From NCBI GenBank assembly GCA_021734025.1, contig JAIPJS010000017.1, positions 6,165 to 70,164 on the forward strand: DNA of 64,000 nucleotides. Direction: 5' to 3'. Positions 1 to 64,000 of this stretch are shown piece by piece (the stretch's first letter is position 1; the number at the start of each line of letters is the position of its first letter). The DNA comes from Fidelibacterota bacterium. Its GTDB lineage: Bacteria > Fidelibacterota > JAANXI01. The notes under the pieces are model-generated. The model searched no databases and was not told where the DNA came from. It worked only from the letters and a program-made list of their open reading frames with translations. The position numbers were made by a program, and so were the translations under genes.

Positions 1-1
1 C

Positions 2-574
2 CGGGCAGATGAGGTACGGTTCGGTGCGCAGTTTAGCGTAGCGCTTCAGTTATCGGAACAGTTCGCGTTGAATGGTCGGCTGGATTATACCAACATGAAA
101 GTCTTACAGTATTGGGAACTCAGTCAAAGCGGGATGTTCCGGCTCCGGGAGATAAACGGCGTGGAAATCGTTGCCTTTGGATTTGACGCAGAAACTACCC
201 CGGCGGATTGGGTGCAGCTCATCGCCTCGCTGGAAATATATACCACATTTTATGATGATGCCGGTATAGCGATTGATGATGCAATTCCGTACCGCCCCCG
301 GTTGGAAGTTCCGATCAGAGCGGATTTCCAGTTGCCGAAGGAACTGACTCTGCAGGTAGAAAGTACTTACAGCGGGGAGCGGTATGTAGATTTGACAGGC
401 AGTACTACTCTGGAACCATATTGGCAACTCAACAGCACCCTTTCGAGAGATTTCGGAAAGCATTATACTGCGTTTTTTCAGGTCAATAATTTACTAAATC
501 AGAAGTATAACTCATGGGAGAACTATCCGGCGAGACGGTTCCGGATTCTCCTGGGTGTACAGGCGACATTTTAA
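2..574 (+). CDS. TonB-dependent receptor, C-terminal fragment (5' end outside window)
   Basis: Reading frame open to window start; C-terminal beta-barrel-like sequence ending in aromatic Phe (..LGVQATF); followed by exbB-exbD-tonB. Confidence 0.65.
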   Translation, partial: RADEVRFGAQFSVALQLSEQFALNGRLDYTNMKVLQYWELSQSGMFRLREINGVEIVAFGFDAETTPADWVQLIASLEIYTTFYDDAGIAIDDAIPYRPRLEVPIRADFQLPKELTLQVESTYSGERYVDLTGSTTLEPYWQLNSTLSRDFGKHYTAFFQVNNLLNQKYNSWENYPARRFRILLGVQATF

Positions 575-604
575 CTGACATGCTGGATTGAACAGGAGGC
601 ATAC

Positions 605-1243
605 ATGTCCATATTTGAGATACTCACTAAAGGCGGCTGGCTGATGATTCCCATCGGACTTGCGTCGATAATTGCGGTAGCCATACTCGTGGAGCGACTC
701 GTATCACTCCGCAAAATCAGGATTAATGCGGATGCGTTTATTAGTCGGGTCCATAATCTGCTGATGCGTGAGCGGGTGGATGAGGCAATCCGGACCTGTG
801 AGGCAACTCCGGGACCGGTCGCAGCCATTACCAAGGCGGGGCTCAAAAAGCATAATCGTTCAAGAGAAGAGATTAAGGACGCCATCGAAAGCGCGGCCGA
901 ATCCGAAGTCTACCATCTTGAACGGTATCTTGGTGTCCTGGGTACTATCGCAGCTATTGCGCCGCTTATTGGATTTTTGGGAACGGTGACCGGGATGATC
1001 AGGGCGTTTATCCAGATCCAAACTCTGGGCGGAAACGTAGATGCCAGCGTGCTGGCCGGAGGGATCTGGGAGGCACTGATTACGACTGCAGCGGGCCTGA
1101 GTGTCGGTATACCGTCGCTCATCTTCTACAACTGGCTGCAAGGGAAGGTAGAACATCACGTCTTCGAAATGCAGGAAAGTTCCAGTAATCTCCTGGATAT
1201 CCTGCTGGAGAGGGAGGCCGAGGATGAAGATAGAGACGAATAA
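605..1243 (+). CDS. exbB: MotA/TolQ/ExbB proton channel family protein
   Basis: 212 aa, three TM segments, typical ExbB/TolQ C-terminal core; AGGAGG-like RBS upstream; precedes exbD. Confidence 0.85.
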   Translation: MSIFEILTKGGWLMIPIGLASIIAVAILVERLVSLRKIRINADAFISRVHNLLMRERVDEAIRTCEATPGPVAAITKAGLKKHNRSREEIKDAIESAAESEVYHLERYLGVLGTIAAIAPLIGFLGTVTGMIRAFIQIQTLGGNVDASVLAGGIWEALITTAAGLSVGIPSLIFYNWLQGKVEHHVFEMQESSSNLLDILLEREAEDEDRDE

Positions 1244-1625
1244 AAAACGCATGGTGATGTTCTCAGCGATTTCGCTGACGGACATCGTCTTGCTCTTACT
1301 GATATTCTTTATGCTGACCTCGTCGTTCGTGGTGCAGCCCGGTATCAAGGTGCGTCTTCCCAAGGCGGCGTCCGGTCAGCAGGCCAACGAATCGCGCATC
1401 TTTCTGACGGTTACGAACAACGATCAGATTTTCCTGAACCAAAAGCTGATTTCCAGAGATGACCTGGGCCAGCGGCTTCGAACCTTACTCTCTGAAAATC
1501 CGGATCGACTTGTAATTATCCGCGCTGACAGAGACCTTTCTCTGGACAAAACCATTGAAATCATTGATGTCGCCAAGCTGGCCGGCGCAGAGCGGTTTAT
1601 GATTGCAACTCAAAAGGGAATGTAG
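1224..1625 (+). CDS. exbD: Biopolymer transport protein ExbD/TolR
   Basis: 133 aa, single N-terminal TM helix then periplasmic domain; overlaps exbB stop. Confidence 0.85.
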   Translation: MKIETNKKRMVMFSAISLTDIVLLLLIFFMLTSSFVVQPGIKVRLPKAASGQQANESRIFLTVTNNDQIFLNQKLISRDDLGQRLRTLLSENPDRLVIIRADRDLSLDKTIEIIDVAKLAGAERFMIATQKGM

Positions 1626-1636
1626 CACAGAAACAG

Positions 1637-2485
1637 ATGAAGCAGACTTTTATAGATATTTTTGCGGATTTGCGAAAGACTATTGCGGCCTCAGGGGTAC
1701 TGCATATCCTGATACTTCTGCTCCTGATGCTGATGAAAATCGGCATGGACGTTGAGCGCCCGGAATACGCAGAAATTAATTTTGTTGCAAGCCAGCAGGA
1801 GTCGTCGACGCCCACCCCGGCACCGCGAACAACGCAGCGTGAACAGGTGACACCAGAACCACCTGAGCAGGAGGCGCAGGAGGCTGAACAGGAAGAACCC
1901 GCTGAGCCGGAGGTCTCCCAGACCCAGGCCGCCGCACCACAAGCGCCGCCGGTAAATCTGCCGGAACGCCGTATGCAGGAGGAAGAGGACCCGGAGATAG
2001 TGAGACGCAATTCCGAAAAACTTAACCGGGATACGGGAACCGAACGGTTACCCATGCGCGCTGATGTATACGAGGAACGGAAAGCCGGGGATGTCTCCAA
2101 CAGAGAGGCAGAGGGCGAAAAGCTCTCAGCGAATCCGCAGCAGATGGACCTGCAAGATGAAGGGGTAGCACCTACGACTGAAGTCGGCGGTCCATCCGGC
2201 GAGCAGCCGTTTCAGATCACCGGAGAAGCTGCGGAGCGCTCCATCCTGAGCAAAACTATTCCCGAGTACCCGCAGGATCTCCAGCGTGAGGCGGTGATTC
2301 GTATCAGATTTACAGTGACGCCCGACGGCAGGGTTGGCCAGATGATCCCGGTACAGAAGGACTATCCCGAGCTGGAGGCGCTCACTCTGGATGCTCTGAA
2401 AGAATGGCGGTTCAACCCGCTGCCCCCCAGTGCTGAACAGCGTGCAGTGGAGGGGATAATTACATTTCGATATGTGCTTGAGTGA
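1637..2485 (+). CDS. tonB: TonB family energy transducer
   Basis: N-terminal TM anchor, Pro/Glu-rich linker, C-terminal TonB-like domain; third gene after exbB-exbD. Confidence 0.75.
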   Translation: MKQTFIDIFADLRKTIAASGVLHILILLLLMLMKIGMDVERPEYAEINFVASQQESSTPTPAPRTTQREQVTPEPPEQEAQEAEQEEPAEPEVSQTQAAAPQAPPVNLPERRMQEEEDPEIVRRNSEKLNRDTGTERLPMRADVYEERKAGDVSNREAEGEKLSANPQQMDLQDEGVAPTTEVGGPSGEQPFQITGEAAERSILSKTIPEYPQDLQREAVIRIRFTVTPDGRVGQMIPVQKDYPELEALTLDALKEWRFNPLPPSAEQRAVEGIITFRYVLE

Positions 2486-2705
2486 CTCGGTGTGTTTCAT
2501 ATTATAAATAGACAAATTCCCGGTTCCCTGAATTCGTTGTACTGACAGAACACAATACTTATATATTTCTTCAACCTTCCACCTTCTGCAAATCAGAATT
2601 TTTGCAAGTACGAGGATTATCTTCCTGAATATTGGTGGAAATCCAGCATCGATCATCCTACTTTTTTATAATTCCGTTCATTAATACGCCCCACGGATAC
2701 ATTCC

Positions 2706-4550
2706 ATGAAACGTTTGCGATTTCTCCTTGCCGGAATTTGGTTAACGGTTGCCGTCACGGTACTGGTTGCGAAACCAGTGGACGATCCGGCCTCGCTGGC
2801 AAACATTAAAGACGTTCGGATAACACACCTCGATCTACATTTGGATGTGGATTTCGAAAAAAAAGTCCTCCGGGGTCATGTCACGCTCAGTTTGAACAAT
2901 CTCACCGGCACGGACACGCTCATCCTGGATTCCCGGGGCCTCAAAATTCAAAAAGTCACCACTGGAGAATCCGGGCAGCCGGTGCAGTATTCTCTGGGTG
3001 AGTATGTGCTACACCTTGGGCGACCACTCCAGATACTTATTACGCCGGAGACAGAGATGGTAACCGTGTATTACGAGACCAGCGATGATGCGGGGGCGTT
3101 ACAGTGGTGTTCTCCCGAGCAGACCGCCGGCGGCTCGGCACCATTTCTGTACAGTCAATCCCAATTTATAGAGGCCCGATCCTGGATCCCGCTGCAGGAT
3201 TCGCCTGGTGTCCGGATGACTTATTCGGCGACTATCACTGTGCCTAAGGGGTATCTGGCGTTGATGGCAGCGGAAAACCGGCAAACTATTGATAGCAGCG
3301 GAATATATCACTTCGAAATGCCACAACCGATACCGTCATATTTGATGGCCCTGGCAGTCGGAAAACTTGAATATCGGGTCCTCGGCGAACGAGCGGGAGT
3401 GTATGCCGAGCCCGCCTTAGTGGAAAAGGCCGCCCGGGAATTTTCCGGAACCGGAAAGATGGTGAAAGTAGCTGAAGACTTGTACGGACCGTATCAGTGG
3501 GAGCAGTTTGATATCCTGACCCTTCCACCAAGCTTCCCGTTTGGGGGTATGGAAAACCCAAGGTTGACGTTTGCTACACCGACAATAATTACCGGCGACC
3601 GGTCACTGGTTTCGGTTATAGCACATGAACTGGCGCATGCCTGGTCCGGTAATTTGGTTACCAACGCCACCTGGAATGACTTCTGGCTAAACGAAGGGTT
3701 TACCACTTATTTTGAACGGCGGATTACCGAAGCAACAAAAGGGCGAGCGTACGCCAGCATGCTTACAAAACTTGATTACGACGGGCTCCAGGCAGCCGTA
3801 CAGAGAATAGGACCTGAAAACTCTGCGACGGCATTGAAAAGAGAGTATGGCGCCCGGGATCCGGCGGATTTTTATAACTGGATACCCTATGTCAAAGGCA
3901 TGTTTTTTCTCCGGATGCTGGAAGAGGAGTTCGGTCGGCGTCGATTTGATGCATTTCTTGAAGACTATTTTAAAACCCACAGATTTCAGTCGGTGACCAC
4001 TGAAGGTTTTTTGGAATATCTCAGGGAACACCTACTGAACAATAATTCCGCCCTGGAGCGTGAACTTTACATCCGTGAGTGGATCTATGAGCCCGGGATA
4101 CCGGCGAATTGTCCGGTGGTTTCATCGCCGGAGCTGGAAAGGGTGGCCAATAATGCTAAGCAGTATTTGGAAGAGACCGATGCCTCCGTCATTGATACCA
4201 GCGGATGGACGGCGCGTCACTGGGATTATTTTTTCAGCCGCCTTCCGGATACTCTCTCCATGGAACAGATGGCCGTACTGGATGAAGCGTTTGGTCTTAC
4301 GGAGTCCGCAAATGCAAGAATCCAGCGGGAGTGGTATCAGCTTGCAATCCACAGTGGCTATGGAAAGGCATATACGGCAATACGAGAATATTTATTGACT
4401 GTCGGCCGGATTAGCCTCATCAGACCAGTGTATCGGGCGCTCGCTTCAACAAAAGTCGGTGCAGCCCGGGCACAGCTCATTTACGAGTCTGCCAAATCCG
4501 GCTATCACCCTATGACCAGAGAGGCAATTGAACGGGTGCTAGGTCCATAG
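2706..4550 (+). CDS. M1 family zinc aminopeptidase (leukotriene A4 hydrolase-like), secreted
   Basis: Signal peptide; HEXXH-type zinc motif VIAHELAHAWSGNLVTN plus downstream NEGFTTY glutamate motif. Confidence 0.85.
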   Translation: MKRLRFLLAGIWLTVAVTVLVAKPVDDPASLANIKDVRITHLDLHLDVDFEKKVLRGHVTLSLNNLTGTDTLILDSRGLKIQKVTTGESGQPVQYSLGEYVLHLGRPLQILITPETEMVTVYYETSDDAGALQWCSPEQTAGGSAPFLYSQSQFIEARSWIPLQDSPGVRMTYSATITVPKGYLALMAAENRQTIDSSGIYHFEMPQPIPSYLMALAVGKLEYRVLGERAGVYAEPALVEKAAREFSGTGKMVKVAEDLYGPYQWEQFDILTLPPSFPFGGMENPRLTFATPTIITGDRSLVSVIAHELAHAWSGNLVTNATWNDFWLNEGFTTYFERRITEATKGRAYASMLTKLDYDGLQAAVQRIGPENSATALKREYGARDPADFYNWIPYVKGMFFLRMLEEEFGRRRFDAFLEDYFKTHRFQSVTTEGFLEYLREHLLNNNSALERELYIREWIYEPGIPANCPVVSSPELERVANNAKQYLEETDASVIDTSGWTARHWDYFFSRLPDTLSMEQMAVLDEAFGLTESANARIQREWYQLAIHSGYGKAYTAIREYLLTVGRISLIRPVYRALASTKVGAARAQLIYESAKSGYHPMTREAIERVLGP

Positions 4551-4687
4551 GTACTCTGAGTTGAGTCGGTAATGGAGTATCTATCTACAAAATTATCCGC
4601 ACTGCCAAAAAATATGTGTTACGCTGATAGTGTTTCATGTAAGAAAACCGCTGCAATCGTCCGGGTTTTCTTTGTATATTTCCTTCT

Positions 4688-5641
4688 ATGGAGATACATG
4701 AAAATATAGCGCTCAGAGAACGGAATTGGTTTCGCACCGGCGGCCCCGCCGAGTATTATTGTGAACCGCAGAATTCGGCCGATTTTTCCAGGGCTCTTAC
4801 ATTCGCGCTGGAGAAGAATTTCCCGCTCTTTTTCCTTGGAGAAGGTGCTAATATCCTGGTGAGTGACGCCGGATTCCCAGGTCTGGTCGTACACCCGAAC
4901 AATACCGATATCAAAATCCTCTCCGAGGATAGGGACGAAGTATTGATCAGAGCGGGCAGTGGTGTAAGTATGCAAACCCTTATCGATTATTGCCTGGAGC
5001 GAAATTGCATCGGTCTGGAAGATTTTAGCGGTATCCCCGGAACCGTCGGTGGAGCGGTCTATATCAATCTCCATTATTTTGAGTATCTGCTGGCTGATTT
5101 TTTTGACCGGGGCACGGTCATCGATAAAAAAACAGGAGAGATCGAGGAGAAAGATCTCGATTGGTTCCGGTTTGGGTATGACGAATCCCGCCTGCACGAT
5201 GATGAGCATTATTTGATAGATGCGACGTTTCGCCTACGGCGGGTTTCGGAAACCGAAAGCGCATATGCTCGTGGCCGTCGTGACGAGATTATCCGGCATC
5301 GGGATCGCCGGTATCCGGATTCCAATACCTGTGGGAGTTTTTTCCGGAATTTCCATCCGGGGGAAGTGACACTGACGATAGATGGTGAGCCCATGCTTTA
5401 TGTGGCGTACTATTTGGACAAACTTGGCGTGAAAGGGGCACTGCAGGTAGGAGGGGCTCGAATCTCATCAAAACATGCCAATATGCTTGTCACCAACGAA
5501 GTTGCTAAATCTGAGGATGTGATTAAACTTGCCCGGACTATGCAACGCATGGTCAATGAAGAGTACGGCATTGTGCCACAACCGGAATGCCAACTCGTTG
5601 GATTTGACAGTTATCCGCTCATGCAAACGGAGGGTGAATAA
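4688..5641 (+). CDS. murB: UDP-N-acetylenolpyruvoylglucosamine reductase
   Basis: FAD-binding N-terminal region (WFRTGGPAEYY.., FFLGEGANILV) and MurB-like C-terminal domain. Confidence 0.8.
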   Translation: MEIHENIALRERNWFRTGGPAEYYCEPQNSADFSRALTFALEKNFPLFFLGEGANILVSDAGFPGLVVHPNNTDIKILSEDRDEVLIRAGSGVSMQTLIDYCLERNCIGLEDFSGIPGTVGGAVYINLHYFEYLLADFFDRGTVIDKKTGEIEEKDLDWFRFGYDESRLHDDEHYLIDATFRLRRVSETESAYARGRRDEIIRHRDRRYPDSNTCGSFFRNFHPGEVTLTIDGEPMLYVAYYLDKLGVKGALQVGGARISSKHANMLVTNEVAKSEDVIKLARTMQRMVNEEYGIVPQPECQLVGFDSYPLMQTEGE

Positions 5642-5647
5642 GAGCAG

Positions 5648-5965
5648 ATGTTTCATTTTATCGTATCGTGGGAAATATACATTCAGGGTGAAAAGTGGGA
5701 CGAAATCAACGACCGGCTGAAGGTTTGCCTGGACGGTTTCAATATCGTCAAGCTGCTGAAAACCACCTATGTGGTGAAACTTGAGGAGCAACAACAATAT
5801 GCCGAATTGCACAAAAAGTGGTCGGATATTGCGGAGGAATTTCAGGGGAATCTTGAGTTTGTGATGAGTCCGCTAATGAAGGCCGGACAATATGCAGGAT
5901 ATTTTCGCCGGGAAAAGTGGGACAAACTGACCTCCGAATTGGGCAACGGGCAACACAACCACTGA
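5648..5965 (+). CDS. hypothetical protein (105 aa)
   Basis: ORF immediately after murB stop with GGAGG-like sequence upstream; no recognisable motif. Confidence 0.35.
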   Translation: MFHFIVSWEIYIQGEKWDEINDRLKVCLDGFNIVKLLKTTYVVKLEEQQQYAELHKKWSDIAEEFQGNLEFVMSPLMKAGQYAGYFRREKWDKLTSELGNGQHNH

Positions 5966-6086
5966 TTTATATCTGTCAACGGTTTTAAGGAACAATGCCA
6001 GGGAGACCAGCTTCCCGGAATCGTATTACATGTGTGCAATTATCGGCATAAAGAGGCACAAATTGATGAATATTCCCAGATTTTAT

Positions 6087-6115
6087 TTGACATTCGGTTC
6101 ATCTCGTAGTAAATA
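6087..6115 (+). promoter_or_regulatory. sigma70-like promoter candidate (TTGACA-N17-TAAATA)
   Basis: -35 TTGACA at 6087-6092, 17-nt spacer, -10-like TAAATA at 6110-6115, about 130 bp upstream of the 6243 ORF. Confidence 0.3.
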
Positions 6116-6242
6116 TCCAACGATTTGCAGCTCAGAAATCGGTTGAGTTGAATTCGCTAACTCATGGATTCTACTGCCAATTCCATATTTTACGGATGGT
6201 CACCATTACCACACGATTTGTAGGATTTCCCCGGAGGATTAG

Positions 6243-6629
6243 ATGAAAAGTATCCTGGAACGATCTTGGATTATAGCGGTATTCAGCACTTTTGGCTTCG
6301 TAGGACTGGTTGGCTTTCTGCTACAGAGTATATTTGGGCTCGATTTGAATCTTTACGTACCATTGGCAGCGATGATGTTTGTTAGTGGTTTGTACGGGTT
6401 AATCGGCATCTATATGCTGACGGTGAAAAAAGCCGAACCGGGCAAAGAATGGGGTAAAAATCCCTGGAGTAATTTCTGCTTTGCTGTTGGGCTGTTTGCA
6501 CTGGGGATTCTCTTGCTTGTGCATAATACCATTAGTATGTCCGGTTTCGTAGTCCTCGGACTATTTTCCCTGGTTTTTGTCTTTGGGTTTTTTATCGATG
6601 AAAGTATGCAGGATCAAAGTATAGTCTGA
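6243..6629 (+). CDS. hypothetical integral membrane protein (4 predicted TM helices)
   Basis: GGAGG RBS 6 nt upstream of ATG; strongly hydrophobic segments. Confidence 0.55.
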   Translation: MKSILERSWIIAVFSTFGFVGLVGFLLQSIFGLDLNLYVPLAAMMFVSGLYGLIGIYMLTVKKAEPGKEWGKNPWSNFCFAVGLFALGILLLVHNTISMSGFVVLGLFSLVFVFGFFIDESMQDQSIV

Positions 6630-6800
6630 CAGAATTCGCCATTTATGAGGAATTGAAAAGATTCCTGACATTTGCAATCGTGGTACCTTTAGGATGAGAT
6701 ATCCCAAACAATTGGGTTGGGCGGCGTATCGAATTTCATTATTTTATATATACACTTTGGTGTTCGATTCTCCGAAGTCAGTAAAACAGGAGGATATCCG

Positions 6801-7242
6801 ATGAAAAAAGTGATCCTGCTTAGCAGCACTCTACTATTCCTTACCGCTTGTGGACTCCATTTTGTTAAGGACGGGCCAGTGCACCGTGAAAATCCTGATG
6901 GGAGCGAAGAGAGAAGTACCAGTTTCTCAATTTATTCCAACAAGACCGAAGATACGCTGGAACGCGCCCGCCACCTGGCATCTAAACAGGAATTTCAAAA
7001 AGCCATACATTTATATACATCGGGTGTACGAGGATTCGACACTCAAATCCGAGTACAGGGCCGATGCCCTGTATCATATGGGATCCCTGCACGGAAATTT
7101 TTTCAATGATAACAGGGATCTCGAAAAAGCGCATGAACTTCTTACCCGCCTCGTAAACGATTTTCCACTTTCTGATTTCCGGGATCGGGCGGAAAAACGC
7201 ATTGCGGAAATTGAGCGTCAGATGGCTAACACTGAAGATTAA
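6801..7242 (+). pseudogene. TPR-like lipoprotein (BamD/YbgF-like C-terminus) interrupted by a +1 frameshift near 7005-7022
   Basis: AGGAGG RBS and lipoprotein signal peptide (MKKVILLSSTLLFLTACG) in frame 0; TPR-like C-terminal region (..YRADALYHMGSLH..LVNDFPLSDF..RIAEIE) continues in frame +1; switch lies in duplicated hexamer ATACATTTATATACAT. Confidence 0.5.
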
Positions 7243-7427
7243 CCGATCCTCTCAGTAATCCAACAGATCCGCAATGGAGAAATTGTCTTCGGAACCTGTC
7301 CCGTGACAGGATTGCGACATCTCATCGCCGGAAAACTATCGCAAGATCACATTTCTCTTTAACCTTTCTCCCGTTTCATCGTATCATAAATAAAATTCGC
7401 TTTTCACCGGCTGTACCCTGAAAACCG

Positions 7428-7988
7428 ATGACCACCTCCAAATCAACCTATGAACGCACACTGTTGCACCGTTGCCGAAACGGGAACACCAACGCCTTTT
7501 CGGAGATCGTGAAGCAATACCAATCCTATGCCTATTCTCTCGCCATACGGCTGCTGTGGAATGCGGAAGACGCGGAGGACGCAGTGCAGGAGTGCTTTCT
7601 CCGGATTTGGAAGAATTTCGCCTCCTATGATCCGGAGAGAAAATTTACGACCTGGCTGTATACTATCGTGACCAATATCTGCTATGATATGCTTCGGAGA
7701 CGTCAGCGTGACACAGAGCTTAGAGGGAAGGACAGCGTCGATATTTCCGAGTTACAACACGCTCCCAGAAATTCAGCCAATACCGCTGATACGATAGTGC
7801 AATTGAAATGCCTGGCCAGCGGATTACCGGTACAGCAGCGGCTGGTCTTTATCCTGCGGGACGTGCAGGATCTGTCTGTTTTTGAGACGGCGGAAATTTT
7901 GGCCATCTCGGAGAATGCGGTGAAGAGCAATCTCTATTATGCCCGACGTGCTCTTCGCGAGCGATATCGTCAACTTATGAAACAGTGA
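7428..7988 (+). CDS. ECF-type RNA polymerase sigma-70 factor
   Basis: Sigma-70 region 2 and region 4 like segments (..QECFLRIW.., ..SVFETAEILAISENAVKSNLYYAR..). Confidence 0.9.
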   Translation: MTTSKSTYERTLLHRCRNGNTNAFSEIVKQYQSYAYSLAIRLLWNAEDAEDAVQECFLRIWKNFASYDPERKFTTWLYTIVTNICYDMLRRRQRDTELRGKDSVDISELQHAPRNSANTADTIVQLKCLASGLPVQQRLVFILRDVQDLSVFETAEILAISENAVKSNLYYARRALRERYRQLMKQ

Positions 7989-7996
7989 ACAGACCA

Positions 7997-8722
7997 ATGA
8001 AATGTAACGAAATACAGCAGTACTTGTATCTCTATCGGGACGATGAACTTCATGACGAGCCACGGAAATTACTCCGGGATCATCTTGACTCCTGTCCGAC
8101 ATGTTTGGCTGAATCAGATAACATTTCGGAGATAGCAGAGTTAATTAATCTCTTCAGAGCAAGCGTGCTTACACCGGAAAATCCGGATCATCTCCACTCC
8201 AGGATAATGCACTCCATTCCAAAGAAGAGAGGGCGACCCGTCCGCACTTCGATATTTGATCGACTTCTCAGTCGATTGACCGTTCGAAAGATCCGGATTG
8301 CGTTCGCAGGTACTGTGGTATTTTTCATCGCCATCTTCCTGGCTGAGCAGACGCTCCTTATAAAAAAACTCACGGCGCTGGAGGACCGGATGTCAACGCA
8401 AAGGGAACCGTCTCAGTTGCAAGCGCCGGACTGGTACCGGGCGCTGCAGGCGATGGAACCGGCAAATGTTTCACTGACCGAACTCTCCCTGGAAGACTTG
8501 CTGGGATTATTACCGAAACAGCTGAGAAACGATGTACCAAATCAACTGCCGGCAGAAATAAATAATCGGAGTTTGGCGTCTATAGTAAGCAGAGGCATCT
8601 CTCCTGCCGAACGCCGGCTCCTGGAGCGGGCAGGAATTGAAACCGAACTGTTGCGGAGACGATTTTCCACAGACCAACTCCGCCGCTTCGCGGAACAGGA
8701 GGATATCTCATGGCTGGATTAA
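7997..8722 (+). CDS. zinc-finger anti-sigma factor, single TM helix
   Basis: Directly downstream of and overlapping the sigma gene; N-terminal H-x3-C-x2-C motif (HLDSCPTCL); central TM helix. Supplied ORF begins at GTG 7985; ATG 7997 preferred. Confidence 0.7.
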   Translation: MKCNEIQQYLYLYRDDELHDEPRKLLRDHLDSCPTCLAESDNISEIAELINLFRASVLTPENPDHLHSRIMHSIPKKRGRPVRTSIFDRLLSRLTVRKIRIAFAGTVVFFIAIFLAEQTLLIKKLTALEDRMSTQREPSQLQAPDWYRALQAMEPANVSLTELSLEDLLGLLPKQLRNDVPNQLPAEINNRSLASIVSRGISPAERRLLERAGIETELLRRRFSTDQLRRFAEQEDISWLD

Positions 8723-9708
8723 AAAAGATCAGCGTCATCATAACATTGACGGCAACGCTGCTCGCGTTATCCAATTGCAGGGAAATCACCACCACTACCC
8801 GGATATTATCCGATGGCTCCTGTGAGCGGACTGTTGAAGTATCCAGTGACCCCGAAAGTAGCGTATTTCCGATACCCGGCGACAGCACCTGGACGATAAC
8901 CCGCACTACCGAAGGGAAAGACAGCGTGGATGTTTATGCCGCAACAAAGAAGTTTCCGGCGGTTTCGGCACTTCAGGAGGAGTATCCAATGCAATCAAAT
9001 TCCGGAGTAAATGTACCTGTGACGATTGAGTTACGCTCCGGATTCGGACTATTCTTTCGGTATCTGCGATATGAAGAGATCTATGGCCGGTACAATCCGC
9101 TCTCTCATATTCCGATCGCCGAGTACCTCAGCGAGATTGAGATACAACAATACACTGCCGGGGATGATAGCACGGAAATCGAGGAGCGTGTCGATGAGTG
9201 GCGGGCTCACAATCTCTATGCAGAGATGGAAAATGCGCTAATAGTTGGTGCAAAACAAAAGCAGCTTACGGAAATAAATACGGAAACATTGGCACAATAC
9301 AGGGATACTCTTTTGATTACGGTAATTGAGGAGGCTGACAGCACAGATGACCTCCTGGAGATCTTTTCTGAGTATCTTGGTACTGACCAGGTGTGGGAAC
9401 TCGCTGACACGGTCGATCAAGTATATAAGCGGATTGAAACGGTTATTGAACGGTTGACCGACCTGGCGTTGGACGATTTCACGAACCGGGTGGTGATGCC
9501 CGGATTACTCATGGATACCAATGCCAAATCCCTGGAGGGGAATATGGCCCTCTGGCAGTTTGAGGGCGGAGTCTTCGAGTTCCGCGACAAGGTCATGTGG
9601 GCCGAATCCCGTCTGCTGAATTGGTGGGGGATCGGCATTGTGCTGGGGGCCTTGGTGTTGCTCGGTGTATTACTGTTCATCGCGGTCAGGCGGAAGAGAA
9701 CGGGCTGA
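8710..9708 (+). CDS. hypothetical lipoprotein with C-terminal TM anchor
   Basis: AGGAGG RBS; signal peptide with lipobox-like LSNC; C-terminal hydrophobic helix followed by RRKRTG; overlaps anti-sigma gene end. Confidence 0.6.
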   Translation: MAGLKKISVIITLTATLLALSNCREITTTTRILSDGSCERTVEVSSDPESSVFPIPGDSTWTITRTTEGKDSVDVYAATKKFPAVSALQEEYPMQSNSGVNVPVTIELRSGFGLFFRYLRYEEIYGRYNPLSHIPIAEYLSEIEIQQYTAGDDSTEIEERVDEWRAHNLYAEMENALIVGAKQKQLTEINTETLAQYRDTLLITVIEEADSTDDLLEIFSEYLGTDQVWELADTVDQVYKRIETVIERLTDLALDDFTNRVVMPGLLMDTNAKSLEGNMALWQFEGGVFEFRDKVMWAESRLLNWWGIGIVLGALVLLGVLLFIAVRRKRTG

Positions 9709-9761
9709 AGTAACACTTCACAGCTGTCAATTTCCTCAGTGGGTAATTATATTTGCTACTT

Positions 9762-10439
9762 ATGAAAATGGAACGGAGAAAATTTGCCGTTATCTTTGAT
9801 ATGGATGGCGTGATAGTCGATAGCAATCCCGCCCACAAGGAGGCGATCCAGCGGTTTCTTCAGCGTCATGATCAATCCCTGTCCGACAACGAATTGCGGG
9901 AAAAGGTGTATGGACGAACCAACCGAGACTGGCTCCGGAATACCTTCAACGGTATTACCGAAGAGCAGATAGCCGAATATATCGACGAGAAAGAGGCCAT
10001 TTTCCGGGAGATATTTGCCGGCGATATCCGACCGCTGCCCGGTTTGCAAGAATTTTTGGATTCGTTGCAGGGAATGCAGGTCCCGATGGCCGTCGGAACA
10101 TCGGCCCCACAGGTAAATGCGGACTGGGTGCTGAATCAAACCGGATTACGTGAATATTTCGAGGTAGTCCTGCAGGCGGAAGACGTGACGCATGGGAAGC
10201 CCCACCCCGAGATGTATCTGAAAAGTGCCTGGGCATTAGGGATGAGACCGGAAGATTGTATAATTTTTGAGGATTCCGTCTCCGGAATTGAGGCCGGTCG
10301 CCGTGCCGGCGGCACGGTGATAGGCGTGACAACCACGCATTCCAGAGAAGAGATGGCGGCTACTGCTTTCGTTATTTCCGATTTCACAGAAATCACTCCG
10401 GAGCAATTGCCGGAAATTGTACATGAACCCCGGAATTAA
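9762..10439 (+). CDS. HAD-superfamily hydrolase (subfamily IA, phosphatase/beta-phosphoglucomutase-like)
   Basis: Motif I AVIFDMDGV near N-terminus, later HAD motifs (GTSAP, IFEDSVSGIEAG); start chosen at ATG rather than upstream TTG. Confidence 0.85.
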   Translation: MKMERRKFAVIFDMDGVIVDSNPAHKEAIQRFLQRHDQSLSDNELREKVYGRTNRDWLRNTFNGITEEQIAEYIDEKEAIFREIFAGDIRPLPGLQEFLDSLQGMQVPMAVGTSAPQVNADWVLNQTGLREYFEVVLQAEDVTHGKPHPEMYLKSAWALGMRPEDCIIFEDSVSGIEAGRRAGGTVIGVTTTHSREEMAATAFVISDFTEITPEQLPEIVHEPRN

Positions 10440-10454
10440 ACTATTACGACTGCA

Positions 10455-11333
10455 GTGGATAATCACACGCTCATAATATATTTATCAGTCATCGTGCCCG
10501 CAGGCATACTGATCTTGTGGTGGCTGCGCCGGTACTTTTCCAGTCTGGAGTCACGGCGCCTTACCAGGTTAGACCGGGTTGAAGGATTCAACCCGGTAGA
10601 AACCGAGACGCCTTTACGGAATTCGGTGACCTCGGCTAGAGAAAATGCCCAGGAAAGTATGCAGGCCCGCTATACAGTCATCCGCCGAACGTTCCTGATT
10701 ACAGTCTTTATTGTCTGGGTGGTGGCGCTGCTCTTTCCGTTTCTCGGGAGCATTCCCGCAACGCTGGTTTCCGGATTGGCTGCCGCAACGGCTGTCATCA
10801 TTGGAATTGCAGCCCGTCCGTTTGTGGAAAACCTGATCTCGGGGATCGTCATTTCGCTTTCCCGACAATTGCGGACCGGAGACACCATCGTTATCGATGA
10901 CAGTTACGGCACGGTGGAGGATATCACGCCCACTCATACCATTATCAAACTCTGGGACTGGCGCCGGCACATTATCCCGAACAGCAAAATGCTCAGCAAA
11001 GATTTTATTAATTATACCATCACCGATCAGTATATCTGGGAGCACGTGGAGTTTTGGGTGTCGCCGGAAGCGGATCTTGAACAGGTGGAAACTATTGCCA
11101 GAGATGTCGCCAGAGGGAGCGAATTCTGTGCAGGATACGAAGAGCCCCGGTTCTGGACGATGGGAATGGATAAGGACAGCCTGAAGTGCTGGGTGGCCGC
11201 CTGGGCGGATTCGCCGCCGGACGCCTGGAGCTTGAAGACCGATATCAGAAAGGGGTTAACCCGTGAATTTCAGAACGTCGGAATCAAGTTCCACCAGAAT
11301 TGGCATCAGTGGAAGGCTGAACCGGACATCTGA
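10455..11333 (+). CDS. mechanosensitive ion channel family protein (MscS-like)
   Basis: N-terminal TM helices then MscS-like beta domain (GDTIVIDDSYGTVEDITPTHTIIKLWDWRRHIIPNS). Confidence 0.8.
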   Translation: MDNHTLIIYLSVIVPAGILILWWLRRYFSSLESRRLTRLDRVEGFNPVETETPLRNSVTSARENAQESMQARYTVIRRTFLITVFIVWVVALLFPFLGSIPATLVSGLAAATAVIIGIAARPFVENLISGIVISLSRQLRTGDTIVIDDSYGTVEDITPTHTIIKLWDWRRHIIPNSKMLSKDFINYTITDQYIWEHVEFWVSPEADLEQVETIARDVARGSEFCAGYEEPRFWTMGMDKDSLKCWVAAWADSPPDAWSLKTDIRKGLTREFQNVGIKFHQNWHQWKAEPDI

Positions 11334-11883
11334 ATGACGCAGGCCCGTTTCACAAAGACGGTAGACTTTTCCTGAGAAAGTTTGACTCACTACCGCGAAT
11401 CAAACAAATGCATTAGACTCCGAAAGATACAGCAATCTTTGGTAGCCGTCTAAGATAACGCGGAAGGGTATGTCGCTGTTCGTCAAGCAACTCTGGATTG
11501 TCCGGGTTCATTTTTGACAATAAAAACGCTCATAAAACGATTTTTCCTGGCTTATTCGCTCCGGAATACGATATATTAGAACTGTATGCAAGCAGTAATA
11601 ACCCAATTCTTTCCTTGTTAATTGGAGCGGAAAAATGCACAACCAGTCTCACGAGACTCCCAAATCCGATCGGGAACCCCTCTTGGCTCAGTGCGGTAAG
11701 GAAGTAGTGTGTCAGGCAGTGCGCTCTGGAATTTCGGGGCTTTACGAATGTAATTCCGACAGGGACGGTGAATGTGAGTATGCACTTTCGTTCGGATATT
11801 CGTATTACTGCCGATGCCCCTATCTTACCAGAGATTAGGCAGAAAGTTTTTAGGAGTTTAACACTCTGGTACCAGATCTAATG

Positions 11884-11930
11884 AAAAAACCGCCGAATCC
11901 AAACGGTCTGGATCCGGCGGTTATCTTTTT
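11884..11930. terminator. bidirectional rho-independent terminator candidate
   Basis: Inverted repeat ACCGCCGAATCC..GGATCCGGCGG flanked by A-run on one side and T-run on the other; sits between convergent units, 46 bp downstream of trx stop. Confidence 0.5.
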
Positions 11931-11976
11931 GCCAATTAGAGTAATACAATTGGCAGGGGGATTTTAATTATGTGGC

Positions 11977-12354
11977 TTAATTTGCCATCTCGGTGACCGG
12001 TTGAATCCCGAATACATCGTTAATAGCCTGCACGAAGGTTTCCTTCGGCAGGGCGCCAGTCGCCATCTGTGGTTGTCCTTCGGTCGGTACGAAGAGTAAG
12101 GATGGAATACTCCGGATTCCAAAAACGGAAGCAAGTTCCTGTTCCTGTTCGGTATTCACCTTGTACACCTTCAGCTGCCCCTCATATTCCTCGGACAGTT
12201 CCTCAAGGACGGGAGCTACCGCCTTACACGGCGCACACCAGTCCGCCCAGAAATCTATAATTGCGGGGACGTCTCCTTCATATTCCCATTCTTCATTTTC
12301 TTCAAAGTTGAAAACCTTGGTTAAAAAATCCTGTTTTGTTAAATGTTCAGTCAT
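11977..12354 (-). CDS. trxA: thioredoxin
   Basis: 125 aa; active-site WCAPC motif in thioredoxin-fold context. Confidence 0.85.
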   Translation of the reverse strand: MTEHLTKQDFLTKVFNFEENEEWEYEGDVPAIIDFWADWCAPCKAVAPVLEELSEEYEGQLKVYKVNTEQEQELASVFGIRSIPSLLFVPTEGQPQMATGALPKETFVQAINDVFGIQPVTEMAN

Positions 12355-12595
12355 GCTGCCTCCCAGCAGTTAGTGTCCGGTTTTTGGTTATCTCTTGGTC
12401 TTTTGATTGACGAAAAGGGAGAAGGTTACAAAAATTCAGTATCAGGGTATTTTAATAAAAAAACCGTGTGACAGTGTTACTATTAAAACCGGTCGGGCGT
12501 CTGGAGTCCTCAGTCCGTCTTTCAGCTTCCATTTCTTCCCTGTTTTACCGTATTTTCCCGTAATTCCAATCGATAGTTTTAACCTGGATATTCCA

Positions 12596-13657
12596 ATGAT
12601 GATAGTGGTCATAATTCTGGGGTGCATGGCGATTTTGTCTACGATTATTCCGATCTTGGATCGGGATGCCTGGTGGATTCGGATCTTCGATTTCCCCCGG
12701 ATACAAATCATTGTGATTGCGCTCGCCCTTCTGATTGCGTTTATACCATGGTGGGATCGGAGAAATATTCCCGACAATATATTTATGGGGCTGTTAGCAA
12801 TTGCGATGGTCTATCAAATTATCCATATGTTGCCGTATACATCGTTGTGGAAAAAGCAGGTACTGAATCCCAGGGATGGTGAGATCGGGGAGACCATCAG
12901 CCTCCTGGTGACCAATATTCTCATGACAAACCGGAACGGCGATCTGTATCGTGAACTCCTGACAAGGGTAAATCCGGATGTGCACCTGATATTGGAAGCC
13001 GACACATGGTGGGAAGAGGAATTGCGGGAAACCGAAGACCTGTTTTCCGACTATGTACTCTATCCGCTTGAGAATACCTACGGTATGCTCCTCTATTCCA
13101 AACTGCCGCTGGAGGAAGTGGAGGTAAAATTGTTAGCGGAGTCCGACATTCCGTCCATCCATGCTAAGGTCGTTTTGCCGGGAGGCGGCAGAGTTCAGCT
13201 CCATTGTGTCCATCCCCGGCCACCGGGCCACGGAAAGAATCCGAACACCACTCATCGCGATGCAGAGCTGTTAGCTGTCGCTCGGGAGGTTTCGAAGTCA
13301 GATTTACCGGCCATCGTCACAGGCGACTTTAACGACGTGGCATGGTCGTATACCACCACGCTGTTCCAGCGAATCAGCGGACTGCTTGACCCCAGGGTCG
13401 GCCGGGGCTTGTACAGTACCTATCATGCAGGATATCCGTTTTTTCGCTTCCCGCTCGATCATATATTTCATTCACACCATTTCAGGATTCAGACATTCAG
13501 GCGGTTGCAATACATCGGCTCCGACCATTTTCCGCTCTACGCAGAGTTGCGCTATGTTGGAGGTGATGATATTCAAGAAGCGATTGTCGTACTGGAAGAA
13601 CACCAGGAAGCCATGCAGGAAAAATTGCGCAAAGTTGAGTTAATTGATGAATTTTAA
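12596..13657 (+). CDS. endonuclease/exonuclease/phosphatase (EEP) family protein, membrane-anchored
   Basis: N-terminal TM helices then EEP-like catalytic region (..LILEADTWWEE.., ..TGDFNDVAWS.., ..GSDHFPLYAEL); supplied ORF extends upstream to 12407 but ATG 12596 precedes the first TM helix. Confidence 0.7.
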   Translation: MMIVVIILGCMAILSTIIPILDRDAWWIRIFDFPRIQIIVIALALLIAFIPWWDRRNIPDNIFMGLLAIAMVYQIIHMLPYTSLWKKQVLNPRDGEIGETISLLVTNILMTNRNGDLYRELLTRVNPDVHLILEADTWWEEELRETEDLFSDYVLYPLENTYGMLLYSKLPLEEVEVKLLAESDIPSIHAKVVLPGGGRVQLHCVHPRPPGHGKNPNTTHRDAELLAVAREVSKSDLPAIVTGDFNDVAWSYTTTLFQRISGLLDPRVGRGLYSTYHAGYPFFRFPLDHIFHSHHFRIQTFRRLQYIGSDHFPLYAELRYVGGDDIQEAIVVLEEHQEAMQEKLRKVELIDEF

Positions 13658-13723
13658 GTATCGGATTGGTTTTCGGAGGGCATCATCAGTAAAGGTCAAT
13701 ACTCATCAACCAGTGGAGCACTA

Positions 13724-14122
13724 ATGAAGCTAACAATTGCACTCATCACTATTTTGACTGACAATTTCGGGAAGATGTCTAAGTTTTATCAGGATGTAAT
13801 AGGGTTTACGACTAAACTGAAGATGGACCAATACTGCGAATTCGAGAGTCCGGGAGTTCGGTTTGCCATCTGTGACCGATCAGTAATGGCCCAAGCGACC
13901 GGGGCCGACAGCTATAATCGAACAGCATCCGGCCACGCGTTTGAGCTGGCCTTCCATGTGGATTTACCTGAAGAAGTGGATAAAGAATACCGGCGCTTGG
14001 TGCAGAGCGGTGCCACAGGAATTAAACCGCCGACCGACATGCCGTGGGGACAACGCACTGGATTTTTCGCCGATCCGGATGACAATATCCATGAAATATT
14101 CGCTGCCATCGAGACCAATTAA
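13724..14122 (+). CDS. VOC family protein (glyoxalase/bleomycin resistance fold)
   Basis: 132 aa with paired beta-alpha-beta-beta-beta module features (ELAFHVD.., ..GFFADPDDNIHEIF). Confidence 0.75.
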   Translation: MKLTIALITILTDNFGKMSKFYQDVIGFTTKLKMDQYCEFESPGVRFAICDRSVMAQATGADSYNRTASGHAFELAFHVDLPEEVDKEYRRLVQSGATGIKPPTDMPWGQRTGFFADPDDNIHEIFAAIETN

Positions 14123-14140
14123 ACTGACCTGGAGGATAAT

Positions 14141-14791
14141 ATGAGCAGATTTAATAGTATCGGAGGATACTTTAATGTTCTCGGTGAGGGGCGGACGTAT
14201 CTGAACCTGATGTACCTGATTTTGTCCTTTCCGCTGGGCCTGGTCTATTTTGTTATGCTAACGGTTGGGATTTCGCTTGGGATAGGGTTGTTGATTATCT
14301 GGATAGGGATTGCAATCCTGGCTGGAGTATTGGCTGCCGCATGGGCTGCCACGATCTTCGAACGATATCTCACTGAGTCGCTACTCGGTATCCGGATTCA
14401 CCGGGAGCCGCCCGCACCATCGCGCCAGTCATCTCCCTGGGAGCGTATTCGAAGTCATCTGACCAACCCGGAGACATGGAAAGGGCTCCTCTTTCTCGGA
14501 CTGAAATTTCCACTGGGGATAGCATCGTTCGTGATAAGCATCACCCTGGTCAGTATCGCCGGTGGGCTGCTCGCTGCTCCATTTACCTATAACAGTTTAG
14601 ATTATCAATTCAGTGGCTGGGAACTGAATTCTATGAACGAGGCGATGCTACTTTTCCTCCTTGGAATCATTATTTCTCCCCTATTTTTACACATCCTGAA
14701 TATCATTGCAACCGCATACGGTACCATCGCCAAATCACTGTTAGGGACTGCGCCTGTCCCGGAGCGTCGCCGAGAGGAGCCGGAAGCATGA
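14141..14791 (+). CDS. hypothetical integral membrane protein
   Basis: Multiple hydrophobic helices; overlaps next gene start. Confidence 0.55.
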   Translation: MSRFNSIGGYFNVLGEGRTYLNLMYLILSFPLGLVYFVMLTVGISLGIGLLIIWIGIAILAGVLAAAWAATIFERYLTESLLGIRIHREPPAPSRQSSPWERIRSHLTNPETWKGLLFLGLKFPLGIASFVISITLVSIAGGLLAAPFTYNSLDYQFSGWELNSMNEAMLLFLLGIIISPLFLHILNIIATAYGTIAKSLLGTAPVPERRREEPEA

Positions 14792-15495
14792 GTATGCATC
14801 CCATGGTACAATATCTCATTGAGGAGATGGAAAGAAACCGGGATCCGGAGAAGGCGAAACCGATGCAAGCGTACATGAAGACGGACCAACCCTTCTATGG
14901 AATTCAGGCAAAACCCAGGCGGGAAATTTTTCGCAAAGCAAAGCGAAAATTTCCCATCGATTCCAGAGAAGAGTGGGAGCAGGTGGGCCGGCAGTTGTGG
15001 ACTGGAGAGCATCGCGAGGAGATGTATATGGCGCTGGAGGTGGCGGAGCGCTACAAACAATTCCGGGACGAGGAGGCCATGCCCCTGTTCGAATATCTGG
15101 CGGAAACGGCGCCACACTGGGATACGCTGGACTGGATTGCCGGGAAACTTATCAGCAGTTTGATACTTGCGCATCGTGAATTTGAGTCTAAACTCAGGGA
15201 ATGGCGGGAATCGGAGAATTTGTGGATGCGTCGGGCATCTCTGCTGGCGCATTTAAAACACAAGGAAGAGACCAATACGGAGTTGTTGGCAAAATCCGTT
15301 CTATTGCTGGCTCACGAGGATGAATTCTTTATCAGGAAGGCGATTGGATGGGTCCTCCGGGACTATTCTTATGCGAACCCGGACTGGGTGCAGGAGTTCG
15401 TAGATAAACATGCGGCAGAACTCTCGGGACTGAGCAGGCGGGAAGCACTGAAAAAGATCAACCGGGATCGGAAAAAGCAAAAAACAAAGCAATAG
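14788..15495 (+). CDS. DNA alkylation repair protein (AlkC/AlkD-like HEAT-repeat family)
   Basis: Characteristic C-terminal segment FFIRKAIGWVLRDYSYANPDWV. Confidence 0.75.
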   Translation: MSMHPMVQYLIEEMERNRDPEKAKPMQAYMKTDQPFYGIQAKPRREIFRKAKRKFPIDSREEWEQVGRQLWTGEHREEMYMALEVAERYKQFRDEEAMPLFEYLAETAPHWDTLDWIAGKLISSLILAHREFESKLREWRESENLWMRRASLLAHLKHKEETNTELLAKSVLLLAHEDEFFIRKAIGWVLRDYSYANPDWVQEFVDKHAAELSGLSRREALKKINRDRKKQKTKQ

Positions 15496-15540
15496 AATTT
15501 CGATGGATGTTAGGCCACAAACAAACGAAAGGACGAATGC

Positions 15541-16548
15541 GTGGAGTGGGTAAAAAATATTTTCGTCAATACTGCCGAAAACCGGGCCCGGATGTTTTGG
15601 CGGATTTCGGTGCAGCTCGGGCTGTTTGTACTGTTCTCATTTTTGGCCAGTATTGTTCTGACATTCGCTTACAGGAAGATGGCAGACGTGGAAGCGGGCG
15701 CGTCGGTCTCCCAGAGCCAGTTGATGGAATTCGTGGTCAATAATCTGTATGCCATGTCATTATATACACTGCTCACCGGTGGGGCAATCTGCGTAAGCGT
15801 CTGGGTTGCTATCCGTATAATGGACCGGCGGAGGATTGCAGATTACGGACTCAATCTTTCCAAACGATGGTGGGAGGAATTCTGGTTTGGAATACTAGTA
15901 GGGGGCGGGCTCATAGCGTTGGTGTTTGGATTCGAACTCGCCGCGGGTTGGATCACGGTTGATGCAGTGCTCGCCGGAAGTCCGGGGAAAATTGTCGCCG
16001 GACTAACCGTCTTGGCGTTTAACTTTATCTTTGTAGGGTTTTATGAAGAGTTCATCAGCCGGGGATACCACCTGACGAACTTCGCCCAGGGATTTCGCGG
16101 AATACTGGGCGCACGCGGATCGATACTGCTGGGGATGGTTTTATCGGCGGGAATCTTCGGAATAGCTCATATCGGGAATCCGGAGGCCACCGTCATGACC
16201 TCCGTAAATATTATGGTGGTCGGAGTGATATTATTAGGACTCGGATACGTTTTTACGGGCAGACTGGCTATTCCCATCGGGATGCACATCACCTGGAATT
16301 TTTTCCAGGGGGCGGTGTTCGGGTTCCCCGTGAGCGGCAGAACAGGCAGCTGGGCAAAGGTGTTCACTATTACCCAGCACGGAAACCCTGTCTGGACCGG
16401 CGGTAAATTTGGCCCGGAAGGCGGACTGATTGGTACCATTGCGGTTCTGATTGGAGCGGGGGTTATAATCTGGTGGCTCAAATACAAAGATGGGAAGGTT
16501 GGGCTCGCAACCGAAATTGCCCGTTATGAACAGACAGATGAACTATAA
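15541..16548 (+). CDS. CPBP family intramembrane metalloprotease (CAAX protease / Abi-like)
   Basis: Polytopic membrane protein with EEFISRG and FGIAH motifs matching CPBP conserved motifs. Confidence 0.8.
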   Translation: MEWVKNIFVNTAENRARMFWRISVQLGLFVLFSFLASIVLTFAYRKMADVEAGASVSQSQLMEFVVNNLYAMSLYTLLTGGAICVSVWVAIRIMDRRRIADYGLNLSKRWWEEFWFGILVGGGLIALVFGFELAAGWITVDAVLAGSPGKIVAGLTVLAFNFIFVGFYEEFISRGYHLTNFAQGFRGILGARGSILLGMVLSAGIFGIAHIGNPEATVMTSVNIMVVGVILLGLGYVFTGRLAIPIGMHITWNFFQGAVFGFPVSGRTGSWAKVFTITQHGNPVWTGGKFGPEGGLIGTIAVLIGAGVIIWWLKYKDGKVGLATEIARYEQTDEL

Positions 16549-16584
16549 ATATGATAACAGCCCGGTATAAGGTCCCTGGATAGT

Positions 16585-17370
16585 ATGGTAACTGATTTAT
16601 TCGGACTTCTCGGACAACTTGGAGTAATTATCTTTGCGTACGTTACGGTGATATTCGCAATCGCTGTATGGCGAAAAGATAACGGCATTATGGATGTCGC
16701 TTGGGGACTTGGATTCGTGATTATCGCAGGGTACACGTTGTTCACCACAGGAGAATTCCATGTTCGGCAAATCCTGGTGACGCTGTTGACGGTAATATGG
16801 GGAAGCCGGTTGTCGCTGCATATCTATGTCCGGAACCGGCGGAAGTCCTCGGAAGACTTCCGCTATCGGAACTGGCGCGAGCGCTGGGGAAGGTGGGTGT
16901 ACCTCCGGAGCTATTTACAGGTGTTTCTACTCCAGGGATTTTTGATGATCGTCTTTACCGTGCCGGTAATCTTCATAAACAAATTTTCCGGCCCGGGATT
17001 AATTGTAGCCGATTACGTGGGAATGATTATCTGGTTTACAGGATTCCTGCTCGAATCTGTTGCCGATTTTCAGTTGCTGCGGTTTAAATCGAATTCGGAG
17101 AACCAGGGCGAAATCATGACCCGTGGATTATGGCAGTATTCCAGGCATCCGAATTATTTTGGCGAGTCCCTCTTATGGTGGGGTATTTGGGGAATGGCAT
17201 TATCAGTAAATGGCGGCCTGTATACGGTGGTGAGTCCGGTTCTGTTAACCTTTTTTTTGTTGCGAATCTCCGGCGTGCCAATGCTAGAGGACAAGTATAA
17301 AGGTAATCCTGACTACCGGGAATACCGTGAACGGACAAATACGTTTATTCCATGGTTCCCTAAAGGATGA
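16585..17370 (+). CDS. DUF1295 / steroid 5-alpha-reductase-like membrane protein
   Basis: Polytopic membrane protein with C-terminal ..YSRHPNYFGESLLWWG.. motif typical of this superfamily. Confidence 0.75.
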   Translation: MVTDLFGLLGQLGVIIFAYVTVIFAIAVWRKDNGIMDVAWGLGFVIIAGYTLFTTGEFHVRQILVTLLTVIWGSRLSLHIYVRNRRKSSEDFRYRNWRERWGRWVYLRSYLQVFLLQGFLMIVFTVPVIFINKFSGPGLIVADYVGMIIWFTGFLLESVADFQLLRFKSNSENQGEIMTRGLWQYSRHPNYFGESLLWWGIWGMALSVNGGLYTVVSPVLLTFFLLRISGVPMLEDKYKGNPDYREYRERTNTFIPWFPKG

Positions 17371-17428
17371 TGCAGTTGTTGGAGGGGAATGGGGAACACA
17401 AACACTATAACACTGTCGTAATGTGATC

Positions 17429-17465
17429 CATATCAACTTGATATGTTCTATATCAATTGGATATG
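17429..17465 (+). promoter_or_regulatory. paired inverted-repeat sites (CATATCAA-N-TTGATATG and ATATC-N5-GATAT)
   Basis: Perfect 8-bp-arm palindrome at 17429-17445 and related site at 17449-17463, about 150-180 bp upstream of the DUF4097 gene; third CATATCAATTG copy at 17546. Confidence 0.35.
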
Positions 17466-17610
17466 AAAATCGCCACATTTTAGAATTTTTTTGATATATA
17501 TAAGTGGTTGAAATATAGCGATTTACTTATTAAAAAAATAGAATGGCATATCAATTGTAATACTCTATGCAGCAACAGAGAATTTTTTATCTTTTATACA
17601 AAGGGGAAAG

Positions 17611-18630
17611 ATGATGAATACAACACAAAAATTTTTCATTACAGTTGGGGCAGGTATCGCGCTAATGCTGGTGATAATGACGACCCAGGCATGCGCGGAC
17701 GTCAGACAGACAGTGGATAAGCAGTTTTCGGTGGACGCTGGCGGAACGCTCATTATCGATAGCGACCGGGGCTCCATTGAGATAAAAACAGTGGAAGAAA
17801 ATGAAGTGAAGGTCTCGGTTATCTACGAAGCGGATGTAATGAGTGAGCAAAAGGCCGAATCGATTTTTGAAGATTTCGTGGTGGACTTTTCGCAAAAGGG
17901 GAATAATGTAATTATCTCAGGCAAAGTGGATAAAGATCTGTTAGGAATATTTGATGGGAATAATCGATTGCGGATAAAGTATAAGGTGACCGTTCCGGAA
18001 CGATTTAACGCCGAACTGGCCACCGCCGGAGGCAGCATTATCGTTGGTGATCTTCACGGGAAATTGCAGGCGAAGACGGCTGGCGGCAGCCTGGATTTTG
18101 GAAATATCACGGGGAAAGTAGACGGAAAAACCGCCGGCGGGAGTATTAAAATGCAAAGCGCAGGCGATGATGTGGACCTCAAAACGGCTGGGGGCAGCAT
18201 CACAGTCGGACCAGTCAATGGAGACGCTGAAGCCATAACCTCCGGAGGGTCGGTTCGGATTGGTGAGGTGTCGGGTACGTTGGTGGCGCATACGTCCGGT
18301 GGCAGTATTTCCATCGATGGTGTTGGCGGTTCGATCGATGCAAAAGCATCCGGTGGATCGATTCGGGCTTCGGTGACGGAACAGCCTAAAGACGATTGCC
18401 AGCTGACAACGTCCGGAGGTAGCATTTCGGTCAGTCTGCCGGAAAATATCGGTCTGAATATTAAGGCCAGGACCTACGGTGGAAAAGTCAGTACCGACCT
18501 GCCTATTACAGTGCGCGGTGAAATCTCCAAGTCCCATATTGAGGGCACTCTGAACGGTGGTGGGCCTGCGATGATACTAGAAACCTCAGGCGGGAATATC
18601 TCAATTACAAAGAGCAAAGAACTGCTCTGA
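17611..18630 (+). CDS. DUF4097-like secreted beta-strand repeat protein (putative adhesin fold)
   Basis: Signal peptide; many tandem repeats of the type TAGGSI.. / TSGGSI.. roughly every 19-20 residues. Confidence 0.75.
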   Translation: MMNTTQKFFITVGAGIALMLVIMTTQACADVRQTVDKQFSVDAGGTLIIDSDRGSIEIKTVEENEVKVSVIYEADVMSEQKAESIFEDFVVDFSQKGNNVIISGKVDKDLLGIFDGNNRLRIKYKVTVPERFNAELATAGGSIIVGDLHGKLQAKTAGGSLDFGNITGKVDGKTAGGSIKMQSAGDDVDLKTAGGSITVGPVNGDAEAITSGGSVRIGEVSGTLVAHTSGGSISIDGVGGSIDAKASGGSIRASVTEQPKDDCQLTTSGGSISVSLPENIGLNIKARTYGGKVSTDLPITVRGEISKSHIEGTLNGGGPAMILETSGGNISITKSKELL

Positions 18631-18667
18631 TTTTCAGTCTCCAGGTTCTGGGAGGTATTCATTAAAT

Positions 18668-18698
18668 GATGCCCCGGCGCGCCGGGGCATTTTTTTTG
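18668..18698 (+). terminator. rho-independent terminator
   Basis: GC-rich perfect hairpin ATGCCCCGGCGCGCCGGGGCAT followed by a run of 8 T, 38 bp after the DUF4097 stop. Confidence 0.85.
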
Positions 18699-18766
18699 GG
18701 CTCCAGGTCTTCAACTATGGCTCTGTATTTACCTGCCAATCTGCGGACGTGTCACGAAGTGGGTTA

Positions 18767-18783
18767 ATAGAATATTATTCTAT
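18767..18783 (+). promoter_or_regulatory. palindromic operator ATAGAATATTATTCTAT (same family as the tetR operators)
   Basis: Perfect 17-bp palindrome, upstream of the DUF1761 gene. Confidence 0.45.
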
Positions 18784-18941
18784 AGAGTATCTATAATCAA
18801 TAAAACACTTTCCCTCATCAGGCAAATAGACTAAATTCATCCGTCACATCTGAATTCTGCAGAATCTTCGCACCTAACACAATCAAAAAAATACGGTTCC
18901 CGGAGTTTGGGTCCGTATAATCAACCATAAAGGAGTATGTT

Positions 18942-19340
18942 ATGGATATAAATTATCTGGCAGTCGCAGTTGCCGGTGTACTCTATTACGTAATCGGTGC
19001 CGCCTGGTATTCGCCCGTCCTGTTCGCGCGGCCGTGGATGGATGCCCTGGGTTTTACCAAAGAAGATCTGGAGGATGGCGCCGGTGCCAAGGCATATATA
19101 CTAACATTCGTCAATGCACTGATTATGGCGTTCGTGCTGGCCTGCATCGTGGAAGCCTTCGGCGCCACAACTGTGTGGGCCGGACTCCAGGGCGGTTTCT
19201 GGTGCTGGTTGGGATTTGTGGCGACGACCATGGCGACGAATTCGGTGTTCGCCGGCCGGTCGCTGAAGTTGTATGCCATCGATTCCGGCTATCATCTGGT
19301 CGGCCTGTTAGTTATGGGAGGTCTGCTGGCAATCTGGTAA
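18942..19340 (+). CDS. DUF1761-like small membrane protein
   Basis: 132 aa, four hydrophobic helices; GGAG RBS upstream. Confidence 0.65.
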   Translation: MDINYLAVAVAGVLYYVIGAAWYSPVLFARPWMDALGFTKEDLEDGAGAKAYILTFVNALIMAFVLACIVEAFGATTVWAGLQGGFWCWLGFVATTMATNSVFAGRSLKLYAIDSGYHLVGLLVMGGLLAIW

Positions 19341-19458
19341 GCATCGCATTATTGTTGATCTCAATCGCCGCTGTTATCTCCGGATGGCAGCGGTGTTTTT
19401 ATATGGGCGAAGAAATTTTGCCAATATCATTGGAGGAAATTCTATTTTATCCCTATAA

Positions 19459-19475
19459 ATAGAATTTCATTCTAT
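19459..19475 (+). promoter_or_regulatory. palindromic operator ATAGAATTTCATTCTAT
   Basis: 17-bp inverted repeat, about 70-85 bp upstream of tetR start. Confidence 0.5.
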
Positions 19476-19482
19476 AAAGTTC

Positions 19483-19511
19483 TTGCATTAAATAGAATTA
19501 TATTCTACAAT
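19483..19511 (+). promoter_or_regulatory. sigma70-like promoter TTGCAT-N17-TACAAT with operator in the spacer
   Basis: -35 TTGCAT 19483-19488, 17-nt spacer containing palindrome TAGAATTATATTCTA (19493-19507), -10 TACAAT 19506-19511. Confidence 0.5.
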
Positions 19512-19543
19512 TGGCCGTATTGGAAATTTAAGGGGGCCAAACG

Positions 19544-20206
19544 GTGGCAGGATCAAAAAAAATAGGACGACGCAAGCAACCGGACGAACGGAAAAAGGAA
19601 ATTATCGATGCGGCAAGAGATCTGTTCGCATCCCAGGGATACGACAACACTACCATGCAGCAGGTCGTGGAGAAGGCGGGCACGTCCATCGGGAATTGCT
19701 ACTTTTACTTTTCCAATAAAAAGGAATTGTACCAGGGAGTCGTAGAGTCCGTTAACGAAGAGATCTCCGGAGTTGTCGACACTGCAATTCGAGAAATGAA
19801 TTCACCGTATGAGAAACTCGCTGCTGCCGTGTACTACGGGGCGAGGACCGTGCTGGAACTTTCGGAATCGGCCGGTGCCATCCTTACTGGAACGGATCAC
19901 CCGGAGATTCGCCGAAATATTCTGAACCATTACACCCGTCGAATCTATCGGTTCCTCAAACGGAATCCTGTTATCACCGGAGACATAAATCTGGAGTTGG
20001 CCTCAGCCGCATGGCAGGGTGCGATATTCAACTTGATTGAACGACAGACGGCCGGGCAGTTCGACGGCGATGCGCAAACGGTCGCCCGATTCCTGGTGCG
20101 GTGGAACCTCCGCGCCCTCAACGCCCCGGATGCCGAAATCAACAGCGCGCTGGAGACGGTTGAGAGGCATTACCGGGAGGAATACGGGAGCGGGGATGAG
20201 GTATAG
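19544..20206 (+). CDS. TetR/AcrR family transcriptional regulator
   Basis: N-terminal TetR HTH (..KEIIDAARDLFASQGYDNTTMQQVVEKAGTSIGNCYFYFSNKKELY..); GTG start. Confidence 0.9.
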   Translation: MAGSKKIGRRKQPDERKKEIIDAARDLFASQGYDNTTMQQVVEKAGTSIGNCYFYFSNKKELYQGVVESVNEEISGVVDTAIREMNSPYEKLAAAVYYGARTVLELSESAGAILTGTDHPEIRRNILNHYTRRIYRFLKRNPVITGDINLELASAAWQGAIFNLIERQTAGQFDGDAQTVARFLVRWNLRALNAPDAEINSALETVERHYREEYGSGDEV

Positions 20207-20244
20207 GGTATAGGGAAAAAGGGAGAAAGGAAAAAGGAGAAGGG
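20206..20244 (+). repeat. G-tract module (GGGTATAGGGTATAGGG..) immediately after stop codon; four GGG tracts
   Basis: GGG at 20206, 20213, 20221, 20242; begins within the TetR stop codon; start of a purine-rich spacer. Confidence 0.6.
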
Positions 20245-20482
20245 AGAACGAAAAAAGGAAAAAAGCCGCGAAGGGGCGACAGATGAATAGCCCCGGGTTT
20301 TAACCCGGGGATTGTGTGAATCCCAAAATTCAAAACACTGAAGATGTGAAAGAAATACCTTATTGAAGAATGAAGAATGAAAATTAAAGAAGTGGAAAAA
20401 CTAAAGGAAACTGGAATTATGAGACAGGAAACCGAAAACCAGCAATCCAGAACTGGGGACACAGCATGCTTGACCGTTTTAA

Positions 20483-20550
20483 CGATAACACCATAACACA
20501 ATTACACAGTTTTAACTTAAACACTTGAACACCTGAACACACTAACACTG
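20483..20550 (+). repeat. tandem octamer NNRAACAC module upstream of start codon
   Basis: GATAACAC CATAACAC .. TTAAACAC TTGAACAC CTGAACAC ACTAACAC, ending 17 nt before the ATG at 20568. Confidence 0.6.
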
Positions 20551-20567
20551 TACAAAGGAGAATACAC

Positions 20568-21008
20568 ATGCAAGAACTCTACACCGAAATAGAGATCAAC
20601 GCCACCCCGGAGGAGGTTTGGGACATCCTGATGGATTTTTCGAACTATCCGGAATGGAATCCGTTTGTCACCAGCATCAACGGGGAGCAGGCCGTTGGCG
20701 GGAAGCTGACGGTAGAACTAACTCAGCCGGATAGCAAGCCGATGACCATGAAGCCGACTGTCAGGAATATTGAGCAAAACAGAGAGTTCCGCTGGCTGGG
20801 ACATCTCGGCATCCCGCGGATCTTCGACGGGGAGCACATCTTTGAACTCGAGCAACTCGATGAAAACAGGGTACGCTTTGTCCAGCGGGAAAAATTTAGG
20901 GGAATTCTTGTCCCGTTCCTGAAGAAGATGCTTGAGACGAGAACGAACGAAGGGTTTCAACTGATGAATCAAGCGCTGAAAAAACGAGCGGAAGCTGGGA
21001 CTGCCTGA
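20568..21008 (+). CDS. SRPBCC (START/Bet v1-like, polyketide cyclase-like) domain protein
   Basis: 146 aa; N-terminal ..ATPEEVWDILMDFSNYPEWNPFV.. typical of SRPBCC ligand-binding fold. Confidence 0.75.
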   Translation: MQELYTEIEINATPEEVWDILMDFSNYPEWNPFVTSINGEQAVGGKLTVELTQPDSKPMTMKPTVRNIEQNREFRWLGHLGIPRIFDGEHIFELEQLDENRVRFVQREKFRGILVPFLKKMLETRTNEGFQLMNQALKKRAEAGTA

Positions 21009-21635
21009 ATGACATAAGCCGGTGGGAATCTTGAAACGTGCAAAATAAAAAGCGTCGACTTGAATTTTTTTCCACTTTTAACGTCAAGGTTTTGATGTCC
21101 AAGTGTTCCATGCAGGCCCGGACATGCGTTTCAAGATAAAAGTGGAATTAATTGATATAGTTCCAAAACTCCAACATCACTCTTGTTTTTAAAACTATTG
21201 CTATCTTTTAATTGCCCGCTTTTTCTTGATAAAAAACGGGCAGAAAAAATCAAGGAAACTCAGAACTCGCACTCCTATAAATATACAGGCTCTTTTGCAA
21301 CATTGGATATAGTAAATATTAACTCATTCAATTTCTACTGGGGTGCTCAAACAGCTGAGTTTCCGGTAAAAAAACTAGCAATAATTTGCTGTGCAATTTA
21401 TTTTTCGCTCTTTTAATGCCCGAGTATTCCATATACGCATCAAGACAAAAGGGCGGTTACCTGCCGTGTCAACGTTGAAAACACAATCAATACGTTGTTC
21501 ACCCTACATCCAGAAGAAATCTTCGTCTGTAAAGATGGTGGCTATCTATTTGGGCGAATTTTAATAATCCCGACGTCACCCCCTCGGAAAGCTCAGCTCC
21601 GGGAAAAGCCTCCGGTGAGGATATTGCCTAAAACA

Positions 21636-21674
21636 GTCATTCCGAGCGGAACGGAGTGGAGCCGAGGAATCTCG
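21636..21674 (+). repeat. mosaic intergenic repeat R1 (GTCATTCCGAGCG..GGAATCTCG), copy A
   Basis: Near-identical to 34989-35027; related copy at 31264-31312. Confidence 0.6.
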
Positions 21675-21759
21675 CAAATGAATTTCAGGGGTAAAATTGA
21701 TGCGCCCTTTCCTCATCGCAATAATATGTTCGTCGCGGCGAATTGCGAGGCTCTTCTTT

Positions 21760-21788
21760 GGTAGCCTTTGAATTTCATTCAAAGGCGG
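21760..21788 (+). repeat. palindromic repeat R5 (GGTAGCCTTTGAATTTCATTCAAAGGCGGA)
   Basis: Perfect hairpin CCTTTGAAT-TTC-ATTCAAAGG; second copy with 2 mismatches at 39517-39546. Confidence 0.55.
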
Positions 21789-21999
21789 ATTTTACCGGAT
21801 AAAGCCGGAAAATTTGGTTGGCGACTGTGAATTAGAATGACCCTTTCAGGGTCTCGACCCCTGAAAGGGTCGGTAGCAAATAAGGAAACTCAATGCCATT
21901 CAGTCTTTGCGGCCCAGGTGATCCGTTTGTTAAGAGGGAGAACTCGAGAAATCTAGTCTGAACACATCGGGAATGAAGTGAAAAACTAAAAAACAAGAA

Positions 22000-22221
22000 G
22001 TAGAGACGTAGCATTCAGGTTGTGTGAAAACGAAAAATCAAATAAAAAGTGAATGCTGGGCACCGGTTTGTTCTTCCAGTAGAGACGTTCCATGGAACGT
22101 CTCTACAATCAACAATATCAATGGGTTACTGTATATTATTTTGCAGAGAGGATTTTCCGGAATCAAGAGAAAAAAATCTCTTGACAAAAAATTCTCACAC
22201 AGCCTCCGTGGTACGTCTCTA
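22000..22221 (+). repeat. MITE-like structured element, copy A (about 220 bp with long terminal inverted repeats and internal hairpins)
   Basis: Ends TAGAGACGTAGCATTCAGGTTGTGTGAAAA / TTCTCACACAGCCTCCGTGGTACGTCTCTA are inverted repeats; internal perfect hairpin 22079-22106; homologous to 34393-34627. Confidence 0.55.
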
Positions 22222-22237
22222 GTCTACCATTAACTTT

Positions 22238-23119
22238 TCAGTCCTCCCGACACGTCTCCGCCACATCCTCAAATGTAAACAGCCGGGAGTGAATCGCCGG
22301 ATGATCGACGCCAAGCCGGTCGAAGCCATCGCCGCCAACGTACAGCCGGATATCATATTTCTGGCATTGCTCATAGAGATAGTTAATCTCAAACTGGATC
22401 ATATTGATATCCTGGATATATGTGCTGGAAACGTAGAGCCGGTCAATATTAACCTCGCTGAAGATCTTTTCGATGTTGAAGAGCGGGGTAATCTGTCCGC
22501 TGAACAGTACCCGATATCCGTGCTCCTCCAGAATATGATCCACCATCTTGATGGCAATGTCATGCAGCTCCGATGAGAAATTAAGGCAAAAAGCTGTTCC
22601 CTTTTTCTGCGGGGGAATCTTGATCGATCCCTGGAGCCGGATAATACTGTCCCGGATGGTCTGCGACGCAAAGTGCTCCCCGATGACGGATAATTGATCA
22701 TTCTCCCAGAGATGGCCGATCTCGTGCAGTGCTGGCGTGAGAACTTTGTCATAAATCCGGTGCAGCGGATGCTGTCCCAGGTAGAGGCCGTTCAGGATTT
22801 TCTGAATTTTTTCGCGGTTTTTGTCCAGGGCGAGGTCAAGTATTTGCCCAGACAAGTATTCATAGTCGCCTTTAATAATGTGGTAGCTCGTCTCCAGATC
22901 CGATTCGGTTTCGATGGGGAAAAGGTTGGCTTTCTGGATTTTTTCCTCATTGCGCTCAAGAAAGTCCGCCAGATGCTCCGGCAGGAATTTCCGGTGCCCC
23001 CCGGCTGTCCGGATGCACTCCAGCTTCCCGTCATCCGTCCACCGTTTGATGCTGGACACATGCACTCCAAGGATATTGCTCACCTCTTCGCTGGTAAAGT
23101 ATTTCATCTCACTCGACAC
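22238..23119 (-). CDS. MerR/excisionase-type HTH regulator with B12-binding-like C-terminal domain (LitR/CarH-like light-responsive regulator)
   Basis: N-terminal HTH (..EEVSNILGVHVSSIKRWTDDGKLECIRTAGGHRKF..); C-terminal Rossmann-like cobalamin-binding-type region with GEH and VGGDGF motifs; divergent from a carotenoid operon. Confidence 0.7.
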   Translation of the reverse strand: MSSEMKYFTSEEVSNILGVHVSSIKRWTDDGKLECIRTAGGHRKFLPEHLADFLERNEEKIQKANLFPIETESDLETSYHIIKGDYEYLSGQILDLALDKNREKIQKILNGLYLGQHPLHRIYDKVLTPALHEIGHLWENDQLSVIGEHFASQTIRDSIIRLQGSIKIPPQKKGTAFCLNFSSELHDIAIKMVDHILEEHGYRVLFSGQITPLFNIEKIFSEVNIDRLYVSSTYIQDINMIQFEINYLYEQCQKYDIRLYVGGDGFDRLGVDHPAIHSRLFTFEDVAETCRED

Positions 23120-23202
23120 AACATTTCTCCTAATTTAATTCTCCGTAAGATACTTTTACGCGAGACCAGAGTCAAATATTTTGAGCGTTATGAACTTTTT
23201 TC

Positions 23203-23231
23203 TTGACGTATAATGATTTTAAATGTATTAT
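23203..23231 (+). promoter_or_regulatory. sigma70-like promoter TTGACG-N17-TATTAT for the carotenoid operon
   Basis: -35 TTGACG 23203-23208, 17-nt spacer, -10 TATTAT 23226-23231; about 55 bp upstream of the 23285 start. Confidence 0.5.
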
Positions 23232-23234
23232 CTA

Positions 23235-23251
23235 AACGCTCAAAACGCTCA
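23235..23251 (+). promoter_or_regulatory. direct repeat AACGCTCA-A-AACGCTCA just downstream of the -10 (candidate operator for the adjacent regulator)
   Basis: Two AACGCTCA copies at 23235-23242 and 23244-23251; inverted copy TGAGCGTT at 23182-23189. Confidence 0.35.
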
Positions 23252-23284
23252 TAAAATTTTTGAAGGAGCGAAAACGGAGAAAGA

Positions 23285-23866
23285 ATGAGAAGACGGATAA
23301 TTAAATCGATAATGGTGGTAATGGCCGGAATAACCTGTCTTGCCGGACTGACTAAAGCACAGGATGTCCCGGAGGATTCCCTGTTGCACCGAGGCCGGAA
23401 TTTGTTCTATACAGCCGTGGAGAGTGAAGTTGCGCTGGATTCCGCTCAAGCGGCGTTTAAACAATTGCTCTCCGAATATTCTCAGGAATACGGAGGCCGT
23501 GCCCAAACCTACATCGGCGCCCTCACCGCACTCCGGGGCAAGCACGCTCTCTGGCCGCAGAAGAAATACAAATATGTCATGGAGGGAATTGACCAGATGG
23601 AGTCCGGCGTCGCTGCCAATCCGAATGATATCGAATCACTCTTTATATACGGTTCAACCTGCTATCACCTGCCGAGTTTCTTCGGCAAAAGCAAAGAGGC
23701 GCAAGAGGCATTCAGGCAGATAGTAGCTCTCCTGCCGGAGCATGCGGATCAATATGACGCGGATATGATGGAAAACGTCATTGAATTCCTGCGAGCCAAC
23801 GCCAATCTGGATTCCAGTGACATGATGACCCTCAGTACAATTGCCAAGGAACTCGGAAACGGATGA
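23285..23866 (+). CDS. hypothetical secreted protein, first gene of the carotenoid operon
   Basis: GGAG RBS; signal peptide (..MVVMAGITCLAGLTKAQD); helical, no recognisable catalytic motif; stop overlaps next start (ATGA). Confidence 0.6.
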   Translation: MRRRIIKSIMVVMAGITCLAGLTKAQDVPEDSLLHRGRNLFYTAVESEVALDSAQAAFKQLLSEYSQEYGGRAQTYIGALTALRGKHALWPQKKYKYVMEGIDQMESGVAANPNDIESLFIYGSTCYHLPSFFGKSKEAQEAFRQIVALLPEHADQYDADMMENVIEFLRANANLDSSDMMTLSTIAKELGNG

Positions 23867-24561
23867 TCTACGAATATCTCATATTTAACGCGATTGTGGC
23901 AGCCGGCCCGGTGGCGCTCAGTTTTGAGCGAACGGTGCGGTACGTGACGAAGTGGCGGGCTGCCATCATCGCTTCTGTAACAGCGGCGCTCCCGTTCCTT
24001 CTCTGGGATCTGCTGGTCGCCGGCAAGCACTGGCAGTTCAGCGAGGATCACACCCTGGCATCTCTGGGATTCCTGCTGCCGCCGGGGGAGATACTGTTTT
24101 TCCTCACCGTCCCGTTCGCCTGTCTCTTCATCTGGGAAGTACTCCGGAAAAGGGAATGGGCCTTGCTGAAAAGGACTTCCTTAATTTACCCGATATTTTA
24201 TGCAATCGGTGCGGCTGGAATACTCTTTCTCATTGTCACTTCCAGAGATTACACGGCGCTCGTGCTGATAACCATCGGTGTTGTGGCGCTGGCGGACCGA
24301 TTCTCTGGTGCACAATTGTTAACACAAAAGGTGACTTACACGTTTTTAGCCATCGTTACGGGACTCATTTTAGTGTTTAACGGATACCTCACCGCCCGGC
24401 CGGTGGTGCTGTACAATCCGGACGTCCTCTCAGGACTTAAAATTTTCACTATTCCGGTGGAGGATTTCCTCTACGGCTACGGCCTTATTTTGTTGGTAAC
24501 GGTTATATACACAAGAACAACCCACACGAACACTACACCCAATCACGGAGAAAACCAATGA
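23863..24561 (+). CDS. lycopene cyclase domain protein (fused CrtYcd-type)
   Basis: Membrane protein with two copies of the PxE(E/D) lycopene-cyclase motif (LPPGEILFFL and IPVEDFLYGYG). Confidence 0.7.
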   Translation: MIYEYLIFNAIVAAGPVALSFERTVRYVTKWRAAIIASVTAALPFLLWDLLVAGKHWQFSEDHTLASLGFLLPPGEILFFLTVPFACLFIWEVLRKREWALLKRTSLIYPIFYAIGAAGILFLIVTSRDYTALVLITIGVVALADRFSGAQLLTQKVTYTFLAIVTGLILVFNGYLTARPVVLYNPDVLSGLKIFTIPVEDFLYGYGLILLVTVIYTRTTHTNTTPNHGENQ

Positions 24562-26057
24562 AACGAGCAGTCATAATCGGAGCGGGCTTTGGCGGACTGG
24601 CAACGGCTATCCGTTTGCAGTCGCGGGGCTACCGCACTACGCTTCTGGAAAAGAATGCAAAAGTCGGGGGACACGCCTACCAGCTGAAGCGGGACGGCTA
24701 CACCTTCGACATGGGACCGTCGTTGATCACCGCACCGGATATTATCCAGGGTGTATTCAGTTCCGCCGGGAAACGGATGGAGGACTATCTGGATCTGACC
24801 AAACTGGATCCGTTCTACCGGATCTATTATCACGACGGAACTTATCTGGATTACACGGACGATTCCGACGATATGAAGCGTCAGATGGCGCAATTCAATC
24901 CCGGGGATGCAGAAAACTACGACGAATTCATCAACGAATCCCGGGAACTCTACAACGCCGTGATCACCGACGGGCTCGGTTCGACGCCGTTCCAGGACTG
25001 GGGCACCATGCTGGAATTTTTACCGCGAGCATTGAAGCTGAAGGCCCTCCTGCCGGCTCACACGTTCGTCAAACGTCATTTTAAAGATCCGCGGCACCGG
25101 TTTGCGTTTTCGTTTCATCCGTTGTTTATCGGCGGGAGTCCGTTTCGGGCTCCTTCAGTCTACTTGATGATCCCGTACCTGGAGAAAACCGGCGGCGTCT
25201 GGTTCAGCAAGGGGGGCATGTACAGCCTGGTGGAAGCGTTCGCCAAAGTATTCACCGAATCCGGCGGCACCATTCACACCAATTCGCCTGCCACAGAGAT
25301 CGTAGTGGAGGACGGAAAGGCTGTAGGAGTCCGGACGGACGATAACTTCTACCACGCTGACGTAGTGGTCTCAAACGCTGACTTTGCGCATACCTATCGC
25401 AACTTGGTAAAGCCGGAGCACCGATCGAAATGGTCGGATCGCAAGGTGGAAAAAATGGACTATTCCATGAGCGCCTTTCTCCTGTATCTGGGTGTGAAAA
25501 AGCAGTATCCCAAACTGAAGCACCACACTCTGATACTCTCGGAACGTTACAAAGAACTTGTGAAGGACATTTTTGACAGGAAGATTCTGCCGGACGATTT
25601 CTCCATGTACCTGCACGTGCCGACCCGCACCGATTCTGAGATGGCGCCGGAAGGAGCCGAAAGTATGTACGTGCTGATTCCGGTAGCCAATCTCGATAGC
25701 GGCATTGATTGGGAAGAGATGAAGCAGACGTACGCCGATAAAATCCTCCAATTCCTGGAGGAAGATTTCGGCTTGGAGGACCTGCGCACCAACATCGAGG
25801 TGCAGGAAATTTTTACTCCCAAGGATTTTCAGGAGCAACGAAATTCCCATCTCGGCAGCGCCTGGGGCGTGGAGCCGAAGCTCACCCAGACGGCGATTTT
25901 CCGCCCCCATAACCGCAGCGATGATATCGGCGGACTTTACTTTGTTGGCGCCAGCACCCACCCCGGCGCAGGCGTCCCGGGCGTCCTGCTGACGGCGGAG
26001 GCCACGGAGAATGCCATTCTGGAAGATATACGAAAAAATCAACTGAAAACCACGTGA
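24558..26057 (+). CDS. crtI: phytoene desaturase
   Basis: N-terminal FAD dinucleotide-binding motif (AVIIGAGFGGLATA..); overall amine-oxidase fold; adjacent to crtB. Confidence 0.85.
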   Translation: MKRAVIIGAGFGGLATAIRLQSRGYRTTLLEKNAKVGGHAYQLKRDGYTFDMGPSLITAPDIIQGVFSSAGKRMEDYLDLTKLDPFYRIYYHDGTYLDYTDDSDDMKRQMAQFNPGDAENYDEFINESRELYNAVITDGLGSTPFQDWGTMLEFLPRALKLKALLPAHTFVKRHFKDPRHRFAFSFHPLFIGGSPFRAPSVYLMIPYLEKTGGVWFSKGGMYSLVEAFAKVFTESGGTIHTNSPATEIVVEDGKAVGVRTDDNFYHADVVVSNADFAHTYRNLVKPEHRSKWSDRKVEKMDYSMSAFLLYLGVKKQYPKLKHHTLILSERYKELVKDIFDRKILPDDFSMYLHVPTRTDSEMAPEGAESMYVLIPVANLDSGIDWEEMKQTYADKILQFLEEDFGLEDLRTNIEVQEIFTPKDFQEQRNSHLGSAWGVEPKLTQTAIFRPHNRSDDIGGLYFVGASTHPGAGVPGVLLTAEATENAILEDIRKNQLKTT

Positions 26058-26064
26058 GGCCATC

Positions 26065-26979
26065 ATGAAAAAGTACTGGAAATCCGGGGAAAACAGGGTC
26101 GCCTTCGAGCACGCCAGAGATCTGACGGCGCATCACTCCAAGTCGTTTTATCTCTCCACCCGGCTGCTCCCGGAGGAAAAGCAGTGGGCCACGTTCGGCC
26201 TGTACGGTTTTTGTCGCTATGCCGATAATCTCATCGATAATCCCAGGGATCGGTCGGCAGACGAGCTAATCCGAGAAGTGGACTACCTGCACGAGGAACT
26301 CAGCATCGCGTATCGAACCGGCGAATCCGAGCATCCGATACTCCGCCCGTTTATCGCCGTGGCCAAGCGGTACGGGATTCCGGAGAAATATCCCAGAGAT
26401 TTGCTCCTGGGCGTCCGGATGGATCTGGAAATCGATCGCTATAAAACGTTCGACGAACTCTACCTGTTTGCCTATCGCGTTGCCGGTGTGGTGGGATTGA
26501 TGATGACTTCCGTGTTGGGCTACAAGGACGAGGCGGCATTTGAGTACGCAGAGAAATTGGGCATTGCCATGCAGCTGACCAATATCCTCCGGGACGTCCG
26601 CGAGGACGCCGAACGTGGCCGTATCTATCTGCCACAGGATGAACTGAAGCAGTTCGGCGTTTCCGGGCAAGCTATCCTCCGGGGAGAAATGTCGCCTGAA
26701 TTTCGGGAATTGATGCAGTTTCAGGTGGATCGGGCGCACCGGTATTACCGCGAGGCCAATCCCGGCATCAACATGCTGGCGACCAACGCCCAGTTTGCCA
26801 TCCATTCGGCAAGCAAAATCTATCGGGGAATTCTCCGGAAAATTGAAGCTCAGAATTACGATCCCTTCCAGGGACGGGTATTCGTCCCGCAGATCCAGAA
26901 GTTCGGCATCCTGATCCAGGAAGTGGTGCGAACCAAAGTCCTGGTGGCCCAGGAACGGCTTCTCCCGGCAGGAACCTAA
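26065..26979 (+). CDS. crtB: phytoene synthase
   Basis: Squalene/phytoene synthase family segments (..YCRYADNLIDN.., ..YAYRVAGVVGLMMT..). Confidence 0.85.
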   Translation: MKKYWKSGENRVAFEHARDLTAHHSKSFYLSTRLLPEEKQWATFGLYGFCRYADNLIDNPRDRSADELIREVDYLHEELSIAYRTGESEHPILRPFIAVAKRYGIPEKYPRDLLLGVRMDLEIDRYKTFDELYLFAYRVAGVVGLMMTSVLGYKDEAAFEYAEKLGIAMQLTNILRDVREDAERGRIYLPQDELKQFGVSGQAILRGEMSPEFRELMQFQVDRAHRYYREANPGINMLATNAQFAIHSASKIYRGILRKIEAQNYDPFQGRVFVPQIQKFGILIQEVVRTKVLVAQERLLPAGT

Positions 26980-26997
26980 GGATTTGGGAGACAAGAA

Positions 26998-27729
26998 ATG
27001 ATAAAGGCAGAGAAAACATGGTGGGCGGATCAGCTGTTCCGGAGGTACGTGTTCCGGTCGCTGCGAAAGCACTTCGCCGGGATATCTCTGGTAGGAGAAG
27101 TCCCAGTAATTGATCCGAAACTCCCGGTGATCCTGGCGCCGAATCACAGCACGTGGTGGGACGGATTTTTCGTCTATGCACTCAATGAGAAATTACTGAA
27201 CCGGGATCTCTACCTGATGATGACCGAAGAGCAGCTCTCCCGGTTTCCCTTTTTCCGGAAGGTCGGCGCCTATTCGATTAATCTGAAGTCCACCCGGGAT
27301 GCTCTCAATTCGCTACGGTACACTACCGAATTACTTGCGCGTGATGAAGTTCCAGGCCCGATGGCCTGCATCTTTCCCCAGGGAAAATTAGAGCCGTGGC
27401 ATCGGAGACCGCTGGAGTACAAGCCTGGATTGCAATGGATTATCAATCATTGTGTGGGTGCAGTCAGCCTGCTTCCGCTCGCTATATATGTGACATTCAT
27501 CGATCAGCAGTATCCGGAAGTGTTTATCCTCTTCGGGGAGACGTGTGAAGTCAGTTCCAGTTCCTTCCAGGGAGTGGACTGGCTTGCAGGTGAGGAGGAA
27601 AGCCTTTTGGACAGGCTGCTACAAACGGTGGATGCAGGTGAACGGAAGCAGGTGCTTTTTCAGGGAAGGCGGTCGGCAGACCAGCGCTGGAGCGGCATTA
27701 AACATCTCTGGAAAGGCGATATGTCATGA
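26998..27729 (+). CDS. lysophospholipid/glycerol-3-phosphate acyltransferase family protein (candidate carotenoid-glycoside acyltransferase)
   Basis: Acyltransferase motif NHSTWWD (H-x4-D); position between crtB and a glycosyltransferase. Confidence 0.65.
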   Translation: MIKAEKTWWADQLFRRYVFRSLRKHFAGISLVGEVPVIDPKLPVILAPNHSTWWDGFFVYALNEKLLNRDLYLMMTEEQLSRFPFFRKVGAYSINLKSTRDALNSLRYTTELLARDEVPGPMACIFPQGKLEPWHRRPLEYKPGLQWIINHCVGAVSLLPLAIYVTFIDQQYPEVFILFGETCEVSSSSFQGVDWLAGEEESLLDRLLQTVDAGERKQVLFQGRRSADQRWSGIKHLWKGDMS

Positions 27730-28847
27730 CCGTACTTTCAATCTTATTGCTCGTTCCACTGGGACTTTTGTTACTTGTCGCACTGTTCAATGCGGTGTTT
27801 ACACCCAGATTACAGAAGCATTTTCCTGTAAAGGATTCGCCGAAAGTCTCGGTTTTGGTGCCTGTCCGCAATGAAGAGGAAACCTTACCGCGCTGCCTAT
27901 TGACTTTGACTGAGCAGGATTATGGGGACTTCGAAATCCTGGTGCTGGACGATGGTTCCACCGACAAAACGCCGGACATAATCCGGGAATTTGCGGAGGA
28001 ACACGCCCGGGTGCACTATATCCCCGGTGAACCGCTTCCTGAAGAATGGTCGGGGAAGAACTGGGCGTGCCATCAGCTGAGTGCAGCAGCGACCGGAGAT
28101 ATTTTGCTCTTTACGGATGCCGATAACTGGTACCGGGACGATGCGATTTCCAGAACTATCGGATGGATGCAACAGTATGAACTCGGAATGCTTTCGGCGT
28201 TCCCGGAACAGAGCACTCATACCCTCGCCGAGCAGATGATCATCCCGATTATGGATCTGTTGGTTTACGCGGGATTGCCGCTCTGGCTGACATATTATAC
28301 GAAATTTCCATCTCTGGCAGCAGCAAACGGCCAGTGGATGGCCTTCTCCAGAGAAGCCTATAACGCGGTGGCGGGACATGCATCAGTCTGTCGGGAAATT
28401 GCCGAGGATACCGCACTGGCGCGCCGGGTAAAACAGGCCGGAATTCCCATGCTGACAATGGCGGGAACCGGGGTGGTTTTCGGCCGCATGTATAAATCGT
28501 TCAATGCCATCAAAGAAGGATTTACTAAAAACCTGTTCAGCCTGATGAACCGGCGAACCCGGCCGTATTTTATTCTGGTGGCCATCGTGCTTTTTGTCAC
28601 CATTACTCCGTACGTGTTGGTATTCGTCCCCGGATTCAGTATCGTTGGAACGGTCGGTGTCCTGTTACAAGGAGTTATGCGGCTTATTGTGGCGGTCAGG
28701 TTTTGGCATCCGCCGGTGATCAGCGCGGTATTGCACCCGGTGAGTATATCCATCTTTGCCTACATAGCCGTCAACTCGTTTTTTAAAACAAAGAGCAATG
28801 CGGTGGTCTGGAAGGACAGAACAATTGCGCTGTATAATCGTGGGTAA
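27726..28847 (+). CDS. family 2 glycosyltransferase (candidate carotenoid glycosyltransferase)
   Basis: GT2 segments (VSVLVPVRNEE.., LVLDDGSTDKT.., FTDADN); C-terminal TM helices; start overlaps previous stop (ATGA). Confidence 0.75.
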   Translation: MTVLSILLLVPLGLLLLVALFNAVFTPRLQKHFPVKDSPKVSVLVPVRNEEETLPRCLLTLTEQDYGDFEILVLDDGSTDKTPDIIREFAEEHARVHYIPGEPLPEEWSGKNWACHQLSAAATGDILLFTDADNWYRDDAISRTIGWMQQYELGMLSAFPEQSTHTLAEQMIIPIMDLLVYAGLPLWLTYYTKFPSLAAANGQWMAFSREAYNAVAGHASVCREIAEDTALARRVKQAGIPMLTMAGTGVVFGRMYKSFNAIKEGFTKNLFSLMNRRTRPYFILVAIVLFVTITPYVLVFVPGFSIVGTVGVLLQGVMRLIVAVRFWHPPVISAVLHPVSISIFAYIAVNSFFKTKSNAVVWKDRTIALYNRG

Positions 28848-28889
28848 TTTTAATCACAAATCATGAAGATATTGGTAAAAAGGAAAGTG

Positions 28890-31229
28890 ATGATGAAACG
28901 TATTTCGATAATATTTGCAGCCGTTCTGGGGATAACAGTTACTGGTGTACAGCATACGCATGCCCAGCAGACCGGCGTCATTCAGGGCACTGTGGTGGAT
29001 GCCAAAACCCAGGAGCCGCTCATCGGTGTAAACGTGGTCGTGGTGGATACCGACCTCGGGGCATCTACCGATATGGAAGGCTTTTACCGCATAACGGGCG
29101 TGCCGATCGGTACCGAGCGGCTCCGTTTTTCTTATATCGGATATGAAACACTTCTCCGGACGGACGTCATCGTCACCCGCAACAAACCGGCGCAGGAGAA
29201 CGCCGAACTCCAGCCGCAGGCAGTAGAGGGAGAAGAGGTCGTTGTGACCGCAGGTTATTTTGAGGAATTGCGAAAAGCCCAGACCAGCAAGATCCAACTC
29301 TCCAAGGAAGAGATTCGACGGTTTCCCGGTGGCTTCGAGGATGTGGTGCGAACGGTGGCAGCCCTGCCGGGAGTAGCCATAAATAACGATGGTGGCAGAA
29401 ACGACTTGCTGGTGAGGGGCGGCGGCCCGTCGGAAAATTTATACCTGATCAATAATATAGAAATCCCCAACATTAATCATTTTGGCTCCCAGGGGACGGG
29501 AAGCGGCTCCCTGAGTTTTATCAACCTGGATTTTGTGGATAAAGTGGACTTCTCCACCGGCGGATTCAGCGCGCAATACGGAGACAAGATGAGCTCTGTG
29601 CTGGCGCTGGATATGGCCGACGGACGGGAAGACCGGTTCGGGAGTAAGGTTTTAGTTTCCGCTACACAGTACGGGCTAAATGCCGAAGGTCCGCTGGGTA
29701 ACGATGGCAATTTCATCTACTCCATCCGTCGGAGCTACCTGGATCTCATTTTCGAGGCCAACGGACTGCCGTTCGTTCCGACATATACCGACTGGAATTT
29801 CGTCGCCAATTACGATGTGACACCTACGGATAAACTCTTTGTGTTGGGTATCGGCGCCTACGACGAAGTCAACCGGGATCAGAGCACCCTGGAGAGCCGG
29901 GTGTTCAACGCAGGTATTATGGACAATTCGCAGAACCGCTGGATCGGCGGACTGAACTACCGCCATCTGCTGGGCAGCGGGTATCTGGATTTCACCTTGA
30001 GTAACAATTATACGGATTTCCAGTTCAGCCAGGTGGATTCAGTCCAGACGGAATATTTTCGCAGCGAAGCTACCGAAGTGGAGACGAACCTGAAGTTGCA
30101 ACATTACTGGCGGCTGAGTAACAGTGTGAACCTGCTGAGCGGCGCATCGGTCAAGGATGTCCGGAATGAGAACACCACTACTTTCGCAGATACCATATAC
30201 AACCGGAACGGCGATCAGGTGCCGGTGAATTCGCTGGGCATACCGCAGCGGCTGGAGGAGAATTCCGACGCATTCAAGAACGCGCTCTTCTCGGAGATTC
30301 AATGGAAAATCACACCAAAATTGGAAGTTTCAACAGGCATCCGGGCGGATATTTACACCTTCCTGGATCAGCCATGGTACGTGGCGCCGCGATTCAAGAT
30401 GCGGTACGCGTTTAATGAGGTATTCAGCCTGAAATCCAGCGCCGGGATTTACTATCAGGCGCCCTCGTACGTCTGGGTGATCAACGATGTGAATACCCAG
30501 CTGAAGGCGCTGCGGAATAACATGGCGGTGGTCGGATTCGACTATCTGCTCGATGAGGATCTGCGGCTTTCGGTAGAATCCTATTACAAGGATTACCAGG
30601 ATCTACCCACCGGCGCCACACCCGGCACCGATTATCTGGTGATTACAAACACCGGCACCGGGTTCGGCGGACGGGAGAACGATTTCCAGTCCTTCGGCTA
30701 TTTTCCCATGGAATCAACAGCGTACGGCCACGCCTACGGATTCGAATTGTTTCTGCAGAAAAAATACTCCGAGGTGCCACATTACGGGAAGGCTAGTCTG
30801 ACTTACAGCAAGAGTGAATTCACTGCCGGCAACGGCAGGGTGCAGCCCGGCGAATTCGACCAGCGCTGGATCTTCAACCTGTACGGCGGATACAAGTTTA
30901 ACGCGGATTGGGAAATGAGCGGCAAATTCCGGTTCTTCACCGGCGCACCGTATACGCCGGTATATCGGCCATCGGAGAACGGCGGGGAGATTCAGAATCT
31001 GCCGGAAGAATACCTGTCGAAGCGACTCGAACCGGGACATCATCTGGACGTTCGGCTGAATCGGTACTGGAATTTTGAGAGCTGGACATTCATCGCATTC
31101 ATCGATATTCAGAACATCTACAACAATCGGATCCAGGTACGGCCGCGCTACGACTTCTGGGAGGACGAAGTCGTTGACCGGCAGGGCATCGGGATTTTGC
31201 CGTCGATTGGACTCAGCGCGGAGTTGTAG
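28890..31229 (+). CDS. TonB-dependent receptor-like outer-membrane protein with N-terminal carboxypeptidase-regulatory-like domain
   Basis: Signal peptide; CarbopepD_reg-like segment (GTVVDAKTQEPLIGVNVVVVDTDLGASTDMEGFYRI), plug-like region, long beta-barrel region; start chosen at internal ATG after AGGA RBS. Confidence 0.7.
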   Translation: MMKRISIIFAAVLGITVTGVQHTHAQQTGVIQGTVVDAKTQEPLIGVNVVVVDTDLGASTDMEGFYRITGVPIGTERLRFSYIGYETLLRTDVIVTRNKPAQENAELQPQAVEGEEVVVTAGYFEELRKAQTSKIQLSKEEIRRFPGGFEDVVRTVAALPGVAINNDGGRNDLLVRGGGPSENLYLINNIEIPNINHFGSQGTGSGSLSFINLDFVDKVDFSTGGFSAQYGDKMSSVLALDMADGREDRFGSKVLVSATQYGLNAEGPLGNDGNFIYSIRRSYLDLIFEANGLPFVPTYTDWNFVANYDVTPTDKLFVLGIGAYDEVNRDQSTLESRVFNAGIMDNSQNRWIGGLNYRHLLGSGYLDFTLSNNYTDFQFSQVDSVQTEYFRSEATEVETNLKLQHYWRLSNSVNLLSGASVKDVRNENTTTFADTIYNRNGDQVPVNSLGIPQRLEENSDAFKNALFSEIQWKITPKLEVSTGIRADIYTFLDQPWYVAPRFKMRYAFNEVFSLKSSAGIYYQAPSYVWVINDVNTQLKALRNNMAVVGFDYLLDEDLRLSVESYYKDYQDLPTGATPGTDYLVITNTGTGFGGRENDFQSFGYFPMESTAYGHAYGFELFLQKKYSEVPHYGKASLTYSKSEFTAGNGRVQPGEFDQRWIFNLYGGYKFNADWEMSGKFRFFTGAPYTPVYRPSENGGEIQNLPEEYLSKRLEPGHHLDVRLNRYWNFESWTFIAFIDIQNIYNNRIQVRPRYDFWEDEVVDRQGIGILPSIGLSAEL

Positions 31230-31263
31230 GATAGGGAATGGGGCAATTATGTAGTTCAGCTGA

Positions 31264-31312
31264 GTCATCATCCCGAGCGGAGGTTCTTCAGAACCGAAGC
31301 CGAGGGATCTCG
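31264..31312 (+). repeat. mosaic repeat R1-related copy
   Basis: GTCATCATCCCGAGCGG..CCGAGGGATCTCG related to 21636-21674 and 34989-35027. Confidence 0.45.
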
Positions 31313-31342
31313 TCAATTACACTGGGTGGTTTAAATTTCCGG

Positions 31343-31405
31343 CAAAGTAACACTTACCTCAAAGAGATCCCTGTGGGACAGAGGGCAAGACCTGGAAGGG
31401 TCGAT
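31343..31405 (+). repeat. repeat R3 copy 1 (..GTAACACTTACCTCAAAGAGATCCCTGTGGGACAG..)
   Basis: About 60-nt element repeated at 31567-31630 and in reverse orientation around 35128-35190. Confidence 0.6.
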
Positions 31406-31434
31406 AAAATTGGGAGATGAAAAACCAGGTTCAA

Positions 31435-31500
31435 CCTGTCATTTCGACCGAAGTGAACCTTTGGTTTTTAAAAGGTGAACGAAGCGGAAAAATCTCGTGA
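31435..31500 (+). repeat. repeat R2 (66 nt), copy 1
   Basis: CCTGTCATTTCGACCGAAGTGAACCTTTGGTTTTTAAAAGGTGAACGAAGCGGAAAAATCTCGTGA; second copy at 34651-34716 with 3 mismatches. Confidence 0.75.
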
Positions 31501-31566
31501 AAATCCAATAGGAATGGAAAAATAATTCAAATATTCCGGGATGACTTGCACTTTTTTTCTTGAGTG

Positions 31567-31630
31567 CAAAGTAACACTTACCTCAAAGAGACCCCTGTGG
31601 GACAGGGGTTAAGACCCTGGAAGGATCGGT
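31567..31630 (+). repeat. repeat R3 copy 2, ending 20 nt before the 31650 start
   Basis: Contains perfect hairpin ACCCCTGTGGGACAGGGGT. Confidence 0.6.
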
Positions 31631-31649
31631 TATACAAAGAAAGTGAAAA

Positions 31650-32294
31650 ATGAAGCATAAAATTAAACTCACTACCCTCTACCTCCTCCTCGGCGCCGGC
31701 GGACTCTGGCACTTGCTGGGATTGTTTCAGTCAGCGATGGCCTGGCTAGCCGGGCCGTTGCTGATTGGACTCGGTGTCTGGACTGCATGGGAGTGGTATC
31801 ACACATTATCTGAAAATCAGCGATGGCGGTATATAGGTTGGGCAACGTTCGTGATCGCGGGGAGTTTTCTCCTGGAGTGGATCGGCGTAAAAACCGGAGT
31901 GGTCTTCGGCGAGTACCATTACGGCACTGTACTTCAACCGCAAGTCGCCGGAGTGCCGGTCGCCATCGGCTTTGCCTGGCTGACGGTGATGCTCTCTTCG
32001 ACCGCTGTGGTCGGGAGGCTTCGATCCGGAATGCGGGGATGGGGACTGGTAATCGGTGGAGCGCTCTTTATGGTGACATTTGATGTGATATTAGAACTAG
32101 CCGCAATGAAACTCGGCTACTGGGAGTGGGAAGGCGTGCTGGTTCCGATACGGAATTATGTTGCCTGGTTTGCGGGCGGACTCATCTTCCTTTCCATTGG
32201 AGACCTGCTCAAGATTTTTCCGTCAAAAATTCCAAAGATTTTGATGCATATGTATTTTGCCCAGATATTGTATTTTGGGTTGGCGCTGATTTAA
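31650..32294 (+). CDS. carotenoid biosynthesis membrane protein (CruF-like, candidate carotenoid 1,2-hydratase)
   Basis: 214 aa polytopic membrane protein in a carotenoid gene neighbourhood; family assignment by context and architecture only. Confidence 0.45.
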   Translation: MKHKIKLTTLYLLLGAGGLWHLLGLFQSAMAWLAGPLLIGLGVWTAWEWYHTLSENQRWRYIGWATFVIAGSFLLEWIGVKTGVVFGEYHYGTVLQPQVAGVPVAIGFAWLTVMLSSTAVVGRLRSGMRGWGLVIGGALFMVTFDVILELAAMKLGYWEWEGVLVPIRNYVAWFAGGLIFLSIGDLLKIFPSKIPKILMHMYFAQILYFGLALI

Positions 32295-32307
32295 TAATTT
32301 TATAGAG

Positions 32308-32772
32308 GTGACTTTGAAAGTTTACAATATGGATGAAACGCAGGTATTGCCGATTTCTCTCGACGTGGCGTGGGATTTTTTCTCGGATCCGGCCAACCTG
32401 GAGGAAATTACGCCTCCGTGGCTGAAGTTCAGCATACAATCGCATGACGAGGGGGAGATGTATCCCGGAATGCTTATCCGGTACAAGGTCACCGCGCTGT
32501 TCGGCATTCCGATGAACTGGATCACCGAAATCACCCAGGTGAGGGAAGGGGAATACTTCATCGACGAGCAGCGGTTCGGTCCGTACAGGTTCTGGTATCA
32601 TCAGCATCATTTCAGCGAGGTTGAAAACGGGACGAAAATCAGGGATATTCTCCACTATGGACTGCCGTTTGGGATAATTGGAAGAATTGTACACGCAGTC
32701 AAAGTGAAGGGACAATTGCGGGAGATTTTTGAATATAGACACCGGATTTTGCGGGAACGATTTGGAGAATAA
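32308..32772 (+). CDS. SRPBCC domain protein
   Basis: 154 aa; ..VAWDFFSDPANLEEITPPWL.. typical of SRPBCC fold; GTG start. Confidence 0.7.
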   Translation: MTLKVYNMDETQVLPISLDVAWDFFSDPANLEEITPPWLKFSIQSHDEGEMYPGMLIRYKVTALFGIPMNWITEITQVREGEYFIDEQRFGPYRFWYHQHHFSEVENGTKIRDILHYGLPFGIIGRIVHAVKVKGQLREIFEYRHRILRERFGE

Positions 32773-32781
32773 TTGCGCTGT

Positions 32782-32808
32782 TTGGGGCTGAAGCCCCATT
32801 TGTTTTGT
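32782..32808 (+). terminator. rho-independent terminator candidate
   Basis: Hairpin GGGGCT-GA-AGCCCC followed by T-rich ATTTGTTTTG; second hairpin CCCCGCCATAGATGGCGGGG at 32818-32838. Confidence 0.45.
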
Positions 32809-32966
32809 GCCATTTAACCCCGCCATAGATGGCGGGGCTAGTCAATTTTGTCGCTATTCATTCATATGAATAGCCCCGGGCTTTCCCAAAGGGATCTCCA
32901 TGAGGCAGCCCGGGGATAAAGATAAACTACAAATGATTGGCCCATTAAGGCTATTGTCGCAACGAA

Positions 32967-34334
32967 ATGCAATCCAAAATCCACCCGAACCGAATTCAGC
33001 GATTAAACAACAAGAGCATCAGTCCGGACGGCTCGTACGTCCTCTACTGGATGCAGGCCTCTCAGCGGGCGGAGTGGAATCACGCGCTGGAGTATGCCAT
33101 CGAACGAGCAAACGCGATGGAAAAGCCGCTCATCGTGGTCTTCGGGATCACCGATGATTATCCCGACGCTAACGAGCGGCACTACGCGTTCATGCTTCAG
33201 GGCTTGCAGGAGGCACAGCAATCGCTCGCTGAACGCGGCATCCGAATGGTCATCCGGCACCAGCCGCCGGCAAGGGCGGCCATAGCATTTGCCAGAGATG
33301 CCGTTCTCGTCGTCACCGATCGAGGGTACCTCCGGTTCCAGCGGGTATGGCGGAGCGAGGTTGCGGAAAGTATCGAAATACCGCTGATTCAGGTGGAGAC
33401 AGGCGTCATTGTCCCGGTAGAAGTCGCCTCGGAGAAGCGGGAATACGCCGCCCGCACGATCCGACCAAAGATTCACCGGCATCTGGAGGAGTACCTGAAG
33501 CCCGTCGAACCGGTGGTATTGCATCACCACTCACTGGACATCAAATTTGAGTCCTTTGCCATAGATGATGTGGAGTCGGCACTTGCCAGCCTGGATATCG
33601 ATCCGAGTGTTCCACCAGTTGGTACTTTCACCGGCGGAACTTCGGAAGCGAAGAAACATCTCCGGGAATTCATCGAAAACAGGTTGGATCAATATGATAA
33701 CCTGCGAAACGATCCCACGAAGGAGTATCTCTCCAATATGAGCCCCTATCTGCAATTTGGGCAGATTTCGCCGCTCTATATTGCGATGCAGGTTGAGGAA
33801 ACCGAAAGTCCCGGAAAGGAGTCATACCTGGAAGAGTTAATCATCCGCCGGGAACTGAGTATGAATTTCTGCTATTATGACGAGAACTATGACAATTTTG
33901 AGTGTCTTCCGGGGTGGGCGAAGAAATCACTGGATAAGCACGCCGATGACGAGCGCGAATATCTCTACTCTCTAGAGGAGTTCGAAAACGCCAAGACCCA
34001 CGACCCGTACTGGAACGCCGCGCAAATGGAGATGGTGAAGACCGGCAAAATGCACGGCTACATGCGGATGTACTGGGGCAAGAAGATCCTGGAGTGGTCG
34101 GAGTCACCGCAGGAGGCGTACCAGATAGCCATCTTTCTCAACAACACGTACGAATTGGACGGCCGGAATCCCAACGGCTACGCCGGCGTGGCCTGGTGCT
34201 TCGGGAACCACGACCAGGGCTGGAAGGAACGACCTGTGTATGGCAAGGTGCGCTATATGAACGCGAACGGATTAAAGCGCAAGTTTGATGCGGAGGGGTA
34301 TGTGGAGAAGGTTAAAAGAATGGCACGCAGATGA
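32967..34334 (+). CDS. deoxyribodipyrimidine photolyase, class II CPD photolyase type
   Basis: Recalled class II photolyase signatures: ..YVLYWMQASQRAEWNHAL.., ..RNDPTKEYLSNMSPYLQFGQIS.., ..KTHDPYWNAAQMEMVKTGKMHGYMRMYWGKKILEWSESPQEA.. Confidence 0.85.
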   Translation: MQSKIHPNRIQRLNNKSISPDGSYVLYWMQASQRAEWNHALEYAIERANAMEKPLIVVFGITDDYPDANERHYAFMLQGLQEAQQSLAERGIRMVIRHQPPARAAIAFARDAVLVVTDRGYLRFQRVWRSEVAESIEIPLIQVETGVIVPVEVASEKREYAARTIRPKIHRHLEEYLKPVEPVVLHHHSLDIKFESFAIDDVESALASLDIDPSVPPVGTFTGGTSEAKKHLREFIENRLDQYDNLRNDPTKEYLSNMSPYLQFGQISPLYIAMQVEETESPGKESYLEELIIRRELSMNFCYYDENYDNFECLPGWAKKSLDKHADDEREYLYSLEEFENAKTHDPYWNAAQMEMVKTGKMHGYMRMYWGKKILEWSESPQEAYQIAIFLNNTYELDGRNPNGYAGVAWCFGNHDQGWKERPVYGKVRYMNANGLKRKFDAEGYVEKVKRMARR

Positions 34335-34392
34335 CGTGGAAAAAACGGATGACCACGGATTAATAGATTTGGTTAAACTAGATCAAGATGTA

Positions 34393-34627
34393 ACGACGTA
34401 ACATGCAGGGTGTGTGAAAATACGCAAGGGAACAATTGTGAGTAATCATCACATATTCCTTCTGGTAGAGACGTTTCTTGCCTGTCCCGAGATGTCGGGG
34501 GAAACGTCGCTACATACAATAGTAACAATGGCTTATCGAAGATTTTTATCGAGTGGGATTTCACTACGCTCAGAGGAAAAAATTCCTTGACAATGCATTC
34601 TCACACTGCCTCCATGCTATGTCTCTA
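34393..34627 (+). repeat. MITE-like structured element, copy B
   Basis: Homologous to 22000-22221 with shared terminal blocks and internal hairpins; compensatory changes in one stem (AGAGA/TCTCT versus AGGAA/TTCCT). Confidence 0.55.
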
Positions 34628-34650
34628 CTGCTTCCACTCATCTAATATTA

Positions 34651-34716
34651 CCTGTCATTTCGACCGAAGTGAGCCTTTGGTTTTTAAAAGGTGAACGAAG
34701 CGGAGAAATCTCGTGA
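34651..34716 (+). repeat. repeat R2, copy 2
   Basis: 66-nt near-identical copy of 31435-31500. Confidence 0.75.
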
Positions 34717-34988
34717 GTTAGACCGGAGATTCCGCTTCAACAGAACAACCCTTCATTTCCGGCTACACGATTTGTTGTCCCTTCCACACTCGGGGACTCT
34801 AATGATGGTGAATGGAGTCTCAAGAATGTGAGACGGAAAATAATTCAAATAGCCCGGAGTGCAGTGATATTGGCGGAATCCCTGGCGGTGAAAATGCCGA
34901 TTAAATTACGAGTTTCCTTAATCCTTGGCTTCCTCCGATAAAACGGTTTTCGCCAGAAATTAGAAAATATTAAAAGCAAAAAGTATAA

Positions 34989-35100
34989 GTCATTCCGAGC
35001 GAAACGAAGTGGAGTCGAGGAATCTCGTAAAGCCAACCTCTTGAGAGACAACCACGAGATCCTTCGACTCCCCCGACAAGTCGGGGTCGCTCAGGATGAC
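34989..35100 (+). repeat. 112-bp imperfect palindrome (R1 full element)
   Basis: 5' arm GTCATTCCGAGCGAAACGAAGTGGAGTCGAGGAATCTCG pairs with 3' arm CGAGATCCTTCGACTCC..TCGCTCAGGATGAC; internal hairpin CCCCGACAAGTCGGGG. Confidence 0.65.
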
Positions 35101-35202
35101 TGGTATTGTTTTCGACTGTATTCTTATGATCCTTTCAGGGCCTCGAGCACTGTCCCACAGGGATCTCTTTGAGGAAAGGGTCTGATAATACACGAGGAGA
35201 AT

Positions 35203-35238
35203 AACCGTCGGTGAGCCCTCTCAGGGTCACCGACGGTT
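35203..35238 (-). terminator. rho-independent terminator candidate for the M3 peptidase gene
   Basis: Perfect 11-bp-stem hairpin ACCGTCGGTGA..TCACCGACGGT 12 bp downstream of the minus-strand stop, followed on the minus strand by a short U-rich stretch. Confidence 0.5.
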
Positions 35239-35249
35239 ATCTTCGAAGT

Positions 35250-37343
35250 TTAGTTCAATCCCCGCCGTTTCAGCAATGGTTCGATGCCCGGTTCTCGTCC
35301 CCTGAAACTTTTATACAGATCCATGGGATCATCGGTGCCGCCCTTTGCCAGGATATTATTCCTGAATTTGGTCGCGGTTTCCGTGTCGAAGAGGCCGTTC
35401 TCTTTGAACGCCTGAAACGCATCGGCGTCCAGTACTTCCGCCCAGATGTAGCTGTAATAGCCGGAGGAATAGCCGCCGGAGAAGATGTGCTGGAAATACG
35501 GACTTCGATACCGGACAACTATCTCATCGATGAGTCCTATGTCATCCATGGATTCCTTCTCGAATTCGTTAACGCTCTGCTTCACCGGCTCGGTGAGGGT
35601 GTGCCAGTCCATATCCAGATACGCCGCGGCCAGATACTCTACCGTGGCGAATCCCTGGTTAAAGTGGCGGGCCTTCCGGATTTTTTCGATGAGTGCGTCC
35701 GGTATCGGTTCGCCGGTCTCATAGTGCCTGGCATACTGTTTCATCACTTCAGGCTCGGATGCCCAGTTCTCCATAATCTGGGACGGCATCTCCACGAAAT
35801 CTCTGGGAACATTTGTGCCGGCCAGCATCGGATAGGTAACATCCGAAAGGAGTCCGTGCAGACCGTGGCCAAATTCGTGGAACAGTGTCGAGACTTCATC
35901 GAAGGTCAGAAGCGCCGGTTTGCCGCCGCTCGGCTCGGAGAAGTTGAACACGTTGGTGATGATCGGATCGATGTCGCCGTCCAGCTTCTCCTGGGTGCGG
36001 TATTCGTTCATCCAGGCCCCGCCGCGTTTCGAAGCCCGGGGATGATAATCGGTGAACAGAATTCCCACGTGGGAACCGTCTGCTTCCTTGACCTCGTAAA
36101 CCTTCACATCTTCGTGATAGGTCGGAATATCATTGCGTTCCTCGAAGGTGAGGCCGTACAGTTTTTTGGCCACCATGAAGGCGCCCTCACGGACGTTTTC
36201 CAACTGGAAGTACGGGCGCAGAATCTCGTCGTCCACCGCATATTTCTGCTGCTTCACTTTTTCGGCGTAATACCACCAATCCCACGGCTGGAGTTCGAAG
36301 TCCCCGCCTTCCTCGTCGATGAGCGCCTGGAGGTTTTCGGCTTCCTCTTTGGCGCGCTCCAGCGCAGGTTCCCAAATCTGATCAATCAGCTCGTAGACCT
36401 GCTCCGGCTCCTTGGCCATGTTATCGGCGAGGACATAGTGAGCGTGAGTCGGAAATCCAAGCAACTTTGCCCGCTCGATGCGGAGAGTGGTCATTTCCCT
36501 TACGATTTCCTTGTTATCCAGGTCGTTGCCGTGGTTCCCACGGTTGATATATGCCTTCAGCATTTTTTCCCGGAGATCTCGTCTTTCGGAGTACTGGAGG
36601 AACGGAATCAGGCTCGGCTTGTGCGTGGTAAACACCCACTTATTTGAATTGCCACGCTCCTCGGCGGCCTCGGCTGCAGCGCTGATGACGCCGTCCGGCA
36701 GGCCTGCCAGGTCTTCCCGGTCGTCGATAACGAGTTCGAATTTATTTGTCTCTTTTAAAACGTTATCCCCGAACTGTACCGAAAGCACCGAGAGCCGCTC
36801 GTTGATCTTGCGGAGTTTCTTTTTGTCGGACTCGTTCAGGTTTGCGCCCCCTCGCACGAACATCTTATGGTATTCCTCAAGAAGTTTGTTTTGTTCCGCG
36901 GTGAGTTCCAGGGATTCGCGCTGATCGTAGATCGTTTTAACCCGGTCAAACAGCTGTGCGTTTAGTAAAATATTATCATGATGCGACGAAAGATTGGGAG
37001 CCACTTCTTTGGCGAGATCCTGCATCTCGTCGTTGGTGTGCGCCGAGGTGAGGTTATAGAAGACGTTGCTCACTTTATCCAGCAACTCACCTGAACGCTC
37101 CAGTGCCTCGATAGTATTAGCGAAGGTCGGCGCGTTCTCTGAGGAAGCGATAGCCTCCACCTCTTTGGCCTGCTCCTCGATTCCCGCCTCGAACGCCGGC
37201 ATATAGTGTTCTTCCTCGATTTCACTAAATGGCGGCACGCCGAACGGTGTGTTGTACTCGACAAAGAACGGATTTTGCTGTGGCTGACTACACATAACTA
37301 GTAACACTCCTGCTATTCCTATTATTAGCGTCAATCGTTTCAT
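35250..37343 (-). CDS. M3 family zinc metallopeptidase (peptidyl-dipeptidase Dcp / oligopeptidase-like), secreted or lipoprotein
   Basis: HEFGH zinc motif (..LFHEFGHGLHGLLSD..); N-terminal signal peptide with Cys (..IAGVLLVMCSQP); 697 aa. Confidence 0.85.
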   Translation of the reverse strand: MKRLTLIIGIAGVLLVMCSQPQQNPFFVEYNTPFGVPPFSEIEEEHYMPAFEAGIEEQAKEVEAIASSENAPTFANTIEALERSGELLDKVSNVFYNLTSAHTNDEMQDLAKEVAPNLSSHHDNILLNAQLFDRVKTIYDQRESLELTAEQNKLLEEYHKMFVRGGANLNESDKKKLRKINERLSVLSVQFGDNVLKETNKFELVIDDREDLAGLPDGVISAAAEAAEERGNSNKWVFTTHKPSLIPFLQYSERRDLREKMLKAYINRGNHGNDLDNKEIVREMTTLRIERAKLLGFPTHAHYVLADNMAKEPEQVYELIDQIWEPALERAKEEAENLQALIDEEGGDFELQPWDWWYYAEKVKQQKYAVDDEILRPYFQLENVREGAFMVAKKLYGLTFEERNDIPTYHEDVKVYEVKEADGSHVGILFTDYHPRASKRGGAWMNEYRTQEKLDGDIDPIITNVFNFSEPSGGKPALLTFDEVSTLFHEFGHGLHGLLSDVTYPMLAGTNVPRDFVEMPSQIMENWASEPEVMKQYARHYETGEPIPDALIEKIRKARHFNQGFATVEYLAAAYLDMDWHTLTEPVKQSVNEFEKESMDDIGLIDEIVVRYRSPYFQHIFSGGYSSGYYSYIWAEVLDADAFQAFKENGLFDTETATKFRNNILAKGGTDDPMDLYKSFRGREPGIEPLLKRRGLN

Positions 37344-37499
37344 CGGACTCCTCCTGTAAAGAATACTCTATTTGCATAGATGTTGGGGGAAACTTGGTAC
37401 CGGTGAATGGATGTAATAATAATTCGGGTAATCATAAATGATCTCAAAAAAGAGATATGAAGATAGTGAGGCCGGGGAGAGAAAGCAATTGGTGTATAA

Positions 37500-37526
37500 A
37501 AGCCAGTGTTACGGTGTTATTGTGTT
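37500..37526 (-). repeat. octamer NNRAACAC module, minus-strand orientation (upstream of the M3 peptidase gene)
   Basis: Reverse complement reads CTAAAACAC AATAACAC CGTAACAC. Confidence 0.5.
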
Positions 37527-37684
37527 TTAGTTGGAGAAGTTCTTAATCGTAATCCTACTCTTAATCTTACTCCGTTTGTTTGTAGTTAGTTGTTGGTAAA
37601 ACTCCGCTTGTGTATCTGTTTTCACCTTTCTATGTGGATAAAAACTTTCTCGAGTTGTTTTTGGACGTCACAGAAAATTGATTG

Positions 37685-37758
37685 GGAGTAAGATTAGGAT
37701 TAAGAGTAACCAGCACTGTTGTTAACTTGAACACCCGAACACATTAACACTTGAAAAC
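37685..37758 (+). repeat. hexamer (TAAGAT/TAGGAT) module followed by octamer NNRAACAC module, + orientation
   Basis: GTAAGATTAGGATTAAGAG then TTGAACAC CCGAACAC ATTAACAC, about 80 bp upstream of the 37836 start; mirror-image copy 37545-37575 on the other side of the divergent region. Confidence 0.55.
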
Positions 37759-37835
37759 TTACTATTTCGCTTTCCCCCACACCTTTTTGTATAATACGCA
37801 TTCTGATATTCCGAACAAACACAGGACTAAGACGA

Positions 37836-39233
37836 ATGAAATTATCCCGCTTCAAAGCGCCAAATACGTTCTTTATTATCTTTTCGCTGATTATTGTAAT
37901 GGCTGCACTTACATGGGTGATTCCCGGTGGGGAATACGCCCGGGTCGAGGTGGAAGGCCGCCAGCTGGTTGATCCTAATTCCTTCGAATACGTGAAGAGC
38001 AATCCCCAGGGGATCGGTGCGGTATTAATGGCGCCCATCCGGGGATTTGTGGAGGCGGCGTTGATTATCGGATTCGTGCTGATAGTCGGCGGCGCGTTCG
38101 GAATTTTCCAAAAGACCAAGGCCATCGACGCTGCCATCAAGGGGCTGGCCAAGGCGCAGCAAAGTTCCCGTCTCATAGAGATCCTGACTATCCCACTGTT
38201 CATGCTGCTGTTCTCGCTGGGCGGCGCGGTGTTCGGCATGAGCGAGGAGACTATTCCGTTCGTGCTTATATTTGTACCACTGGCACTCACACTGGGCTAC
38301 GACTCCATCGTCGGTGTAGCCATACCGTTTATCGGCGCCGGCGCCGGATTCGCCGGGGCGTTTCTGAATCCATTCACCATCGGTATTGCCCAGGGAATTG
38401 CGGAGGTGCCGCTGTTTTCAGGACTCCAGTATCGATTTGTCGCCTGGGTTATTATCACGGGAATCGCGATTGCCTTTGTGATGATCTATGCCGCTCGGAT
38501 CAAAAAGGATCCCGAAAAAAGCGTCATGTACGAGAAGGATGAAAAGAAGCGAGCGGATCTGGATACCGATGAAATCGAAAACTTCGGTGGACTGTCCAGG
38601 CGACACAAGGGCGTTCTCTGGACGTTCGCTGCCGGTATGGGTGTGCTGATCTTCGGTGTGCTCACCTATCATTGGTACATCGAGGAGATTGCCGCAGTGT
38701 TTCTTGCCACCGGGATCGCAGTGGGTATTGTGGGGAAACTCGGCATCAACGATGTGGCGGACGCCTTCGAGGACGGCGCCAAGACGCTGGTTGGGACGGC
38801 AATCATCATCGGACTGGCACGGGGTATTTTAGTGGTGGCGCAGGGCGGGCATATCATCGATACCATGCTCCATTCACTCTCAGTAATCGTGAGCGACTTT
38901 CACCCGATTGTCGCCTCCCAGATGATGTTCATCGTCCAGACCTTCCTGAATTTCTTCGTTCCTTCCGGCAGCGGGCAGGCTGCGCTCACTATGCCTATCA
39001 TGGCGCCGCTGGCAGACCTGGTCGGCGTCACCCGGCAGACGGCGGTGCTGGCATTCCAGTTCGGCGACGGATTCAGCAACCTCATTATCCCGACTTCCGC
39101 GGTCACCATGGGCGTGCTTATGCTCGCGGACATTCCCTGGGAAAAATGGGCCAAGTGGATTCTTCCGCTGGAGTTCCTGTTCCTGATTGCGGGCTTGCTC
39201 CTGCTCGTTCCACCGTTTCTGATGGGATGGTGA
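37836..39233 (+). CDS. YfcC-family integral membrane transporter (C4-dicarboxylate anaerobic carrier-like; putative amino-acid/peptide transporter)
   Basis: 465 aa, about 12 TM helices, glycine-rich conserved loops. Confidence 0.7.
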
Positions 39234-39235
39234 TA

Positions 39236-39312
39236 GGGTACAAGGGTATAGAGGTATAGGGGGCAGTTGGGTTTCTTAATCCTAATCTTAATCCTAATCC
39301 TAATCTTACTCA
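39236..39312 (+). repeat. G-tract module (GGGTACAAGGGTATAGAGGTATAGGGGG..GGG) followed by hexamer (AATCCT/AATCTT)n module
   Basis: Starts 3 nt after the YfcC stop; four G tracts at 39236, 39244, 39259, 39269; then CTTAATCCTAATCTTAATCCTAATCCTAATCTTACTC. Confidence 0.6.
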
Positions 39313-39726
39313 TACTCCAAATCAAATTTATCTAATTATGAAATGCAGAAGGGATAAAGCGTTTCGTGGTGCGTTTACTGTTGGATATCCCGGTGCATGG
39401 GAGCGGACGAAAACTCGGATAGCCGGAGAGGAAGCGTCGCGTCCCGACAGAGACTCCTCCCGGAGGCATCCCCGGCGAAGTTTATCACCGCGCAATAAGA
39501 CTATGATGTTAATAATGGTAGCCTTTGAATCTCATTCAATGGCGGAGAACTATCATCAACATCTGCAAAAATTTGCTATTTCAGTTCAATATTCGGCATC
39601 TGTTGTAAGCAATTCACCGGCAACGACGCTTAACGCGATCGTCGCCGGAAGGATCCGTTTCACACTTCGATATTCGAAATTGGGCATTGGATATTCGATA
39701 TTCATTCTTTCCCGTCCAACCACACC

Positions 39727-39756
39727 TTGACTTTGGCCGGGTGAATCCCTTAATTA
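39727..39756 (+). promoter_or_regulatory. sigma70-like promoter candidate TTGACT-N17/18-TAATTA
   Basis: -35 TTGACT 39727-39732 and -10-like TTAATT/TAATTA around 39750-39756, about 25 bp before the 39781 ATG. Confidence 0.35.
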
Positions 39757-39780
39757 AAGGCAATTACAGCCGACGTAGAC

Positions 39781-40752
39781 ATGAAACTCACACGCATAAA
39801 AAATTTCCGTACCGGTGACAGTATCAAAGGGTTTTATCAGCTGACCCAGATGAATCGTCGTACCACGAGAAAGGGCGACGCCTTCCTGGATTGCGTTCTC
39901 AGCGATAAGACCGGATCGGTCTCTGCCAAGTGGTGGAACGTGCCCGAGGCGGCGTTCGACTGGCTGAATCCCGGGATTGTGGTGGCCGTGACCGGCGAAG
40001 TGGAAGAGTATAACGATGCCCGTCAGCTGGTCGTTGAGCAGATTACCCCGGCCAAAGAAGGGCAGGTGGAAAAGTTCGGATGGGCATTTTCTGACATTGT
40101 TCCTTCGACTACGTACGATCCCGATCAAATGTGGGAAAAGGTACAGGAGATCATTGATTCCTTTGAGGAGGAACACCTGCAGAAGCTCGTCCGCCGGATT
40201 TACCACGACTTCGAAGAGGAGATTGCCACGCACCCCGGCTCTGTTTCGCATCACCATCTCTATCGCGGAGGATTCCTGGAACATGTATGGTCATTGACTC
40301 AACTGGGGGAGTTCGTCGCCGATCACTACTTCGAGCTGGATCGGGATCTGTTTCTGGCGGGACTATTCCTGCACGATATAGGGAAGCTGCTTGAAATTAA
40401 GTCGGACTTTGAACGCCAGTATACCGATGAAGGACAATTCATAGGGCACATTGTGCTTGGCAGAGATTTGGTTCGGGAGACGGTGGAGGACTATTTCCCG
40501 GAATTTCCGGATGATTTATTGATTCGCCTGGAGCACGTCATCCTCGCGCACCAGGAGGAGCCGGCCATGGGATCGCCGAAGCGTCCGGCAACGTTAGAAG
40601 CGCTGGCGGTAGCCATGCTCGATCGGTTTGACACCAGAATGGAACAGTTCCTCATGACGCTCCGAAACGATACCAATACCGGCGAATGGACGCTGCCAAC
40701 CAGACTGTTTCCGTATCCACTCCATAAAGGCGTCGGGGACGACGAGGAGTGA
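39781..40752 (+). CDS. HD-domain phosphohydrolase with N-terminal OB-fold (YhaM-like 3'-5' exoribonuclease family)
   Basis: OB-fold-like N-terminus; HD motif region (..HHHLYRGGFLEHVWS.., ..LFLHDIGK..). Confidence 0.7.
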   Translation: MKLTRIKNFRTGDSIKGFYQLTQMNRRTTRKGDAFLDCVLSDKTGSVSAKWWNVPEAAFDWLNPGIVVAVTGEVEEYNDARQLVVEQITPAKEGQVEKFGWAFSDIVPSTTYDPDQMWEKVQEIIDSFEEEHLQKLVRRIYHDFEEEIATHPGSVSHHHLYRGGFLEHVWSLTQLGEFVADHYFELDRDLFLAGLFLHDIGKLLEIKSDFERQYTDEGQFIGHIVLGRDLVRETVEDYFPEFPDDLLIRLEHVILAHQEEPAMGSPKRPATLEALAVAMLDRFDTRMEQFLMTLRNDTNTGEWTLPTRLFPYPLHKGVGDDEE

Positions 40753-41300
40753 GTACCCGCCGCATCGCGTATACCGGACTGTTTATCGCACTTGCCGTGG
40801 CTCTGGGATTTGCCCTGGTTGCCATCCCCAATTTCGAAATGATTTCCGCAACCGTGTTTATTGCCGGCTGGCTGCTCGGGCCCGGAATGGGCGCGTTGGT
40901 CGGATTCATCGCCGAACTCGTCTTCTCCGGAATTAATCCCGCCGGTTCCGGTTTTTTGTTTCCGCCGTTGCTTATAGCCCAAGTCATTTCAGTGAGCCTC
41001 ATAGGGTTCGTTGGCGGTGTTGCCAGACGCGGACAGGTATTTTTTCTGGCCTCTGCCGGCGGAGCGGTATCACTGGGTCTGCTGGGGGGATTACTTACCA
41101 TCATTTTTGATTTCCTGACCACCATCAGTTATCCGCTTGTTGCCGGATTTAACGAAACCCAAATTTGGGCGACGCTCGGCATCGGAGCACTGTTTTATAG
41201 CATGCACGTCATCTCCAACGCCGCAATCTTCGCTGTTATCGTTCCGGCGATTCTCAAAGCCGTCCATTCGCAACTCGGAATAACCGGAGTCATCCGGTGA
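40749..41300 (+). CDS. small polytopic membrane protein (ECF-transporter S-component-like)
   Basis: 183 aa, about 5 TM helices, glycine-rich; overlaps upstream stop; family assignment tentative. Confidence 0.5.
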   Translation: MSTRRIAYTGLFIALAVALGFALVAIPNFEMISATVFIAGWLLGPGMGALVGFIAELVFSGINPAGSGFLFPPLLIAQVISVSLIGFVGGVARRGQVFFLASAGGAVSLGLLGGLLTIIFDFLTTISYPLVAGFNETQIWATLGIGALFYSMHVISNAAIFAVIVPAILKAVHSQLGITGVIR

Positions 41301-43096
41301 AGTATCTGTGCGTCATATTCATCATTGGGATTGCGATTGTGCCTGGAACAGACCTCGCGGGAAAACCGCTGGATTCACTCCATGTTAGGAATCCGGACAG
41401 TACACGAATTATTATGGATTCCGAGACAGTGCCCGGGGCCGTCCGGTCGAGATCTCACCAGATGACGATACTGCGTCCTGTCGGTTTTTTTCCCAGAGAA
41501 GAGTCGGGCGCTTCCGGATACTGGCAGATGGCGCCGGGACCGCAGTATGGCCGCACCATTTTGATCCATGGTCTGGAACTCGACACCCGGCTCCGCCCGG
41601 GCTGGCCGCTCCGGTATTTCCCGCAGCATTCCCTAATTGGTATTGCGCCGGTGAGTACCGATTCCACCGGATATCCCTTGCGTTCACATCTGCTGGAACG
41701 CCGGGAAGAGCCGATGGTCGATCTTGTGTATAAAGAGGGTGACTACGGACTCAGTGCCGTATCTGTAGGGGTAGCCACGGATATCACTGATGATACACAT
41801 CTGCATCTGTCCAGAGAAGGGGAGGGTTTCGTCGGACAATTCGGAATCGACGGTCTTGAAACTGAGCGGTATTATCTCGGAGTGCACCACCGGGTGAGCG
41901 ATTCCACCCGGTTTTTGTACAGTACGTTCTATGCCAGAGATAATAGTACGTGGACGACAGCAACGCCTGCCCCCAACAGTTTCGGGAGTGAATCCTCCAG
42001 CTGGTATCAGCATCTCCTGCGATGGAACTCCCAAACCCGCTTCGGGGAGTGGGATTATGGGTTGCGTCTCGGCTCCCAACGTCTCTGGCTCAACAAAACT
42101 GCTGAAAGAGGACAGATGACCGAACTGCAGCGCGGCGGCTGGCTCGGATATCATTTCCAATTAAATAATGCGATCGGTATTCAATGGCGATATTCCGGAG
42201 TTCAGTATGTGCTGGATGGCAGTAGTTCTAATCTGCAACGTGAACTTTGGCACCGGTTGCAAGGCGGAGCCACCATTCGTTTCGGGGAATTCTCAGTGAA
42301 GGTCCACCCGGAGATTGTAACGGTTTCTACAGGTGACGAAGTATACGTCCTTCCGAACGGCAATGTATCCTATGAGCCTTTTGATTGGATTACAGCCTCG
42401 GTGGAACTGGCAGGTACTGTTACTCCAATACCGTACCAATGGGAGCAGACGTCGGAGAAAATCACCATCCCCACCAGCTCAGTCGAAAAGACAAGCACCC
42501 AAAACATCACAAGCTCGCTGGAGATCACTCCCTTTAATTTCCTTTCGGTAACCGGAGGAGCTGAGTTTACCCAATACTCCAACTGGCACAGTCTGGCGTA
42601 TAACATGCCCGCTGCCCGGACAGATTCCACGTTGACGCTGGAGACAGTAGACGGTAACCACACCGGGCTATTTGCCTCAGCAAAGTTCCAGGTTTTTGAG
42701 GAGTTCGCACTGGGAGGGCGGTATGATGTGTATCCATCAGTGAGCAACATTCTCCCTGAACTCTGGACCCGGCAGACCATCACCGGCTGGATGCAGGCAC
42801 AGCGCTACTTTTTTGATAATAACCTCCTGCTGCACGTGTACCTGGAAGGCGGGACACTGCTATCACGACAGCCGGTCGGCTGGAATCCCCGATTCCAGAG
42901 CCTGACACACTATCCCCTGTTCGGTGATCCGGAATCCTCGGTGTTTATGCATGCAATTATCCAGGGACAAATTGGGGCATTTACCATTTCCACTTCATTT
43001 TATAATGCCGCGGCAAATAATCTTATATATGCATTGGATCAGCGCCCGCCCGCTACAATATTTTATCTTGGTGTGCGCTGGCAGCTCTGGAATTGA
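41297..43096 (+). CDS. hypothetical secreted protein, possible outer-membrane beta-barrel
   Basis: Signal peptide; alternating amphipathic strands; C-terminus ..YLGVRWQLWN rich in aromatics. Confidence 0.55.
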   Translation: MKYLCVIFIIGIAIVPGTDLAGKPLDSLHVRNPDSTRIIMDSETVPGAVRSRSHQMTILRPVGFFPREESGASGYWQMAPGPQYGRTILIHGLELDTRLRPGWPLRYFPQHSLIGIAPVSTDSTGYPLRSHLLERREEPMVDLVYKEGDYGLSAVSVGVATDITDDTHLHLSREGEGFVGQFGIDGLETERYYLGVHHRVSDSTRFLYSTFYARDNSTWTTATPAPNSFGSESSSWYQHLLRWNSQTRFGEWDYGLRLGSQRLWLNKTAERGQMTELQRGGWLGYHFQLNNAIGIQWRYSGVQYVLDGSSSNLQRELWHRLQGGATIRFGEFSVKVHPEIVTVSTGDEVYVLPNGNVSYEPFDWITASVELAGTVTPIPYQWEQTSEKITIPTSSVEKTSTQNITSSLEITPFNFLSVTGGAEFTQYSNWHSLAYNMPAARTDSTLTLETVDGNHTGLFASAKFQVFEEFALGGRYDVYPSVSNILPELWTRQTITGWMQAQRYFFDNNLLLHVYLEGGTLLSRQPVGWNPRFQSLTHYPLFGDPESSVFMHAIIQGQIGAFTISTSFYNAAANNLIYALDQRPPATIFYLGVRWQLWN

Positions 43097-43506
43097 AAAT
43101 TACGGGGAATGTTGAATAGCCGTAGTTTTAAGATATAAGTATAGGCGAAAGACCGTTCGTGGGTAGTGAGCCGAAGTTGGTTGTTTTGCTTCCCCCGAAC
43201 TCTTCACTCTCCGAAGGTTCCATTAACTATATCCTGTTTGAATGACGTGCCCATTAACAATTTAAAAATCTCCCTCTGAAGAGGTGACTGCCTACCAACC
43301 AAATCAGTGCACTTTTTTTCTGCTGAATCTCACGTACCAATCGCCGCTTTGAACCTCCTCACTGGTCATGGCCAATTGGTTACTGTTCGCTGTTTACGTG
43401 CTATTGAATAGAGTATTCAGGGCGGCAGACACATAATATATGACGGTTTTCAACTGTGACTACATGAACGCTCGATATCAGGGGGTTTTGACGGCAACCT
43501 CTGCGC

Positions 43507-43535
43507 TTGACATCTTTAGGCTAATCGTCTAATTT
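43507..43535 (+). promoter_or_regulatory. sigma70-like promoter candidate TTGACA-N17-TAATTT
   Basis: -35 TTGACA 43507-43512, 17-nt spacer, -10-like TAATTT 43530-43535; AAAGGAG about 15 nt further downstream. Confidence 0.35.
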
Positions 43536-43592
43536 CCAAGCAATTAGAAAGGAGATACAGCTTTCAGTACCAATTCGGAAACAGAAAAACTC

Positions 43593-44357
43593 GTGAATGT
43601 CGGTGTGGCGAATGTCTATGCCGAGCCGGCGTTTCATTCTGCCGTTACCACCCAGTGTATTCTCGGTGAAAAAGTCATAATCCAGAACAAAGATGGAGAC
43701 TGGCTCCGCATTACACAGTGGGACGATTACTCCGGTTGGATTCAGGAATTTTATCTGGTAGATTATCCGGAGGATTGGGCACCGGATTACAGTTATCGCG
43801 CTCCGTTGGGATGGATATTTAATGCCACATCCCGGAGTGCAAAGACTTTGCGGCAGATCACTGCCGGTTCCCGATTACCCGGAGTGCCGGAGAATAACGG
43901 TTGGGTGCAAGTATCTCTTCCGGACGGAACCAGGGGCTTCGTTCCTCATACAGACTATAAGTGGCAATCCAATGATATTCGAAGCAAGATCCTGGAAACT
44001 GCAGAGCGCTTTTTCGGCACCTCCTATCTCTGGGGAGGCAAAACGGGGTTTGGGTTCGACTGCTCCGGGTTTGTGCAGACGGTGTTTCGGCTCAATGGAA
44101 TAAATTTACGGCGCGACACCTGGATGCAAATGGAACAGGGAACAGATTTGGACAGCCGGGAAGATCTCCGTCCGGGTGATTTAGTGTTTTTTGCAGAGAA
44201 GGAGAAAGTGAGTCACGTGGGCATCGCCTATAACGAATCGGAATTTATTCATTGTTCAGGTTATGTCCGTCGGAACTCATTTGAAAAAGAGGCATCTGAC
44301 TATAGCGCCCGGCTGGATGCAATGTTTATAGGTGCACAAAGGATAATTCAGGAATAA
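43593..44357 (+). CDS. C40 family (NlpC/P60) peptidoglycan endopeptidase with N-terminal SH3-like domains
   Basis: Catalytic region ..GGKTGFGFDCSGFVQ.. and downstream His (..SHVGIAY..); GTG start; no signal peptide found in this frame. Confidence 0.75.
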   Translation: MNVGVANVYAEPAFHSAVTTQCILGEKVIIQNKDGDWLRITQWDDYSGWIQEFYLVDYPEDWAPDYSYRAPLGWIFNATSRSAKTLRQITAGSRLPGVPENNGWVQVSLPDGTRGFVPHTDYKWQSNDIRSKILETAERFFGTSYLWGGKTGFGFDCSGFVQTVFRLNGINLRRDTWMQMEQGTDLDSREDLRPGDLVFFAEKEKVSHVGIAYNESEFIHCSGYVRRNSFEKEASDYSARLDAMFIGAQRIIQE

Positions 44358-44360
44358 CCG

Positions 44361-44879
44361 ATGTCAGGCAACGGCATACTCAACAGACAGGTACTGGTCT
44401 TAAACCAGAACTACGAGCCGCTCCAGATTTGTAATGCAAAGCACGCCATCGTGATGCTCTACCTGAACCGCGTGGAATTGGTGGAGAGTGATGGGGTAAT
44501 GGTGCATTCCGTCAATGACGAATTCCCGCTGCCGACAGTCGTTCGGGTAAAACGGTACATTAATTACCGTGGATACGAGGTTGTCCTGTCTCGGAAAAAT
44601 ATCATGCGCCGTGACGAATTTAAATGTCAGTATTGCGGGAAACACGACTCGCAACTAACCATTGATCACGTCACACCGAAGCGACACGGCGGAAAGGATA
44701 CCTGGGAGAATCTGGTGACAGCCTGCATCCGGTGCAACAACACCAAAGGGGATAACACCCCGGAACAGGCGAATATGCCGCTCCTGAAGCAGCCGAAAAA
44801 ACCGCACTATATCCAGTTCCTGAAGCAGCATATTGACGAGCCGATACAATCCTGGAAACCATACATTTATTTAGGCTAA
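44361..44879 (+). CDS. HNH endonuclease family protein
   Basis: C-x2-C ... H ... H ... C-x2-C HNH signature (CQYCG.., ..TIDHVTPKRHGGKDTWENLVTACIRCNNTKG). Confidence 0.8.
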   Translation: MSGNGILNRQVLVLNQNYEPLQICNAKHAIVMLYLNRVELVESDGVMVHSVNDEFPLPTVVRVKRYINYRGYEVVLSRKNIMRRDEFKCQYCGKHDSQLTIDHVTPKRHGGKDTWENLVTACIRCNNTKGDNTPEQANMPLLKQPKKPHYIQFLKQHIDEPIQSWKPYIYLG

Positions 44880-45030
44880 CGGCGGGTACAAGGTAATGAA
44901 AACATGTTTTTCAATTAGAAAATGTAAATCACCGAGATTGAAAAACATGATTAAGATTATGAGTAGGATATAGAATAAGAAACGCGAGACATTAATACGA
45001 TAACACATTAACACGAGCGAACTGGTTTTT

Positions 45031-45765
45031 GTGAGCTACGAAGTTAAACTTGACGTCTTTGAAGGTCCACTCGACCTGCTGCTGTTTTTTATCAGCAGGG
45101 ACGAGATCGATATCTATGATATTCCCATTGCGTATATTACTGACTCGTACCTGGAATACCTGGATTTGATGCGGGAATTGAATATTAGCATTGCTGGCGA
45201 ATACATCCGGATGGCGGCGACGCTGATGCGGGTGAAAGCACGTACATTGTTACCCCAACTGGCGGGTGATCCTGATGATGAGGATTATGAGGATCCACGA
45301 TCCGAGTTGGTGGAAATGCTGCTGGAGTATAAGCGGTTCAAGGAACTTGCCGGCACTCTGAAGGTTCGGGAGTCGGATCAGAGGCAACATTTTCAGCGGA
45401 AGCCGGATCTGTCGTACGTGGATACGGATGTCCGGCCTGATGAGGTACTGAATGACGTAACCCTGTACGAATTGATGAAGACTTTTAAGCGGCTTTTGGA
45501 CAATATACCCGAAACGCCGACGCACAATATTGAGCGGGTGCAGACCAACATCCGGAAACAGTCCGAGTATCTGAGAAATCGATTACAGAAAGACGGTAAG
45601 GTGATGTTCTCCGCTATCATGAAAGAACTGGATAATAAAATTACGATCATTGTTACGTTCATTGCACTGCTGGATATGATTAAAAACCAGGAAGTGGCAA
45701 TTTTTCAGGAAACTATCTTCGAGGACTTTCGCATTGAACGCCGGATGGAAACGGCGAAGGCATAG
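45031..45765 (+). CDS. scpA: segregation and condensation protein A
   Basis: Kleisin N-terminal region (..LDVFEGPLDLLLFFISRDEIDIYDIPIA..); followed by scpB; GTG start. Confidence 0.8.
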   Translation: MSYEVKLDVFEGPLDLLLFFISRDEIDIYDIPIAYITDSYLEYLDLMRELNISIAGEYIRMAATLMRVKARTLLPQLAGDPDDEDYEDPRSELVEMLLEYKRFKELAGTLKVRESDQRQHFQRKPDLSYVDTDVRPDEVLNDVTLYELMKTFKRLLDNIPETPTHNIERVQTNIRKQSEYLRNRLQKDGKVMFSAIMKELDNKITIIVTFIALLDMIKNQEVAIFQETIFEDFRIERRMETAKA

Positions 45766-45776
45766 GTTAAGCGATT

Positions 45777-46388
45777 ATGGCTGTGGATCATTATGTATCG
45801 GTAGTAGAAGCGTTGCTGTTCGCTTCCGAGAATCCGGTAAGCGCCGGAAAAATACGGGGATGCTTTGATGAGGGGGAGGATGTGCCGGTCGAATCAATTG
45901 TCGAAGAATTGAATACCCACTATGATGAGACCGAGCGGGCATTTTTTATTATGGAAGTGGCCGGTGGCTATCAGCTGGTTACCCGGAAAGAATTCGAACC
46001 GTACGTGAAGCAGCTCTATGTGAGTTCCTCACGGATGCGCCTCTCCCAGGCAGCTTTGGAAACGCTGGCCATTGTGGCTTATAAGCAGCCGGTGAGTCGC
46101 CCGGACATCGACTCCATCCGTGGGGTGAACAGCGACGGTGTACTCCGAACATTACTGGAGCGGAATCTTATCGACATCAAGGGCAGAGAGGATGCCCCGG
46201 GTCGGCCATTACTTTATGCGACCTCCGATGAGTTTCTACGATATTTCGGTCTGAAAAGTATCAAAGATCTGCCTAAATTAAAGGAAATAGACGAACTGAC
46301 GTTGGAATCCGAGGATATTCCCGAGGATACCGACATCGCGCTAGAAGAACCCGAGGCTCCGGACGCCGAACCGAGTGCGACTGAATAA
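45777..46388 (+). CDS. scpB: segregation and condensation protein B
   Basis: Tandem winged-helix ScpB features (..VEALLFASENPVS.., ..LETLAIVAYKQPVSRPDIDSIRGV..). Confidence 0.8.
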   Translation: MAVDHYVSVVEALLFASENPVSAGKIRGCFDEGEDVPVESIVEELNTHYDETERAFFIMEVAGGYQLVTRKEFEPYVKQLYVSSSRMRLSQAALETLAIVAYKQPVSRPDIDSIRGVNSDGVLRTLLERNLIDIKGREDAPGRPLLYATSDEFLRYFGLKSIKDLPKLKEIDELTLESEDIPEDTDIALEEPEAPDAEPSATE

Positions 46389-47082
46389 GTACCTCGCCAG
46401 ATGTGGAGTAACATCCCGGCGGAAAGCCGATGACCTGATCGCTGACGGCCGGGTGGCGGTTAATGGGAAAACGGTAACCGAACTCGGAACCAAAGTTGAG
46501 CCAGACGCCGCCACTGTCACCGTCGACGGGGAAGCGGTCGAATTGCCAGACAAGTATATCTGTTATCTCCTGCACAAGCCGCAAAAATCGATATCGACCG
46601 TAGACGATCCGAAAGGGCGACCTACGGTCGTCGATCTGATAGACACGGAGCGGAGGATTTATCCGGTAGGACGCCTGGACTACGATACCACCGGCGTGCT
46701 TTTACTAACCGATGACGGAGAACTTGCCAACAAGCTGACCCATCCGTCCAACGAAGTACCGCGGAAGTATGAGGTATATTATTCCGGTAAATTGCCGGAA
46801 GATGCTCGGGGAAAATTAGCGGAAGGTATCGATATCGGAGAAGATCTGCCGGCATCCGGGGAACTTCAAATTCTCTGGGAAAAAGAAGACCATGGCGCGA
46901 CTCATCTCACGTTACATGCGGGGAGATATCATGAGGTAAAGCGCATTTTCAAACATTTTGGATGCAGCATAGAGCGGCTACACCGGATTAAATTTGCCGG
47001 CCTGGACTGCGGGGAACTGGCGCCGGGAGAATACCGGCGACTCTCGAGTGATGAATTGCAACAGCTAAAAACGGGGGAATAA
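46375..47082 (+). CDS. RsuA/RluB-family pseudouridine synthase with N-terminal S4 domain
   Basis: S4 domain (MRLNKYLARCGVTSRRKADDLI..), catalytic Asp loop (..GRLDYDTTGVLLLTDDGELANKL..); GTG start overlapping scpB end. Confidence 0.85.
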   Translation: MRLNKYLARCGVTSRRKADDLIADGRVAVNGKTVTELGTKVEPDAATVTVDGEAVELPDKYICYLLHKPQKSISTVDDPKGRPTVVDLIDTERRIYPVGRLDYDTTGVLLLTDDGELANKLTHPSNEVPRKYEVYYSGKLPEDARGKLAEGIDIGEDLPASGELQILWEKEDHGATHLTLHAGRYHEVKRIFKHFGCSIERLHRIKFAGLDCGELAPGEYRRLSSDELQQLKTGE

Positions 47083-47084
47083 TT

Positions 47085-48794
47085 ATGGATATCCGGGACA
47101 AACGAATACTCGTACTGGGGGGCTGGGGGCTAGTTGGCAGAGCCATTAGCAAGCGGATTTTGGCGCGGGGACCGGAGCAACTGATAGTGACCTCTCTGCG
47201 GAAACGGGAAACTGAAGAGGTGGTTGAAGCGTTGGAGCCCCGGGCAATGAAATACGGGGCAGAAATCGTCGGAGAATGGGGAGACATCTTCGTCAGAGAT
47301 TCCATGAAAGATGTTGGCCGGGGGGAAATGTATACGGATCAGGAGTTGCGCACCACACTCATCGCGGATATCTACGATGACCTGAGCGAGGATGTGCTGA
47401 CATCCTCAGTCCTTTATCAATTGGTGGAAAAATATCAACCGCACATTATTATTGATTGTATTAATACCGCAACGGCATTTGCGTATCAAAATCTTTTTGA
47501 ACGGGTCGCTCAGATTCGGAACTCCCTGAAATCCACCGGGAGGAGTATTGAAGACGAAGAGCATATTCTTGAGAACGTGGAACAGCTTATTGCATCCCAG
47601 TATATCCCGCAGCTGATTCGTCATATTCAGATTCTCCACGCGGCCATGTGGGAGTTCGACACCGACAGCTATTTGAAAATCGGTACCAGCGGGACCGGCG
47701 GTATGGGACTGAACGTGCCGTTTACCCACAGCGAGGAAAAGCCGTCGAAACTCTTGTTGAGCAAGTCGTCGGTAGCCGGAGCGCATACCATGTTGCTGTT
47801 TCTTATGGCGCGGACGCCGGGCGGTCCGGTGGTGAAGGAGATTAAACCGTCGGCGGCCATCGCCTGGAAGGAGATCGGTTACGGGAAGATTCGGCGGCAC
47901 GGGTCCTATATTCCCATGTACGACTGCAAAGTGGAGGATGCCAAGCGGATGGATGACTATCTGGAGAGGCATCCGGATAAGTACTGGGAGGAAATGGAGG
48001 ACAAAGTTGTAGAGTCAGTCTATATCGATGCCGGGGAAAACGGATATTTTTCCGCCGGCGAATTTTCGGTTATTACCTCTGAAGGGCTCATGGAATTTGT
48101 GACGCCGGAGGAGATCGCGGATAAAACGCTGATGGAAATTGAAGGTGGGAATACCGGCAAAGATGTGGTGGCGGCGCTGGATTCTGCCGTGCTTGATCCG
48201 TCGTATCGCGCCGGTGTCCTGCGGGAAAAGGCCGTGAATAAAATGCAACACCTGGAGGAGGAACACGAAACCCACTCTATCGCCTTCGAACTGTTAGGCC
48301 CTCCGAAAATCACGAAACTCCTGTACGAAATTTACCTGCTGAAGCGGATTACCGGTGACATCAAAAAGATTCCGGATTACGATGCGGAATCGCTCTCCGA
48401 ATCCATGGTCGGGATTATTGACTCTGACGATCATCTCCGTCAGCTTATTTTGTCAGTCGGTACCGGAATCCTGATGCCCAGTGGTAAAGATTTTCTGCGC
48501 GGACCGGATCTCAGTTTTCCGCGATTTGAGGGTGTTAACCTCTACGAGTCGACGCCGGAGAAGGTTGATTTCTGGGCGGACAATGGCTGGCTGGATCTGC
48601 GAGTAAAGAACATGGAGGCCTGGCGGGACAGGATCACCGCCATACTGGAGGAAATGGGGGAGGACAGCGAAGAAGACTACTCATCTGAGTTCTATCATCG
48701 ACACAAATACGAGTTCGACTTCGGCTCCAGTGAGCTGGGCGCTATTGTAAGCTGGATTCTGGATAAGGAAGAGGATGGCGCGCGGATAAAGTAG
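47085..48794 (+). CDS. hypothetical protein with N-terminal Rossmann-like dinucleotide-binding motif (569 aa)
   Basis: N-terminus KRILVLGGWGLVGRAI resembles a GxGxxG NAD(P)-binding loop; remainder unrecognised. Confidence 0.6.
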   Translation: MDIRDKRILVLGGWGLVGRAISKRILARGPEQLIVTSLRKRETEEVVEALEPRAMKYGAEIVGEWGDIFVRDSMKDVGRGEMYTDQELRTTLIADIYDDLSEDVLTSSVLYQLVEKYQPHIIIDCINTATAFAYQNLFERVAQIRNSLKSTGRSIEDEEHILENVEQLIASQYIPQLIRHIQILHAAMWEFDTDSYLKIGTSGTGGMGLNVPFTHSEEKPSKLLLSKSSVAGAHTMLLFLMARTPGGPVVKEIKPSAAIAWKEIGYGKIRRHGSYIPMYDCKVEDAKRMDDYLERHPDKYWEEMEDKVVESVYIDAGENGYFSAGEFSVITSEGLMEFVTPEEIADKTLMEIEGGNTGKDVVAALDSAVLDPSYRAGVLREKAVNKMQHLEEEHETHSIAFELLGPPKITKLLYEIYLLKRITGDIKKIPDYDAESLSESMVGIIDSDDHLRQLILSVGTGILMPSGKDFLRGPDLSFPRFEGVNLYESTPEKVDFWADNGWLDLRVKNMEAWRDRITAILEEMGEDSEEDYSSEFYHRHKYEFDFGSSELGAIVSWILDKEEDGARIK

Positions 48795-48797
48795 AAA

Positions 48798-48817
48798 GGG
48801 GTATAAGGGTATAAGGG
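48798..48817 (+). repeat. G-tract module GGGGTATAAGGGTATAAGGG after stop codon
   Basis: Starts 4 nt after the stop at 48794. Confidence 0.55.
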
Positions 48818-49060
48818 ATTAGTATTACGTACTGCGTATTAGTGTCCAGGTGTTCCACACAAGCGCGTATGAAACCGGAAAAGGGGACAGATTGAATATC
48901 CAACCGACGATTATCCAATGCTCTGCTGCGGCGGAACGGCGAACCAATCCCGAGGACCCCACCCGGTTCTGACCCCTTCTAAAGAATTCAATATCATGAA
49001 TGATGAGTGAAAAAGTGAAGAACGCGGAGAGCGGAAACTGAAGAATCTCGAGCATCTAAA

Positions 49061-49106
49061 CAATAACACGGGAATACCCGAACACTATAACACTATTTTC
49101 AACACT
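49061..49106 (+). repeat. octamer NNRAACAC module upstream of cmk
   Basis: AATAACAC .. CCGAACAC TATAACAC .. TTCAACAC, about 50 bp upstream of the 49157 start. Confidence 0.5.
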
Positions 49107-49156
49107 TGAAATTCGGTTTGCAATCGCAAGGGGAAACTTCTAAATTCCAAAGCTAA

Positions 49157-49852
49157 ATGAGAACAAAACTAACTATAGCAATTGATGGTCCGTCAGGATC
49201 AGGGAAAAGTACCACTGCCCGGCGCAGTGCCGAACGGCTGGATTATACCTATGTCGACACCGGCGCCATGTACCGGGCCATTACGCTACACATTCTCAAC
49301 AACAACGTCCCGATTAAGGATAAATCGCAGGTAGTGAAAGCGGCGGCTGAGGTGCAGATTCAGTTCACCCGGACCGGTGACCGGCTTGAAGTGTTGCTGG
49401 ACGGGAAGAACGTCACCGATGCTATTCGCGAGCCACGGATTGATAAGTCGGTGGGACTTGTAAGTGAGAACCCCGGGGTGCGTGCCATACTGGTGAATTT
49501 ACAGCGATCGCTCGCAAAGGATGGCGGGGTGGTCATGGAAGGACGTGATATCGGTACCCGGGTACTCCCCGATGCCGATCTCAAGTTTTTCATGGATGCC
49601 GACCTCGACATCAGGGCGGAACGCCGGAAATCTCAGTTGGCCGATCAGGGGGTAGATGTAGACAAAGAAACCGTTAAACAAGAACTGGTCAATCGGGATA
49701 CTCGCGATTCCGAGCGCGATGAATCGCCGCTTCGTGCCGCGGAGCACGCTATTCTGATTGATACAACAAACCTTTCCATTGAAGACCAGGTGGACTTAAT
49801 CGTCCAGCGAGCGAGGGAGAAGGAAGCACAGGAGGTTACTCTTCATGAGTGA
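49157..49852 (+). CDS. cmk: cytidylate kinase
   Basis: P-loop IAIDGPSGSGKST and CMP-kinase specific regions. Confidence 0.9.
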   Translation: MRTKLTIAIDGPSGSGKSTTARRSAERLDYTYVDTGAMYRAITLHILNNNVPIKDKSQVVKAAAEVQIQFTRTGDRLEVLLDGKNVTDAIREPRIDKSVGLVSENPGVRAILVNLQRSLAKDGGVVMEGRDIGTRVLPDADLKFFMDADLDIRAERRKSQLADQGVDVDKETVKQELVNRDTRDSERDESPLRAAEHAILIDTTNLSIEDQVDLIVQRAREKEAQEVTLHE

Positions 49853-52088
49853 AGAAGAAAAACAGCAACAAACCCAAGATGAGGAAACACAAGTCGAAGA
49901 AGTAGAAGAAACACAGGAGAAGGCACCTGAAAGTGATGAACAGACGGAGGCAGCAGAAGAACAGGAAACCGCTGCTCCGGAATCCGATGGCAACGGACAA
50001 ACCACTGACTTTGGCATCCTCGATCTTGACGACATTCAGACCATTCCGAAAGACGAGTTAGTCGAAAAGCGTGAAGAGACCGACGAAGAGGAAGAGCAAC
50101 TTCGCTCGCTGCTGTCAGACACGTTAAAGGATATCGGCGAAAACCAGATCACTGAAGGCCGCGTGCTCTCCATTAATGAGCGCGAAGTCGTGGTGGATAT
50201 CGGGTTTAAGGCAGAAGGGCTGATCCCCATTGAAGAATTTGAAGGTGACGATCTGCCAGAGCCGGGAGAAGAAGTCGACGTCTATATCGATTTTCTGGAA
50301 GACGAAGACGGCCAGCTGATTCTCTCCAAGCGCAAAGCTGACTTTATGAAGCAGTGGGAGAAGGTCGCCAATGCCGAAGCCAACGACGAGGAAGTCGAGG
50401 GAACTATTGTCCGCCGCGTGAAGGGTGGTATGATGGTGGACGTCAGCGGCGTCAACTGCTTCCTGCCGGGGTCACAGATCGATGTCCGGCCGATTCAGGA
50501 TTTCGACGCCTACGTTGGGCAGACCTTCAATTTCAAGATCGTCAAAATCAACGAAATGCGGAAAAACGTGGTGCTCTCCCGGAAGGTCATTCTGGAAGAG
50601 AATCTCAAAGAGCGCCGGAAAGAACTCCTCAAGGATATCGAGGTCGGTCAGGTGCTCCAGGGCCGCGTCAAAAATATCACCGACTTCGGCGTGTTCGTTG
50701 ATCTCGGTGGCATAGACGGCTTGATCCATATTACGGATCTCTCCTGGGGCCGTGTGAATCATCCGTCGGAGGTGGCCAATCTGGAAGAAGTTATCGACGT
50801 GATGGTCATCGATTATGACGAAGAGAAACAGCGTGTTTCTCTCGGACTCAAGCAATTGCAGCCGCATCCCTGGGATAGCGTGGAGGAGAAATACCCCGTG
50901 GGTTCCGTTGTCACCGGCAAGGTGGTCAGCATCACCAATTACGGCGCCTTTGTCGAGCTGGAGAAGGGCATCGAAGGGTTGGTGCACATCTCGGAGATTT
51001 CATGGGTGAAACACATCAAGCATCCTTCGGAAGTCTTTTCACTCGGTGAGGAAATCGATGTAAAAGTGCTGGATATCCAGCCGGAAGAGCAGAAAATTTC
51101 TCTGGGCGTCAAACAGTTGGAACCGGATCCCTGGGAAGAGATCGAAAAGAAATTCGAACCGGGATCCATCGTTACCGGTATCGTCCGGAACCTCACCCAG
51201 TTTGGTGCATTTGTTGAACTGGAAGAGGGTATTGATGGGCTGATTCATGTGTCCGACATGTCCTGGACCCGGAAGATCCGGCATCCCAAGGAAATTCTCT
51301 CCAAGAGTGATGAAGTCCAGGTCAAGGTCCTGGATGTCTCCAAGGACGAGCGGAAAATTTCCCTTGGCCTGAAACAGGTGGAAGAGGATCCGTGGCCCAA
51401 GATCAAGGAGAAGTTCAAGATCGGTACAACAACCCAGGGCAAGGTGGAGCGTATCCTGAACAAGGGGATTATCGTGAATCTGGAACTGGATGTGGAAGGT
51501 ATTGTCCCGTTGTCTCATATTCCGAAAAAGGATCGGAAGCAGATGACGCAGAACATCCAGGTCGGTGACGAAATGGAACTGAAGGTTATCGACATCAATG
51601 AGGATGATAAAAAAATCGTACTCTCCCGGGATGAATTCATCCAGGACAAGGACCAGCACGAGGTCGATATGTTTATGAAGACTCAGGGCGGCCAGGCGGC
51701 TGAAAAGATCGAAATTCCGGAAGAAGTCCGGAAAACGATTGAAGAAGGCGAAAGCCAGGCTGAAGAAGAGCCCGAGAGTACCGAAGCCGAGGAAGAAGTG
51801 ACCGAGAAGGCCACTGCCAACGAAGTCGACGAAGGGACAGACGAAGAGGAGGACGCAGCTCAACCAGAATCTGCAGAGGATGACGAAGAAGCAGTGAAGG
51901 CAGAAGAAGCCGAAGAGGCCGACGAAGAGGAAGCGACAGAGGCAAAATCGGAGGCCGACGAAGCAAACGACAAATCGGAGGAGAAAGAAGAAGACGACGT
52001 GGAGGAGGAACCAGAGGACGACGGGGATGCCGAGGATGACGTTGATGAAGATGAGGATGAAGATGAGGATGAGGAGTCGGAGAAATAA
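49845..52088 (+). CDS. rpsA: 30S ribosomal protein S1 with acidic N- and C-terminal extensions
   Basis: Six S1-type OB-fold repeats; Glu/Asp-rich N-terminal segment (about 60 aa) and C-terminal tail (about 100 aa); start overlaps cmk end. Confidence 0.9.
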   Translation: MSEEEKQQQTQDEETQVEEVEETQEKAPESDEQTEAAEEQETAAPESDGNGQTTDFGILDLDDIQTIPKDELVEKREETDEEEEQLRSLLSDTLKDIGENQITEGRVLSINEREVVVDIGFKAEGLIPIEEFEGDDLPEPGEEVDVYIDFLEDEDGQLILSKRKADFMKQWEKVANAEANDEEVEGTIVRRVKGGMMVDVSGVNCFLPGSQIDVRPIQDFDAYVGQTFNFKIVKINEMRKNVVLSRKVILEENLKERRKELLKDIEVGQVLQGRVKNITDFGVFVDLGGIDGLIHITDLSWGRVNHPSEVANLEEVIDVMVIDYDEEKQRVSLGLKQLQPHPWDSVEEKYPVGSVVTGKVVSITNYGAFVELEKGIEGLVHISEISWVKHIKHPSEVFSLGEEIDVKVLDIQPEEQKISLGVKQLEPDPWEEIEKKFEPGSIVTGIVRNLTQFGAFVELEEGIDGLIHVSDMSWTRKIRHPKEILSKSDEVQVKVLDVSKDERKISLGLKQVEEDPWPKIKEKFKIGTTTQGKVERILNKGIIVNLELDVEGIVPLSHIPKKDRKQMTQNIQVGDEMELKVIDINEDDKKIVLSRDEFIQDKDQHEVDMFMKTQGGQAAEKIEIPEEVRKTIEEGESQAEEEPESTEAEEEVTEKATANEVDEGTDEEEDAAQPESAEDDEEAVKAEEAEEADEEEATEAKSEADEANDKSEEKEEDDVEEEPEDDGDAEDDVDEDEDEDEDEESEK

Positions 52089-52143
52089 GTCAGACAAAAA
52101 TACGGAAGTTCGATTACTGTAGTGCGCAAGGAGGTAGATTCCA

Positions 52144-52341
52144 ATGACCGAGCCAGATCGAGAATTTCCAGGCTGCCAACAATGCGGAACCGGAATACTG
52201 GTCCCGCTGTCGGATTACGGACGTGAAGGGGCCAGCATCCTGTATAAAGCGTGGGTCTGTATTAATCCCGAATGCGGATTCAATCTCCGTATTGACAACG
52301 GCGACGTCAGCCGGGGAGAACCTATCAGGCCAAATTCCTGA
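52144..52341 (+). CDS. small zinc-ribbon protein (65 aa)
   Basis: AGGAGG RBS; two C-x2-C pairs (CQQCG .. CINPEC) spaced about 30 residues apart. Confidence 0.5.
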   Translation: MTEPDREFPGCQQCGTGILVPLSDYGREGASILYKAWVCINPECGFNLRIDNGDVSRGEPIRPNS

Positions 52342-52366
52342 CGGCTGTATAAGATAACCACAGATT

Positions 52367-52410
52367 GCAGAGGGGGAATTAAACCTCCTCTGCGTCTGAT
52401 TCTGTTTTCT
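52367..52410 (+). terminator. rho-independent terminator candidate
   Basis: Hairpin GCAGAGGGGG..CCTCCTCTGC followed by T-rich tract, 26 bp after the zinc-ribbon ORF stop. Confidence 0.4.
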
Positions 52411-52541
52411 GGCTGTCCAGCCCCTGAGAGACAGGAGTACAGAATGAATCCCCGTTTTCATCCGAAACCCTGCCCAGTGAGGTCAATTCAGCCGCTCTCA
52501 GGCCAAAATAAGGTTGCCGCAATGATCACCGGGACTGAATC

Positions 52542-53537
52542 ATGAACAACGATACATTCCTGCAGCTGTGGGATAATTTTGTGGAGTTTTTCCGGGTGGA
52601 CCGGGGAGTCAAACTCGGTGCTTTTTTACTGGCTATCCTCCTGTGGGTATATGTGGTAACGGCCAATACTTATGTGTACGAGATGCAGGTCCCGCTGGAA
52701 GTTGTAAACGTCCCGCCAGGCAGGACTATCGCAGAGCAGGTTCCGCAAAAGGTGAAGGCGGAATTCCGGGGCACTGGTATTACGTATTTCAAGACGCGGC
52801 TCTCCCTCGCGTATTCGGACATGGCCTTGCGACTAGACGTCCGCCGGGTGGACAGAGCCGAGCAATTTTATCTTCCACAGTATGTGCGGGATCATCCCGA
52901 TAATTTCATTATTCCCAGGGGATTAAATTTAGAGCTCGTCGATGTGGTTTCCCCCGAACGGATCGAAATATCTCTGGATAAGCGCGCGGTCAAGCGCGTC
53001 AAGGTGATACCCGATATCACTGTTGAGGCAGTTCCGGGGTATACAATAGTGGGGGATGTGTTTATTAATCCGGACAGCGTTATTTTACGGGGCCCGGCGT
53101 CCCGTATTGAGCAAATTGACTCCGTAAATACAGAAACAGTGCGGATTGACAACGCAGACAACAATGTCTCCGGTCAGGCCACAATACGCTTCCCGGAGCC
53201 CGGGCTAATCCACGCAGCAGTTCAATCTGTCCGGTATTCCGCGGAGATCCAGCCAATCAGCGAGCGCCGGATTACGGACATTCCGATACTTGTACAAAAT
53301 GTACCGAGCAACCTGGAGGTGACAACGGCGCCGTCTACGGTCAGTATGACTATAGAAGGCGGTTCGAGTTATATCTATGAGTTACAGCCGCAGGACGTCG
53401 AGGTGTACTTCGATTATGCCGAAGACTGGACACCGACCGTCAACAACTATGCACCAACAGTCGAGATGCCAAAAGGTGTGCTGCGGTACCGAAATATGAC
53501 GCCTGAGCGGGTGGAAGTCACAGTGGTGAGGAAGTAG
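52542..53537 (+). CDS. YbbR-like domain-containing membrane-anchored protein
   Basis: N-terminal TM helix followed by repeated beta-rich YbbR-like segments; family assignment by architecture. Confidence 0.5.
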   Translation: MNNDTFLQLWDNFVEFFRVDRGVKLGAFLLAILLWVYVVTANTYVYEMQVPLEVVNVPPGRTIAEQVPQKVKAEFRGTGITYFKTRLSLAYSDMALRLDVRRVDRAEQFYLPQYVRDHPDNFIIPRGLNLELVDVVSPERIEISLDKRAVKRVKVIPDITVEAVPGYTIVGDVFINPDSVILRGPASRIEQIDSVNTETVRIDNADNNVSGQATIRFPEPGLIHAAVQSVRYSAEIQPISERRITDIPILVQNVPSNLEVTTAPSTVSMTIEGGSSYIYELQPQDVEVYFDYAEDWTPTVNNYAPTVEMPKGVLRYRNMTPERVEVTVVRK

Positions 53538-53541
53538 GAGC

Positions 53542-54576
53542 ATGTCTGACAAGACAGTCGGAACAGTGCTGGGGATAGAAACCTCTTGCGATGAGACTTC
53601 CGTTGGAATTGTTCGTGATGGAAAGGTGTTAAGTAACATTATTGCCTCTCAGCAGGTGCATTCCGAATACGGCGGAGTGGTCCCGGAAATGGCATCCCGG
53701 GAGCATGAGCGATTGTTGGCCCATATTACCAGAGAAGCTTGTGACGACGCGCATCTCCGGTTTACTGACATCGATGGAATAGCTGTCACTGCCGGCCCGG
53801 GTCTTATGGGGTCACTGCTCGTTGGGATTAATTTTGCCAAGGGACTCGTTCTGCGGAACTCGCTTCCATTCATTGGAATAAACCATATCGAAGCCCACCT
53901 GCTGGCCAATTTTATTGAAGCTGAAACTCTGGAATACCCGTTTCTTTGTCTGCTGGTTTCCGGCGGGCACTCGCAGATTATACGCGTGAACGGATACGAC
54001 AAATACGACATTCTGGGGACTACCATGGATGATGCGGCCGGCGAAGCGTTCGATAAGGTGGCGCGGCTGTTAGATTTGGGATATCCGGGAGGACCGTATA
54101 TCCAAAAACAGAGCGAGGGCGGGCAATCCGATAAATACGATTTCCCCAGGGGGTTGCTGGATTCCGGTGATTTGAATTTTTCCTTTTCCGGACTGAAGAC
54201 GGCGGTATTGTACACGGTGAAACCCATGGAGGTGAAAAAGCGGACAGCCGAGCGCCCTCACATCAGCGCCAGCTTTCAGGCGGCAGTAGTGGAGTCTCTG
54301 GTGGCCAAGATGGAAATGGCCATCGAACAGACCGGCATCACCCAGGTGACACTTGCCGGTGGGGTGGCAGCGAATGCGGAGCTGCGGCGTCAAATGGATG
54401 AACTCCGCGACCGACACGGGCTGAATTTGTACTATCCATCTCTGGAATACTGTACCGATAACGGCGCCATGATTGCCTATGCCGGTTGGGAGGGGTTTCG
54501 TCACGACAAATCTTCCGAACTGGATCTCACCGCTACCCCGCGGGTCAGTATATCGTCACCAGTTTTTACCTCCTGA
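53542..54576 (+). CDS. tsaD: tRNA N6-adenosine threonylcarbamoyltransferase
   Basis: Kae1/TsaD signatures (..LGIETSCDETSVGIV.., ..INHIEAHLL.., ..GGVAAN..); AGGAG RBS. Confidence 0.9.
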   Translation: MSDKTVGTVLGIETSCDETSVGIVRDGKVLSNIIASQQVHSEYGGVVPEMASREHERLLAHITREACDDAHLRFTDIDGIAVTAGPGLMGSLLVGINFAKGLVLRNSLPFIGINHIEAHLLANFIEAETLEYPFLCLLVSGGHSQIIRVNGYDKYDILGTTMDDAAGEAFDKVARLLDLGYPGGPYIQKQSEGGQSDKYDFPRGLLDSGDLNFSFSGLKTAVLYTVKPMEVKKRTAERPHISASFQAAVVESLVAKMEMAIEQTGITQVTLAGGVAANAELRRQMDELRDRHGLNLYYPSLEYCTDNGAMIAYAGWEGFRHDKSSELDLTATPRVSISSPVFTS

Positions 54577-56612
54577 TGTTTTCACTGCATACTGTTACTC
54601 TATGGATTACTGTTCCTCTCATTTTGGGAGGACTGTTGTTCTGGTGGTGGTCAACCCGTTACCTATCGAGTGTTACAAATCCCACTGTTGCCGGAATAAT
54701 CCGGGGGATTCGTCTGTTTGCATTGATTGGGATTATACTGTTAGTTGCGGATTTTCGAATTAATTGGGTCACGCATCAAAATATTCCACCAACAATTGCC
54801 GTCTTCGCCGACGATTCGCAAAGTTTGACAGATTTTGAAGGACAGCTCTCCGATTCATTGGAAAAAATTCTGTCTGAAGATGCCGTAGAGGTCCAACTAT
54901 TCCGTTTTTCGGGAGATGTTCAGAAGACGGGTTCACCCAAGGCTTTGGATTTTTCCGGAACCGAAACCAATTTAAGTGCTCCGTTAGAATACCTGAAACG
55001 AGAAGCCGACAACCGGAATTACCAGGCGGCGATTTTACTCAGCGACGGTATCCATAACAGCGGACCAGAACCAACATCAGTTCTGGAGGATTGGCGGCTT
55101 CCGGTGTATACGATGTTTATCGGAGATTCGACGGTTGCGCCGGATATCAGCCTCCAACAATTTACGCTTCCCAAATACGCATATGCCGGGGATTCCGTTA
55201 CCGCCCAATTGAGGCTGGATGTTCAGTCACTCCGAAACGAAGAATCTGTCTCTCTCGTTCTCAGAGACAACAACCAGGAGTTGGCGAGCAGAACCCTGTC
55301 ACTGACGCCAGGGGATTACCAGCGGTCTGATGAGGTGGCACTGCAGTTCGAAGAGCCTGGTGAATATACTGTCTCAGCGGCTGTTGGTACGGTTTCAAAC
55401 GAGACGGATGTGGCCAATAATAGTTCCCGGGAACGCATTACAGTGAAGCCGTCCCGGTACCGGGTGCTGGTGTTAAGCGCAGCGCCGTCAACGGATACGC
55501 GCTTTCTGCTCAACGCTATCGATAATCTTGAGCGGTTCGAGTCCATTCCGATCTTTACATCACTCTCGGTTCCTGATTCGATGCCGGAAGCCCCCGATAT
55601 TATTTATTTGTTGGGCAATTCGCCGGAGTTTCAGTCGTATCTGAGCGAGTGGCAAAACGACCACACGATTACACAGGTTGGTGCGGGCGGGAGAATGTAT
55701 CTTCCCGGCGATTCCGGAGAAGAGAATGTGAACAACTGGCAGGAGCACCAGGTCACGCTCCAGCGATCCTCGGAAAGTCCTCTGCAGTCCCTTCCCTGGG
55801 GACAATCGATATGGGAGCAACTGCCTCCGGTCTGGATCCCGGCGGCATCAGAAATCGGGAAAATACGCGGGACCACGATTTTAAAATCTGTCGATGGGAA
55901 TAATTCTGTAATAACCATGGATGTGGATGGCACCGGACGAACTATTCGTGTCTATGCAAGAGAACTCTGGCGGTGGTCGTTTGCGAACCGGGATGCTGAA
56001 GAAAGTATCGAAGTACTCCCTGAGAAGCCGTATTCCAGGGTGATGGAACAGGTTTTTTACTGGTTGCTGCAGGATACGGAGTTTCAGCGATTGCAGGTAG
56101 AGTTGGACACCGATTCAAGAAACGTGATCCGGGCGACGGCTCAAGTATATTCCCGGGCACTGGAGGTTGCGGAAGTCGCGAGGGTATGGGGTGAAGTGAT
56201 CGATTCGACAGGACAAACCATCCGGCGGCAGCCGTTTACCCGGGATGGAAATACTTTTACTTTTCAGTCGAAGGTGACTTCGCCGGGGGAGTATCGGCTC
56301 AGGGCTATTGCTCATCTGACAGACGATACGCTGCGTTCCGTAGCCGGACCGGTTCGGATGGAGGATGTAGAGTATGAGTTATTGAATCGCCAGGGGCGCC
56401 CCGGTTTGCTGAAACAGATTAGTCAGCGATCTGGCGGCAAGCTCTTGGAAAATATTGCGGAGTTACCGGCGGAGGAGTTCGCGGGCCGCCCGTACACACA
56501 GCAATCAGAGCACCATTCCTTTGCATTGCGCAGGGCGTTTTGGGTGTGGATTTTACTCGTCATTCTGCTGGGCATAGACTGGTGGATCCGCCGGCGGAGC
56601 GGGATTCTGTGA
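54576..56612 (+). CDS. hypothetical membrane protein with N-terminal double TM segment and C-terminal TM anchor (about 678 aa)
   Basis: ATG overlaps tsaD stop (TGATG); two N-terminal hydrophobic helices, large soluble middle, C-terminal helix then RRRSGIL; supplied ORF extends further upstream in the same frame. Confidence 0.55.
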   Translation: MFSLHTVTLWITVPLILGGLLFWWWSTRYLSSVTNPTVAGIIRGIRLFALIGIILLVADFRINWVTHQNIPPTIAVFADDSQSLTDFEGQLSDSLEKILSEDAVEVQLFRFSGDVQKTGSPKALDFSGTETNLSAPLEYLKREADNRNYQAAILLSDGIHNSGPEPTSVLEDWRLPVYTMFIGDSTVAPDISLQQFTLPKYAYAGDSVTAQLRLDVQSLRNEESVSLVLRDNNQELASRTLSLTPGDYQRSDEVALQFEEPGEYTVSAAVGTVSNETDVANNSSRERITVKPSRYRVLVLSAAPSTDTRFLLNAIDNLERFESIPIFTSLSVPDSMPEAPDIIYLLGNSPEFQSYLSEWQNDHTITQVGAGGRMYLPGDSGEENVNNWQEHQVTLQRSSESPLQSLPWGQSIWEQLPPVWIPAASEIGKIRGTTILKSVDGNNSVITMDVDGTGRTIRVYARELWRWSFANRDAEESIEVLPEKPYSRVMEQVFYWLLQDTEFQRLQVELDTDSRNVIRATAQVYSRALEVAEVARVWGEVIDSTGQTIRRQPFTRDGNTFTFQSKVTSPGEYRLRAIAHLTDDTLRSVAGPVRMEDVEYELLNRQGRPGLLKQISQRSGGKLLENIAELPAEEFAGRPYTQQSEHHSFALRRAFWVWILLVILLGIDWWIRRRSGIL

Positions 56613-56617
56613 AAAAA

Positions 56618-56657
56618 GGGTATAAAGGTATACGGGTATAGGGTATAAGTAATAGGG
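56618..56657 (+). repeat. G-tract module (GGGTATAAAGGTATACGGGTATAGGGTATAAGTAATAGGG) after stop codon
   Basis: Four GGG tracts at 56618, 56634, 56641, 56655, starting 6 nt after the stop. Confidence 0.6.
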
Positions 56658-56817
56658 AATAAGGTAGTCGCCCGCTTCAAGTCCGCGAGGCGGATTTAAT
56701 CAGGGGAGACGCCGGAGAAAAGCAGAAAGGAACAGATTGAATATCCATTTCGCCGCGGTAGAGAAAAAGTGAAAAAACCAAACGAGAAACGGAAGGCACT
56801 CGATTCATGACGTTTTT

Positions 56818-56925
56818 AACTATAACACCACAAAAAGGAAACACTATAACGCCCTCATCCGCCAGGGCTTCGGAGAGATGGTGTTGTTACTCGAACACTG
56901 GAACACCTGAACACTATACCACTTG
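56818..56925 (+). repeat. octamer NNRAACAC module upstream of the UDP-glucose dehydrogenase gene
   Basis: CTATAACAC .. GAAACAC TATAAC .. TCGAACAC TGGAACAC CTGAACAC TATACCAC. Confidence 0.5.
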
Positions 56926-57049
56926 AGGGATGGGTGGGGAGGCGAAAAATGCTTCAGCTGTTGACTTTCAACGCGGACTTTTCTACTATTTTCGCTCGTA
57001 AATATACATTAAATTCGAGGCGTTTGACCATTAACCACTGGAGTACCAC

Positions 57050-58375
57050 GTGAAGAAGATTGCGGTGATTGGTACAGGCTACGTTGGCCTGGTCAGCGGG
57101 ACGGGACTGGCAGATTTCGGCAACAAGGTAACCTGTCTCGATATTGACGAAGAGAAGATTGAGATCCTGCAGAGCGGGGAACTGCCGATCTGGGAACCCG
57201 GTCTCCTGGAACTGGTGCAGAAAAACGTCCGAAGCAACCGGTTGCATTTTTCTACGGATATTCCCAGTGAAATCCAGGAGGCGGAGGTGGTCTTTATCGC
57301 CGTCGGCACGCCTAGTGCGGATAACGGTGAGGCCGATCTGAGTGCTGTCTACGCGGTCGCCGAGACTATCGGTCAGAACCTGAACGGACATAAGTTTATC
57401 GTGACCAAGAGTACCGTGCCGGTGGGGACCGGGCGAAAAGTCCGGGAGATTATCGAGGAGCAGGCGCCGGCCGGGAGCAGCTTCGAGGTGATTAGCAATC
57501 CTGAATTTCTCAGAGAAGGTTCGGCCGTCTATGATTTTATGCATCCGGATCGGGTAGTCATTGGCACTGAGACGGAGGACGGTCACGAGGTAATGCAGGA
57601 TATTTATCGACCGCTCTATCTCATCGAGACGCCATTTGTGTTTACGAATGTGCCGACTGCCGAGCTGATTAAATACGCATCAAATGCGTTTCTGGCGACA
57701 AAAATTACCTTTATTAATGAAATCGCGAACATATGTGACGGCGTGGGGGCAGATGTCCACATGGTGGCCAAAACCATGGGGATGGATGGTCGGATCTCAC
57801 CCAAGTTTCTGCATCCCGGCCCGGGCTACGGCGGTTCCTGCTTTCCCAAAGATGTGAAAGCGCTCCATGCCATCGCCAAAGAGGCCGGATACGATGCGGA
57901 ACTGATTGAGGCCGTGACCCGTGTGAATCAGAATCAGAAAACACGGATGTTCACGAAACTGGAAAAGATGTTGCCGGACCTGGACGGGAAAACCGTTACT
58001 TTGCTGGGACTCGCGTTTAAGCAGAGGACGGACGATGTCCGTGAATCCCCGGCCCTGCCGATTATCGATCACCTGAAAGCGGCCGGAGCGACTATCAGAG
58101 CCTTCGATCCCGTAGCCATGGAATCCATGAGAAAACGACATGCTGACCTTGATTATTACGAGGATATTTATGAAAGCGTGAAAGGCTCCGACGCCGTAAT
58201 GATTCTCACGGAATGGAATGAATTCCGGGGACTGGATCTGGCGAGGATTAAATCGAATATGCGCCAGCCGAATATGGTGGATGCCCGGAATTTGTATGAT
58301 CCGGATACCGTGCGAAAAGCCGGATTCAAGTATGCGTGTGTCGGCCGGGAAACCTATAGCGAGCAATTATCATGA
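57050..58375 (+). CDS. UDP-glucose/GDP-mannose dehydrogenase family protein (UDP-glucose 6-dehydrogenase-like)
   Basis: N-terminal Rossmann motif KIAVIGTGYVGLVSG; catalytic-Cys region ..GPGYGGSCFPKD..; GTG start with GGAG RBS. Confidence 0.85.
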   Translation: MKKIAVIGTGYVGLVSGTGLADFGNKVTCLDIDEEKIEILQSGELPIWEPGLLELVQKNVRSNRLHFSTDIPSEIQEAEVVFIAVGTPSADNGEADLSAVYAVAETIGQNLNGHKFIVTKSTVPVGTGRKVREIIEEQAPAGSSFEVISNPEFLREGSAVYDFMHPDRVVIGTETEDGHEVMQDIYRPLYLIETPFVFTNVPTAELIKYASNAFLATKITFINEIANICDGVGADVHMVAKTMGMDGRISPKFLHPGPGYGGSCFPKDVKALHAIAKEAGYDAELIEAVTRVNQNQKTRMFTKLEKMLPDLDGKTVTLLGLAFKQRTDDVRESPALPIIDHLKAAGATIRAFDPVAMESMRKRHADLDYYEDIYESVKGSDAVMILTEWNEFRGLDLARIKSNMRQPNMVDARNLYDPDTVRKAGFKYACVGRETYSEQLS

Positions 58376-58830
58376 TTGAGGGCGTACAGACCAAACAGCT
58401 GAAGATCATCCCTGATGAGCGGGGCCGTCTTTTCGAGATCCTGCGGAATGACGACGAGATGTTCACCGAATTCGGGCAGGTCTATCTTACGACCAATTAT
58501 CCCGGCGTGGTGAAGGCGTGGCATTATCATAAGTCCCAGCGACACGATGCAGTCTGTTGCGTCTCCGGGATGATTAAGCTGGTGCTATACGACAACCGCG
58601 AAGAGAGTCCGACATATGGCGAGGTGAATGAGTTTTTTATCGGGGAACATAATATGATGATTGTGAGTATTCCCCAGTATGTGTGCCACGGATGGAAGGG
58701 GATCTCTGAACAGGAATCGATGGTTTTGAGCGTGGTAAGTGAACCGTATAATCACGAGGATCCGGACGAGTACCGCCTGCCGTACGATACTGACGAAATT
58801 CCGTACGACTGGGAGCGGAAAAATCGATGA
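58372..58830 (+). CDS. RmlC-like cupin sugar epimerase/isomerase (dTDP-4-dehydrorhamnose 3,5-epimerase family, short form)
   Basis: 152 aa cupin-like with ..IPDERGRLFEIL.. and ..AWHYHK.. segments; within a nucleotide-sugar gene cluster. Confidence 0.55.
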   Translation: MIEGVQTKQLKIIPDERGRLFEILRNDDEMFTEFGQVYLTTNYPGVVKAWHYHKSQRHDAVCCVSGMIKLVLYDNREESPTYGEVNEFFIGEHNMMIVSIPQYVCHGWKGISEQESMVLSVVSEPYNHEDPDEYRLPYDTDEIPYDWERKNR

Positions 58831-59873
58831 AGATTACTGAACAGACATTTTTTGTGACAGGAGGCTGCGGATTTATCGGCAGCAATTATGTCCGGTTTCT
58901 GCATCAAAAATATCCCGATGTTACGATTGTAAACCTGGATAAACTGACCTATGCCGGCAATCCGGAAAATCTCAGCGATATCGAGGAATCGGAACGGTAC
59001 CACTTTGTAAAGGGCGATATCTGCAATAAAGAATTGGTCGATGAACTGTTTGAGGAGTATCAACCAGACGTCCTGGTGAATTTCGCCGCGGAGAGCCATG
59101 TGGACCGCTCTATCGGCGCGCCGGATGATTTTATCGATACGGATGTCTACGGAGCATACAGGCTCCTGGAGGCCTCCAAATCCCATGGGATAGCAAAATT
59201 CATCCAGATTTCCACCGATGAGGTCTACGGCAGCATCGAGGACGGCGAGTTCAGCGAGACCGATCCGCTGATGCCGCGGAATCCGTATTCGGCGAGTAAA
59301 GCCGGCGCCGACCGCCTGGCGTATTCGTATTCCCAGACATACGATCTTCCGGTGATTGTGACCAGGGCATCGAATAATTTCGGCCCCTATCAGTACCCGG
59401 AAAAGCTGATTCCGCTGTTCGTAACCAACGCCATCGACGGCGAACAGCTTCCGCTTTACGGCGACGGGAAGAACGTTCGCGACTGGCTATACGTGGAAGA
59501 TCACTGTGACGCCATCTGCTTTATCATCGAAAACGGTGAAGACGGGGAGACCTACAATATTGGCGGCGGCAACGAAAAGCAGAATATCCAGATTACGAAA
59601 GCGATTCTCAATGCGCTCGGCAAGGATGAGTCGCTCATCAAATATGTCCGGGATCGCCAGGGACATGACCGGCGATATGCGCTGGATACGGAGAAACTTG
59701 GATCGCTGGGATGGCAGCCCCGTTTCCGAGGCGATGACGGGTTTCGCGACGCAATGCAACTGACCGTCGATTGGTACCGCGACAACGAAAATTGGTGGCG
59801 CCCCCTGAAAAGCGGGGAGTTTCTGGAATATTATAAATCGCACTATAACATGGAATTATCAGAGCAGGGATGA
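58827..59873 (+). CDS. rfbB: dTDP-glucose 4,6-dehydratase
   Basis: SDR extended family: TGGCGFIGSNYV Rossmann motif, YSASKAGAD catalytic YxxxK. Confidence 0.85.
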   Translation: MKITEQTFFVTGGCGFIGSNYVRFLHQKYPDVTIVNLDKLTYAGNPENLSDIEESERYHFVKGDICNKELVDELFEEYQPDVLVNFAAESHVDRSIGAPDDFIDTDVYGAYRLLEASKSHGIAKFIQISTDEVYGSIEDGEFSETDPLMPRNPYSASKAGADRLAYSYSQTYDLPVIVTRASNNFGPYQYPEKLIPLFVTNAIDGEQLPLYGDGKNVRDWLYVEDHCDAICFIIENGEDGETYNIGGGNEKQNIQITKAILNALGKDESLIKYVRDRQGHDRRYALDTEKLGSLGWQPRFRGDDGFRDAMQLTVDWYRDNENWWRPLKSGEFLEYYKSHYNMELSEQG

Positions 59874-61201
59874 GTGGAAGTATGACCTTTGAAGAGCGAA
59901 TTCAAAATCATGATATCACCCTGGGCGTGGTTGGCCTGGGATATGTTGGCCTGCCGCTGGCAGTGGATTTTGCCTCGGCCGGGTTTAAGGTGATCGGTAT
60001 TGATATCGATGACTCCAAAATTGAAAAAATCAACGCCGGAGAAAACTACATCCAGGATGTGTCCGATTCGGAACTACGGGGCCACGTGGAGACCGGGAAA
60101 CTCTCCGCTACCACTGACTTTAGCGTTATTGATGAACTTGATGCGATTTCTATCTGTGTACCCACCCCGCTGAATAAGCTGAAAGATCCGGACGTGTCGT
60201 TCATCCTGAACGCGCTGGATGAGATCAACGAACATATGCACAAGGATCTTATCATTGTCCTGGAGAGCACAACGTACCCGGGCACAACCCGGGAACTGGT
60301 GCTCCCGAAACTGTCTGAAAGCGGCCTGGAGGTCGGGAAGGATTTCTTCCTGGTGTTCAGTCCCGAACGCGTCGATCCGGGGAACGAGACGTATCATACC
60401 AAAAATACGCCGAAGGTCCTGGGCGGCATCACCGATGAGTGCACCCGTCTGGGGAAGATTCTCTACGAAGAGGTGATAGAGACCATCGTTCCGGTCTCCT
60501 CCACCGAGGCGGCGGAGCTCGTTAAACTGTTGGAAAATACCTTTCGGTCCATTAACATCGGACTTGTGAACGAAATGGCCATCATGGCGGAAAAACTGGG
60601 TGTGGATATCTGGGAGGTCATCGATGCTGCGGACACCAAGCCGTTCGGGTTTATGAAGTTCTATCCCGGTCCTGGCCTTGGCGGTCACTGCATTCCTATC
60701 GATCCCCATTATCTGGCCTGGAAGATGAAGACTTTGGATTACAAGGCGCGCTTCATCGAACTGGCCGGGGAAATTAATACGGAGATGCCGTATCACGTGG
60801 TACAACTGGTGATGGACGGGTTGAATCGATATAAAAAGAGCGTGAACGGAGCAAAAATCCTGGTGATGGGAGTCGCCTATAAAAAGAATATCGACGACGT
60901 CCGGGAATCCCCTGCGCTGGATATCATCCGTCTCCTCCAGGAGAAAGGCGCGGAAGTGGACTACTACGATCCCTTCATCGATAACATCAAGCTCGATGGC
61001 ACGAATATGGAGTCCATCCGGTATTCTACTGATATTTTAGGGAACTACGACTGTAACGTTATTGCCACAGATCATTCAACGTTTGACTATAATGAAATTG
61101 TGGAGAAAAGTAGCCTGGTGATTGATACGCGGAATGCGGCCAAAGTGCATGATAGCGTTCAAAAGGACAAAATTATTAAATTGGGTGGGAATAACAGTTG
61201 A
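59870..61201 (+). CDS. nucleotide-sugar dehydrogenase (UDP-N-acetyl-D-hexosamine dehydrogenase-like)
   Basis: Rossmann motif LGVVGLGYVGLPLA; catalytic-Cys region ..GPGLGGHCIPID.. Confidence 0.8.
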   Translation: MSGSMTFEERIQNHDITLGVVGLGYVGLPLAVDFASAGFKVIGIDIDDSKIEKINAGENYIQDVSDSELRGHVETGKLSATTDFSVIDELDAISICVPTPLNKLKDPDVSFILNALDEINEHMHKDLIIVLESTTYPGTTRELVLPKLSESGLEVGKDFFLVFSPERVDPGNETYHTKNTPKVLGGITDECTRLGKILYEEVIETIVPVSSTEAAELVKLLENTFRSINIGLVNEMAIMAEKLGVDIWEVIDAADTKPFGFMKFYPGPGLGGHCIPIDPHYLAWKMKTLDYKARFIELAGEINTEMPYHVVQLVMDGLNRYKKSVNGAKILVMGVAYKKNIDDVRESPALDIIRLLQEKGAEVDYYDPFIDNIKLDGTNMESIRYSTDILGNYDCNVIATDHSTFDYNEIVEKSSLVIDTRNAAKVHDSVQKDKIIKLGGNNS

Positions 61202-62202
61202 TACGGAAATTAATTTTTGTAGGTCTTGTCTGCTTCCTTTCATTACTAATGCAAACTTTCACTTATGGGCAGGGATTGAGTGGGCAACAATCCCGTGATC
61301 GTTCCCTTGAACTCCGTCAGACACTCCAGGATCGCGTTCAGCAGCAACAAAAACGACAACAGATTACCCAGGAGACTCTCGCACAAATCGCATATGATGA
61401 ACCGATTGACCCCAACGAGTATATTGTGGGGCCGGGTGACAGGTTTGCACTTTATATTGAATCAATCGAAGCGCAATATCTTGAGTTGATGGTCAGCCCC
61501 ACTGGTACCTTTCTTATCCCGAGTGTCGGAGATATCAATGTGCTCGGTTTGACCCTCAAAGAGATGAAGGAAAACGTAAGGGAGAAGATAAAAGAGGTTT
61601 ACGCCAATTCGCAATCAGGTATTGTATTGACAATGCCTCGTATTATTTCGGTTTATTTGGTGGGAGCGGTTCAAAATCCCGGGAGTTATGATATATTTTA
61701 TACTAGCCGGGTGAGCGATCTCTTCGAGCACTCCCAGACTTCTTCGTTGTTTAAGAAGCCGAAGAGATTGCAGATTATAAGAGACGGTGATACGCTTTCC
61801 TTGGATTATACTCAATACCTTTATGAGGGGAAAATCTCTGAGAATCCGAAGCTCCTATCAGGTGATATCGTTTTTATTGGTGAAGCGAATTTAGGCATTA
61901 CGGTGACCGGCTTCGTCGCTTCGCCTGGGATTTATCCGTATATCCCCGGGTTTAGCTATGTGGATTATGTCGGCATGGCCGGCGGTGAATTACCGGAAGG
62001 CGATGCGCAACGCTATGTGCTGTCCGATCGGCAAAACAGGGTGAAATCGAAAGAAAATGCCGTTATTAAACCTGGGGATCACATTTTTGTCCCCCGCTCT
62101 CAAACGTACGTATGGCTGGGAGATACTTCAGTTTTAGAGGTTGTGACAAGTTTGAGTTCATTGGTACTGGCGTTTATTGCGGCGGTAAGTCGGTTACGAT
62201 AG
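61198..62202 (+). CDS. polysaccharide export protein (Wza-like, outer-membrane auxiliary)
   Basis: Signal peptide; Poly_export-like motif ..YIVGPGDRFALYI.. and SLBB-like repeats; TTG start overlapping upstream stop. Confidence 0.75.
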   Translation: MIRKLIFVGLVCFLSLLMQTFTYGQGLSGQQSRDRSLELRQTLQDRVQQQQKRQQITQETLAQIAYDEPIDPNEYIVGPGDRFALYIESIEAQYLELMVSPTGTFLIPSVGDINVLGLTLKEMKENVREKIKEVYANSQSGIVLTMPRIISVYLVGAVQNPGSYDIFYTSRVSDLFEHSQTSSLFKKPKRLQIIRDGDTLSLDYTQYLYEGKISENPKLLSGDIVFIGEANLGITVTGFVASPGIYPYIPGFSYVDYVGMAGGELPEGDAQRYVLSDRQNRVKSKENAVIKPGDHIFVPRSQTYVWLGDTSVLEVVTSLSSLVLAFIAAVSRLR

Positions 62203-62280
62203 CTTACAACTTAGCATATTGAGCCGGGGCACCTCACATCTATACCGAAATTATAATGAATTACAAATAAGGTAGTTTTA

Positions 62281-63528
62281 ATGAGTAAAAACAAGACGGA
62301 TTTTACCTTCATCGATTACCTGTATATGCTTGTAAAGCATCGATGGTTGATAATTATTAACGGATTAATCTTCTGCCTGATTGCGGCAGTATATAGTTTA
62401 CTTATGCCGAAAACCTATACCGCTCATGTGACCATTATGCCCCCGGAATCGCAAGGGGCATCCAGTATATTTTCAAGCATGGCTTCCGCTACATCAAATC
62501 TACCAATACCCGGAGGGCTTGGTTCGTTGATCGGCGGCTCATCCGGAGAGGTGACTTCTTATTTAACTTTATTGAAAAGCAGGAACATGGCGGTCAGAAC
62601 TATTGAGCGCTTTAATTTACTCGAGCGCTACAATTCAAAAAATATAGATGAGGCGTTGGTTTCTTTTTATAACAATGTAGATATTGAACTGACCGAAGAG
62701 GGGGCCGTCCGAATTGATACATATGCTTCGACGGAATTCCTCCATCCGGATTCCAGTGAAATCGAGTCTCGTCAACTTGCTGCTGAAATGGCGAATTATA
62801 TGGCGGCGGAACTGGATCGTATTAATACAAAGCTTCGCACAAAACAGGCACGTCTCACCCGAGAATTTATCGGAAAACGGTATGAGCAGAATAAAGAAGA
62901 TCTCCGACAGATTGAGGAGGAGATGCAGGCGTTTGAAGAAAAGCATGGTGTTATCTCAATTGAAGACCAGGTGAGTGCGGCAATACAGTCCGCGGCAGAA
63001 CTTAAGACTGAGATCATATTAAATGAGATCCAGTTGAAGGCAATGAAAAGTACACTGAATCCGGAAAGCCCAAGCGTAGTGCAACAAGAGGTGAGGCTTA
63101 AGGCGTTACGGAACAGTATGCAGGAGTTAAAAACCGGGCAAAATGGTGAAGCCGGGATGCAGATTTTTCCCCCATTTGACCAGGCGCCCGAACTCGGAAT
63201 TCGTTTTTTACGGATCAAACGAGAGATGGAAGTTCAAAATTTAATCTATGAATTCCTGACCCAACAATTTGAGCAGGCCAAATTGCAGGAAGCACGGGAT
63301 ACCCCGACGGTTCAGGTAGTTGATGAAGCCGTCGCTCCTATTTTACGGGAAAAACCAAAACGGAAATTATTAGTACTATTCATTGGATTTATCTCGGTGA
63401 TTATTAGTGCTGCATACATTTTTACCGTTGAATATTTGGAGGTTTTACGTGAAGAGAATCCGGAACGGTATGAACGGGTCGTCTATGTTTTAAGAGGGGT
63501 GAATATATTTAAACCACTGAACAATTAA
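62281..63528 (+). CDS. polysaccharide chain-length determinant protein (Wzz/PCP family, no kinase domain)
   Basis: N-terminal TM helix, long coiled-coil periplasmic region, C-terminal TM helix. Confidence 0.7.
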   Translation: MSKNKTDFTFIDYLYMLVKHRWLIIINGLIFCLIAAVYSLLMPKTYTAHVTIMPPESQGASSIFSSMASATSNLPIPGGLGSLIGGSSGEVTSYLTLLKSRNMAVRTIERFNLLERYNSKNIDEALVSFYNNVDIELTEEGAVRIDTYASTEFLHPDSSEIESRQLAAEMANYMAAELDRINTKLRTKQARLTREFIGKRYEQNKEDLRQIEEEMQAFEEKHGVISIEDQVSAAIQSAAELKTEIILNEIQLKAMKSTLNPESPSVVQQEVRLKALRNSMQELKTGQNGEAGMQIFPPFDQAPELGIRFLRIKREMEVQNLIYEFLTQQFEQAKLQEARDTPTVQVVDEAVAPILREKPKRKLLVLFIGFISVIISAAYIFTVEYLEVLREENPERYERVVYVLRGVNIFKPLNN

Positions 63529-63548
63529 TAAAGCACCGGCGATCTTGA

Positions 63549-64000
63549 ATGAAAAAATTACTCCATCTTGATTATCAACATTCATGGCCGGTGTTATCTC
63601 TCCTCGTCCTCTTTCAGATTTTTTTAACATATATTGTCCTTACTACTTCCATTCCGGTTGCTGCTATTTTTATCCTTGGATTTGTTATTGTATTTCCCGC
63701 CGTAATCTATTCACCGCAGATCATTTTTTTTTCTCTGCTTTTTTATATTTCATTGTTACCCAATCAGAGCTGGGGAGAACAGTATGACTTGTTTCCGATC
63801 TATGTCAATAGGTTCTTTGTGCTCGCTCTGTTATTCCTGGCATTTGCGATATTCGTAATCCGCAACAGGTTTGAAAATCGCTGGAAGATTCGTATTACGC
63901 CCCTGGATGTACTTGTTGGAATGTTCTTACTCTATTCCTTGGTCAATTTACTATGGGGATTATACAATAACGCCAATAGCTACATAGCCTATACTGAATT
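63549..64000 (+). CDS. polytopic membrane protein, 3' end outside window (possibly Wzy-like polymerase / O-antigen ligase family)
   Basis: My own translation from ATG 63549 is open to the window end (MKKLLHLDYQHSWPVLSLLVLFQIFLTYIVL..) and strongly hydrophobic; missing from the supplied track because it has no stop. Confidence 0.4.
   Translation, partial: MKKLLHLDYQHSWPVLSLLVLFQIFLTYIVLTTSIPVAAIFILGFVIVFPAVIYSPQIIFFSLLFYISLLPNQSWGEQYDLFPIYVNRFFVLALLFLAFAIFVIRNRFENRWKIRITPLDVLVGMFLLYSLVNLLWGLYNNANSYIAYTE

What the first reader, a model, noticed from the sequence alone, without database searches (positions are those of the whole stretch)
21636..35190. Mosaic palindromic repeats bracket and partition the light island
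Three long repeat-rich intergenic regions (21009-22237, 31230-31649, 34335-35249) share several modules in mixed order and orientation: R1 (GTCATTCCGAGCG..GGAATCTCG, forming a 112-bp near-palindrome at 34989-35100), R2 (66 nt, 3 mismatches between 31435-31500 and 34651-34716), R3 (about 60 nt, two direct copies plus one inverted), R5 (also at 39517) and R6. They lie at the left edge, middle and right edge of the carotenoid/photolyase island. Such elements could be recombination scars from island assembly, REP/BIME-like insulators or terminators, or regulatory RNAs.
Basis: seen in the sequence. Interest (0 to 1): 0.55.

Follow-up and report, generated by a model that had tools for sequence, protein, structure and literature searches.

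The report
Mobile hairpin repeats filling intergenic gaps
Three unusually long gaps between genes around a light-protection gene cluster of a Marinimicrobia genome are packed with small hairpin-forming repeats of already known kinds (REP elements of HUH transposases and the hairpin targets of small GIY-YIG single-strand DNA nucleases); they invaded an old, stably inherited gene cluster and are not scars of island assembly.

Summary
The "island" premise fails. In relatives with 52-87% identical proteins the same genes flank the carotenoid/photolyase cluster on both sides. Their corresponding gaps are far shorter: 1 nt or one extra gene instead of 1229 bp, a 4-nt overlap or 287 bp instead of 420 bp, and 156 bp instead of 915 bp. 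The repeats are therefore later invaders.

R1 and R2 are one family (A, six copies): YGTC tag, AT-led stem, tandem G·A mismatches, variable inner hairpin, invariant C after the stem. It occurs in more than 15 phyla with strong stem covariation. It flanked all three small GIY-YIG nuclease genes I looked up. That makes it a G·A-mismatch relative of the Neisseria NTS/dRS3 hairpins cut by the ssDNA nuclease SsnA.

The GTAGAGACG...CGTCTCTAC palindrome is a 28-nt "double-foot" REP. R5 is a canonical GTAG REP. R3 and R6 are the repeats that flank, and sit in frame inside, a RAYT-like HUH transposase gene in a likely related (unconfirmed) metagenome contig. A 230-250 bp MITE-like composite occurs twice.

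Verdict: REP/BIME-like (NIME-like) mosaic clusters, new members of known kinds. A role in termination or recombination is untested.

The parts
21009..22237 (.). IGR1: 1229-bp gap between the convergent SRPBCC gene (20568-21008 +) and the CarH/LitR-like MerR-B12 regulator gene (22238-23119 -).
   Evidence: ORFs and Pfam. In relative L251 (regulator 86% identical) the two stop codons are 1 nt apart. In L250 a DUF1614 gene sits there. No DUF1614 remnant was found in IGR1.
21636..21674 (+). A1: family-A hairpin (Ssn-related, CGTC/NTS-type), 39-nt form without an inner hairpin.
   Evidence: Pattern match. Model R1: 39.8 bits, E = 5.6e-11.
21761..21785 (+). R5a: canonical REP, a 5' GTAG foot plus a 9-bp hairpin (GTAG CCTTTGAAT TTC ATTCAAAGG).
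   Evidence: ssDNA fold -9.6 kcal/mol, z = -5.9.
21839..21871 (.). R6: palindrome GACCCTTTCAGGGTCTCGACCCCTGAAAGGGTC, a RAYT-associated repeat.
   Evidence: 13-bp arms, 100% complementary. The same unit lies upstream of, and in frame inside, a RAYT-like gene in L263, and in the orthologous IGR2 of L243.
21994..22222 (+). M1: MITE-like composite with roughly 30-nt terminal inverted repeats that begin GTAGAGACGT, and a central 28-nt double-foot REP.
   Evidence: Inverted arms 22001-22030 and 22192-22221. Alignment to M2, 79% identical. ssDNA fold z = -6.2.
22079..22106 (.). B1: perfect 28-nt double-foot REP GTAGAGACGTTCCATGGAACGTCTCTAC.
   Evidence: z = -7.0. Same architecture as the Chloroflexus aggregans RAYT subclass 2.4 REP GTAGAGACGCACGGCCGTGCGTCTCTAC (PMC6006769 Table S1). 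127 of 152 matches in viral contigs are 28 nt.
31230..31649 (.). IGR2: 420-bp gap inside the crt operon, between the TonB-dependent receptor gene and the CruF-like (Caroten_synth) gene.
   Evidence: The two genes overlap by 4 nt in L245. The gap is 287 bp in L243.
31267..31312 (+). A2: degenerate family-A hairpin (ATC instead of the GTC tag; inner hairpin GGTTC-TTCA-GAACC).
   Evidence: Model R1: 37.8 bits, E = 2.7e-10.
31342..31407 (+). C1: family-C unit, which is R6 carrying a roughly 22-nt nested insert.
   Evidence: Alignment with the unit downstream of the L263 RAYT-like gene.
31438..31497 (+).
   Evidence: R1: 30.2 bits, E = 1.3e-7.
31566..31627 (+). C2: family-C unit, 92-97% identical to C1.
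34335..35249 (.). IGR3: 915-bp gap between the convergent photolyase gene (32967-34334 +) and the M3 peptidase gene (35250-37343 -).
   Evidence: The orthologous gap in L243 is 156 bp with a single plain hairpin.
34384..34630 (+). M2: second copy of the MITE-like composite. Its central palindrome (34465-34513) carries a nested 23-nt hairpin insert in the loop (34478-34500).
34654..34713 (+). A4: family-A hairpin. With 3-4 nt of flank on each side it forms the 67-nt repeat 34650-34716, 97% identical to 31434-31500 around A3.
   Evidence: R1: 36.7 bits.
34989..35027 (+). A5: family-A hairpin, left half of the tail-to-tail doublet.
   Evidence: R1: 39.1 bits.
35055..35100 (-). A6: family-A hairpin, right half of the doublet (inner hairpin CCCCGAC-TTG-TCGGGG).
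   Evidence: R1: 42.6 bits, E = 5.8e-12. Doublet fold z = -4.5.
35124..35181 (-). C3: family-C unit in inverted orientation.
   Evidence: Inverted-repeat pairs I1 and I2. Alignment.
39518..39542 (+). R5b: second copy of the GTAG-foot REP. It lies outside the cluster, between the DcuC and HD-OB genes.

Best explanation
The three gaps are REP/BIME-like mosaic clusters, of the kind called NIMEs in Neisseria. Several families of small, non-coding, hairpin-forming repeats accumulated in dispensable spacer DNA at the ends of transcription units of an old, vertically inherited CarH-controlled carotenoid/photolyase cluster in a Marinimicrobia genome.

The families belong to two known enzyme-linked repeat systems.

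It has a YGTC tag, a 5-bp stem that starts A-T/T-A, tandem G·A mismatches, a G-C/C-G pair, a variable inner hairpin, and an invariant C just after the stem. It is a G·A-mismatch relative of the Neisseria NTS/dRS3 and "CGTC-tagged REP" hairpins. Those hairpins are bound and cut, as ssDNA only, by small GIY-YIG nucleases (SsnA) whose genes they typically flank.

(2) The 28-nt double-foot palindrome B, R5, R6 and family C (R3) are REPs of the kind cut and rejoined as ssDNA by REP-associated HUH-Y1 transposases (RAYTs). A 230-250 bp composite with B-type ends behaves like a MITE.

Shown here: the repeats exist; the family-A stem covaries; the family occurs across phyla; it sits next to small GIY-YIG genes; a RAYT-like gene is flanked by R6/C units and carries an R6 unit inside it; the repeats are absent from the orthologous gaps of relatives.

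Inferred: the repeats spread through ssDNA intermediates made by such enzymes encoded elsewhere in this genome, with some local duplication between the three gaps. Any effect on transcripts or on recombination would be a by-product.
For: Repeats and their significance.

Family A structure
- In 137 matches from 120 genome stretches, the three free stem positions are perfectly complementary in 126, using 7 different combinations. The S/S pair is complementary in 135.
- On a 28-sequence alignment, 93.6% of cells are paired against 82.7% in shuffles and 22-48% when the partner is slid. 30 cells have changes on both sides against 9.4 in shuffles.
- The base before GTCAT is T or C in 125 of 137 matches.

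Taxonomic spread: Acidobacteriota, Chloroflexota, Planctomycetota, Bacillota, Actinomycetota, Pseudomonadota, Bacteroidota, Gemmatimonadota, Armatimonadota, Verrucomicrobiota, candidate phyla radiation (CPR) lineages and others.

Enzyme link for family A
- Three of three small (93-95 aa) GIY-YIG genes that I looked up are flanked within 60 nt on both sides by family-A units, pointing inward as in NTS-ssnA-NTS. One sits in a cluster of about 20 units.
- The model that finds the window copies also finds those units (24-34 bits).
- P0245 has Y6, Y17 and E64, the residues mutated in N. meningitidis SsnA (PMC11893778).
- Published properties match: a GTC upstream of the stem is needed for cleavage, the C after the palindrome is crucial for binding, loop content is free, and the enzyme is active on ssDNA only.
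- CGTC REPs are described with a CGTC/TGTC tag and stems that begin with AT (PMC3733652).

REPs
- B1 equals the 28-nt double-foot REP type of RAYT subclass 2.4. It is widespread, and its inner 10 nt vary while staying self-complementary.
- R5 is a GTAG foot plus hairpin.

Later invasion of an old cluster: synteny and gap sizes in relatives, comparable protein identities inside and outside the cluster, and no family-A hit in about 60 kb of relatives' loci.
Against: - No ssn or RAYT gene lies within the 83 kb of source genome I could read. Presence of the cognate enzymes in this genome is unproven.
- Within those 83 kb the modules occur only in these gaps, plus R5 at 39.5 kb. Genome-wide dispersal in the source is not shown, and part of the pattern could be local duplication: A3/A4 are 97% identical and lie in a colinear block with 31519-31539 / 34837-34857.
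- Single family-A units are not more stable than shuffled sequence under DNA energy parameters (z = -0.9 to +0.1). The case for the hairpin rests on covariation.
- The published SRM search pattern matches none of the family-A copies.
- R6 and C lack a GT[AG]G foot.
- The Y1_Tnp match of the L263 gene is below Pfam's cut-off (20.9 versus 23 bits), and its match to the solved TnpA-REP structure is not significant (E = 0.34).
- Orientation relative to neighbouring genes, from crude ORF calls, shows no sense bias. It shows only a deficit in divergent gaps (7, against 24 convergent).
Confidence: 0.8

Rival explanations
1. The repeats are recombination scars left when the carotenoid/photolyase "light island" was assembled or inserted by horizontal transfer. 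On this view they mark its edges and an internal junction.
For: The repeats lie at the left end, the middle and the right end of the cluster. Within 83 kb they match only each other.
Against: In L243/L250 the same genes continue on both sides. On the left: SRPBCC, TetR, DUF4097, DUF1295, Rce1-like and others. On the right: M3 peptidase, DcuC, HD-OB, ECF-S. Protein identities are alike inside and outside the cluster. The window has no tRNA, and no integrase domain appears among the genes annotated across about 12-41 kb. There is no GC anomaly. The orthologous gaps are 1 nt, a 4-nt overlap or 287 bp, and 156 bp. The repeat families also occur in unrelated contexts elsewhere.
Confidence: 0.03
2. 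The family-A hairpins have been co-opted as in Neisseria. They bracket the photoprotection genes with tags outward (A1 + ... A6 -). An Ssn nuclease would then cut incoming or exposed ssDNA at them, limiting or patterning recombination and transformation of this cluster.
For: The geometry matches NTS-gene-NTS and the ssn-flanking pairs seen here. NTS repeats cluster non-randomly around particular genes in Neisseria, and the NTS-gene-NTS arrangement lowers transformation (PMC11893778). All six copies in 83 kb lie around this one cluster.
Against: No ssn gene is seen in the source. Competence of Marinimicrobia is unknown. Five of six copies are on one strand and two lie inside the operon. Relatives keep the same cluster without any copy, so the arrangement is not conserved. 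The co-located REP, MITE and C units suggest a general dumping ground.
Confidence: 0.12
3. The hairpins act mainly at the RNA level, as terminators, insulators between transcription units, or 3'-end stabilisers of the light-induced mRNAs, as described for some E. coli REPs.
For: All six family-A units have the same orientation as the gene upstream of them. Two of the three gaps are convergent. REPs in general sit downstream of genes and are thought to be transcribed (PMC3733652). B1, R5, the A5/A6 doublet and the composite fold very stably.
Against: The repeats have no T-tails; only ordinary numbers of terminator-like sites were found. No Rfam match. Across phyla, family A shows no sense bias (22 sense against 31 antisense in co-directional gaps). 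SsnA does not bind the RNA form of NTS. The G·A/G·A asymmetry is also kept next to ssn genes, where a DNA role is documented. Relatives manage without these sequences.
Confidence: 0.15
4. The modules are light-responsive cis-regulatory elements: CarH operators, small RNAs or a B12 riboswitch that coordinate the three transcription units.
For: They lie near a CarH/LitR-type B12 photoreceptor-regulator gene and its target operon.
Against: The likely regulated promoter lies in the 165-bp divergent gap 23120-23284, which has none of the repeats. The modules are absent from the orthologous gaps of relatives with the same regulator. There is no riboswitch or sRNA family match. Family A and family B occur beside unrelated genes in many phyla and in viruses.
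Confidence: 0.03
5. The mosaic arose purely by local segmental duplication and gene conversion among the three gaps, starting from one ancestral terminator-like hairpin. No transposition-like spread was involved.
For: The best match of every module within 83 kb is in another of the three gaps. A3/A4 are 97% identical and colinear with a second short match. R6 occupies the orthologous IGR2 in L243. Its exact 23-mer was found only twice in the metagenome collection.
Against: Modules occur in different orders and orientations, and nested inside one another. R5 has a copy outside the cluster. Families A and B are dispersed in hundreds of unrelated loci, and R6/C surround a RAYT-like gene on another contig. 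That is the signature of mobile repeat families.
Confidence: 0.1

Closest known systems
NTS/dRS3 and Ssn-related motifs (SRM) with the GIY-YIG ssDNA nuclease SsnA (Chenal et al. 2025, PMC11893778)
   Same: An (H)GTC tag lies directly 5' of a hairpin whose stem starts AT, with an invariant C directly 3' of the stem. Loop content is free. The element is strand-specific. Copies flank small (about 94 aa) GIY-YIG genes in inward-facing pairs. Copies cluster around certain genes.
   Different: Family A has tandem G·A mismatches where NTS has C-G pairs, and the tail is CTCG rather than CYRG. The loop often holds an extra hairpin of up to about 40 nt. The published SRM search pattern matches none of the copies. 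No ssn gene is visible in the source DNA available. Cleavage was not tested.
CGTC-tagged REP superfamily (Di Nocera et al. 2013, PMC3733652), including Neisseria dRS3 and Rickettsia RPE-4/6
   Same: A CGTC/TGTC tag, stems of 8-9 positions that begin with complementary A-T and T-A, loops of 4-5 nt in the minimal 28-nt form, a short unpaired tail, and inverted dimers.
   Different: The tail is not CCA. Dimers here are tail-to-tail, whereas head-to-head is said to predominate. The taxonomic range seen here is far wider than the five phyla listed. I could not see that paper's consensus figures.
REP / BIME / REPIN elements and their RAYT (TnpA-REP) HUH-Y1 transposases, especially the double-foot REPs of subclass 2.4 (Quentin et al. 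2018, PMC6006769)
   Same: B1 is 28 nt, with GTAG...CTAC feet and the same conserved base GTAGAGACG/CGTCTCTAC as the listed Chloroflexus REP. R5 is a GTAG foot plus hairpin. [quoted passage not shown] Location is extragenic, in convergent or unidirectional gaps, as mosaic clusters.
   Different: R6 and C lack the GT[AG]G foot. The RAYT-like gene is on another organism's contig, not in the window. Copy number in the source genome is unknown.
Neisserial intergenic mosaic elements (NIMEs)
   Same: Long intergenic regions built from several repeat modules in mixed order, delimited by dRS3-type hairpins. This comparison rests on my own knowledge and on the mention.
   Different: Different organism and different module sequences. 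The Neisseria link to phage integration and antigen genes has no counterpart shown here.
MITEs (miniature inverted-repeat transposable elements)
   Same: The composite M (230-250 bp, two copies) has roughly 30-nt terminal inverted repeats, no coding capacity and a strong fold.
   Different: No target-site duplication could be defined and no parent transposon is known. Its ends and centre are REP-type sequences, so it may be an elaborate REPIN/BIME rather than a classical MITE.

Membership tests
Ssn-related hairpin repeats (NTS/SRM) | An HGTC tag directly 5' of the hairpin, with a stem that begins A-T, T-A | tested here: met
   Five of six window copies read (A/T)GTCAT. A2 is degenerate (ATCAT). 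In 137 copies from other genomes the preceding base is T in 87, C in 38, A in 10 and G in 2.
Ssn-related hairpin repeats (NTS/SRM) | A base-paired stem with a C immediately 3' of the palindrome | tested here: met
   Stem covariation is perfect in 126 of 137 copies, with 7 pair combinations. Paired cells 93.6% against 82.7% in shuffles. All six window copies have ...AT-C. The C was fixed in my search pattern, so its conservation outside the window was not tested independently.
Ssn-related hairpin repeats (NTS/SRM) | Fits the published degenerate SRM search sequence HGTCWYN(0-2)YYVSBRHN(0-5)WNVSBRGN(0-2)RNCYNB | tested here: not met
   The regex matches NTS. It matches none of the six window copies, none of the 137 family-A copies, and none of the units beside the three GIY-YIG genes. 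The G·A mismatch falls on an S position.
Ssn-related hairpin repeats (NTS/SRM) | Copies flank the gene of a small single-domain GIY-YIG nuclease | tested here: met
   This held for three of three genes looked up in other organisms (L264-L270): units within 60 nt on both sides, facing inward, and recognised by model R1. The proteins have PF01541, are 93-95 aa, and P0245 has Y6/Y17/E64. Assignment to CDD family cd10448 could not be run.
Ssn-related hairpin repeats (NTS/SRM) | A cognate ssn gene in the same genome, and cleavage of the top strand as ssDNA | not testable with these tools
   Only 83 kb of the source genome could be read, and it has no homologue. Biochemistry is needed for cleavage.
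REP elements of RAYT transposases | A 5' GT[AG]G foot followed by a hairpin; double-foot types end in C[TC]AC | tested here: met
   Met for B1 (GTAG...CTAC, 28 nt) and for R5a/R5b (GTAG plus a 9-bp stem). Not met for R6 and family C.
REP elements of RAYT transposases | A RAYT gene flanked by the same repeats (REPtron); in subclass 2.4 a REP is also inserted in frame in the gene | tested here: met
   Met for R6/C on contig L263: R6 at 4400-4436, R6 in frame at 4794-4830, a C unit at 5208-5262, around the gene at 4563-5183. The enzyme assignment itself is weak: Y1_Tnp E = 4e-4 and 20.9 bits, below the 23-bit cut-off. For B and R5 the link rests on the literature table only.
REP elements of RAYT transposases | Many copies dispersed through the host genome | tested here: inconclusive
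   In 83 kb of the source, copies lie only in the three gaps plus one R5 copy. The rest of the genome could not be searched.
Genomic-island boundary repeats (att-type) | Direct repeats bounding a block that is absent or differently placed in relatives, usually with an integrase or tRNA | tested here: not met
   Synteny is conserved across both "edges". The window has no tRNA. No integrase appears among the genes annotated across about 12-41 kb. GC content is normal.
Intrinsic terminators | A G+C-rich hairpin followed by a T-run | tested here: not met
   Terminator-like sites are no more frequent than in shuffles in IGR2/IGR3, and about 2 sd above them around IGR1. Only R6 on the minus strand gives a weak hit. 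The A, B, C and R5 units lack T-tails.
Described structured RNA families (Rfam 15) | A covariance-model match | tested here: not met
   No hit at gathering score in the window. No relevant hit at E <= 5 (IGR1) or E <= 2 (31200-35300, which covers IGR2 and IGR3). None at family-A positions in 15 other loci.

The most novel reading that the evidence does not exclude
The G·A-mismatch hairpin (family A) may be a large branch of Ssn-nuclease target sites that spans many phyla and that the published SRM search motif misses. In this genome its copies bracket a photoprotection/DNA-repair cluster with tags outward, as in the NTS-gene-NTS arrangement of Neisseria. If so, an Ssn nuclease cutting ssDNA at these sites would shape recombination or uptake of this cluster. 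That would extend a mechanism known only from Neisseria to free-living marine bacteria.
Probability: 0.12. Interest if true: 0.6.

Novelty: new member of a known kind. Interest (0 to 1): 0.3.

Why it matters
For this window, the result removes a tempting but wrong reading. The repeats do not delimit a transferred "light island". They are late invaders of spacer DNA in a cluster that has kept its neighbours since the split from relatives whose proteins are 52-87% identical. Annotators should mask these units, which otherwise yield spurious small ORFs and break assemblies.

More generally, the work ties a very widespread, easily recognised hairpin (YGTCAT-YYY-GA...GA-RRR-ATCTC) to small GIY-YIG nuclease genes in several lineages. 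It also shows that the search motif published with the Ssn family in 2025 does not capture this variant. The census of Ssn target sites may therefore be incomplete. The covariance model built here could extend it. It could also supply new substrate and enzyme pairs for ssDNA tools.

Tried and rejected
- Rfam searches of the window, the three gaps and 15 other loci found nothing at the repeats.
- Literal-sequence and peptide-string literature searches gave nothing useful. A search for the assembly and run accessions also gave nothing.
- The window has no tRNA or tmRNA.
- An exact 25-mer of family C had no match in the metagenome collection. The R6 23-mer had only two, so dispersal of the lineage-specific modules could not be measured that way.
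- I looked for a protein family that recurs next to family-A copies in 120 loci. Only ABC ATPases recurred, which is uninformative.
- Three motif hunts for small GIY-YIG genes next to those copies found none. The link emerged only when I started from the protein.
- Published REP catalogues for HUH class 3 (CnGA foot, Solibacter) and subclass 2.6 do not contain family A.
- No remnant of the DUF1614 gene that occupies IGR1's place in a relative was found. Small ORFs in IGR1 look like read-through of the repeats.
- The promoter/terminator scan gave no terminator signature for the repeats.
- I first read the short Logan contig that ends at the repeats as a sign of high copy number. I rejected that. 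It ends at the perfect palindrome B1 and inside A3, which within-locus repeats alone explain (and coordinates worked out from it).
- Orientation analysis against crude ORF calls gave no sense bias.

Full report
**What the window is**

The window is part of contig JAIPJI010000005.1 (221 kb) of NCBI assembly GCA_021734225.1. Its source names it "MAG: Candidatus Marinimicrobia bacterium".

Between 19.5 and 41 kb the genes are as follows.
- TetR, then SRPBCC (20568-21008, +).
- A 1229-bp gap (IGR1).
- A CarH/LitR-type MerR-B12 regulator (22238-23119, -).
- A plus-strand operon from 23285 to 31229: an unknown 193-aa protein, lycopene cyclase, CrtI, CrtB, acyltransferase, GT2 glycosyltransferase and a TonB-dependent receptor.
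- A 420-bp gap (IGR2).
- A CruF-like carotenoid protein, a second SRPBCC protein and a photolyase (to 34334).
- A 915-bp gap (IGR3).
- An M3 peptidase on the minus strand, then DcuC, an HD-OB protein and an ECF S-component.

Yes.

I extended the window by about 9.4 kb on each side from the same contig and from a Logan assembly of the same organism. In that 83-kb stretch the three gaps match only each other, plus one R5 copy at 39516-39546.

The three gaps hold about 27% of the intergenic DNA of the stretch. Other sizeable gaps (643, 496, 492, 441 and 437 bp) have none of the modules. They carry only unique hairpins. So the local clustering is real. It is partly circular, though, because these gaps are long precisely because of the repeats.

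Inspection shows that R1 and R2 share a frame: GTCAT-YYY-GA-S-CG [variable] S-GA-RRR-ATCTCG.
- This pattern has 5 matches in the window against 0.00 expected.
- The hits come from Acidobacteriota, Chloroflexota, Planctomycetota, Clostridia, Coriobacteriia, Gamma- and "Delta"-proteobacteria, Bacteroidota, Rhodothermota, Gemmatimonadota, Armatimonadota, Verrucomicrobiota, Dormibacterota, candidate phyla radiation (CPR) lineages and others.

The pattern left YYY and RRR free to combine in 64 ways.
- In 126 of 137 matches they are perfectly complementary, using seven combinations.
- The two S positions are complementary in 135.
- On a 28-sequence alignment, 93.6% of cells pair. That compares with 82.7% in column shuffles and 22-48% when the partner is slid. 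Thirty cells are changed on both sides, against 9.4 in shuffles.

The structure is therefore a 5-bp stem beginning A-T/T-A, a 2x2 loop that reads GA on both strands, one or two G-C pairs, a purine-rich internal loop, and a hairpin of free sequence and length.
- The shortest form is 28 nt, and it occurs in tandem arrays (L088).
- Because GA faces GA rather than TC, only one strand can form the motif, so the functional form is single-stranded.
- Energy calculations alone do not show this: single window units fold no better than shuffles (z = -0.9 to +0.1). The A5/A6 doublet does (z = -4.5).
- A covariance model built only from 45-nt copies of other phyla finds six window copies at 30-43 bits, E = 6e-12 to 1e-7. 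It finds nothing convincing elsewhere in the 83 kb or in about 60 kb of relatives' loci.

**What family A is**

Rfam has no such family, and the REP tables of Quentin et al. do not list it. Two papers supplied the match.

Di Nocera et al. 2013 define "CGTC-tagged" REPs. The tag is CGTC or TGTC, stems of 8-9 positions begin with A-T and T-A, loops are 4-5 nt, and there is a short tail. Neisseria dRS3 is one member (PMC3733652). In my sample the base before GTCAT is T or C in 125 of 137 copies.

Chenal et al. 2025 extend dRS3 to the 28-nt NTS, CGTCATTCCCGCGMAVGCGGGAATCYRG (PMC11893778). They report the following.
- The 94-aa GIY-YIG protein SsnA binds and cuts it as ssDNA only.
- The three bases before the stem matter for cleavage, and the C after the stem matters for binding.
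- The loop can be replaced or extended.
- Thousands of homologues in many phyla are flanked by such hairpins.
- NTS copies cluster around certain genes.

Family A has the GTC, the AT-led stem and the C after the stem.

To test the link, I searched with a roughly 95-aa GIY-YIG consensus written from memory. The query is validated by more than 7,995 hits, the best 120 at 73-81% identity and all with PF01541. I then fetched the DNA around three hits, chosen only for long contigs. All three genes are flanked on both sides by family-A units, within 60 nt.
- L264 has TGTCATTCTGAGTGAAACGAAGAATCTCA 10 nt upstream, and the inverted TGTCATGCTGAGCAAAGCGAAGCATCTCA 5 nt downstream.
- L266 lies in a cluster of about 20 units.
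- The same model scores them at 24-34 bits.
- P0245 has Tyr6, Tyr17 and Glu64, the residues mutated in the Neisseria enzyme.

The published SRM search pattern matches NTS but none of these units, none of the 137 copies and none in the window. The G·A mismatch falls where the pattern requires S. Family A is therefore best described as a G·A-mismatch variant of the Ssn-related hairpins. No ssn gene lies in the 83 kb of source DNA.

**The GTAG-type units**

GTAGAGACGTTCCATGGAACGTCTCTAC (22079-22106) is a perfect 28-nt palindrome (z = -7.0).
- 127 of 152 matches there are exactly 28 nt, with inner decamers that differ but stay self-complementary.
- Quentin et al. 2018 list GTAGAGACGCACGGCCGTGCGTCTCTAC as a "double-foot" REP beside a RAYT subclass 2.4 gene of Chloroflexus aggregans. 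They describe this type as 5' GT[AG]G with C[TC]AC at the 3' end (PMC6006769).
- R5 (21761-21785 and 39518-39542) is a textbook REP: GTAG plus a 9-bp hairpin (z = -5.9).

The other GTAGAGACGT occurrences are the ends of a larger unit.
- 21994-22222 and 34384-34630 align at 79% identity.
- Each has roughly 30-nt terminal inverted repeats and a central double-foot palindrome.
- The second copy carries a 23-nt hairpin nested in the loop.

**R6 and R3 (family C)**

R6 is GACCCTTTCAGGGTCTCGACCCCTGAAAGGGTC (21839-21871). Its 23-mer occurs twice in the JGI metagenome collection.

One site is the orthologous IGR2 of relative L243.

The other, L263, is a different locus.
- It holds a 206-aa gene with HuH (GNHFHLL) and Y (YIHWNP) motifs.
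- R6 lies upstream of the gene.
- R6 also lies inside it, in frame between the two motifs.
- A unit that aligns with family C lies downstream.

The enzyme assignment is only moderately supported. Pfam Y1_Tnp gives E = 4e-4 over the whole domain once the 16 REP-encoded residues are removed, but the score is below the curated cut-off. The solved TnpA-REP structure matches at E = 0.34.

Family C is R6 with a roughly 22-nt nested insert.

**Is it an island?**

No.
- In L243/L244/L250 (regulator 81% identical, CruF-like protein 59%), the gene order is the same through the cluster and beyond it on both sides. The only differences are one extra crtI-like gene and a DUF1614 gene.
- Identities are 54-87% inside the cluster and 68-86% outside it.
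- In L251 (regulator 86% identical), the SRPBCC and regulator stop codons are 1 nt apart.
- In L245 the receptor and CruF-like genes overlap by 4 nt.
- In L243, IGR2 is 287 bp and IGR3 is 156 bp with a single ordinary hairpin.
- None of these loci has a family-A copy.
- The window has no tRNA and no GC anomaly. No integrase was found among the genes annotated across about 12-41 kb.

The long gaps are therefore lineage-specific expansions of spacer DNA in an old cluster. R6-type occupancy of IGR2 may predate the split from L243. That last point is an inference.

**How it most likely works**

Shown:
- hairpin repeats of at least four families;
- strand-specific structure for family A;
- adjacency of family A to small GIY-YIG genes, and of R6/C to a RAYT-like gene;
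- absence of the repeats from orthologous gaps.

Inferred:
- the units spread as ssDNA substrates of such enzymes encoded elsewhere in the genome;
- they settle where insertions are harmless, namely the 3' ends of convergent genes and one operon junction;
- they attract further copies and local duplications, giving nested and mosaic arrangements.

Across phyla the units avoid divergent (promoter) gaps (7, against 24 convergent). They show no sense bias (22 against 31), judged from crude ORF calls.

RNA-level effects and an NTS-like effect on recombination are possible by-products. I rate them at 0.15 and 0.12.

**Verdict**

The finding is a new instance of known kinds. The most interesting by-product is the G·A-mismatch Ssn-related hairpin, which the published search motif does not capture.

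Noticed in passing
window 20487-20548, 37506-37526(-), 37730-37758, 44994-45014, 49065-49093, 56824-56922; also L243 about 15230-15265: Arrays of AACAC repeated every 8 nt (for example AACACTTGAACACCTGAACAC) lie 10-120 nt upstream of gene starts and are oriented with the gene. There are 12 matches against 0.04 expected. The array upstream of DcuC is conserved in the relative L243. This may be a promoter-proximal or leader signal specific to this lineage.
   Followed up: partly
window 20200-20227, 56635-56662, 37541-37572, 37679-37708, 39268-39323; L243 M3-DcuC gap; L245 12624-12948: Low-complexity purine or pyrimidine repeats of the type GGGTATAGGG / GGGAATA (and the complement TAATCCTAATC) recur in several intergenic regions of the window and of both relatives. 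Meaning unknown.
   Followed up: no
window 20280-20312 and 32863-32895; 3' end of L243 IGR2 (about 9950-9990): A further small repeat family, TGAATAGCC followed by a G+C-rich hairpin. It lies in the TetR-SRPBCC gap, upstream of the photolyase gene, and in the relative.
   Followed up: partly
L002 (Logan contig SRR12088347_94269, 9409 bp) versus window 22079 and 31487: An independent assembly of the same organism breaks exactly at the perfect 28-nt palindrome B1 and inside family-A copy A3. These repeats fragment assemblies.
   Followed up: partly
window 34478-34500 and 35067-35088: The hairpin nested in the loop of the second composite's central palindrome (CCCGAGATGTCGGGG) resembles the inner hairpin of A6 (CCCCGACTTGTCGGGG). 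A very small hairpin module may insert into the loops of other repeats.
   Followed up: no
L263 4563-5183 and 5292-6485: The RAYT-like gene that carries an in-frame repeat lies directly upstream of a radical-SAM gene resembling spore-photoproduct lyase, another light-damage repair gene.
   Followed up: no
L250 10901-11581 and L243 1521-3053, compared with window IGR1 and 24558: Gene-content differences from the closest long relative: a DUF1614 gene sits where the window has IGR1, with no remnant detectable in the window. The relative also has an extra CrtI-like desaturase (510 aa) that the window lacks.
   Followed up: partly
viral contigs L123-L242: The 28-nt double-foot palindrome GTAGAGACG-N10-CGTCTCTAC is common in IMG/VR viral contigs (more than 120 contigs, up to three copies each). 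Family A is rare there (10 contigs).
   Followed up: partly
window 41448-41466 (-): A 19-nt mini-hairpin, GTCATCT-N4-AGATCTCG, at the 3' end of, or just downstream of, the ECF S-component gene (40749-41300) is picked up by the family-A model (17.2 bits, E = 0.005). It could be a chance match or a minimal unit.
   Followed up: no
window 23120-23284: The 165-bp divergent gap between the CarH-like gene and the crt operon holds facing sigma-70-like promoters (TTGACG-17-TATTAT at 23203-23231 on the plus strand) and none of the repeats. It is the likely site of light control.
   Followed up: no

Follow-up and report, generated by a model that had tools for sequence, protein, structure and literature searches.

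Two diverged intergenic repeats flanking a light-response gene cluster of a Fidelibacterota bacterium are probably IS1182-type MITEs inserted into a palindrome loop

Background

Two diverged, strongly folding repeat units on the plus strand of a 64,000-nt stretch of DNA from a Fidelibacterota bacterium (this whole stretch is referred to as the window) raise the question of whether their helices are maintained by selection on an RNA or stem from the way a mobile element is built and inserted. A sequence-only reading had described them as a MITE-like structured element and left open whether it is a small structured RNA or a foldback mobile family, both options being preferred to decaying junk on account of stem differences that appeared to preserve pairing.

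Bacterial MITEs, e.g., Correia in Neisseria, Nezha in cyanobacteria, ERIC and RUP, are small, non-coding, intergenic fold-back elements with terminal inverted repeats (TIRs) and target duplications, occurring as diverged dispersed copies that are mobilised in trans by related insertion sequences (IS). Palindromic repeats are themselves targets of such elements: IS1397 and ISKpn1 (IS3 family) insert into the loops of REP (palindromic unit) sequences, the arms of which are left on either side. REP sequences typically begin with GTAG.

Organization of the two copies

Self-BLAST and a family profile search detected two homologous units in the window, copies A and B (Table 1), thereby confirming the diverged pair with ~30-nt TIRs of the sequence-only reading. 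No third copy was present in 20 kb of flanking contig, so that ~84 kb are covered together with the window. The units comprise about 222–239 bp (copy A being the shorter and copy B the longer) and share ~66 % pairwise identity; the sequence of copy B is identical in an independent Logan assembly. Both reside in convergent 3' intergenic regions and bracket a 12-kb carH/carotenoid/photolyase cluster, one being located 16 nt past the stop codon of carH and the other 55 nt past that of the photolyase gene. The ORF listing yielded no credible ORF inside the units, and small ORFs nearby had no Pfam match. As noted before, no transposase is encoded in the vicinity: none was found among the 60 gene-like window ORFs checked, and an IS1182-family transposase was absent from the window, the 20-kb flanks and the Marinimicrobia loci examined.

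Table 1 Features of copies A and B (window coordinates)
Feature	Position	Strand	Remark
Copy A, whole unit incl. flanking palindrome halves	22000–22222	+	Family profile hit 21998–22223, E 7.5e-61
Left half of split palindrome (GTAGAGACGTAG)	22000–22011	+	Predicted target DNA; 10/12 complementary to 22211–22222
Left 4-bp duplication CATT	22012–22015	+	Decayed from CATG
Left IS1182-type TIR CAGGTTGTGTGAAAAC	22016–22031	+	15/16 identical to full-length IS1182-family IS ends
Left arm of inner inverted-repeat module, TCAAA	22038–22042	+	TCAAG in other copies
Intact inner palindrome GTAGAGACGTTCCATGGAACGTCTCTAC	22079–22106	.	28/28 self-complementary
Conserved block CAATGGGTTA	22119–22128	+	Always 12 nt past inner palindrome
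Short hairpin AAGAGA-A6-TCTCTT	22165–22182	+	Structure not conserved
CTTGACA block, right arm of inner inverted-repeat module	22180–22186	+	No -10 partner
Right IS1182-type TIR ATTCTCACACAGCCTC	22191–22206	+	
Right 4-bp duplication CGTG	22207–22210	+	Decayed
Right half of split palindrome (GTACGTCTCTAG)	22211–22222	+	
Copy B, whole unit incl. flanking palindrome halves	34390–34628	+	Family profile hit 34388–34629, E 4.3e-57
Left half of split palindrome (GTAACGACGTAA)	34390–34401	+	
Left 4-bp duplication CATG	34402–34405	+	Perfect match with 34613–34616
Left IS1182-type TIR CAGGGTGTGTGAAAAT	34406–34421	+	
Inner palindrome arms (GTAGAGACGTTTC / GAAACGTCGCTAC)	34465–34513	.	21-nt insertion at CATG centre
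CTTGACA block	34586–34592	+	
Right IS1182-type TIR ATTCTCACACTGCCTC	34597–34612	+	
Right 4-bp duplication CATG	34613–34616	+	
Right half of split palindrome (CTATGTCTCTAC)	34617–34628	+	

Composite termini

The ~30-nt TIR is composite. Its inner 16 nt, (C/G)AGGnTGTGTGA(A/G)AA(C/T), match the repeat at the ends of full-length insertion sequences of the IS1182 family; they are followed outwards by 4 nt (CATG) and then by 12 nt, the two outer 12-nt stretches forming the halves of a 28-bp palindrome, GTAGAGACGTnnCATGnnACGTCTCTAC. Compared with the IS consensus (C/G)AGGCTGTGTGAAAAC, the left and right arms match at 15/16 and 13/16 positions in copy A, and at 14/16 and 12/16 in copy B. Across seven family members (see below), complementarity in the outer helix amounts to 81 % over 33 positions, with an invariant GTGTGA core.

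Together with the flanks, the dispersal and the empty orthologous sites described below, this arrangement makes it probable that the copies are non-autonomous IS1182-type MITEs (~190 bp, 16-bp TIRs) inserted into a palindrome loop and served by a putative transposase in trans, which the ends suggest to be of the IS1182 family. An IS1182-family DDE transposase encoded elsewhere would have excised the element and inserted it at the CATG in the middle of the REP-like palindrome, thereby duplicating the 4-bp loop; the outermost 12 nt of the 30-nt TIR would accordingly be a target arm, the next 4 nt a duplication and the innermost 16 nt the transposon end. The convergent 3' intergenic insertion sites would have been hairpin-bearing and tolerant to insertion.

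Inspection of the flanks for target-site duplications revealed CATG on both sides in copy B and in the family members L008 and L018, while that of copy A has decayed (CATT versus CGTG). Since CATG is its own reverse complement, the duplication in most copies is indistinguishable from a longer inverted repeat. Non-palindromic direct repeats were detected at the same junction, inside GTAG-like flanks, in L016 (CACT) and L012 (CACTC), and fit a target duplication rather than a long inverted repeat. The flanks outside the duplication are complementary at 8–12 of 12 positions in six of the seven family copies (10/12 in copy A, 8/12 in copy B, up to 12/12 in relatives) and in L019, at 9/12 in L023 and at 11/12 in L024 (P ≤ 0.003 for each copy).

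Alternatively, the true transposon end could extend over all ~32 nt (GTAGAGACGTTCCATG together with the IS1182-like 16 nt), in which case the halves would travel with the element and the inner palindrome would represent two outer end-segments abutted. The self-complementary CATG suits an inverted repeat equally well, the halves accompany nearly every family copy as well as a second MITE family (L019, L016), and in L018 CCAA is present beyond either half. Moreover, ~110 kb of Marinimicrobia sequence contained no free-standing palindrome, every occurrence there being tied to an element. This longer end is nevertheless unlikely, as a direct repeat outside the halves exists in only one of six copies, whereas CACT and CACTC lie exactly at the inner junction, and as elements of every other phylum and full-length IS end at (C/G)AGG with a 4-bp duplication. 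Furthermore, the palindrome occurs independently in unrelated genomes, and its halves covary as matched variants (column pair 16-240: AU 2, GC 2, UA 2), as would result if the copies had each split a different perfect palindrome.

Occurrence of the termini in other genomes

Scanning 185,579 species genomes with a two-arm pattern yielded 22 hits, with arm complementarity extending well beyond the search pattern in ~20 of them. They originate from Alphaproteobacteria, Acidobacteriota, Bacteroidales, Planctomycetota, Lentisphaeria, Cloacimonas and Neomarinimicrobiota. Perfect 4-bp duplications flank 10 of these 22 small elements and 5-bp duplications two more (probability by chance ~5e-19). The same 16 nt terminate annotated IS1182-family IS on plasmids of Pseudomonas, Ralstonia and Cupriavidus, the transposases of which reach 482 and 457 bits against NCBIfam NF033551 (cut-off 270). 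In the 14 full-length IS for which both ends were found (1.56–1.76 kb), these read (C/G)AGGCTGTGTGAAAAC, and 12 of the 14 loci display perfect 4-bp target duplications. Two otherwise identical IS copies on one plasmid have similar but not identical flanks, indicating target preference.

For members of the IS1182 family, IS1272 among them, hairpins and palindromes have been reported as targets, and in one proposed pathway of the IS1272 model the loop alone is duplicated (PMC4923244, PMC5678879). The loci described here add examples, at the level of sequence, of IS1182-type elements residing in hairpin loops that have been duplicated, an outcome previously proposed only as that one pathway.

The palindrome GTAGAGACGTnnCATGnnACGTCTCTAC also stands alone, namely in five viral contigs (GC 36–64 %) and on plasmids of Nostoc, Anabaena, Planktothrix, Calothrix, Persicobacter and Parabacteroides, with several copies present in Persicobacter and in one of the viral contigs. 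Its range thus covers Cyanobacteria, Bacteroidota, Marinimicrobia and viral contigs. Within the window, it sits only within or around the element. Tentatively, GTAGAGACGTnnCATGnnACGTCTCTAC may be a cross-phylum REP-like element with an actively maintained hairpin that serves as dedicated landing pad for one IS1182 subgroup, the MITE carrying its own pad and thereby seeding targets. This is a possibility of rather low probability; if it holds true, an IS family and a palindrome family would be partners in a general association that has not been described so far.

Internal structure and folding

The interior contains one intact copy of the GTAGAGACGTnnCATGnnACGTCTCTAC-type palindrome and a second inverted-repeat module (TCAAG / CTTGA). 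The long internal hairpin described earlier is a perfect 28-bp palindrome in copy A, while in copy B its arms are parted by a 21-nt loop insertion that is shared with L007. The conserved TTGACA block was likewise recovered, as CTTGACA in both copies; it pairs with the conserved left-arm TCAAG (88 % complementary) and adds to the inverted repeat rather than representing a -35 box, no -10 partner being present.

Both copies fold far better than shuffled sequences (copy A, -81.5 kcal/mol, z -8.0; copy B, -74 kcal/mol, z -3.8), and conserved blocks persist amid an overall identity of 57–72 %. In addition, both are located directly past stop codons and are therefore probably co-transcribed into the 3' ends of the adjoining genes. 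These properties, together with compensatory changes in the palindrome, would suit a structured non-coding RNA (sRNA or 3'-UTR element) with helices kept by selection on RNA folding. The short hairpin on which the sequence-only reading had based its case did not bear this out: the two stems (AGAGA/TCTCT versus AGGAA/TTCCT) pair only after a register shift of 2–3 nt that borrows bases of the A-run, and across the seven family members the hairpin does not covary, with just 69–71 % of cells paired in a fixed register. True column-wise compensatory changes in the seven-copy comparison are confined to the palindrome. They are all Watson-Crick in its inner copy (variants GTTCCATGGAAC, GTGCCATGGCAC and GTTTCATGAAAC), and in the outer halves G·U and A·C occur with similar frequency (7 and 5, respectively), arguing against any strand asymmetry. 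Rfam 15 returned no gathering-threshold hit in the whole window and, at permissive thresholds (E up to 10), only noise over copy A. No conserved promoter or terminator was found, and transposon ends plus target arms account for the outer helix. Since the only true compensation resides in a DNA palindrome that also stands alone in unrelated genomes, the small-RNA reading is unsupported. Considering also the empty orthologous sites and unrelated neighbours described below, an RNA is very unlikely.

A false RNA lead is thereby removed: folding and apparently compensatory pairs derive from transposon ends and a split DNA palindrome. Being miniature transposons with IS1182 ends, centred in a short palindrome, the copies are ordinary selfish DNA, old and non-coding, rather than a structured RNA gene. 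Conservation of the blocks likely reflects a constraint at the DNA level, not RNA structure; the ends and inner blocks would have been kept because only copies retaining them are mobilisable, while the rest drifts.

Family members and orthologous sites

The family comprises seven members (A, B, L007, L008, L018, L012 and L031) from at least four assemblies, a small sample gathered with patterns derived from the window copies, to which a metagenome scan added one member. The five members beyond A and B come from other assemblies, mostly of Marinimicrobia, where they occupy unrelated intergenic positions, in agreement with the foldback mobile family proposed at the outset. Neighbouring genes of the seven are unrelated and their flanks non-homologous; outside the conserved blocks, identity drifts to 57–72 %.

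A syntenic relative (80 % and 81 % protein identity for photolyase and CarH, respectively) lacks the element at both window sites, indicating that both copies are insertions; given the distance of this relative (80 % amino-acid identity), its lack of the element is not a strain-level polymorphism. The photolyase-to-peptidase spacer measures 156 bp in the relative versus 916 bp in the window, and in the relative a DUF1614 gene, lost from the window, follows 9 nt after carH. The empty site there is too diverged to reveal whether a palindrome was formerly present.

The exact bracketing of the gene cluster by two direct copies, with no further copy in ~84 kb, could suggest a composite transposon, the copies acting as arms of a unit by which the 12-kb cluster of carH, carotenoid and photolyase genes was introduced. 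This is barely conceivable, because the relative possesses the same cluster with the same synteny on both sides but without either copy. Moreover, the copies are just 66 % identical, and each has its own palindrome halves and its own duplication. The light-response cluster was hence not brought in by these repeats.

Relation to known mobile elements

Taken as IS1182-type MITEs, the units are short (<~500 bp) and non-coding, with TIRs, target duplication, dispersed copies, empty orthologous sites and ends in common with autonomous IS; the 16-bp terminal repeats and the palindromic insertion site mark a derivative of the IS1182 family. With IS1182-family members (e.g., IS1272 and the Pseudomonas, Cupriavidus and Ralstonia elements L025-L027) they share 16-bp TIRs (window arms 12–15/16 versus proteobacterial IS ends), 4-bp duplications and insertion sites that are hairpins or palindromes immediately 3' of genes (PMC4923244, PMC5678879). 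In contrast to these, they lack a transposase gene, measure ~190 bp rather than 1.6–1.9 kb and have an interior unrelated to the IS. Unlike IS1272, which deletes the target stem-loop without duplication, the window element duplicated the loop and both arms survive.

The parallel to IS1397 and ISKpn1 lies in using specifically the loop of a palindromic repeat of the host as landing site, with arms flanking the element; these are, however, autonomous IS with a different transposase family, and their target is the enterobacterial REP instead of a GTAG...CATG...CTAC palindrome.

REPINs, i.e., GTAG-headed repeats moved as single-stranded hairpins by a REP-associated tyrosine transposase (RAYT), resemble the units in their long hairpin potential, and compensatory changes preserving the hairpin, as found here in the palindrome, are common in them (PMC3116915). 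The palindrome starts with GTAG on both strands and is dispersed across phyla, so that the IS1182-like sequence might be regarded as incidental cargo. Such an origin is highly improbable, as the scanned ORFs of the window include no Y1-transposase domain (and no RAYT), and as the outer repeats correspond to half-palindromes rather than full REP units. Moreover, many phyla possess elements that have the same 16-nt ends but no GTAG palindrome, and these show the 4-bp duplications typical of DDE transposition.

With Correia, Nezha, ERIC and RUP, the IS1182-type MITE has in common its size, non-coding and intergenic nature, inverted repeats, duplications, fold-back, dispersed diverged copies and putative trans-mobilisation. 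It differs from other bacterial MITEs by its parent family IS1182, by its low copy number (two in ~84 kb) and by consistently residing in one specific palindrome and containing a second copy of it inside. The combination of a 16-nt IS1182 end, a 4-bp duplication and palindrome arms provides a signature for annotators of Marinimicrobia and other metagenome-assembled genomes, applicable to a class of intergenic repeats that many phyla contain.

Copies A and B and their relatives

Copies A and B, the two look-alike non-coding units, are probably a non-autonomous MITE of the IS1182 type that entered the loop of a REP-like palindrome. They are 66 % identical, and both combine an inverted repeat of ~30 nt at the outside with a palindrome in the interior and a CTTGACA block that is conserved. 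The two homologous structured units of the sequence-only reading are real at both sites. Both fold far more stably than shuffled sequence (z -8.0 for copy A, z -3.8 for copy B). Self-BLAST and an nhmmer family profile revealed no third copy in the window, and none was found in 20 kb of adjoining contig.

Positions of repeats and structured elements in the window
Feature	Position	Description
Copy A	22000-22222	223 bp; same strand as copy B, homologous to it
Copy B	34390-34628	239 bp; same strand as copy A, homologous to it
Copy A inner palindrome	22079-22106	perfect 28-mer GTAGAGACGTTCCATGGAACGTCTCTAC
Copy B inner palindrome arms	34465-34513	same arms as copy A, 21-nt insertion between them
nnnAACAC octamer arrays	20476-20549, 37719-37751, 49054-49094, 56813-56853, 56883-56923	upstream or intergenic
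GTCATTCCGAGCG...GAGGAATCTCG type repeat	21635-21678, 31268-31310, 34988-35031	interior of second MITE family (L016, L019)
67-nt repeat pair	31434-31500 and 34650-34716	97 % identical
ACACTTACCTCAAAGAGATCCCTGTGGGACAG type repeat	31342-31403, 31566-31628, 35124-35181 (inverted)

Interior and ends are shared by seven units, namely A, B, the small-element loci L007, L008 and L018 (all from one Neomarinimicrobiota MAG) and L012, and the metagenome locus L031. Pairwise identities are 57-72 %, with A and B at least as similar to copies from other assemblies as to one another, and the genes beside the copies are unrelated (rnfB/NusG-like, ABC transporter, MarC/DUF302). Conserved across the family are the ends, the inner palindrome, CAATGGnTTA exactly 12 nt past this palindrome and, directly inward of the ends, the inverted pair TCAAG / CTTGA; the remainder drifts. 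A metagenome scan with the internal pattern, which was probably too strict, gave seven matches, one of them real (L031). Nesting, in which an element would sit within an older copy at its inner palindrome, was rejected, since the flanks of all copies lack significant similarity to the element. Two further small elements, L016 and L019, make up a second family: ends and palindrome halves are as in the first, but the interior differs, being made of a GTCATCCTGAGCG-type repeat that is also scattered in the window.

An insertion of 20-21 nt, CCTGTCCCGAgAtGTCGGGG, common to copy B (34479-34499) and L007 (about 6840-6860), interrupts the inner palindrome precisely at its central CATG and is a small hairpin in itself. 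A similar hairpin, CCCCGACAAGTCGGGG, lies within another repeat at 35070-35086.

Transposon ends of the IS1182 type

Scanning one genome per species with a two-arm pattern that specified just the inner portion of each arm yielded 22 loci. In about 20, arm complementarity reaches well past the pattern; these come from Methylobacterium, Acetobacteraceae, Acidobacteriaceae, Bacteroidales, Planctomycetota, Lentisphaeria, Cloacimonas and Neomarinimicrobiota. Their interiors are dissimilar; common to them is the arm (C/G)AGGCTGTGTGA(A/G)AA(C/T). When a Methylobacterium copy was compared with plasmids by BLAST, the same arm was found to adjoin annotated IS1182-family transposase genes, whose products score 482 and 457 bits on NCBIfam NF033551 (cut-off 270). 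A further 20 relatives of this transposase were taken from viral contigs. The full-length IS with both ends located (n = 14; three plasmid and eleven viral-contig loci) measure 1.56-1.76 kb, terminate in CAGGCTGTGTGAAAAC or GAGGCTGTGTGAAAAC and are surrounded by a perfect 4-bp direct repeat in 12 cases. The window arms are identical to the IS 16-mer at 12-15 of 16 positions.

Elements of ~175-205 bp with these 16-nt ends and host-specific interiors occur in at least seven phyla; they comprise L003-L024 as well as copies on Methylobacterium plasmids, among them the megaplasmid of Methylorubrum extorquens AM1 (NC_012811.1, 211654-211852). The interior often holds the host's own palindromic repeat, e.g. 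in Cloacimonas L024. Pattern scans of viral contigs for the two-arm pattern and the arm/end junction gave no match; the only plasmid match to the junction query, 18 nt inside a Deinococcus TnpB gene, was judged a chance hit. Full-text literature searches for the end sequence returned unrelated primer matches only.

The window's gene-like ORFs include neither a transposase (Y1 transposases among them) nor an integrase nor a reverse transcriptase, bearing out the earlier remark that no transposase or reverse transcriptase is nearby. With reference IS loci set aside, none of the sequence examined, Marinimicrobia sequence included, contained an IS1182 transposase.

Target duplications and palindromic flanks

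Copy B is laid out as GTAACGACGTAA-CATG-(CAGGGTGTGTGAAAAT ... ATTCTCACACTGCCTC)-CATG-CTATGTCTCTAC, with the element in parentheses; with the element and a single CATG taken out, a diverged version of the 28-bp palindrome remains. The cleanest case is L018, GTAGAGACGTTC-CATG-(GAGG...CCTC)-CATG-GAACGTCTCTAC, with flank complementarity at 12/12 positions. Across the small elements (n = 22), a perfect 4-bp repeat is present in 10 and a 5-bp repeat in 2 (chance ~5e-19). As CATG is self-complementary, a duplication and an extended inverted repeat look alike from these four bases alone. The main residual uncertainty is that the palindrome halves are part of the element rather than its target. This alternative is considered unlikely. 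In L016 and L012, whose flanks are GTAG-like, the corresponding junction bears the non-palindromic direct repeats CACT and CACTC, respectively, on both sides; in all other phyla the element terminus is plainly (C/G)AGG. The target-site duplications proposed as a check were found. In addition, two otherwise identical IS copies on one Pseudomonas plasmid have similar yet non-identical flanks, which indicates a preferred target and not a part of the element. Insertion into a palindromic target also agrees with the published behaviour of the IS1182 family, members of which are reported to target palindromes or hairpins and to insert immediately 3' of genes (PMC4923244, PMC5678879). Palindromic flanks are also present in Lentisphaeria (9/12) and Cloacimonas (11/12). 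The model of PMC5678879 includes a pathway duplicating only the loop.

Just beyond the left palindrome half, a weak motif resembling a degenerate second left end is present in copy A (GTGAAAAACTAAAAAACAAG, 21966-21990) and in L031 (AAGCTGTGTAATTAC, about 1310-1325), reminiscent of IS1272L, for which a left end duplicated in tandem has been described (PMC5678879).

The 28-bp palindrome GTAGAGACGTnnCATGnnACGTCTCTAC is intact and free-standing, typically directly after genes, in five viral contigs (L035-L039; GC 36 to 64 %). It was also found in plasmids (hits H20-H53) of Nostoc, Anabaena, Planktothrix, Calothrix, Persicobacter and Parabacteroides, with about 13 copies in a 1-Mb replicon of Persicobacter. 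Its central bases change in matched pairs (TTGCATGCAA, TAGCATGCTA, TGGCATGCCA). From this free-standing occurrence across unrelated hosts, the palindrome appears to be an independent, widespread REP-like element. No description of it was found in the searchable full-text literature, where its sequence matched unrelated primers only. Viral contig L038 carries several palindrome copies with a half-copy nearby.

Covariation and the RNA reading

In the seven-copy alignment, the inner palindrome is 97.8 % paired, every pair being Watson-Crick, and two positions are changed on both sides (UA to GC and UA to CG). The outer helix is 81 % paired, and one position of the outer palindrome varies as AU, GC and UA, matched across halves ~200 nt apart, the pattern predicted when every copy has divided a perfect palindrome of its own. 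The compensatory short hairpin described by the sequence-only reading did not hold up: it is 69-71 % paired in either register, and the example from the window needs a shift into an A-run. Mismatches in the palindrome halves (G·U 7 versus A·C 5) show no strand bias, and the A·C excess in the transposon ends results from a fixed difference between left and right end. Compensatory change is well documented in hairpin-forming mobile DNA, namely REPINs (PMC3116915), and therefore does not imply RNA. The suggested comparison with Rfam gave no match at gathering or permissive thresholds, and no conserved promoter or terminator was found for the element. TTGACA was rejected as an outward promoter, as a -10 partner is absent in both copies; it pairs with the left-arm TCAAG instead.

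Genomic context of the insertions

The region between the copies (22238-34334) holds a light-response set in a gene order conserved in a syntenic relative (L042): a MerR/B12-binding CarH-like regulator, lycopene cyclase, phytoene desaturase and synthase, acyltransferase, glycosyltransferase, TonB-dependent receptor, carotenoid synthesis protein and photolyase. In the relative, the entire neighbourhood has the same order (protein identity 80 % for photolyase, 81 % for CarH), and its 34 kb of syntenic sequence contain neither element nor end motif nor palindrome, which indicates that A and B are lineage-specific insertions. The photolyase-to-peptidase spacer of the relative comprises 156 bp with an ordinary bidirectional terminator; that of the window comprises 916 bp and contains, besides copy B, three or more other types of repeat. 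A convergent gene for a DUF1614 membrane protein follows carH after 9 nt in the relative (L042, 6892-7674), lying between carH and the polyketide-cyclase-like gene. The window counterpart (21009-22237) is 1.2 kb of non-coding DNA with several repeat types, including copy A, and no trace of DUF1614 remnants was found beside this copy. A composite transposon is ruled out by synteny; judged from gene order, the bracketed cluster was evidently not delivered by copies A and B.

The intergenic regions that contain the copies are also densely populated by at least three further families of small repeats. The nnnAACAC octamer arrays consist of three to five units spaced strictly 8 nt apart, have GTTTTAAC or GTTGTTAAC in front of them, and could represent an operator, an UP-like element or a 5'-UTR element. 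The first array stops ~20 nt short of the polyketide-cyclase-like gene's ATG; a further one lies ~85 nt before a DcuC-like gene.

Follow-up and report, generated by a model that had tools for sequence, protein, structure and literature searches.

CarH/LitR regulators of Thermus thermophilus, Myxococcus xanthus and Bacillus megaterium exert B12-dependent repression of carotenoid genes at a divergent promoter, and light releases that repression. In Thermus, the CarH operator consists of 11-bp repeats over the -35 box. CtMerR (WP_157850694; PDB 8JBS/8JBT) is an AdoCbl protein whose tetramer is turned into monomers by green light, as described in the accessible part of its report, which mentions no target genes or operator (PMC11796333). 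Carotenoid glycoside fatty-acid esters have been assigned to gene sets like the one described here in Ignavibacterium album, Rhodothermus marinus, Salinibacter and Thermomicrobium (PMC3362086, PMC7414004, PMC5822342, PMC2615216). In I. album, an FCB-group lineage, and in R. marinus, Salinibacter ruber and Thermomicrobium roseum, a single cluster encodes CrtB, CrtI, CrtY, CruF, CruC and CruD, with or without CrtD and CrtO/W; the R. marinus cluster includes a MerR-type regulator (PMC7414004). Finally, Poribacteria in the sponge Aplysina aerophoba have a day-induced carotenoid cluster (PMC12879404).

The window, i.e., the whole 64-kb stretch of DNA analysed here, comes from a MAG of an uncultured marine bacterium (Marinimicrobia). 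A preliminary description had placed 11 ORFs between 22238 and 34334; all 11 were found there, and Pfam and NCBIfam upheld 10 of 10 domain assignments. We put a probability of about three in four on the reading that these genes form a photoprotection island under a cobalamin photoreceptor, making a carotenoid glycoside ester. The island is a familiar sun-protection design with two conserved extra parts, a 193-aa protein, here called X193, and a TonB-dependent receptor, both of which the preliminary description underrated.

Gene order and its conservation

The minus-strand regulator gene (22238-23119) is divergent, as proposed, from an operon that begins with the X193 gene at 23285 on the plus strand and continues with genes for a fused lycopene cyclase, CrtI, CrtB, an acyltransferase, a GT2 glycosyltransferase and the receptor. 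ATGA stop/start overlaps were seen at 23863, 24558 and 27726, as had been described, and the remaining intergenic gaps from the X193 gene to the receptor gene are 7, 18 and 15 bp. Behind the operon lie genes for a CruF-like hydratase, an SRPBCC protein and a class II photolyase. The genes earlier called downstream are thus present after the GT2 gene, but the series is interrupted twice, by spacers of 420 bp ahead of cruF and 194 bp ahead of the photolyase gene. The regulator-to-receptor stretch is identical in an independent assembly (SRR12088347, L002), and the gene order is common to L003, L082 and L084; with these in agreement, the arrangement is no assembly artefact. The 11-gene order is seen again in two other metagenomic contigs; in L082 and L084 the order repeats from the X193 gene to the photolyase gene, so that the co-localisation of photoprotection genes is conserved rather than accidental. 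The L084 island has an extra gene, for the UV endonuclease UvdE.

The regulator

The regulator (293 aa; 22238..23119, minus strand) was assigned from Pfam, PDB entry 8jbs_A and motifs as a CtMerR/CarH-type protein with an N-terminal HTH_17/MerR DNA-binding domain, a B12-binding_2 helical cap and a Rossmann-type B12-binding domain. HTH_17 (42.4 bits), MerR_1 (31.7) and B12-binding_2 (38.1) all scored above the Pfam cut-offs. With the Pfam Rossmann profile B12-binding, the score of 22.7 lies below the cut-off of 32.1. CtMerR, the closest solved relative, aligns with residues 6-271 (PDB 8JBS, E 8.6e-30); it has the same three-part architecture, is alignable end to end, and shares an atypical HTH_17-like DNA-binding domain. 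The motifs GHLW (135-138), GEH (147-149), SELH (183-186) and GQITP (208-212) were found. GxxW, EH (148-149), GxxxP and the cobalt-ligand His186 are thus retained and are common to CtMerR and the regulator, and in both the signature Trp is without the following His, where TtCarH has His132. Of the four signature motifs for light sensing, three are kept; in the fourth, GxxH, the glycine is replaced by Ser183, a difference from CtMerR. The cobalamin domain of CarH (PDB 5C8A-F) is recognisably related (5c8d_A, E 6e-6), whereas the DNA-binding domain is distant from that of CarH/LitR and the protein falls far short of the NCBIfam CarH equivalog (43.8 vs 400). Given the Pfam domains, the CtMerR alignment and the signature residues, the CarH/LitR architecture earlier proposed is real, and the sequence marks the regulator as a B12 protein of CarH type.

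Promoters and predicted operator

A consensus scan predicted a candidate regulator promoter, TTGACT-17-TATCTT (9/12 matches), at 23147..23175 on the minus strand. The crt operon promoter, TTGACG-17-TATTAT (23203..23231, plus strand; 10/12), is the best sigma-70-type match in 20900-35300. Five bp past its -10 box, and covering the expected transcription start, begins a predicted tandem operator, CGCTCA-AAA-CGCTCA, with a 9-bp period (23237..23251, plus strand); the 64-kb window has no other exact tandem site, and no predicted operator was found before cruF or the photolyase gene. A predicted single half-site, TGAGCGTT (23182..23189, plus strand), is kept in L003; it lies upstream of the crt -35 box, adjoins the regulator promoter and, from the opposite side of the crt promoter, faces the tandem site, a convergent layout also seen at the L087 and L016 promoters. 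In all, three copies of AACGCTCA fall inside 70 bp, at the one strong promoter match. When the crt promoter was compared with that of L003 and with a seven-promoter alignment (A3), the -35 and -10 boxes were conserved and the spacer was not, and CGCTCA-N3-CGCTyA was invariant directly after the -10 box in all seven promoters, from six lineages. The seven include promoters of receptor orthologues, and an HTH_17-B12 regulator is also encoded at six of the seven loci. Tandem sites numbered 22 in 1.51 Mb, as against 0-6 in shuffles. In its sequence, period and position after the -10 box the predicted operator differs from that of CarH/LitR. Unlike CtMerR as described in that part of its report, the regulator has a predicted regulon and operator.

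Proposed light control

We infer light control of the island in this organism. In the dark, the AdoCbl-loaded regulator would form a tetramer on the GAGCG/CGCTCA repeats, which lie beside and over the two divergent promoters, that of the regulator gene and that of the crt operon, and the bound tetramer would block both. Green or blue light would break the Co-C bond, the tetramer would fall apart and the operon would be transcribed.

The Poribacteria cluster has an order homologous to that of the window (X193 homologue, CrtYcd, desaturases). In situ, its idi, X193 homologue, lycopene cyclase and phytoene desaturase genes were day-enriched (log2FC about -4 to -7), the strongly day-induced X193 homologue being 41% identical to X193 (E 4e-46). 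A divergent B12 regulator is present at the related Poribacteria-type loci L006 and L007. Unlike the window's, these regulators are of classical MerR type with other repeats; the Poribacteria cluster also has idi before the X193 gene and is without the receptor.

The receptor orthogroup also follows B12 regulators and the operator at loci without crt genes in the vicinity (L085, L087, L088), as would be expected if the regulator sensed cobalamin supply, not light, and controlled the receptor as a B12 importer, the carotenoid genes just sharing its promoter. To our knowledge, apo-CarH-type proteins do not repress, so that a lack of B12 would derepress too. We nevertheless consider this alternative improbable, given that the regulator keeps the signature separating light-responsive from other cobalamin domains, that its closest solved relative is photoactive, that the co-regulated genes are photoprotective (photolyases, UvdE, Pyr_excise, the DPRP photolyase-related protein, peroxiredoxin and carotenoid genes), and that the Poribacteria cluster tracks daylight. 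Sensing of light and of B12 supply are in any case compatible with each other.

The TonB-dependent receptor

The receptor gene (28863..31229, plus strand; NCBI start 28890) encodes Pfam CarboxypepD_reg (N-terminal) and Plug domains. Receptor orthologues are found within crt operons in L003, L082 and L084, adjoin B12 regulators in L014 and L036, and stand behind the same predicted operator in L085 and L087; 9 of the 10 contexts examined were in or near B12-regulator or crt genes or behind the operator. Because the orthogroup travels with B12 photoreceptor genes or the operator, these contexts suggest, without proving, that the receptor imports the cobalamin chromophore, which would be the most economical role for a member of the same light regulon. 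BtuB-type cobalamin transporters likewise are outer-membrane plug-and-barrel proteins and are genetically tied to a cobalamin-requiring protein. Unlike them, the receptor has the additional N-terminal CarboxypepD_reg domain, and no cobalamin riboswitch was found in the 64-kb window. Specific similarity to BtuB was not seen (TIGR01779, 24 bits, cut-off 600), and PDB matches were limited to the plug.

Carotenoid enzymes and probable product

All pathway genes are on the plus strand. The fused, heterodimer-type lycopene cyclase CrtYcd (232 aa; 23863..24561) has two Lycopene_cyc domains (72.5 bits) and scored 68.7 against TIGR03462 (cut-off 39.4). The phytoene desaturase CrtI (24558..26057) matched TIGR02734 at 580.9 bits (cut-off 238), and the phytoene synthase CrtB (26065..26979) matched PF00494 (SQS_PSY) at 270 bits, scoring under the cut-offs of the NCBIfam equivalogs. 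Next come a PlsC-type acyltransferase (26998..27729; PF01553, 33.5 bits, cut-off 23) and the GT2 glycosyltransferase (27726..28847; PF00535, 100 bits), CruD-like and CruC-like by position; the latter fell short of the CruG equivalog (99.5 vs 600). The two genes adjoin in 48 of 60 clusters, and the CruC and CruD identities hold at the level of family plus synteny. Neither enzyme has a specific model, and any statement on the sugar, the acyl chain or even the hydroxyl position is guesswork. The CruF-family membrane protein, a putative carotenoid 1',2'-hydratase (31650..32294), matched PF04240 (Caroten_synth) at 87.1 bits (cut-off 25) and scored under the CruF equivalog cut-offs.

In the proposed pathway, CrtB would make phytoene, CrtI would convert it to lycopene, and the fused CrtYcd would close a single ring, yielding gamma-carotene; the CruF-family hydratase would introduce the 1'-OH, the GT2 enzyme would add a sugar and the acyltransferase would esterify it. 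The product is most likely a 1'-hydroxy-gamma-carotene glycoside fatty-acid ester, and the resemblance to acylated glycoside pathways noted earlier extends to the clusters so assigned in cultured bacteria, whose enzyme families are those of the window. The window differs from these clusters in being without crtD and a ketolase, in having the receptor and photolyase within the unit and in placing the X193 gene first. Neither crtE (GGPP synthase) nor crtD was found in the 64-kb window. A 3',4'-desaturase paralogue is present in nearly all related clusters; since the window has none, we would expect no torulene-type end group, barring a copy of the gene elsewhere in the genome.

Two below-cut-off matches, CrtB to HpnD (241 bits, about the same as to phytoene synthase models) and the GT2 protein to HpnB (136 bits, its best NCBIfam match), would suit a cluster acting on squalene- or hopanoid-type lipids instead of carotenoids. 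This is very improbable: CrtI clears the phytoene desaturase family cut-off (581 vs 238) with an HpnE score of 40, the cluster has a lycopene cyclase and a CruF-family gene, squalene-hopene cyclase and HpnC are absent from it, and cultured bacteria make carotenoids with the same set.

X193

X193 (23285..23866, plus strand) is a signal- or anchor-bearing TPR-like protein. It had been described as a secreted unknown, which agrees with its Sec-like N-terminus (MRRRIIKSIMVVMAGITCLAGLTKA/QD) and with its matching no family among the Pfam and NCBIfam profiles. It belongs to an undescribed TPR-like family present in 71 genomes. The family's gene stands first in the carotenoid cluster in 66 out of 69 genomes, and in 59 of the 69 the cyclase gene comes next. 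At the R. marinus cluster, the unnamed "hypothetical gene 10" matches by position the X193 homologue of L090/L091, a likeness of position. The AF2 model is all-helical (pLDDT 92.7), and Foldseek gave no match to it at E <= 0.001.

Elsewhere the domain is fused to CrtB, CruF, GGPPS or CrtYcd. In every fusion an Arg/Lys-preceded hydrophobic segment separates the cytoplasmic enzyme from the X193 domain, and free-standing members have Sec-like N-termini, which puts the domain outside the cytoplasm, away from the CrtB active site. X193 would be a periplasm-facing accessory of carotenogenesis. The periplasmic helical ligand carriers BstC (sterol, 7T1S), HusA (haem, 6CRL) and the TatT/TPAT T-component (3U64, 8G53) are also small, secreted, all-helical and TPR-like, and bind hydrophobic or tetrapyrrole ligands; sequence similarity of X193 to them was not detected, and ordinary TPR proteins score equally well, so that the likeness is an analogy only. 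TPR folds mostly mediate protein contacts, and this, with the fusions to CrtB, CruF or CrtYcd in some lineages, makes it a serious possibility that X193 is a generic TPR assembly factor or scaffold, keeping the membrane enzymes in contact or making CrtB more stable, and neither binds nor carries a carotenoid. The extracytoplasmic placement of the domain speaks against such a role, although contact with periplasmic loops of CrtYcd or CruF would still be possible.

Spacers, repeats and the distal genes

The SRPBCC/START-like protein (32308..32772, plus strand; PF03364, Polyketide_cyc, 32.8 bits, cut-off 23.4) has orthologues encoded ahead of the photolyase gene in L082 and L084, where identity is 55-57%, and one in the L085 light operon (42%). 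The class II CPD photolyase (32967..34334, plus strand) was named correctly at the outset: TIGR00591 gave 586.3 bits, above the NCBI cut-off of 550.05, and PF00875 gave 97 bits. It would repair cyclobutane dimers; its gene closes this same operon in relatives. In L082 and L084 the receptor-to-cruF gap is 3-10 bp; here their single operon is split by the 420-bp spacer (31230..31649), mostly repeat elements (D1, D3). The 194-bp spacer holds a terminator-like hairpin followed by a T-run, 3' of the SRPBCC gene (32783..32798, plus strand).

With this hairpin, and with no operator before cruF or the photolyase gene, part of the island may escape light control here, repeat insertions having separated cruF-SRPBCC and the photolyase gene from the regulated promoter. 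It is possible, and we hold it tentatively, that the photoreceptor controls only the X193-to-receptor genes, the two distal units being independent and possibly constitutive; "island" would then describe ancestry rather than present co-regulation. The two spacers, the missing upstream operators and the gaps of <= 10 bp in relatives favour this view. Against it, read-through is possible, and uncoupling would be wasteful because the GT2 enzyme and the acyltransferase, whose genes are regulated, depend on cruF for their products; there is also a weak -35-like match at 31552-31563 that resembles the crt promoter's. The island is bracketed by a repeat of about 230 bp with 30-nt terminal inverted repeats on the left (21994..22221) and by a second copy in the same orientation, 73-84% identical, on the right (34384..34627).

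Gene content of the island

The preliminary description had named eleven ORFs between 22238 and 34334, and all were found in place. Pfam and NCBIfam bore out its family assignments, including its remark that the first operon gene encodes a protein without a family, and the ATGA overlaps at 23863, 24558 and 27726 were confirmed. The minus-strand gene for the HTH and B12-binding regulator (22238-23119; Pfam) is divergent from an operon that starts with the gene for this 193-aa protein (23285-23866). There follow genes for a 232-aa protein in which the lycopene-cyclase domain occurs twice, CrtI (TIGR02734, 581 bits vs. a cut-off of 238), CrtB (PF00494, 270 bits), an acyltransferase (PF01553, 33.5 vs. 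a cut-off of 23) whose gene overlaps the GT2 start (ATGA), and the GT2 glycosyltransferase itself (100 bits). A TonB-dependent receptor with CarboxypepD_reg and Plug domains (28863-31229), a Caroten_synth/CruF-family protein (31650-32294; PF04240, 87.1 bits vs. a cut-off of 25), an SRPBCC protein (32308-32772) and, next to it, a photolyase (32967-34334) complete the series. The photolyase is a class II CPD member, scoring 586.3 against the curated TIGR00591 cut-off of 550.05 over residues 4-449 of 455. A 420-bp gap before cruF and a 194-bp gap before the photolyase gene, the latter with a terminator-like hairpin, had been omitted from the description; the remaining intergenic gaps as far as the receptor are 7-18 bp. 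The regulator-to-receptor stretch was identical in an assembly of an independent read set, SRR12088347.

CrtB, CrtI and the cyclase lead to a cyclic C40 carotene. Previous work on several cultured bacteria assigned the set of CruF-family hydratase, GT2 and PlsC-type acyltransferase to the formation of 1'-O-glycoside fatty-acid esters (PMC3362086, PMC7414004, PMC2615216). Ignavibacterium album produces 1'-OH-torulene and deoxyflexixanthin derivatives (PMC3362086); in Rhodothermus marinus, deletion of cruF-crtB with add-back of Thermus crtB left lycopene only (PMC7414004); and the set was also assigned in Salinibacter and Thermomicrobium, with cruC termed a "group II glycosyl transferase" (PMC2615216). 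The earlier view that the island's gene set resembles acylated carotenoid glycoside pathways is upheld by the same families and by conserved synteny. Among NCBIfam equivalogs, the CruF-family protein scored below both CruF models (TIGR03460, 63.8 vs. 154.7; NF045693, 32 vs. 400), the GT2 protein below the CruG model and CrtB below the CrtB models. Given these scores, and with no reference for CruC or CruD, the pathway assignment rests on family level and synteny, and the tailoring enzymes are plausibly CruC and CruD.

A scan of 185,579 species genomes for the 193-aa family gave 71 loci, mostly in Poribacteria, KSB1/Zhuqueibacterota, Ignavibacteria/Kapabacteria and Bacteroidota MAGs. Sixty had enough sequence; in 48 of these CrtYcd, CrtI, CrtB, acyltransferase, GT2 and CruF genes all come after the 193-aa gene. 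A CrtD-like second CrtI-family paralogue (~32% identity) was present in 59 of the 60, and also in L003, L082 and L084, three comparison loci from other genomes or contigs; no second CrtI-family paralogue was found in the 64 kb of the window. Because the CrtD-like gene is absent there, the predicted end group is that of 1'-hydroxy-gamma-carotene, not torulene; the choice between mono- and bicyclisation is a prediction of the same kind. At the place where the CrtD-like gene sits in relatives (L003, 11264-12796), the cyclase stop overlaps the CrtI start in the window (23863-26057). A hopanoid pathway, a rival explanation for the cluster, was rejected in view of the CrtI score, the lycopene cyclase and the CruF-family gene. 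Five kb upstream of the regulator gene is a gene for a DUF1295/steroid-reductase-like membrane protein (16585-17370), as in L003, and a DUF1295-type gene lies inside the carotenoid cluster in loci L004 (13185-13991) and L012. It is possible that the DUF1295-type protein is an extra carotenoid- or isoprenoid-modifying enzyme.

A regulator of the CtMerR subfamily

PMC11796333 describes CtMerR (PDB 8JBS), a light-responsive regulator found by signature mining, with AdoCbl binding shown by spectroscopy, SEC-MALS, native MS and crystallography and a light-driven tetramer-to-monomer change demonstrated. The signature is GxxW, EH, GxxH and GxxxP, and the GxxH glycine of CtMerR touches the corrin via its main chain. 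The island's 293-aa regulator had been ascribed a CarH/LitR architecture, and this stands: an HTH and a B12-binding_2 cap are matched, GxxW, EH and GxxxP are kept, and residues 6-271 align to CtMerR (8jbs_A, E 8.6e-30). In the same PDB search, which was taken as decisive for the assignment, Thermus thermophilus CarH aligned in the cobalamin part only (about 1e-5). The N-terminus scored 42.4, 31.7 and 28.5 bits with the Pfam models HTH_17, MerR_1 and MerR, all over their cut-offs. The expectation of B12-binding profile matches was borne out for the four-helix cap (PF02607, residues 92-159, 38.1 vs. a cut-off of 23) and not for the Rossmann part (PF02310, residues 177-265), which at 22.7 fell under its cut-off of 32.1.

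The signature residues present are G135-HL-W138, E148-H149 and G208-QIT-P212. The cap motif Wx9EH reads W138-x9-E148-H149, the dimer-interface GxxxP loop G208-QIT-P212 aligns with GPNTP of CtMerR, and His186 aligns with the CtMerR cobalt-ligand (lower axial) His. The axial-ligand motif, GxxH/(E/D)xHxxG, reads SELHDIA, with Ser183 for the GxxH glycine and Ala for the last Gly; since the CtMerR glycine contacts the corrin via its main chain, serine at this position may be tolerated. Against the NCBIfam CarH equivalog NF052513 the regulator scored 43.8 vs. 400 bits. Judged by sequence, the regulator belongs among the CarH-like proteins, in the CtMerR subfamily, and is not an orthologue of the named CarH.

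Promoter and predicted operator

The divergent region between the regulator gene and the crt operon is 165 bp long. It contains TTGACG-17-TATTAT at 23203-23231, the top sigma-70-type match in a 14-kb stretch. The octamer AACGCTCA has five copies in 64 kb, against 1.7 expected, and three of the five are in the divergent region: a tandem pair (23235-23251) lies five bases past the -10 box, and an inverted copy (23182-23189) lies upstream of the -35 box, beside a weaker minus-strand promoter match of the regulator gene. In L003, whose regulator is 81% identical to the window's, the -35 box, the -10 box and the three repeats are kept and the promoter spacer has diverged. Across all fetched loci plus the window (1.51 Mb), tandem CGCyyA-N3-CGCyyA was counted 22 times, compared to 0-6 times in 20 shuffles. 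The intergenic sites share a common layout, i.e., TTGACn-17-TATATT-like, 2-5 nt, tandem. Such a site precedes the 193-aa/crt operon in L014, L016 and L017 and receptor orthologues in L085/L086 and L087; the L087 promoter has the convergent arrangement of the window, and its regulator gene is likewise preceded by a tandem site. In an alignment of seven promoters the columns CGCTCA...CGCT.A were invariant, and in six of the seven loci the window's regulator has an HTH_17-B12 counterpart at 40-81% identity. Loci with a classical MerR-type regulator (L006, L007 and L036) have different repeats. This co-variation of regulator type and repeats is good comparative evidence for the predicted operator.

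No operator was found before cruF or the photolyase gene, and there is no other exact tandem copy in the window, which leaves the crt promoter region as the only direct target predicted there. For a shared -35-like word, CTTTTTTCTTGA, the search yielded one match only, at 31552, with one mismatch. The repeated predicted operator (23182-23189 and 23237-23251) overlaps the promoter of photoprotective genes, as would be expected of CarH/LitR-type control. For the CtMerR branch of CarH-like photoreceptors, which has a solved structure and for which the consulted passages of PMC11796333 name no target genes, the island offers a testable prediction of operator and regulon.

Daylight induction of a homologous cluster

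A diel metatranscriptome published in 2026, from the sponge Aplysina aerophoba, showed daytime enrichment of Poribacteria transcripts for idi, lycopene cyclase and phytoene desaturase (PMC12879404). A "hypothetical protein" (log2FC -6.8, p = 3e-8) stands between idi and the cyclase in the supplementary tables, which give its bin44 sequence (PMC12879404). This sequence and the window's 193-aa protein share 41% identity (E 4e-46); the homologue ranks with the most strongly day-induced transcripts of the sponge's symbionts (PMC12879404). The homologous cluster thus follows daylight in nature. A "TonB family protein" in the same table is TonB-type and not a receptor, and so has no bearing on the window's receptor.

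The island as a unit

In loci L082 and L084, whose receptors are 76% and 66% identical to the window's, a gapless order of 193-aa gene, CrtYcd, CrtD-like, CrtI, CrtB, acyltransferase, GT2, receptor, CruF, SRPBCC and class II photolyase was found, with UvdE added between CruF and SRPBCC in L084. The gene order of the window matches, but two spacers are filled with repeats. The reported co-localisation of photoprotection and carotenoid genes extends to both relatives, in which the order is kept through the photolyase. The spacer repeats of the window recur at the island borders only: 31434-31500 with 34650-34716 (97% identity), 31342-31403 with 31566-31628 (inverted at 35124-35181), and 21635-21678 with 34988-35031. 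A 230-bp element (21994-22221 and 34384-34627) forms a direct repeat bracketing the regulator-to-photolyase block. Light control might be confined to the genes from the 193-aa gene to the receptor, with cruF-SRPBCC and the photolyase gene independent; the two spacers, the hairpin and the single predicted operator bear on this split, as does the gapless order in L082 and L084. The simplest reading of the comparison is that the island was ancestrally a single photoprotection operon, which would have been invaded by small repeat elements.

The bracketing element has 30-nt terminal inverted repeats. The repeat families (44-230 bp, 73-97% identity) lie nearly all in three non-coding stretches, at the island borders and in its middle, and resemble MITE- or REP-like insertions. 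The receptor-cruF spacer of L003 contains a related hairpin, GACCCTTTCAGGGTCTCGACCCC.... An origin of the island by recent horizontal insertion was rejected despite the bracketing repeats, as GC is unremarkable and the flanking gene order is common to L003.

The 193-aa protein family

A word-indexed search with the 193-aa protein gave 7 clusters only. When 1.84 billion representatives were searched in full with an HMM, 1,413 reached E <= 0.001 and 77 reached E <= 1e-30. Neither Pfam nor NCBIfam has a model that matches the protein. No TPR profile matched it significantly, and Pfam on 94 family members gave weak TPR touches only. A profile-versus-PDB search with the family alignment gave no significant match, and specific structural kinship was rejected, Foldseek with a model of the protein having returned no match at E <= 0.001. 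Of 69 genomes, 59 have the cyclase gene within 300 bp after the 193-aa gene and another 7 have a CrtI-family gene there, and within the window and the later-added loci the family HMM matches crt loci only. In a second architecture (L090, L091) the homologue lies between a GGPPS-CrtB fusion and the acyltransferase, the position of the unnamed "gene 10" in the R. marinus cluster (PMC7414004). On one side these loci (L090, 5225-10382; L091, 4057-10295) have a divergent MerR-B12 regulator, CrtI, CrtYcd and CrtD-like, and on the other CruF, the GGPPS-CrtB fusion, the homologue, acyltransferase and GT2.

Seven of the best 150 family representatives are fusions, in which the partner of the 193-aa-type domain is CruF-CrtB (P0118, P0144), GGPPS-CrtB (P0141) or CrtYcd (P0140), or which are fragments with a CrtB C-terminus at contig ends (three). 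Each fusion has a hydrophobic stretch after Arg/Lys between the enzyme and the 193-aa-type domain, and the N-termini of free-standing members are Sec-like. Under the positive-inside rule, the Arg/Lys-preceded stretch would place the domain on the periplasmic side. Conserved residues cluster in YxGALxALKGKHAxWP and ExLFIxGxTCYxLPFFFGR. We commit to the view that the 193-aa protein is an extracytoplasmic accessory of carotenogenesis, and favor neither a carrier nor a scaffold role. The family is widespread, heading carotenoid clusters in Poribacteria, KSB1, Marinimicrobia, Ignavibacteria and Bacteroidota, and is a candidate for how carotenoids are handled beyond the cytoplasmic membrane.

The TonB-dependent receptor

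At E <= 1e-30 the receptor has 3,719 homologues, many of them ~60% identical, in KSB1, Calditrichia and Marinimicrobia. Genomic context was compared in ten cases. The receptor gene is within the crt operon in the window, L003, L082 and L084, directly 3' of crtB in L089, and immediately 3' of the B12 regulator gene in L014 and L036, the L036 regulator being of the classical MerR type. In L085/L086 it has its own promoter bearing the predicted operator, at the end of a block of Pyr_excise, DUF1722, HTH_17-B12 regulator, peroxiredoxin and SRPBCC genes. In L087 it is the first gene of an operon behind the predicted operator, with genes for GTP cyclohydrolase II and a photolyase-related DPRP protein. 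In L088 it has no light-related neighbors, and a reversed tandem site is 92 bp upstream. Over the ten contexts, the receptor is tied more closely to cobalamin photoreceptors than to carotenoid genes. The L085 block (342-9337) is a Neomarinimicrobiota light-stress block without carotenoid genes, with lipocalin, pyrimidine-dimer glycosylase, FakA/DegV, DUF1722, the HTH_17-B12 regulator and peroxiredoxin followed by a 191-aa beta-rich secreted protein, SRPBCC, an epimerase and, last, the receptor orthologue behind a predicted operator of its own.

The receptor scored 24.1 vs. 599.7 with the BtuB equivalog TIGR01779, and a PDB sequence search gave matches to its plug and N-terminal extension alone and no link to BtuB. 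A metagenome scan gave three distant loci and was uninformative. No Rfam family matched anywhere in the window, spacers included, so that the window has neither a cobalamin riboswitch nor, in its spacers, a known RNA. Import of the cobalamin chromophore would be the most economical function, a tentative assignment that we hold at well under even odds. If the receptor does import the chromophore, a feedback loop would be closed. An orthogroup that accompanies cobalamin photoreceptors suggests how B12 auxotrophs supply the light sensor with its chromophore.

A possible envelope arm of the light response

The 193-aa family, in carotenoid handling, and the receptor, in cobalamin import, may together be an envelope arm of the light response, a joint claim to which we give a probability of about one in five. 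The periplasm-facing 193-aa protein would pick up the completed glycolipid pigment at the inner membrane and pass it on to the outer membrane, much as BstC does with sterols. A pigment-carrier role would account for the membrane-helix tether to CrtB, CruF and CrtYcd in some lineages. The cobalamin photoreceptor would directly control the receptor as a cobalamin importer: when light destroys the chromophore, or lack of B12 empties the repressor, the importer would be turned on and the sensor refilled.

In its mode of working the island resembles both the CarH/LitR carotenoid regulons known from Thermus, Myxococcus and Bacillus and the Ignavibacterium and Rhodothermus clusters with CruF/CruC/CruD. 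Carotenoid control by B12 photoreceptors and the CruF/CruC/CruD pathway are both established, and so it is the island itself that is the new member. Its design is ordinary and its host new, belonging to a phylum known from metagenomes only; some Marinimicrobia, then, put resources into sunlight protection. Noteworthy in the island are the operator and regulon that it predicts for the CtMerR branch, an undescribed family that goes with carotenoid clusters, and a receptor in a light regulon.

Flanking genes

Upstream, 14141-21008 is syntenic with L003, with genes for Sensor (PF13796), DNA_alkylation repair, an Rce1-like protease, DUF1295, DUF4097, DUF1761, TetR and SRPBCC proteins; the L003 DUF1614 gene corresponds to 1.2 kb of repeat-rich non-coding DNA in the window (21009-22237). 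In L084 the photolyase gene is directly followed by an HD/OB-fold gene, an ECF-transporter S component gene and a gene for a ~600-aa protein without a family. Between the corresponding segments of the window, genes for an M3 peptidase (Dcp-like, minus strand) and a YfcC-like transporter intervene (35250-39233 vs. 39781-43096), which points to a local rearrangement relative to L084. A 478-aa ORF on the plus strand (35211-36647), antisense to the M3 peptidase gene and with no family match, is almost certainly a shadow ORF. Four further ORFs of 332-708 aa (8710-9708, 41297-43096, 47085-48794 and 54486-56612) had no Pfam match at E <= 1e-4; the first adjoins, on the 3' side, an ECF sigma/zf-HC2 anti-sigma pair (7428-8722). 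Two UDP-glucose/GDP-mannose dehydrogenase paralogues, in 57050-61201 and 62000-64000, suggest a surface-polysaccharide cluster, and GC falls to 0.42 at the end of the window.
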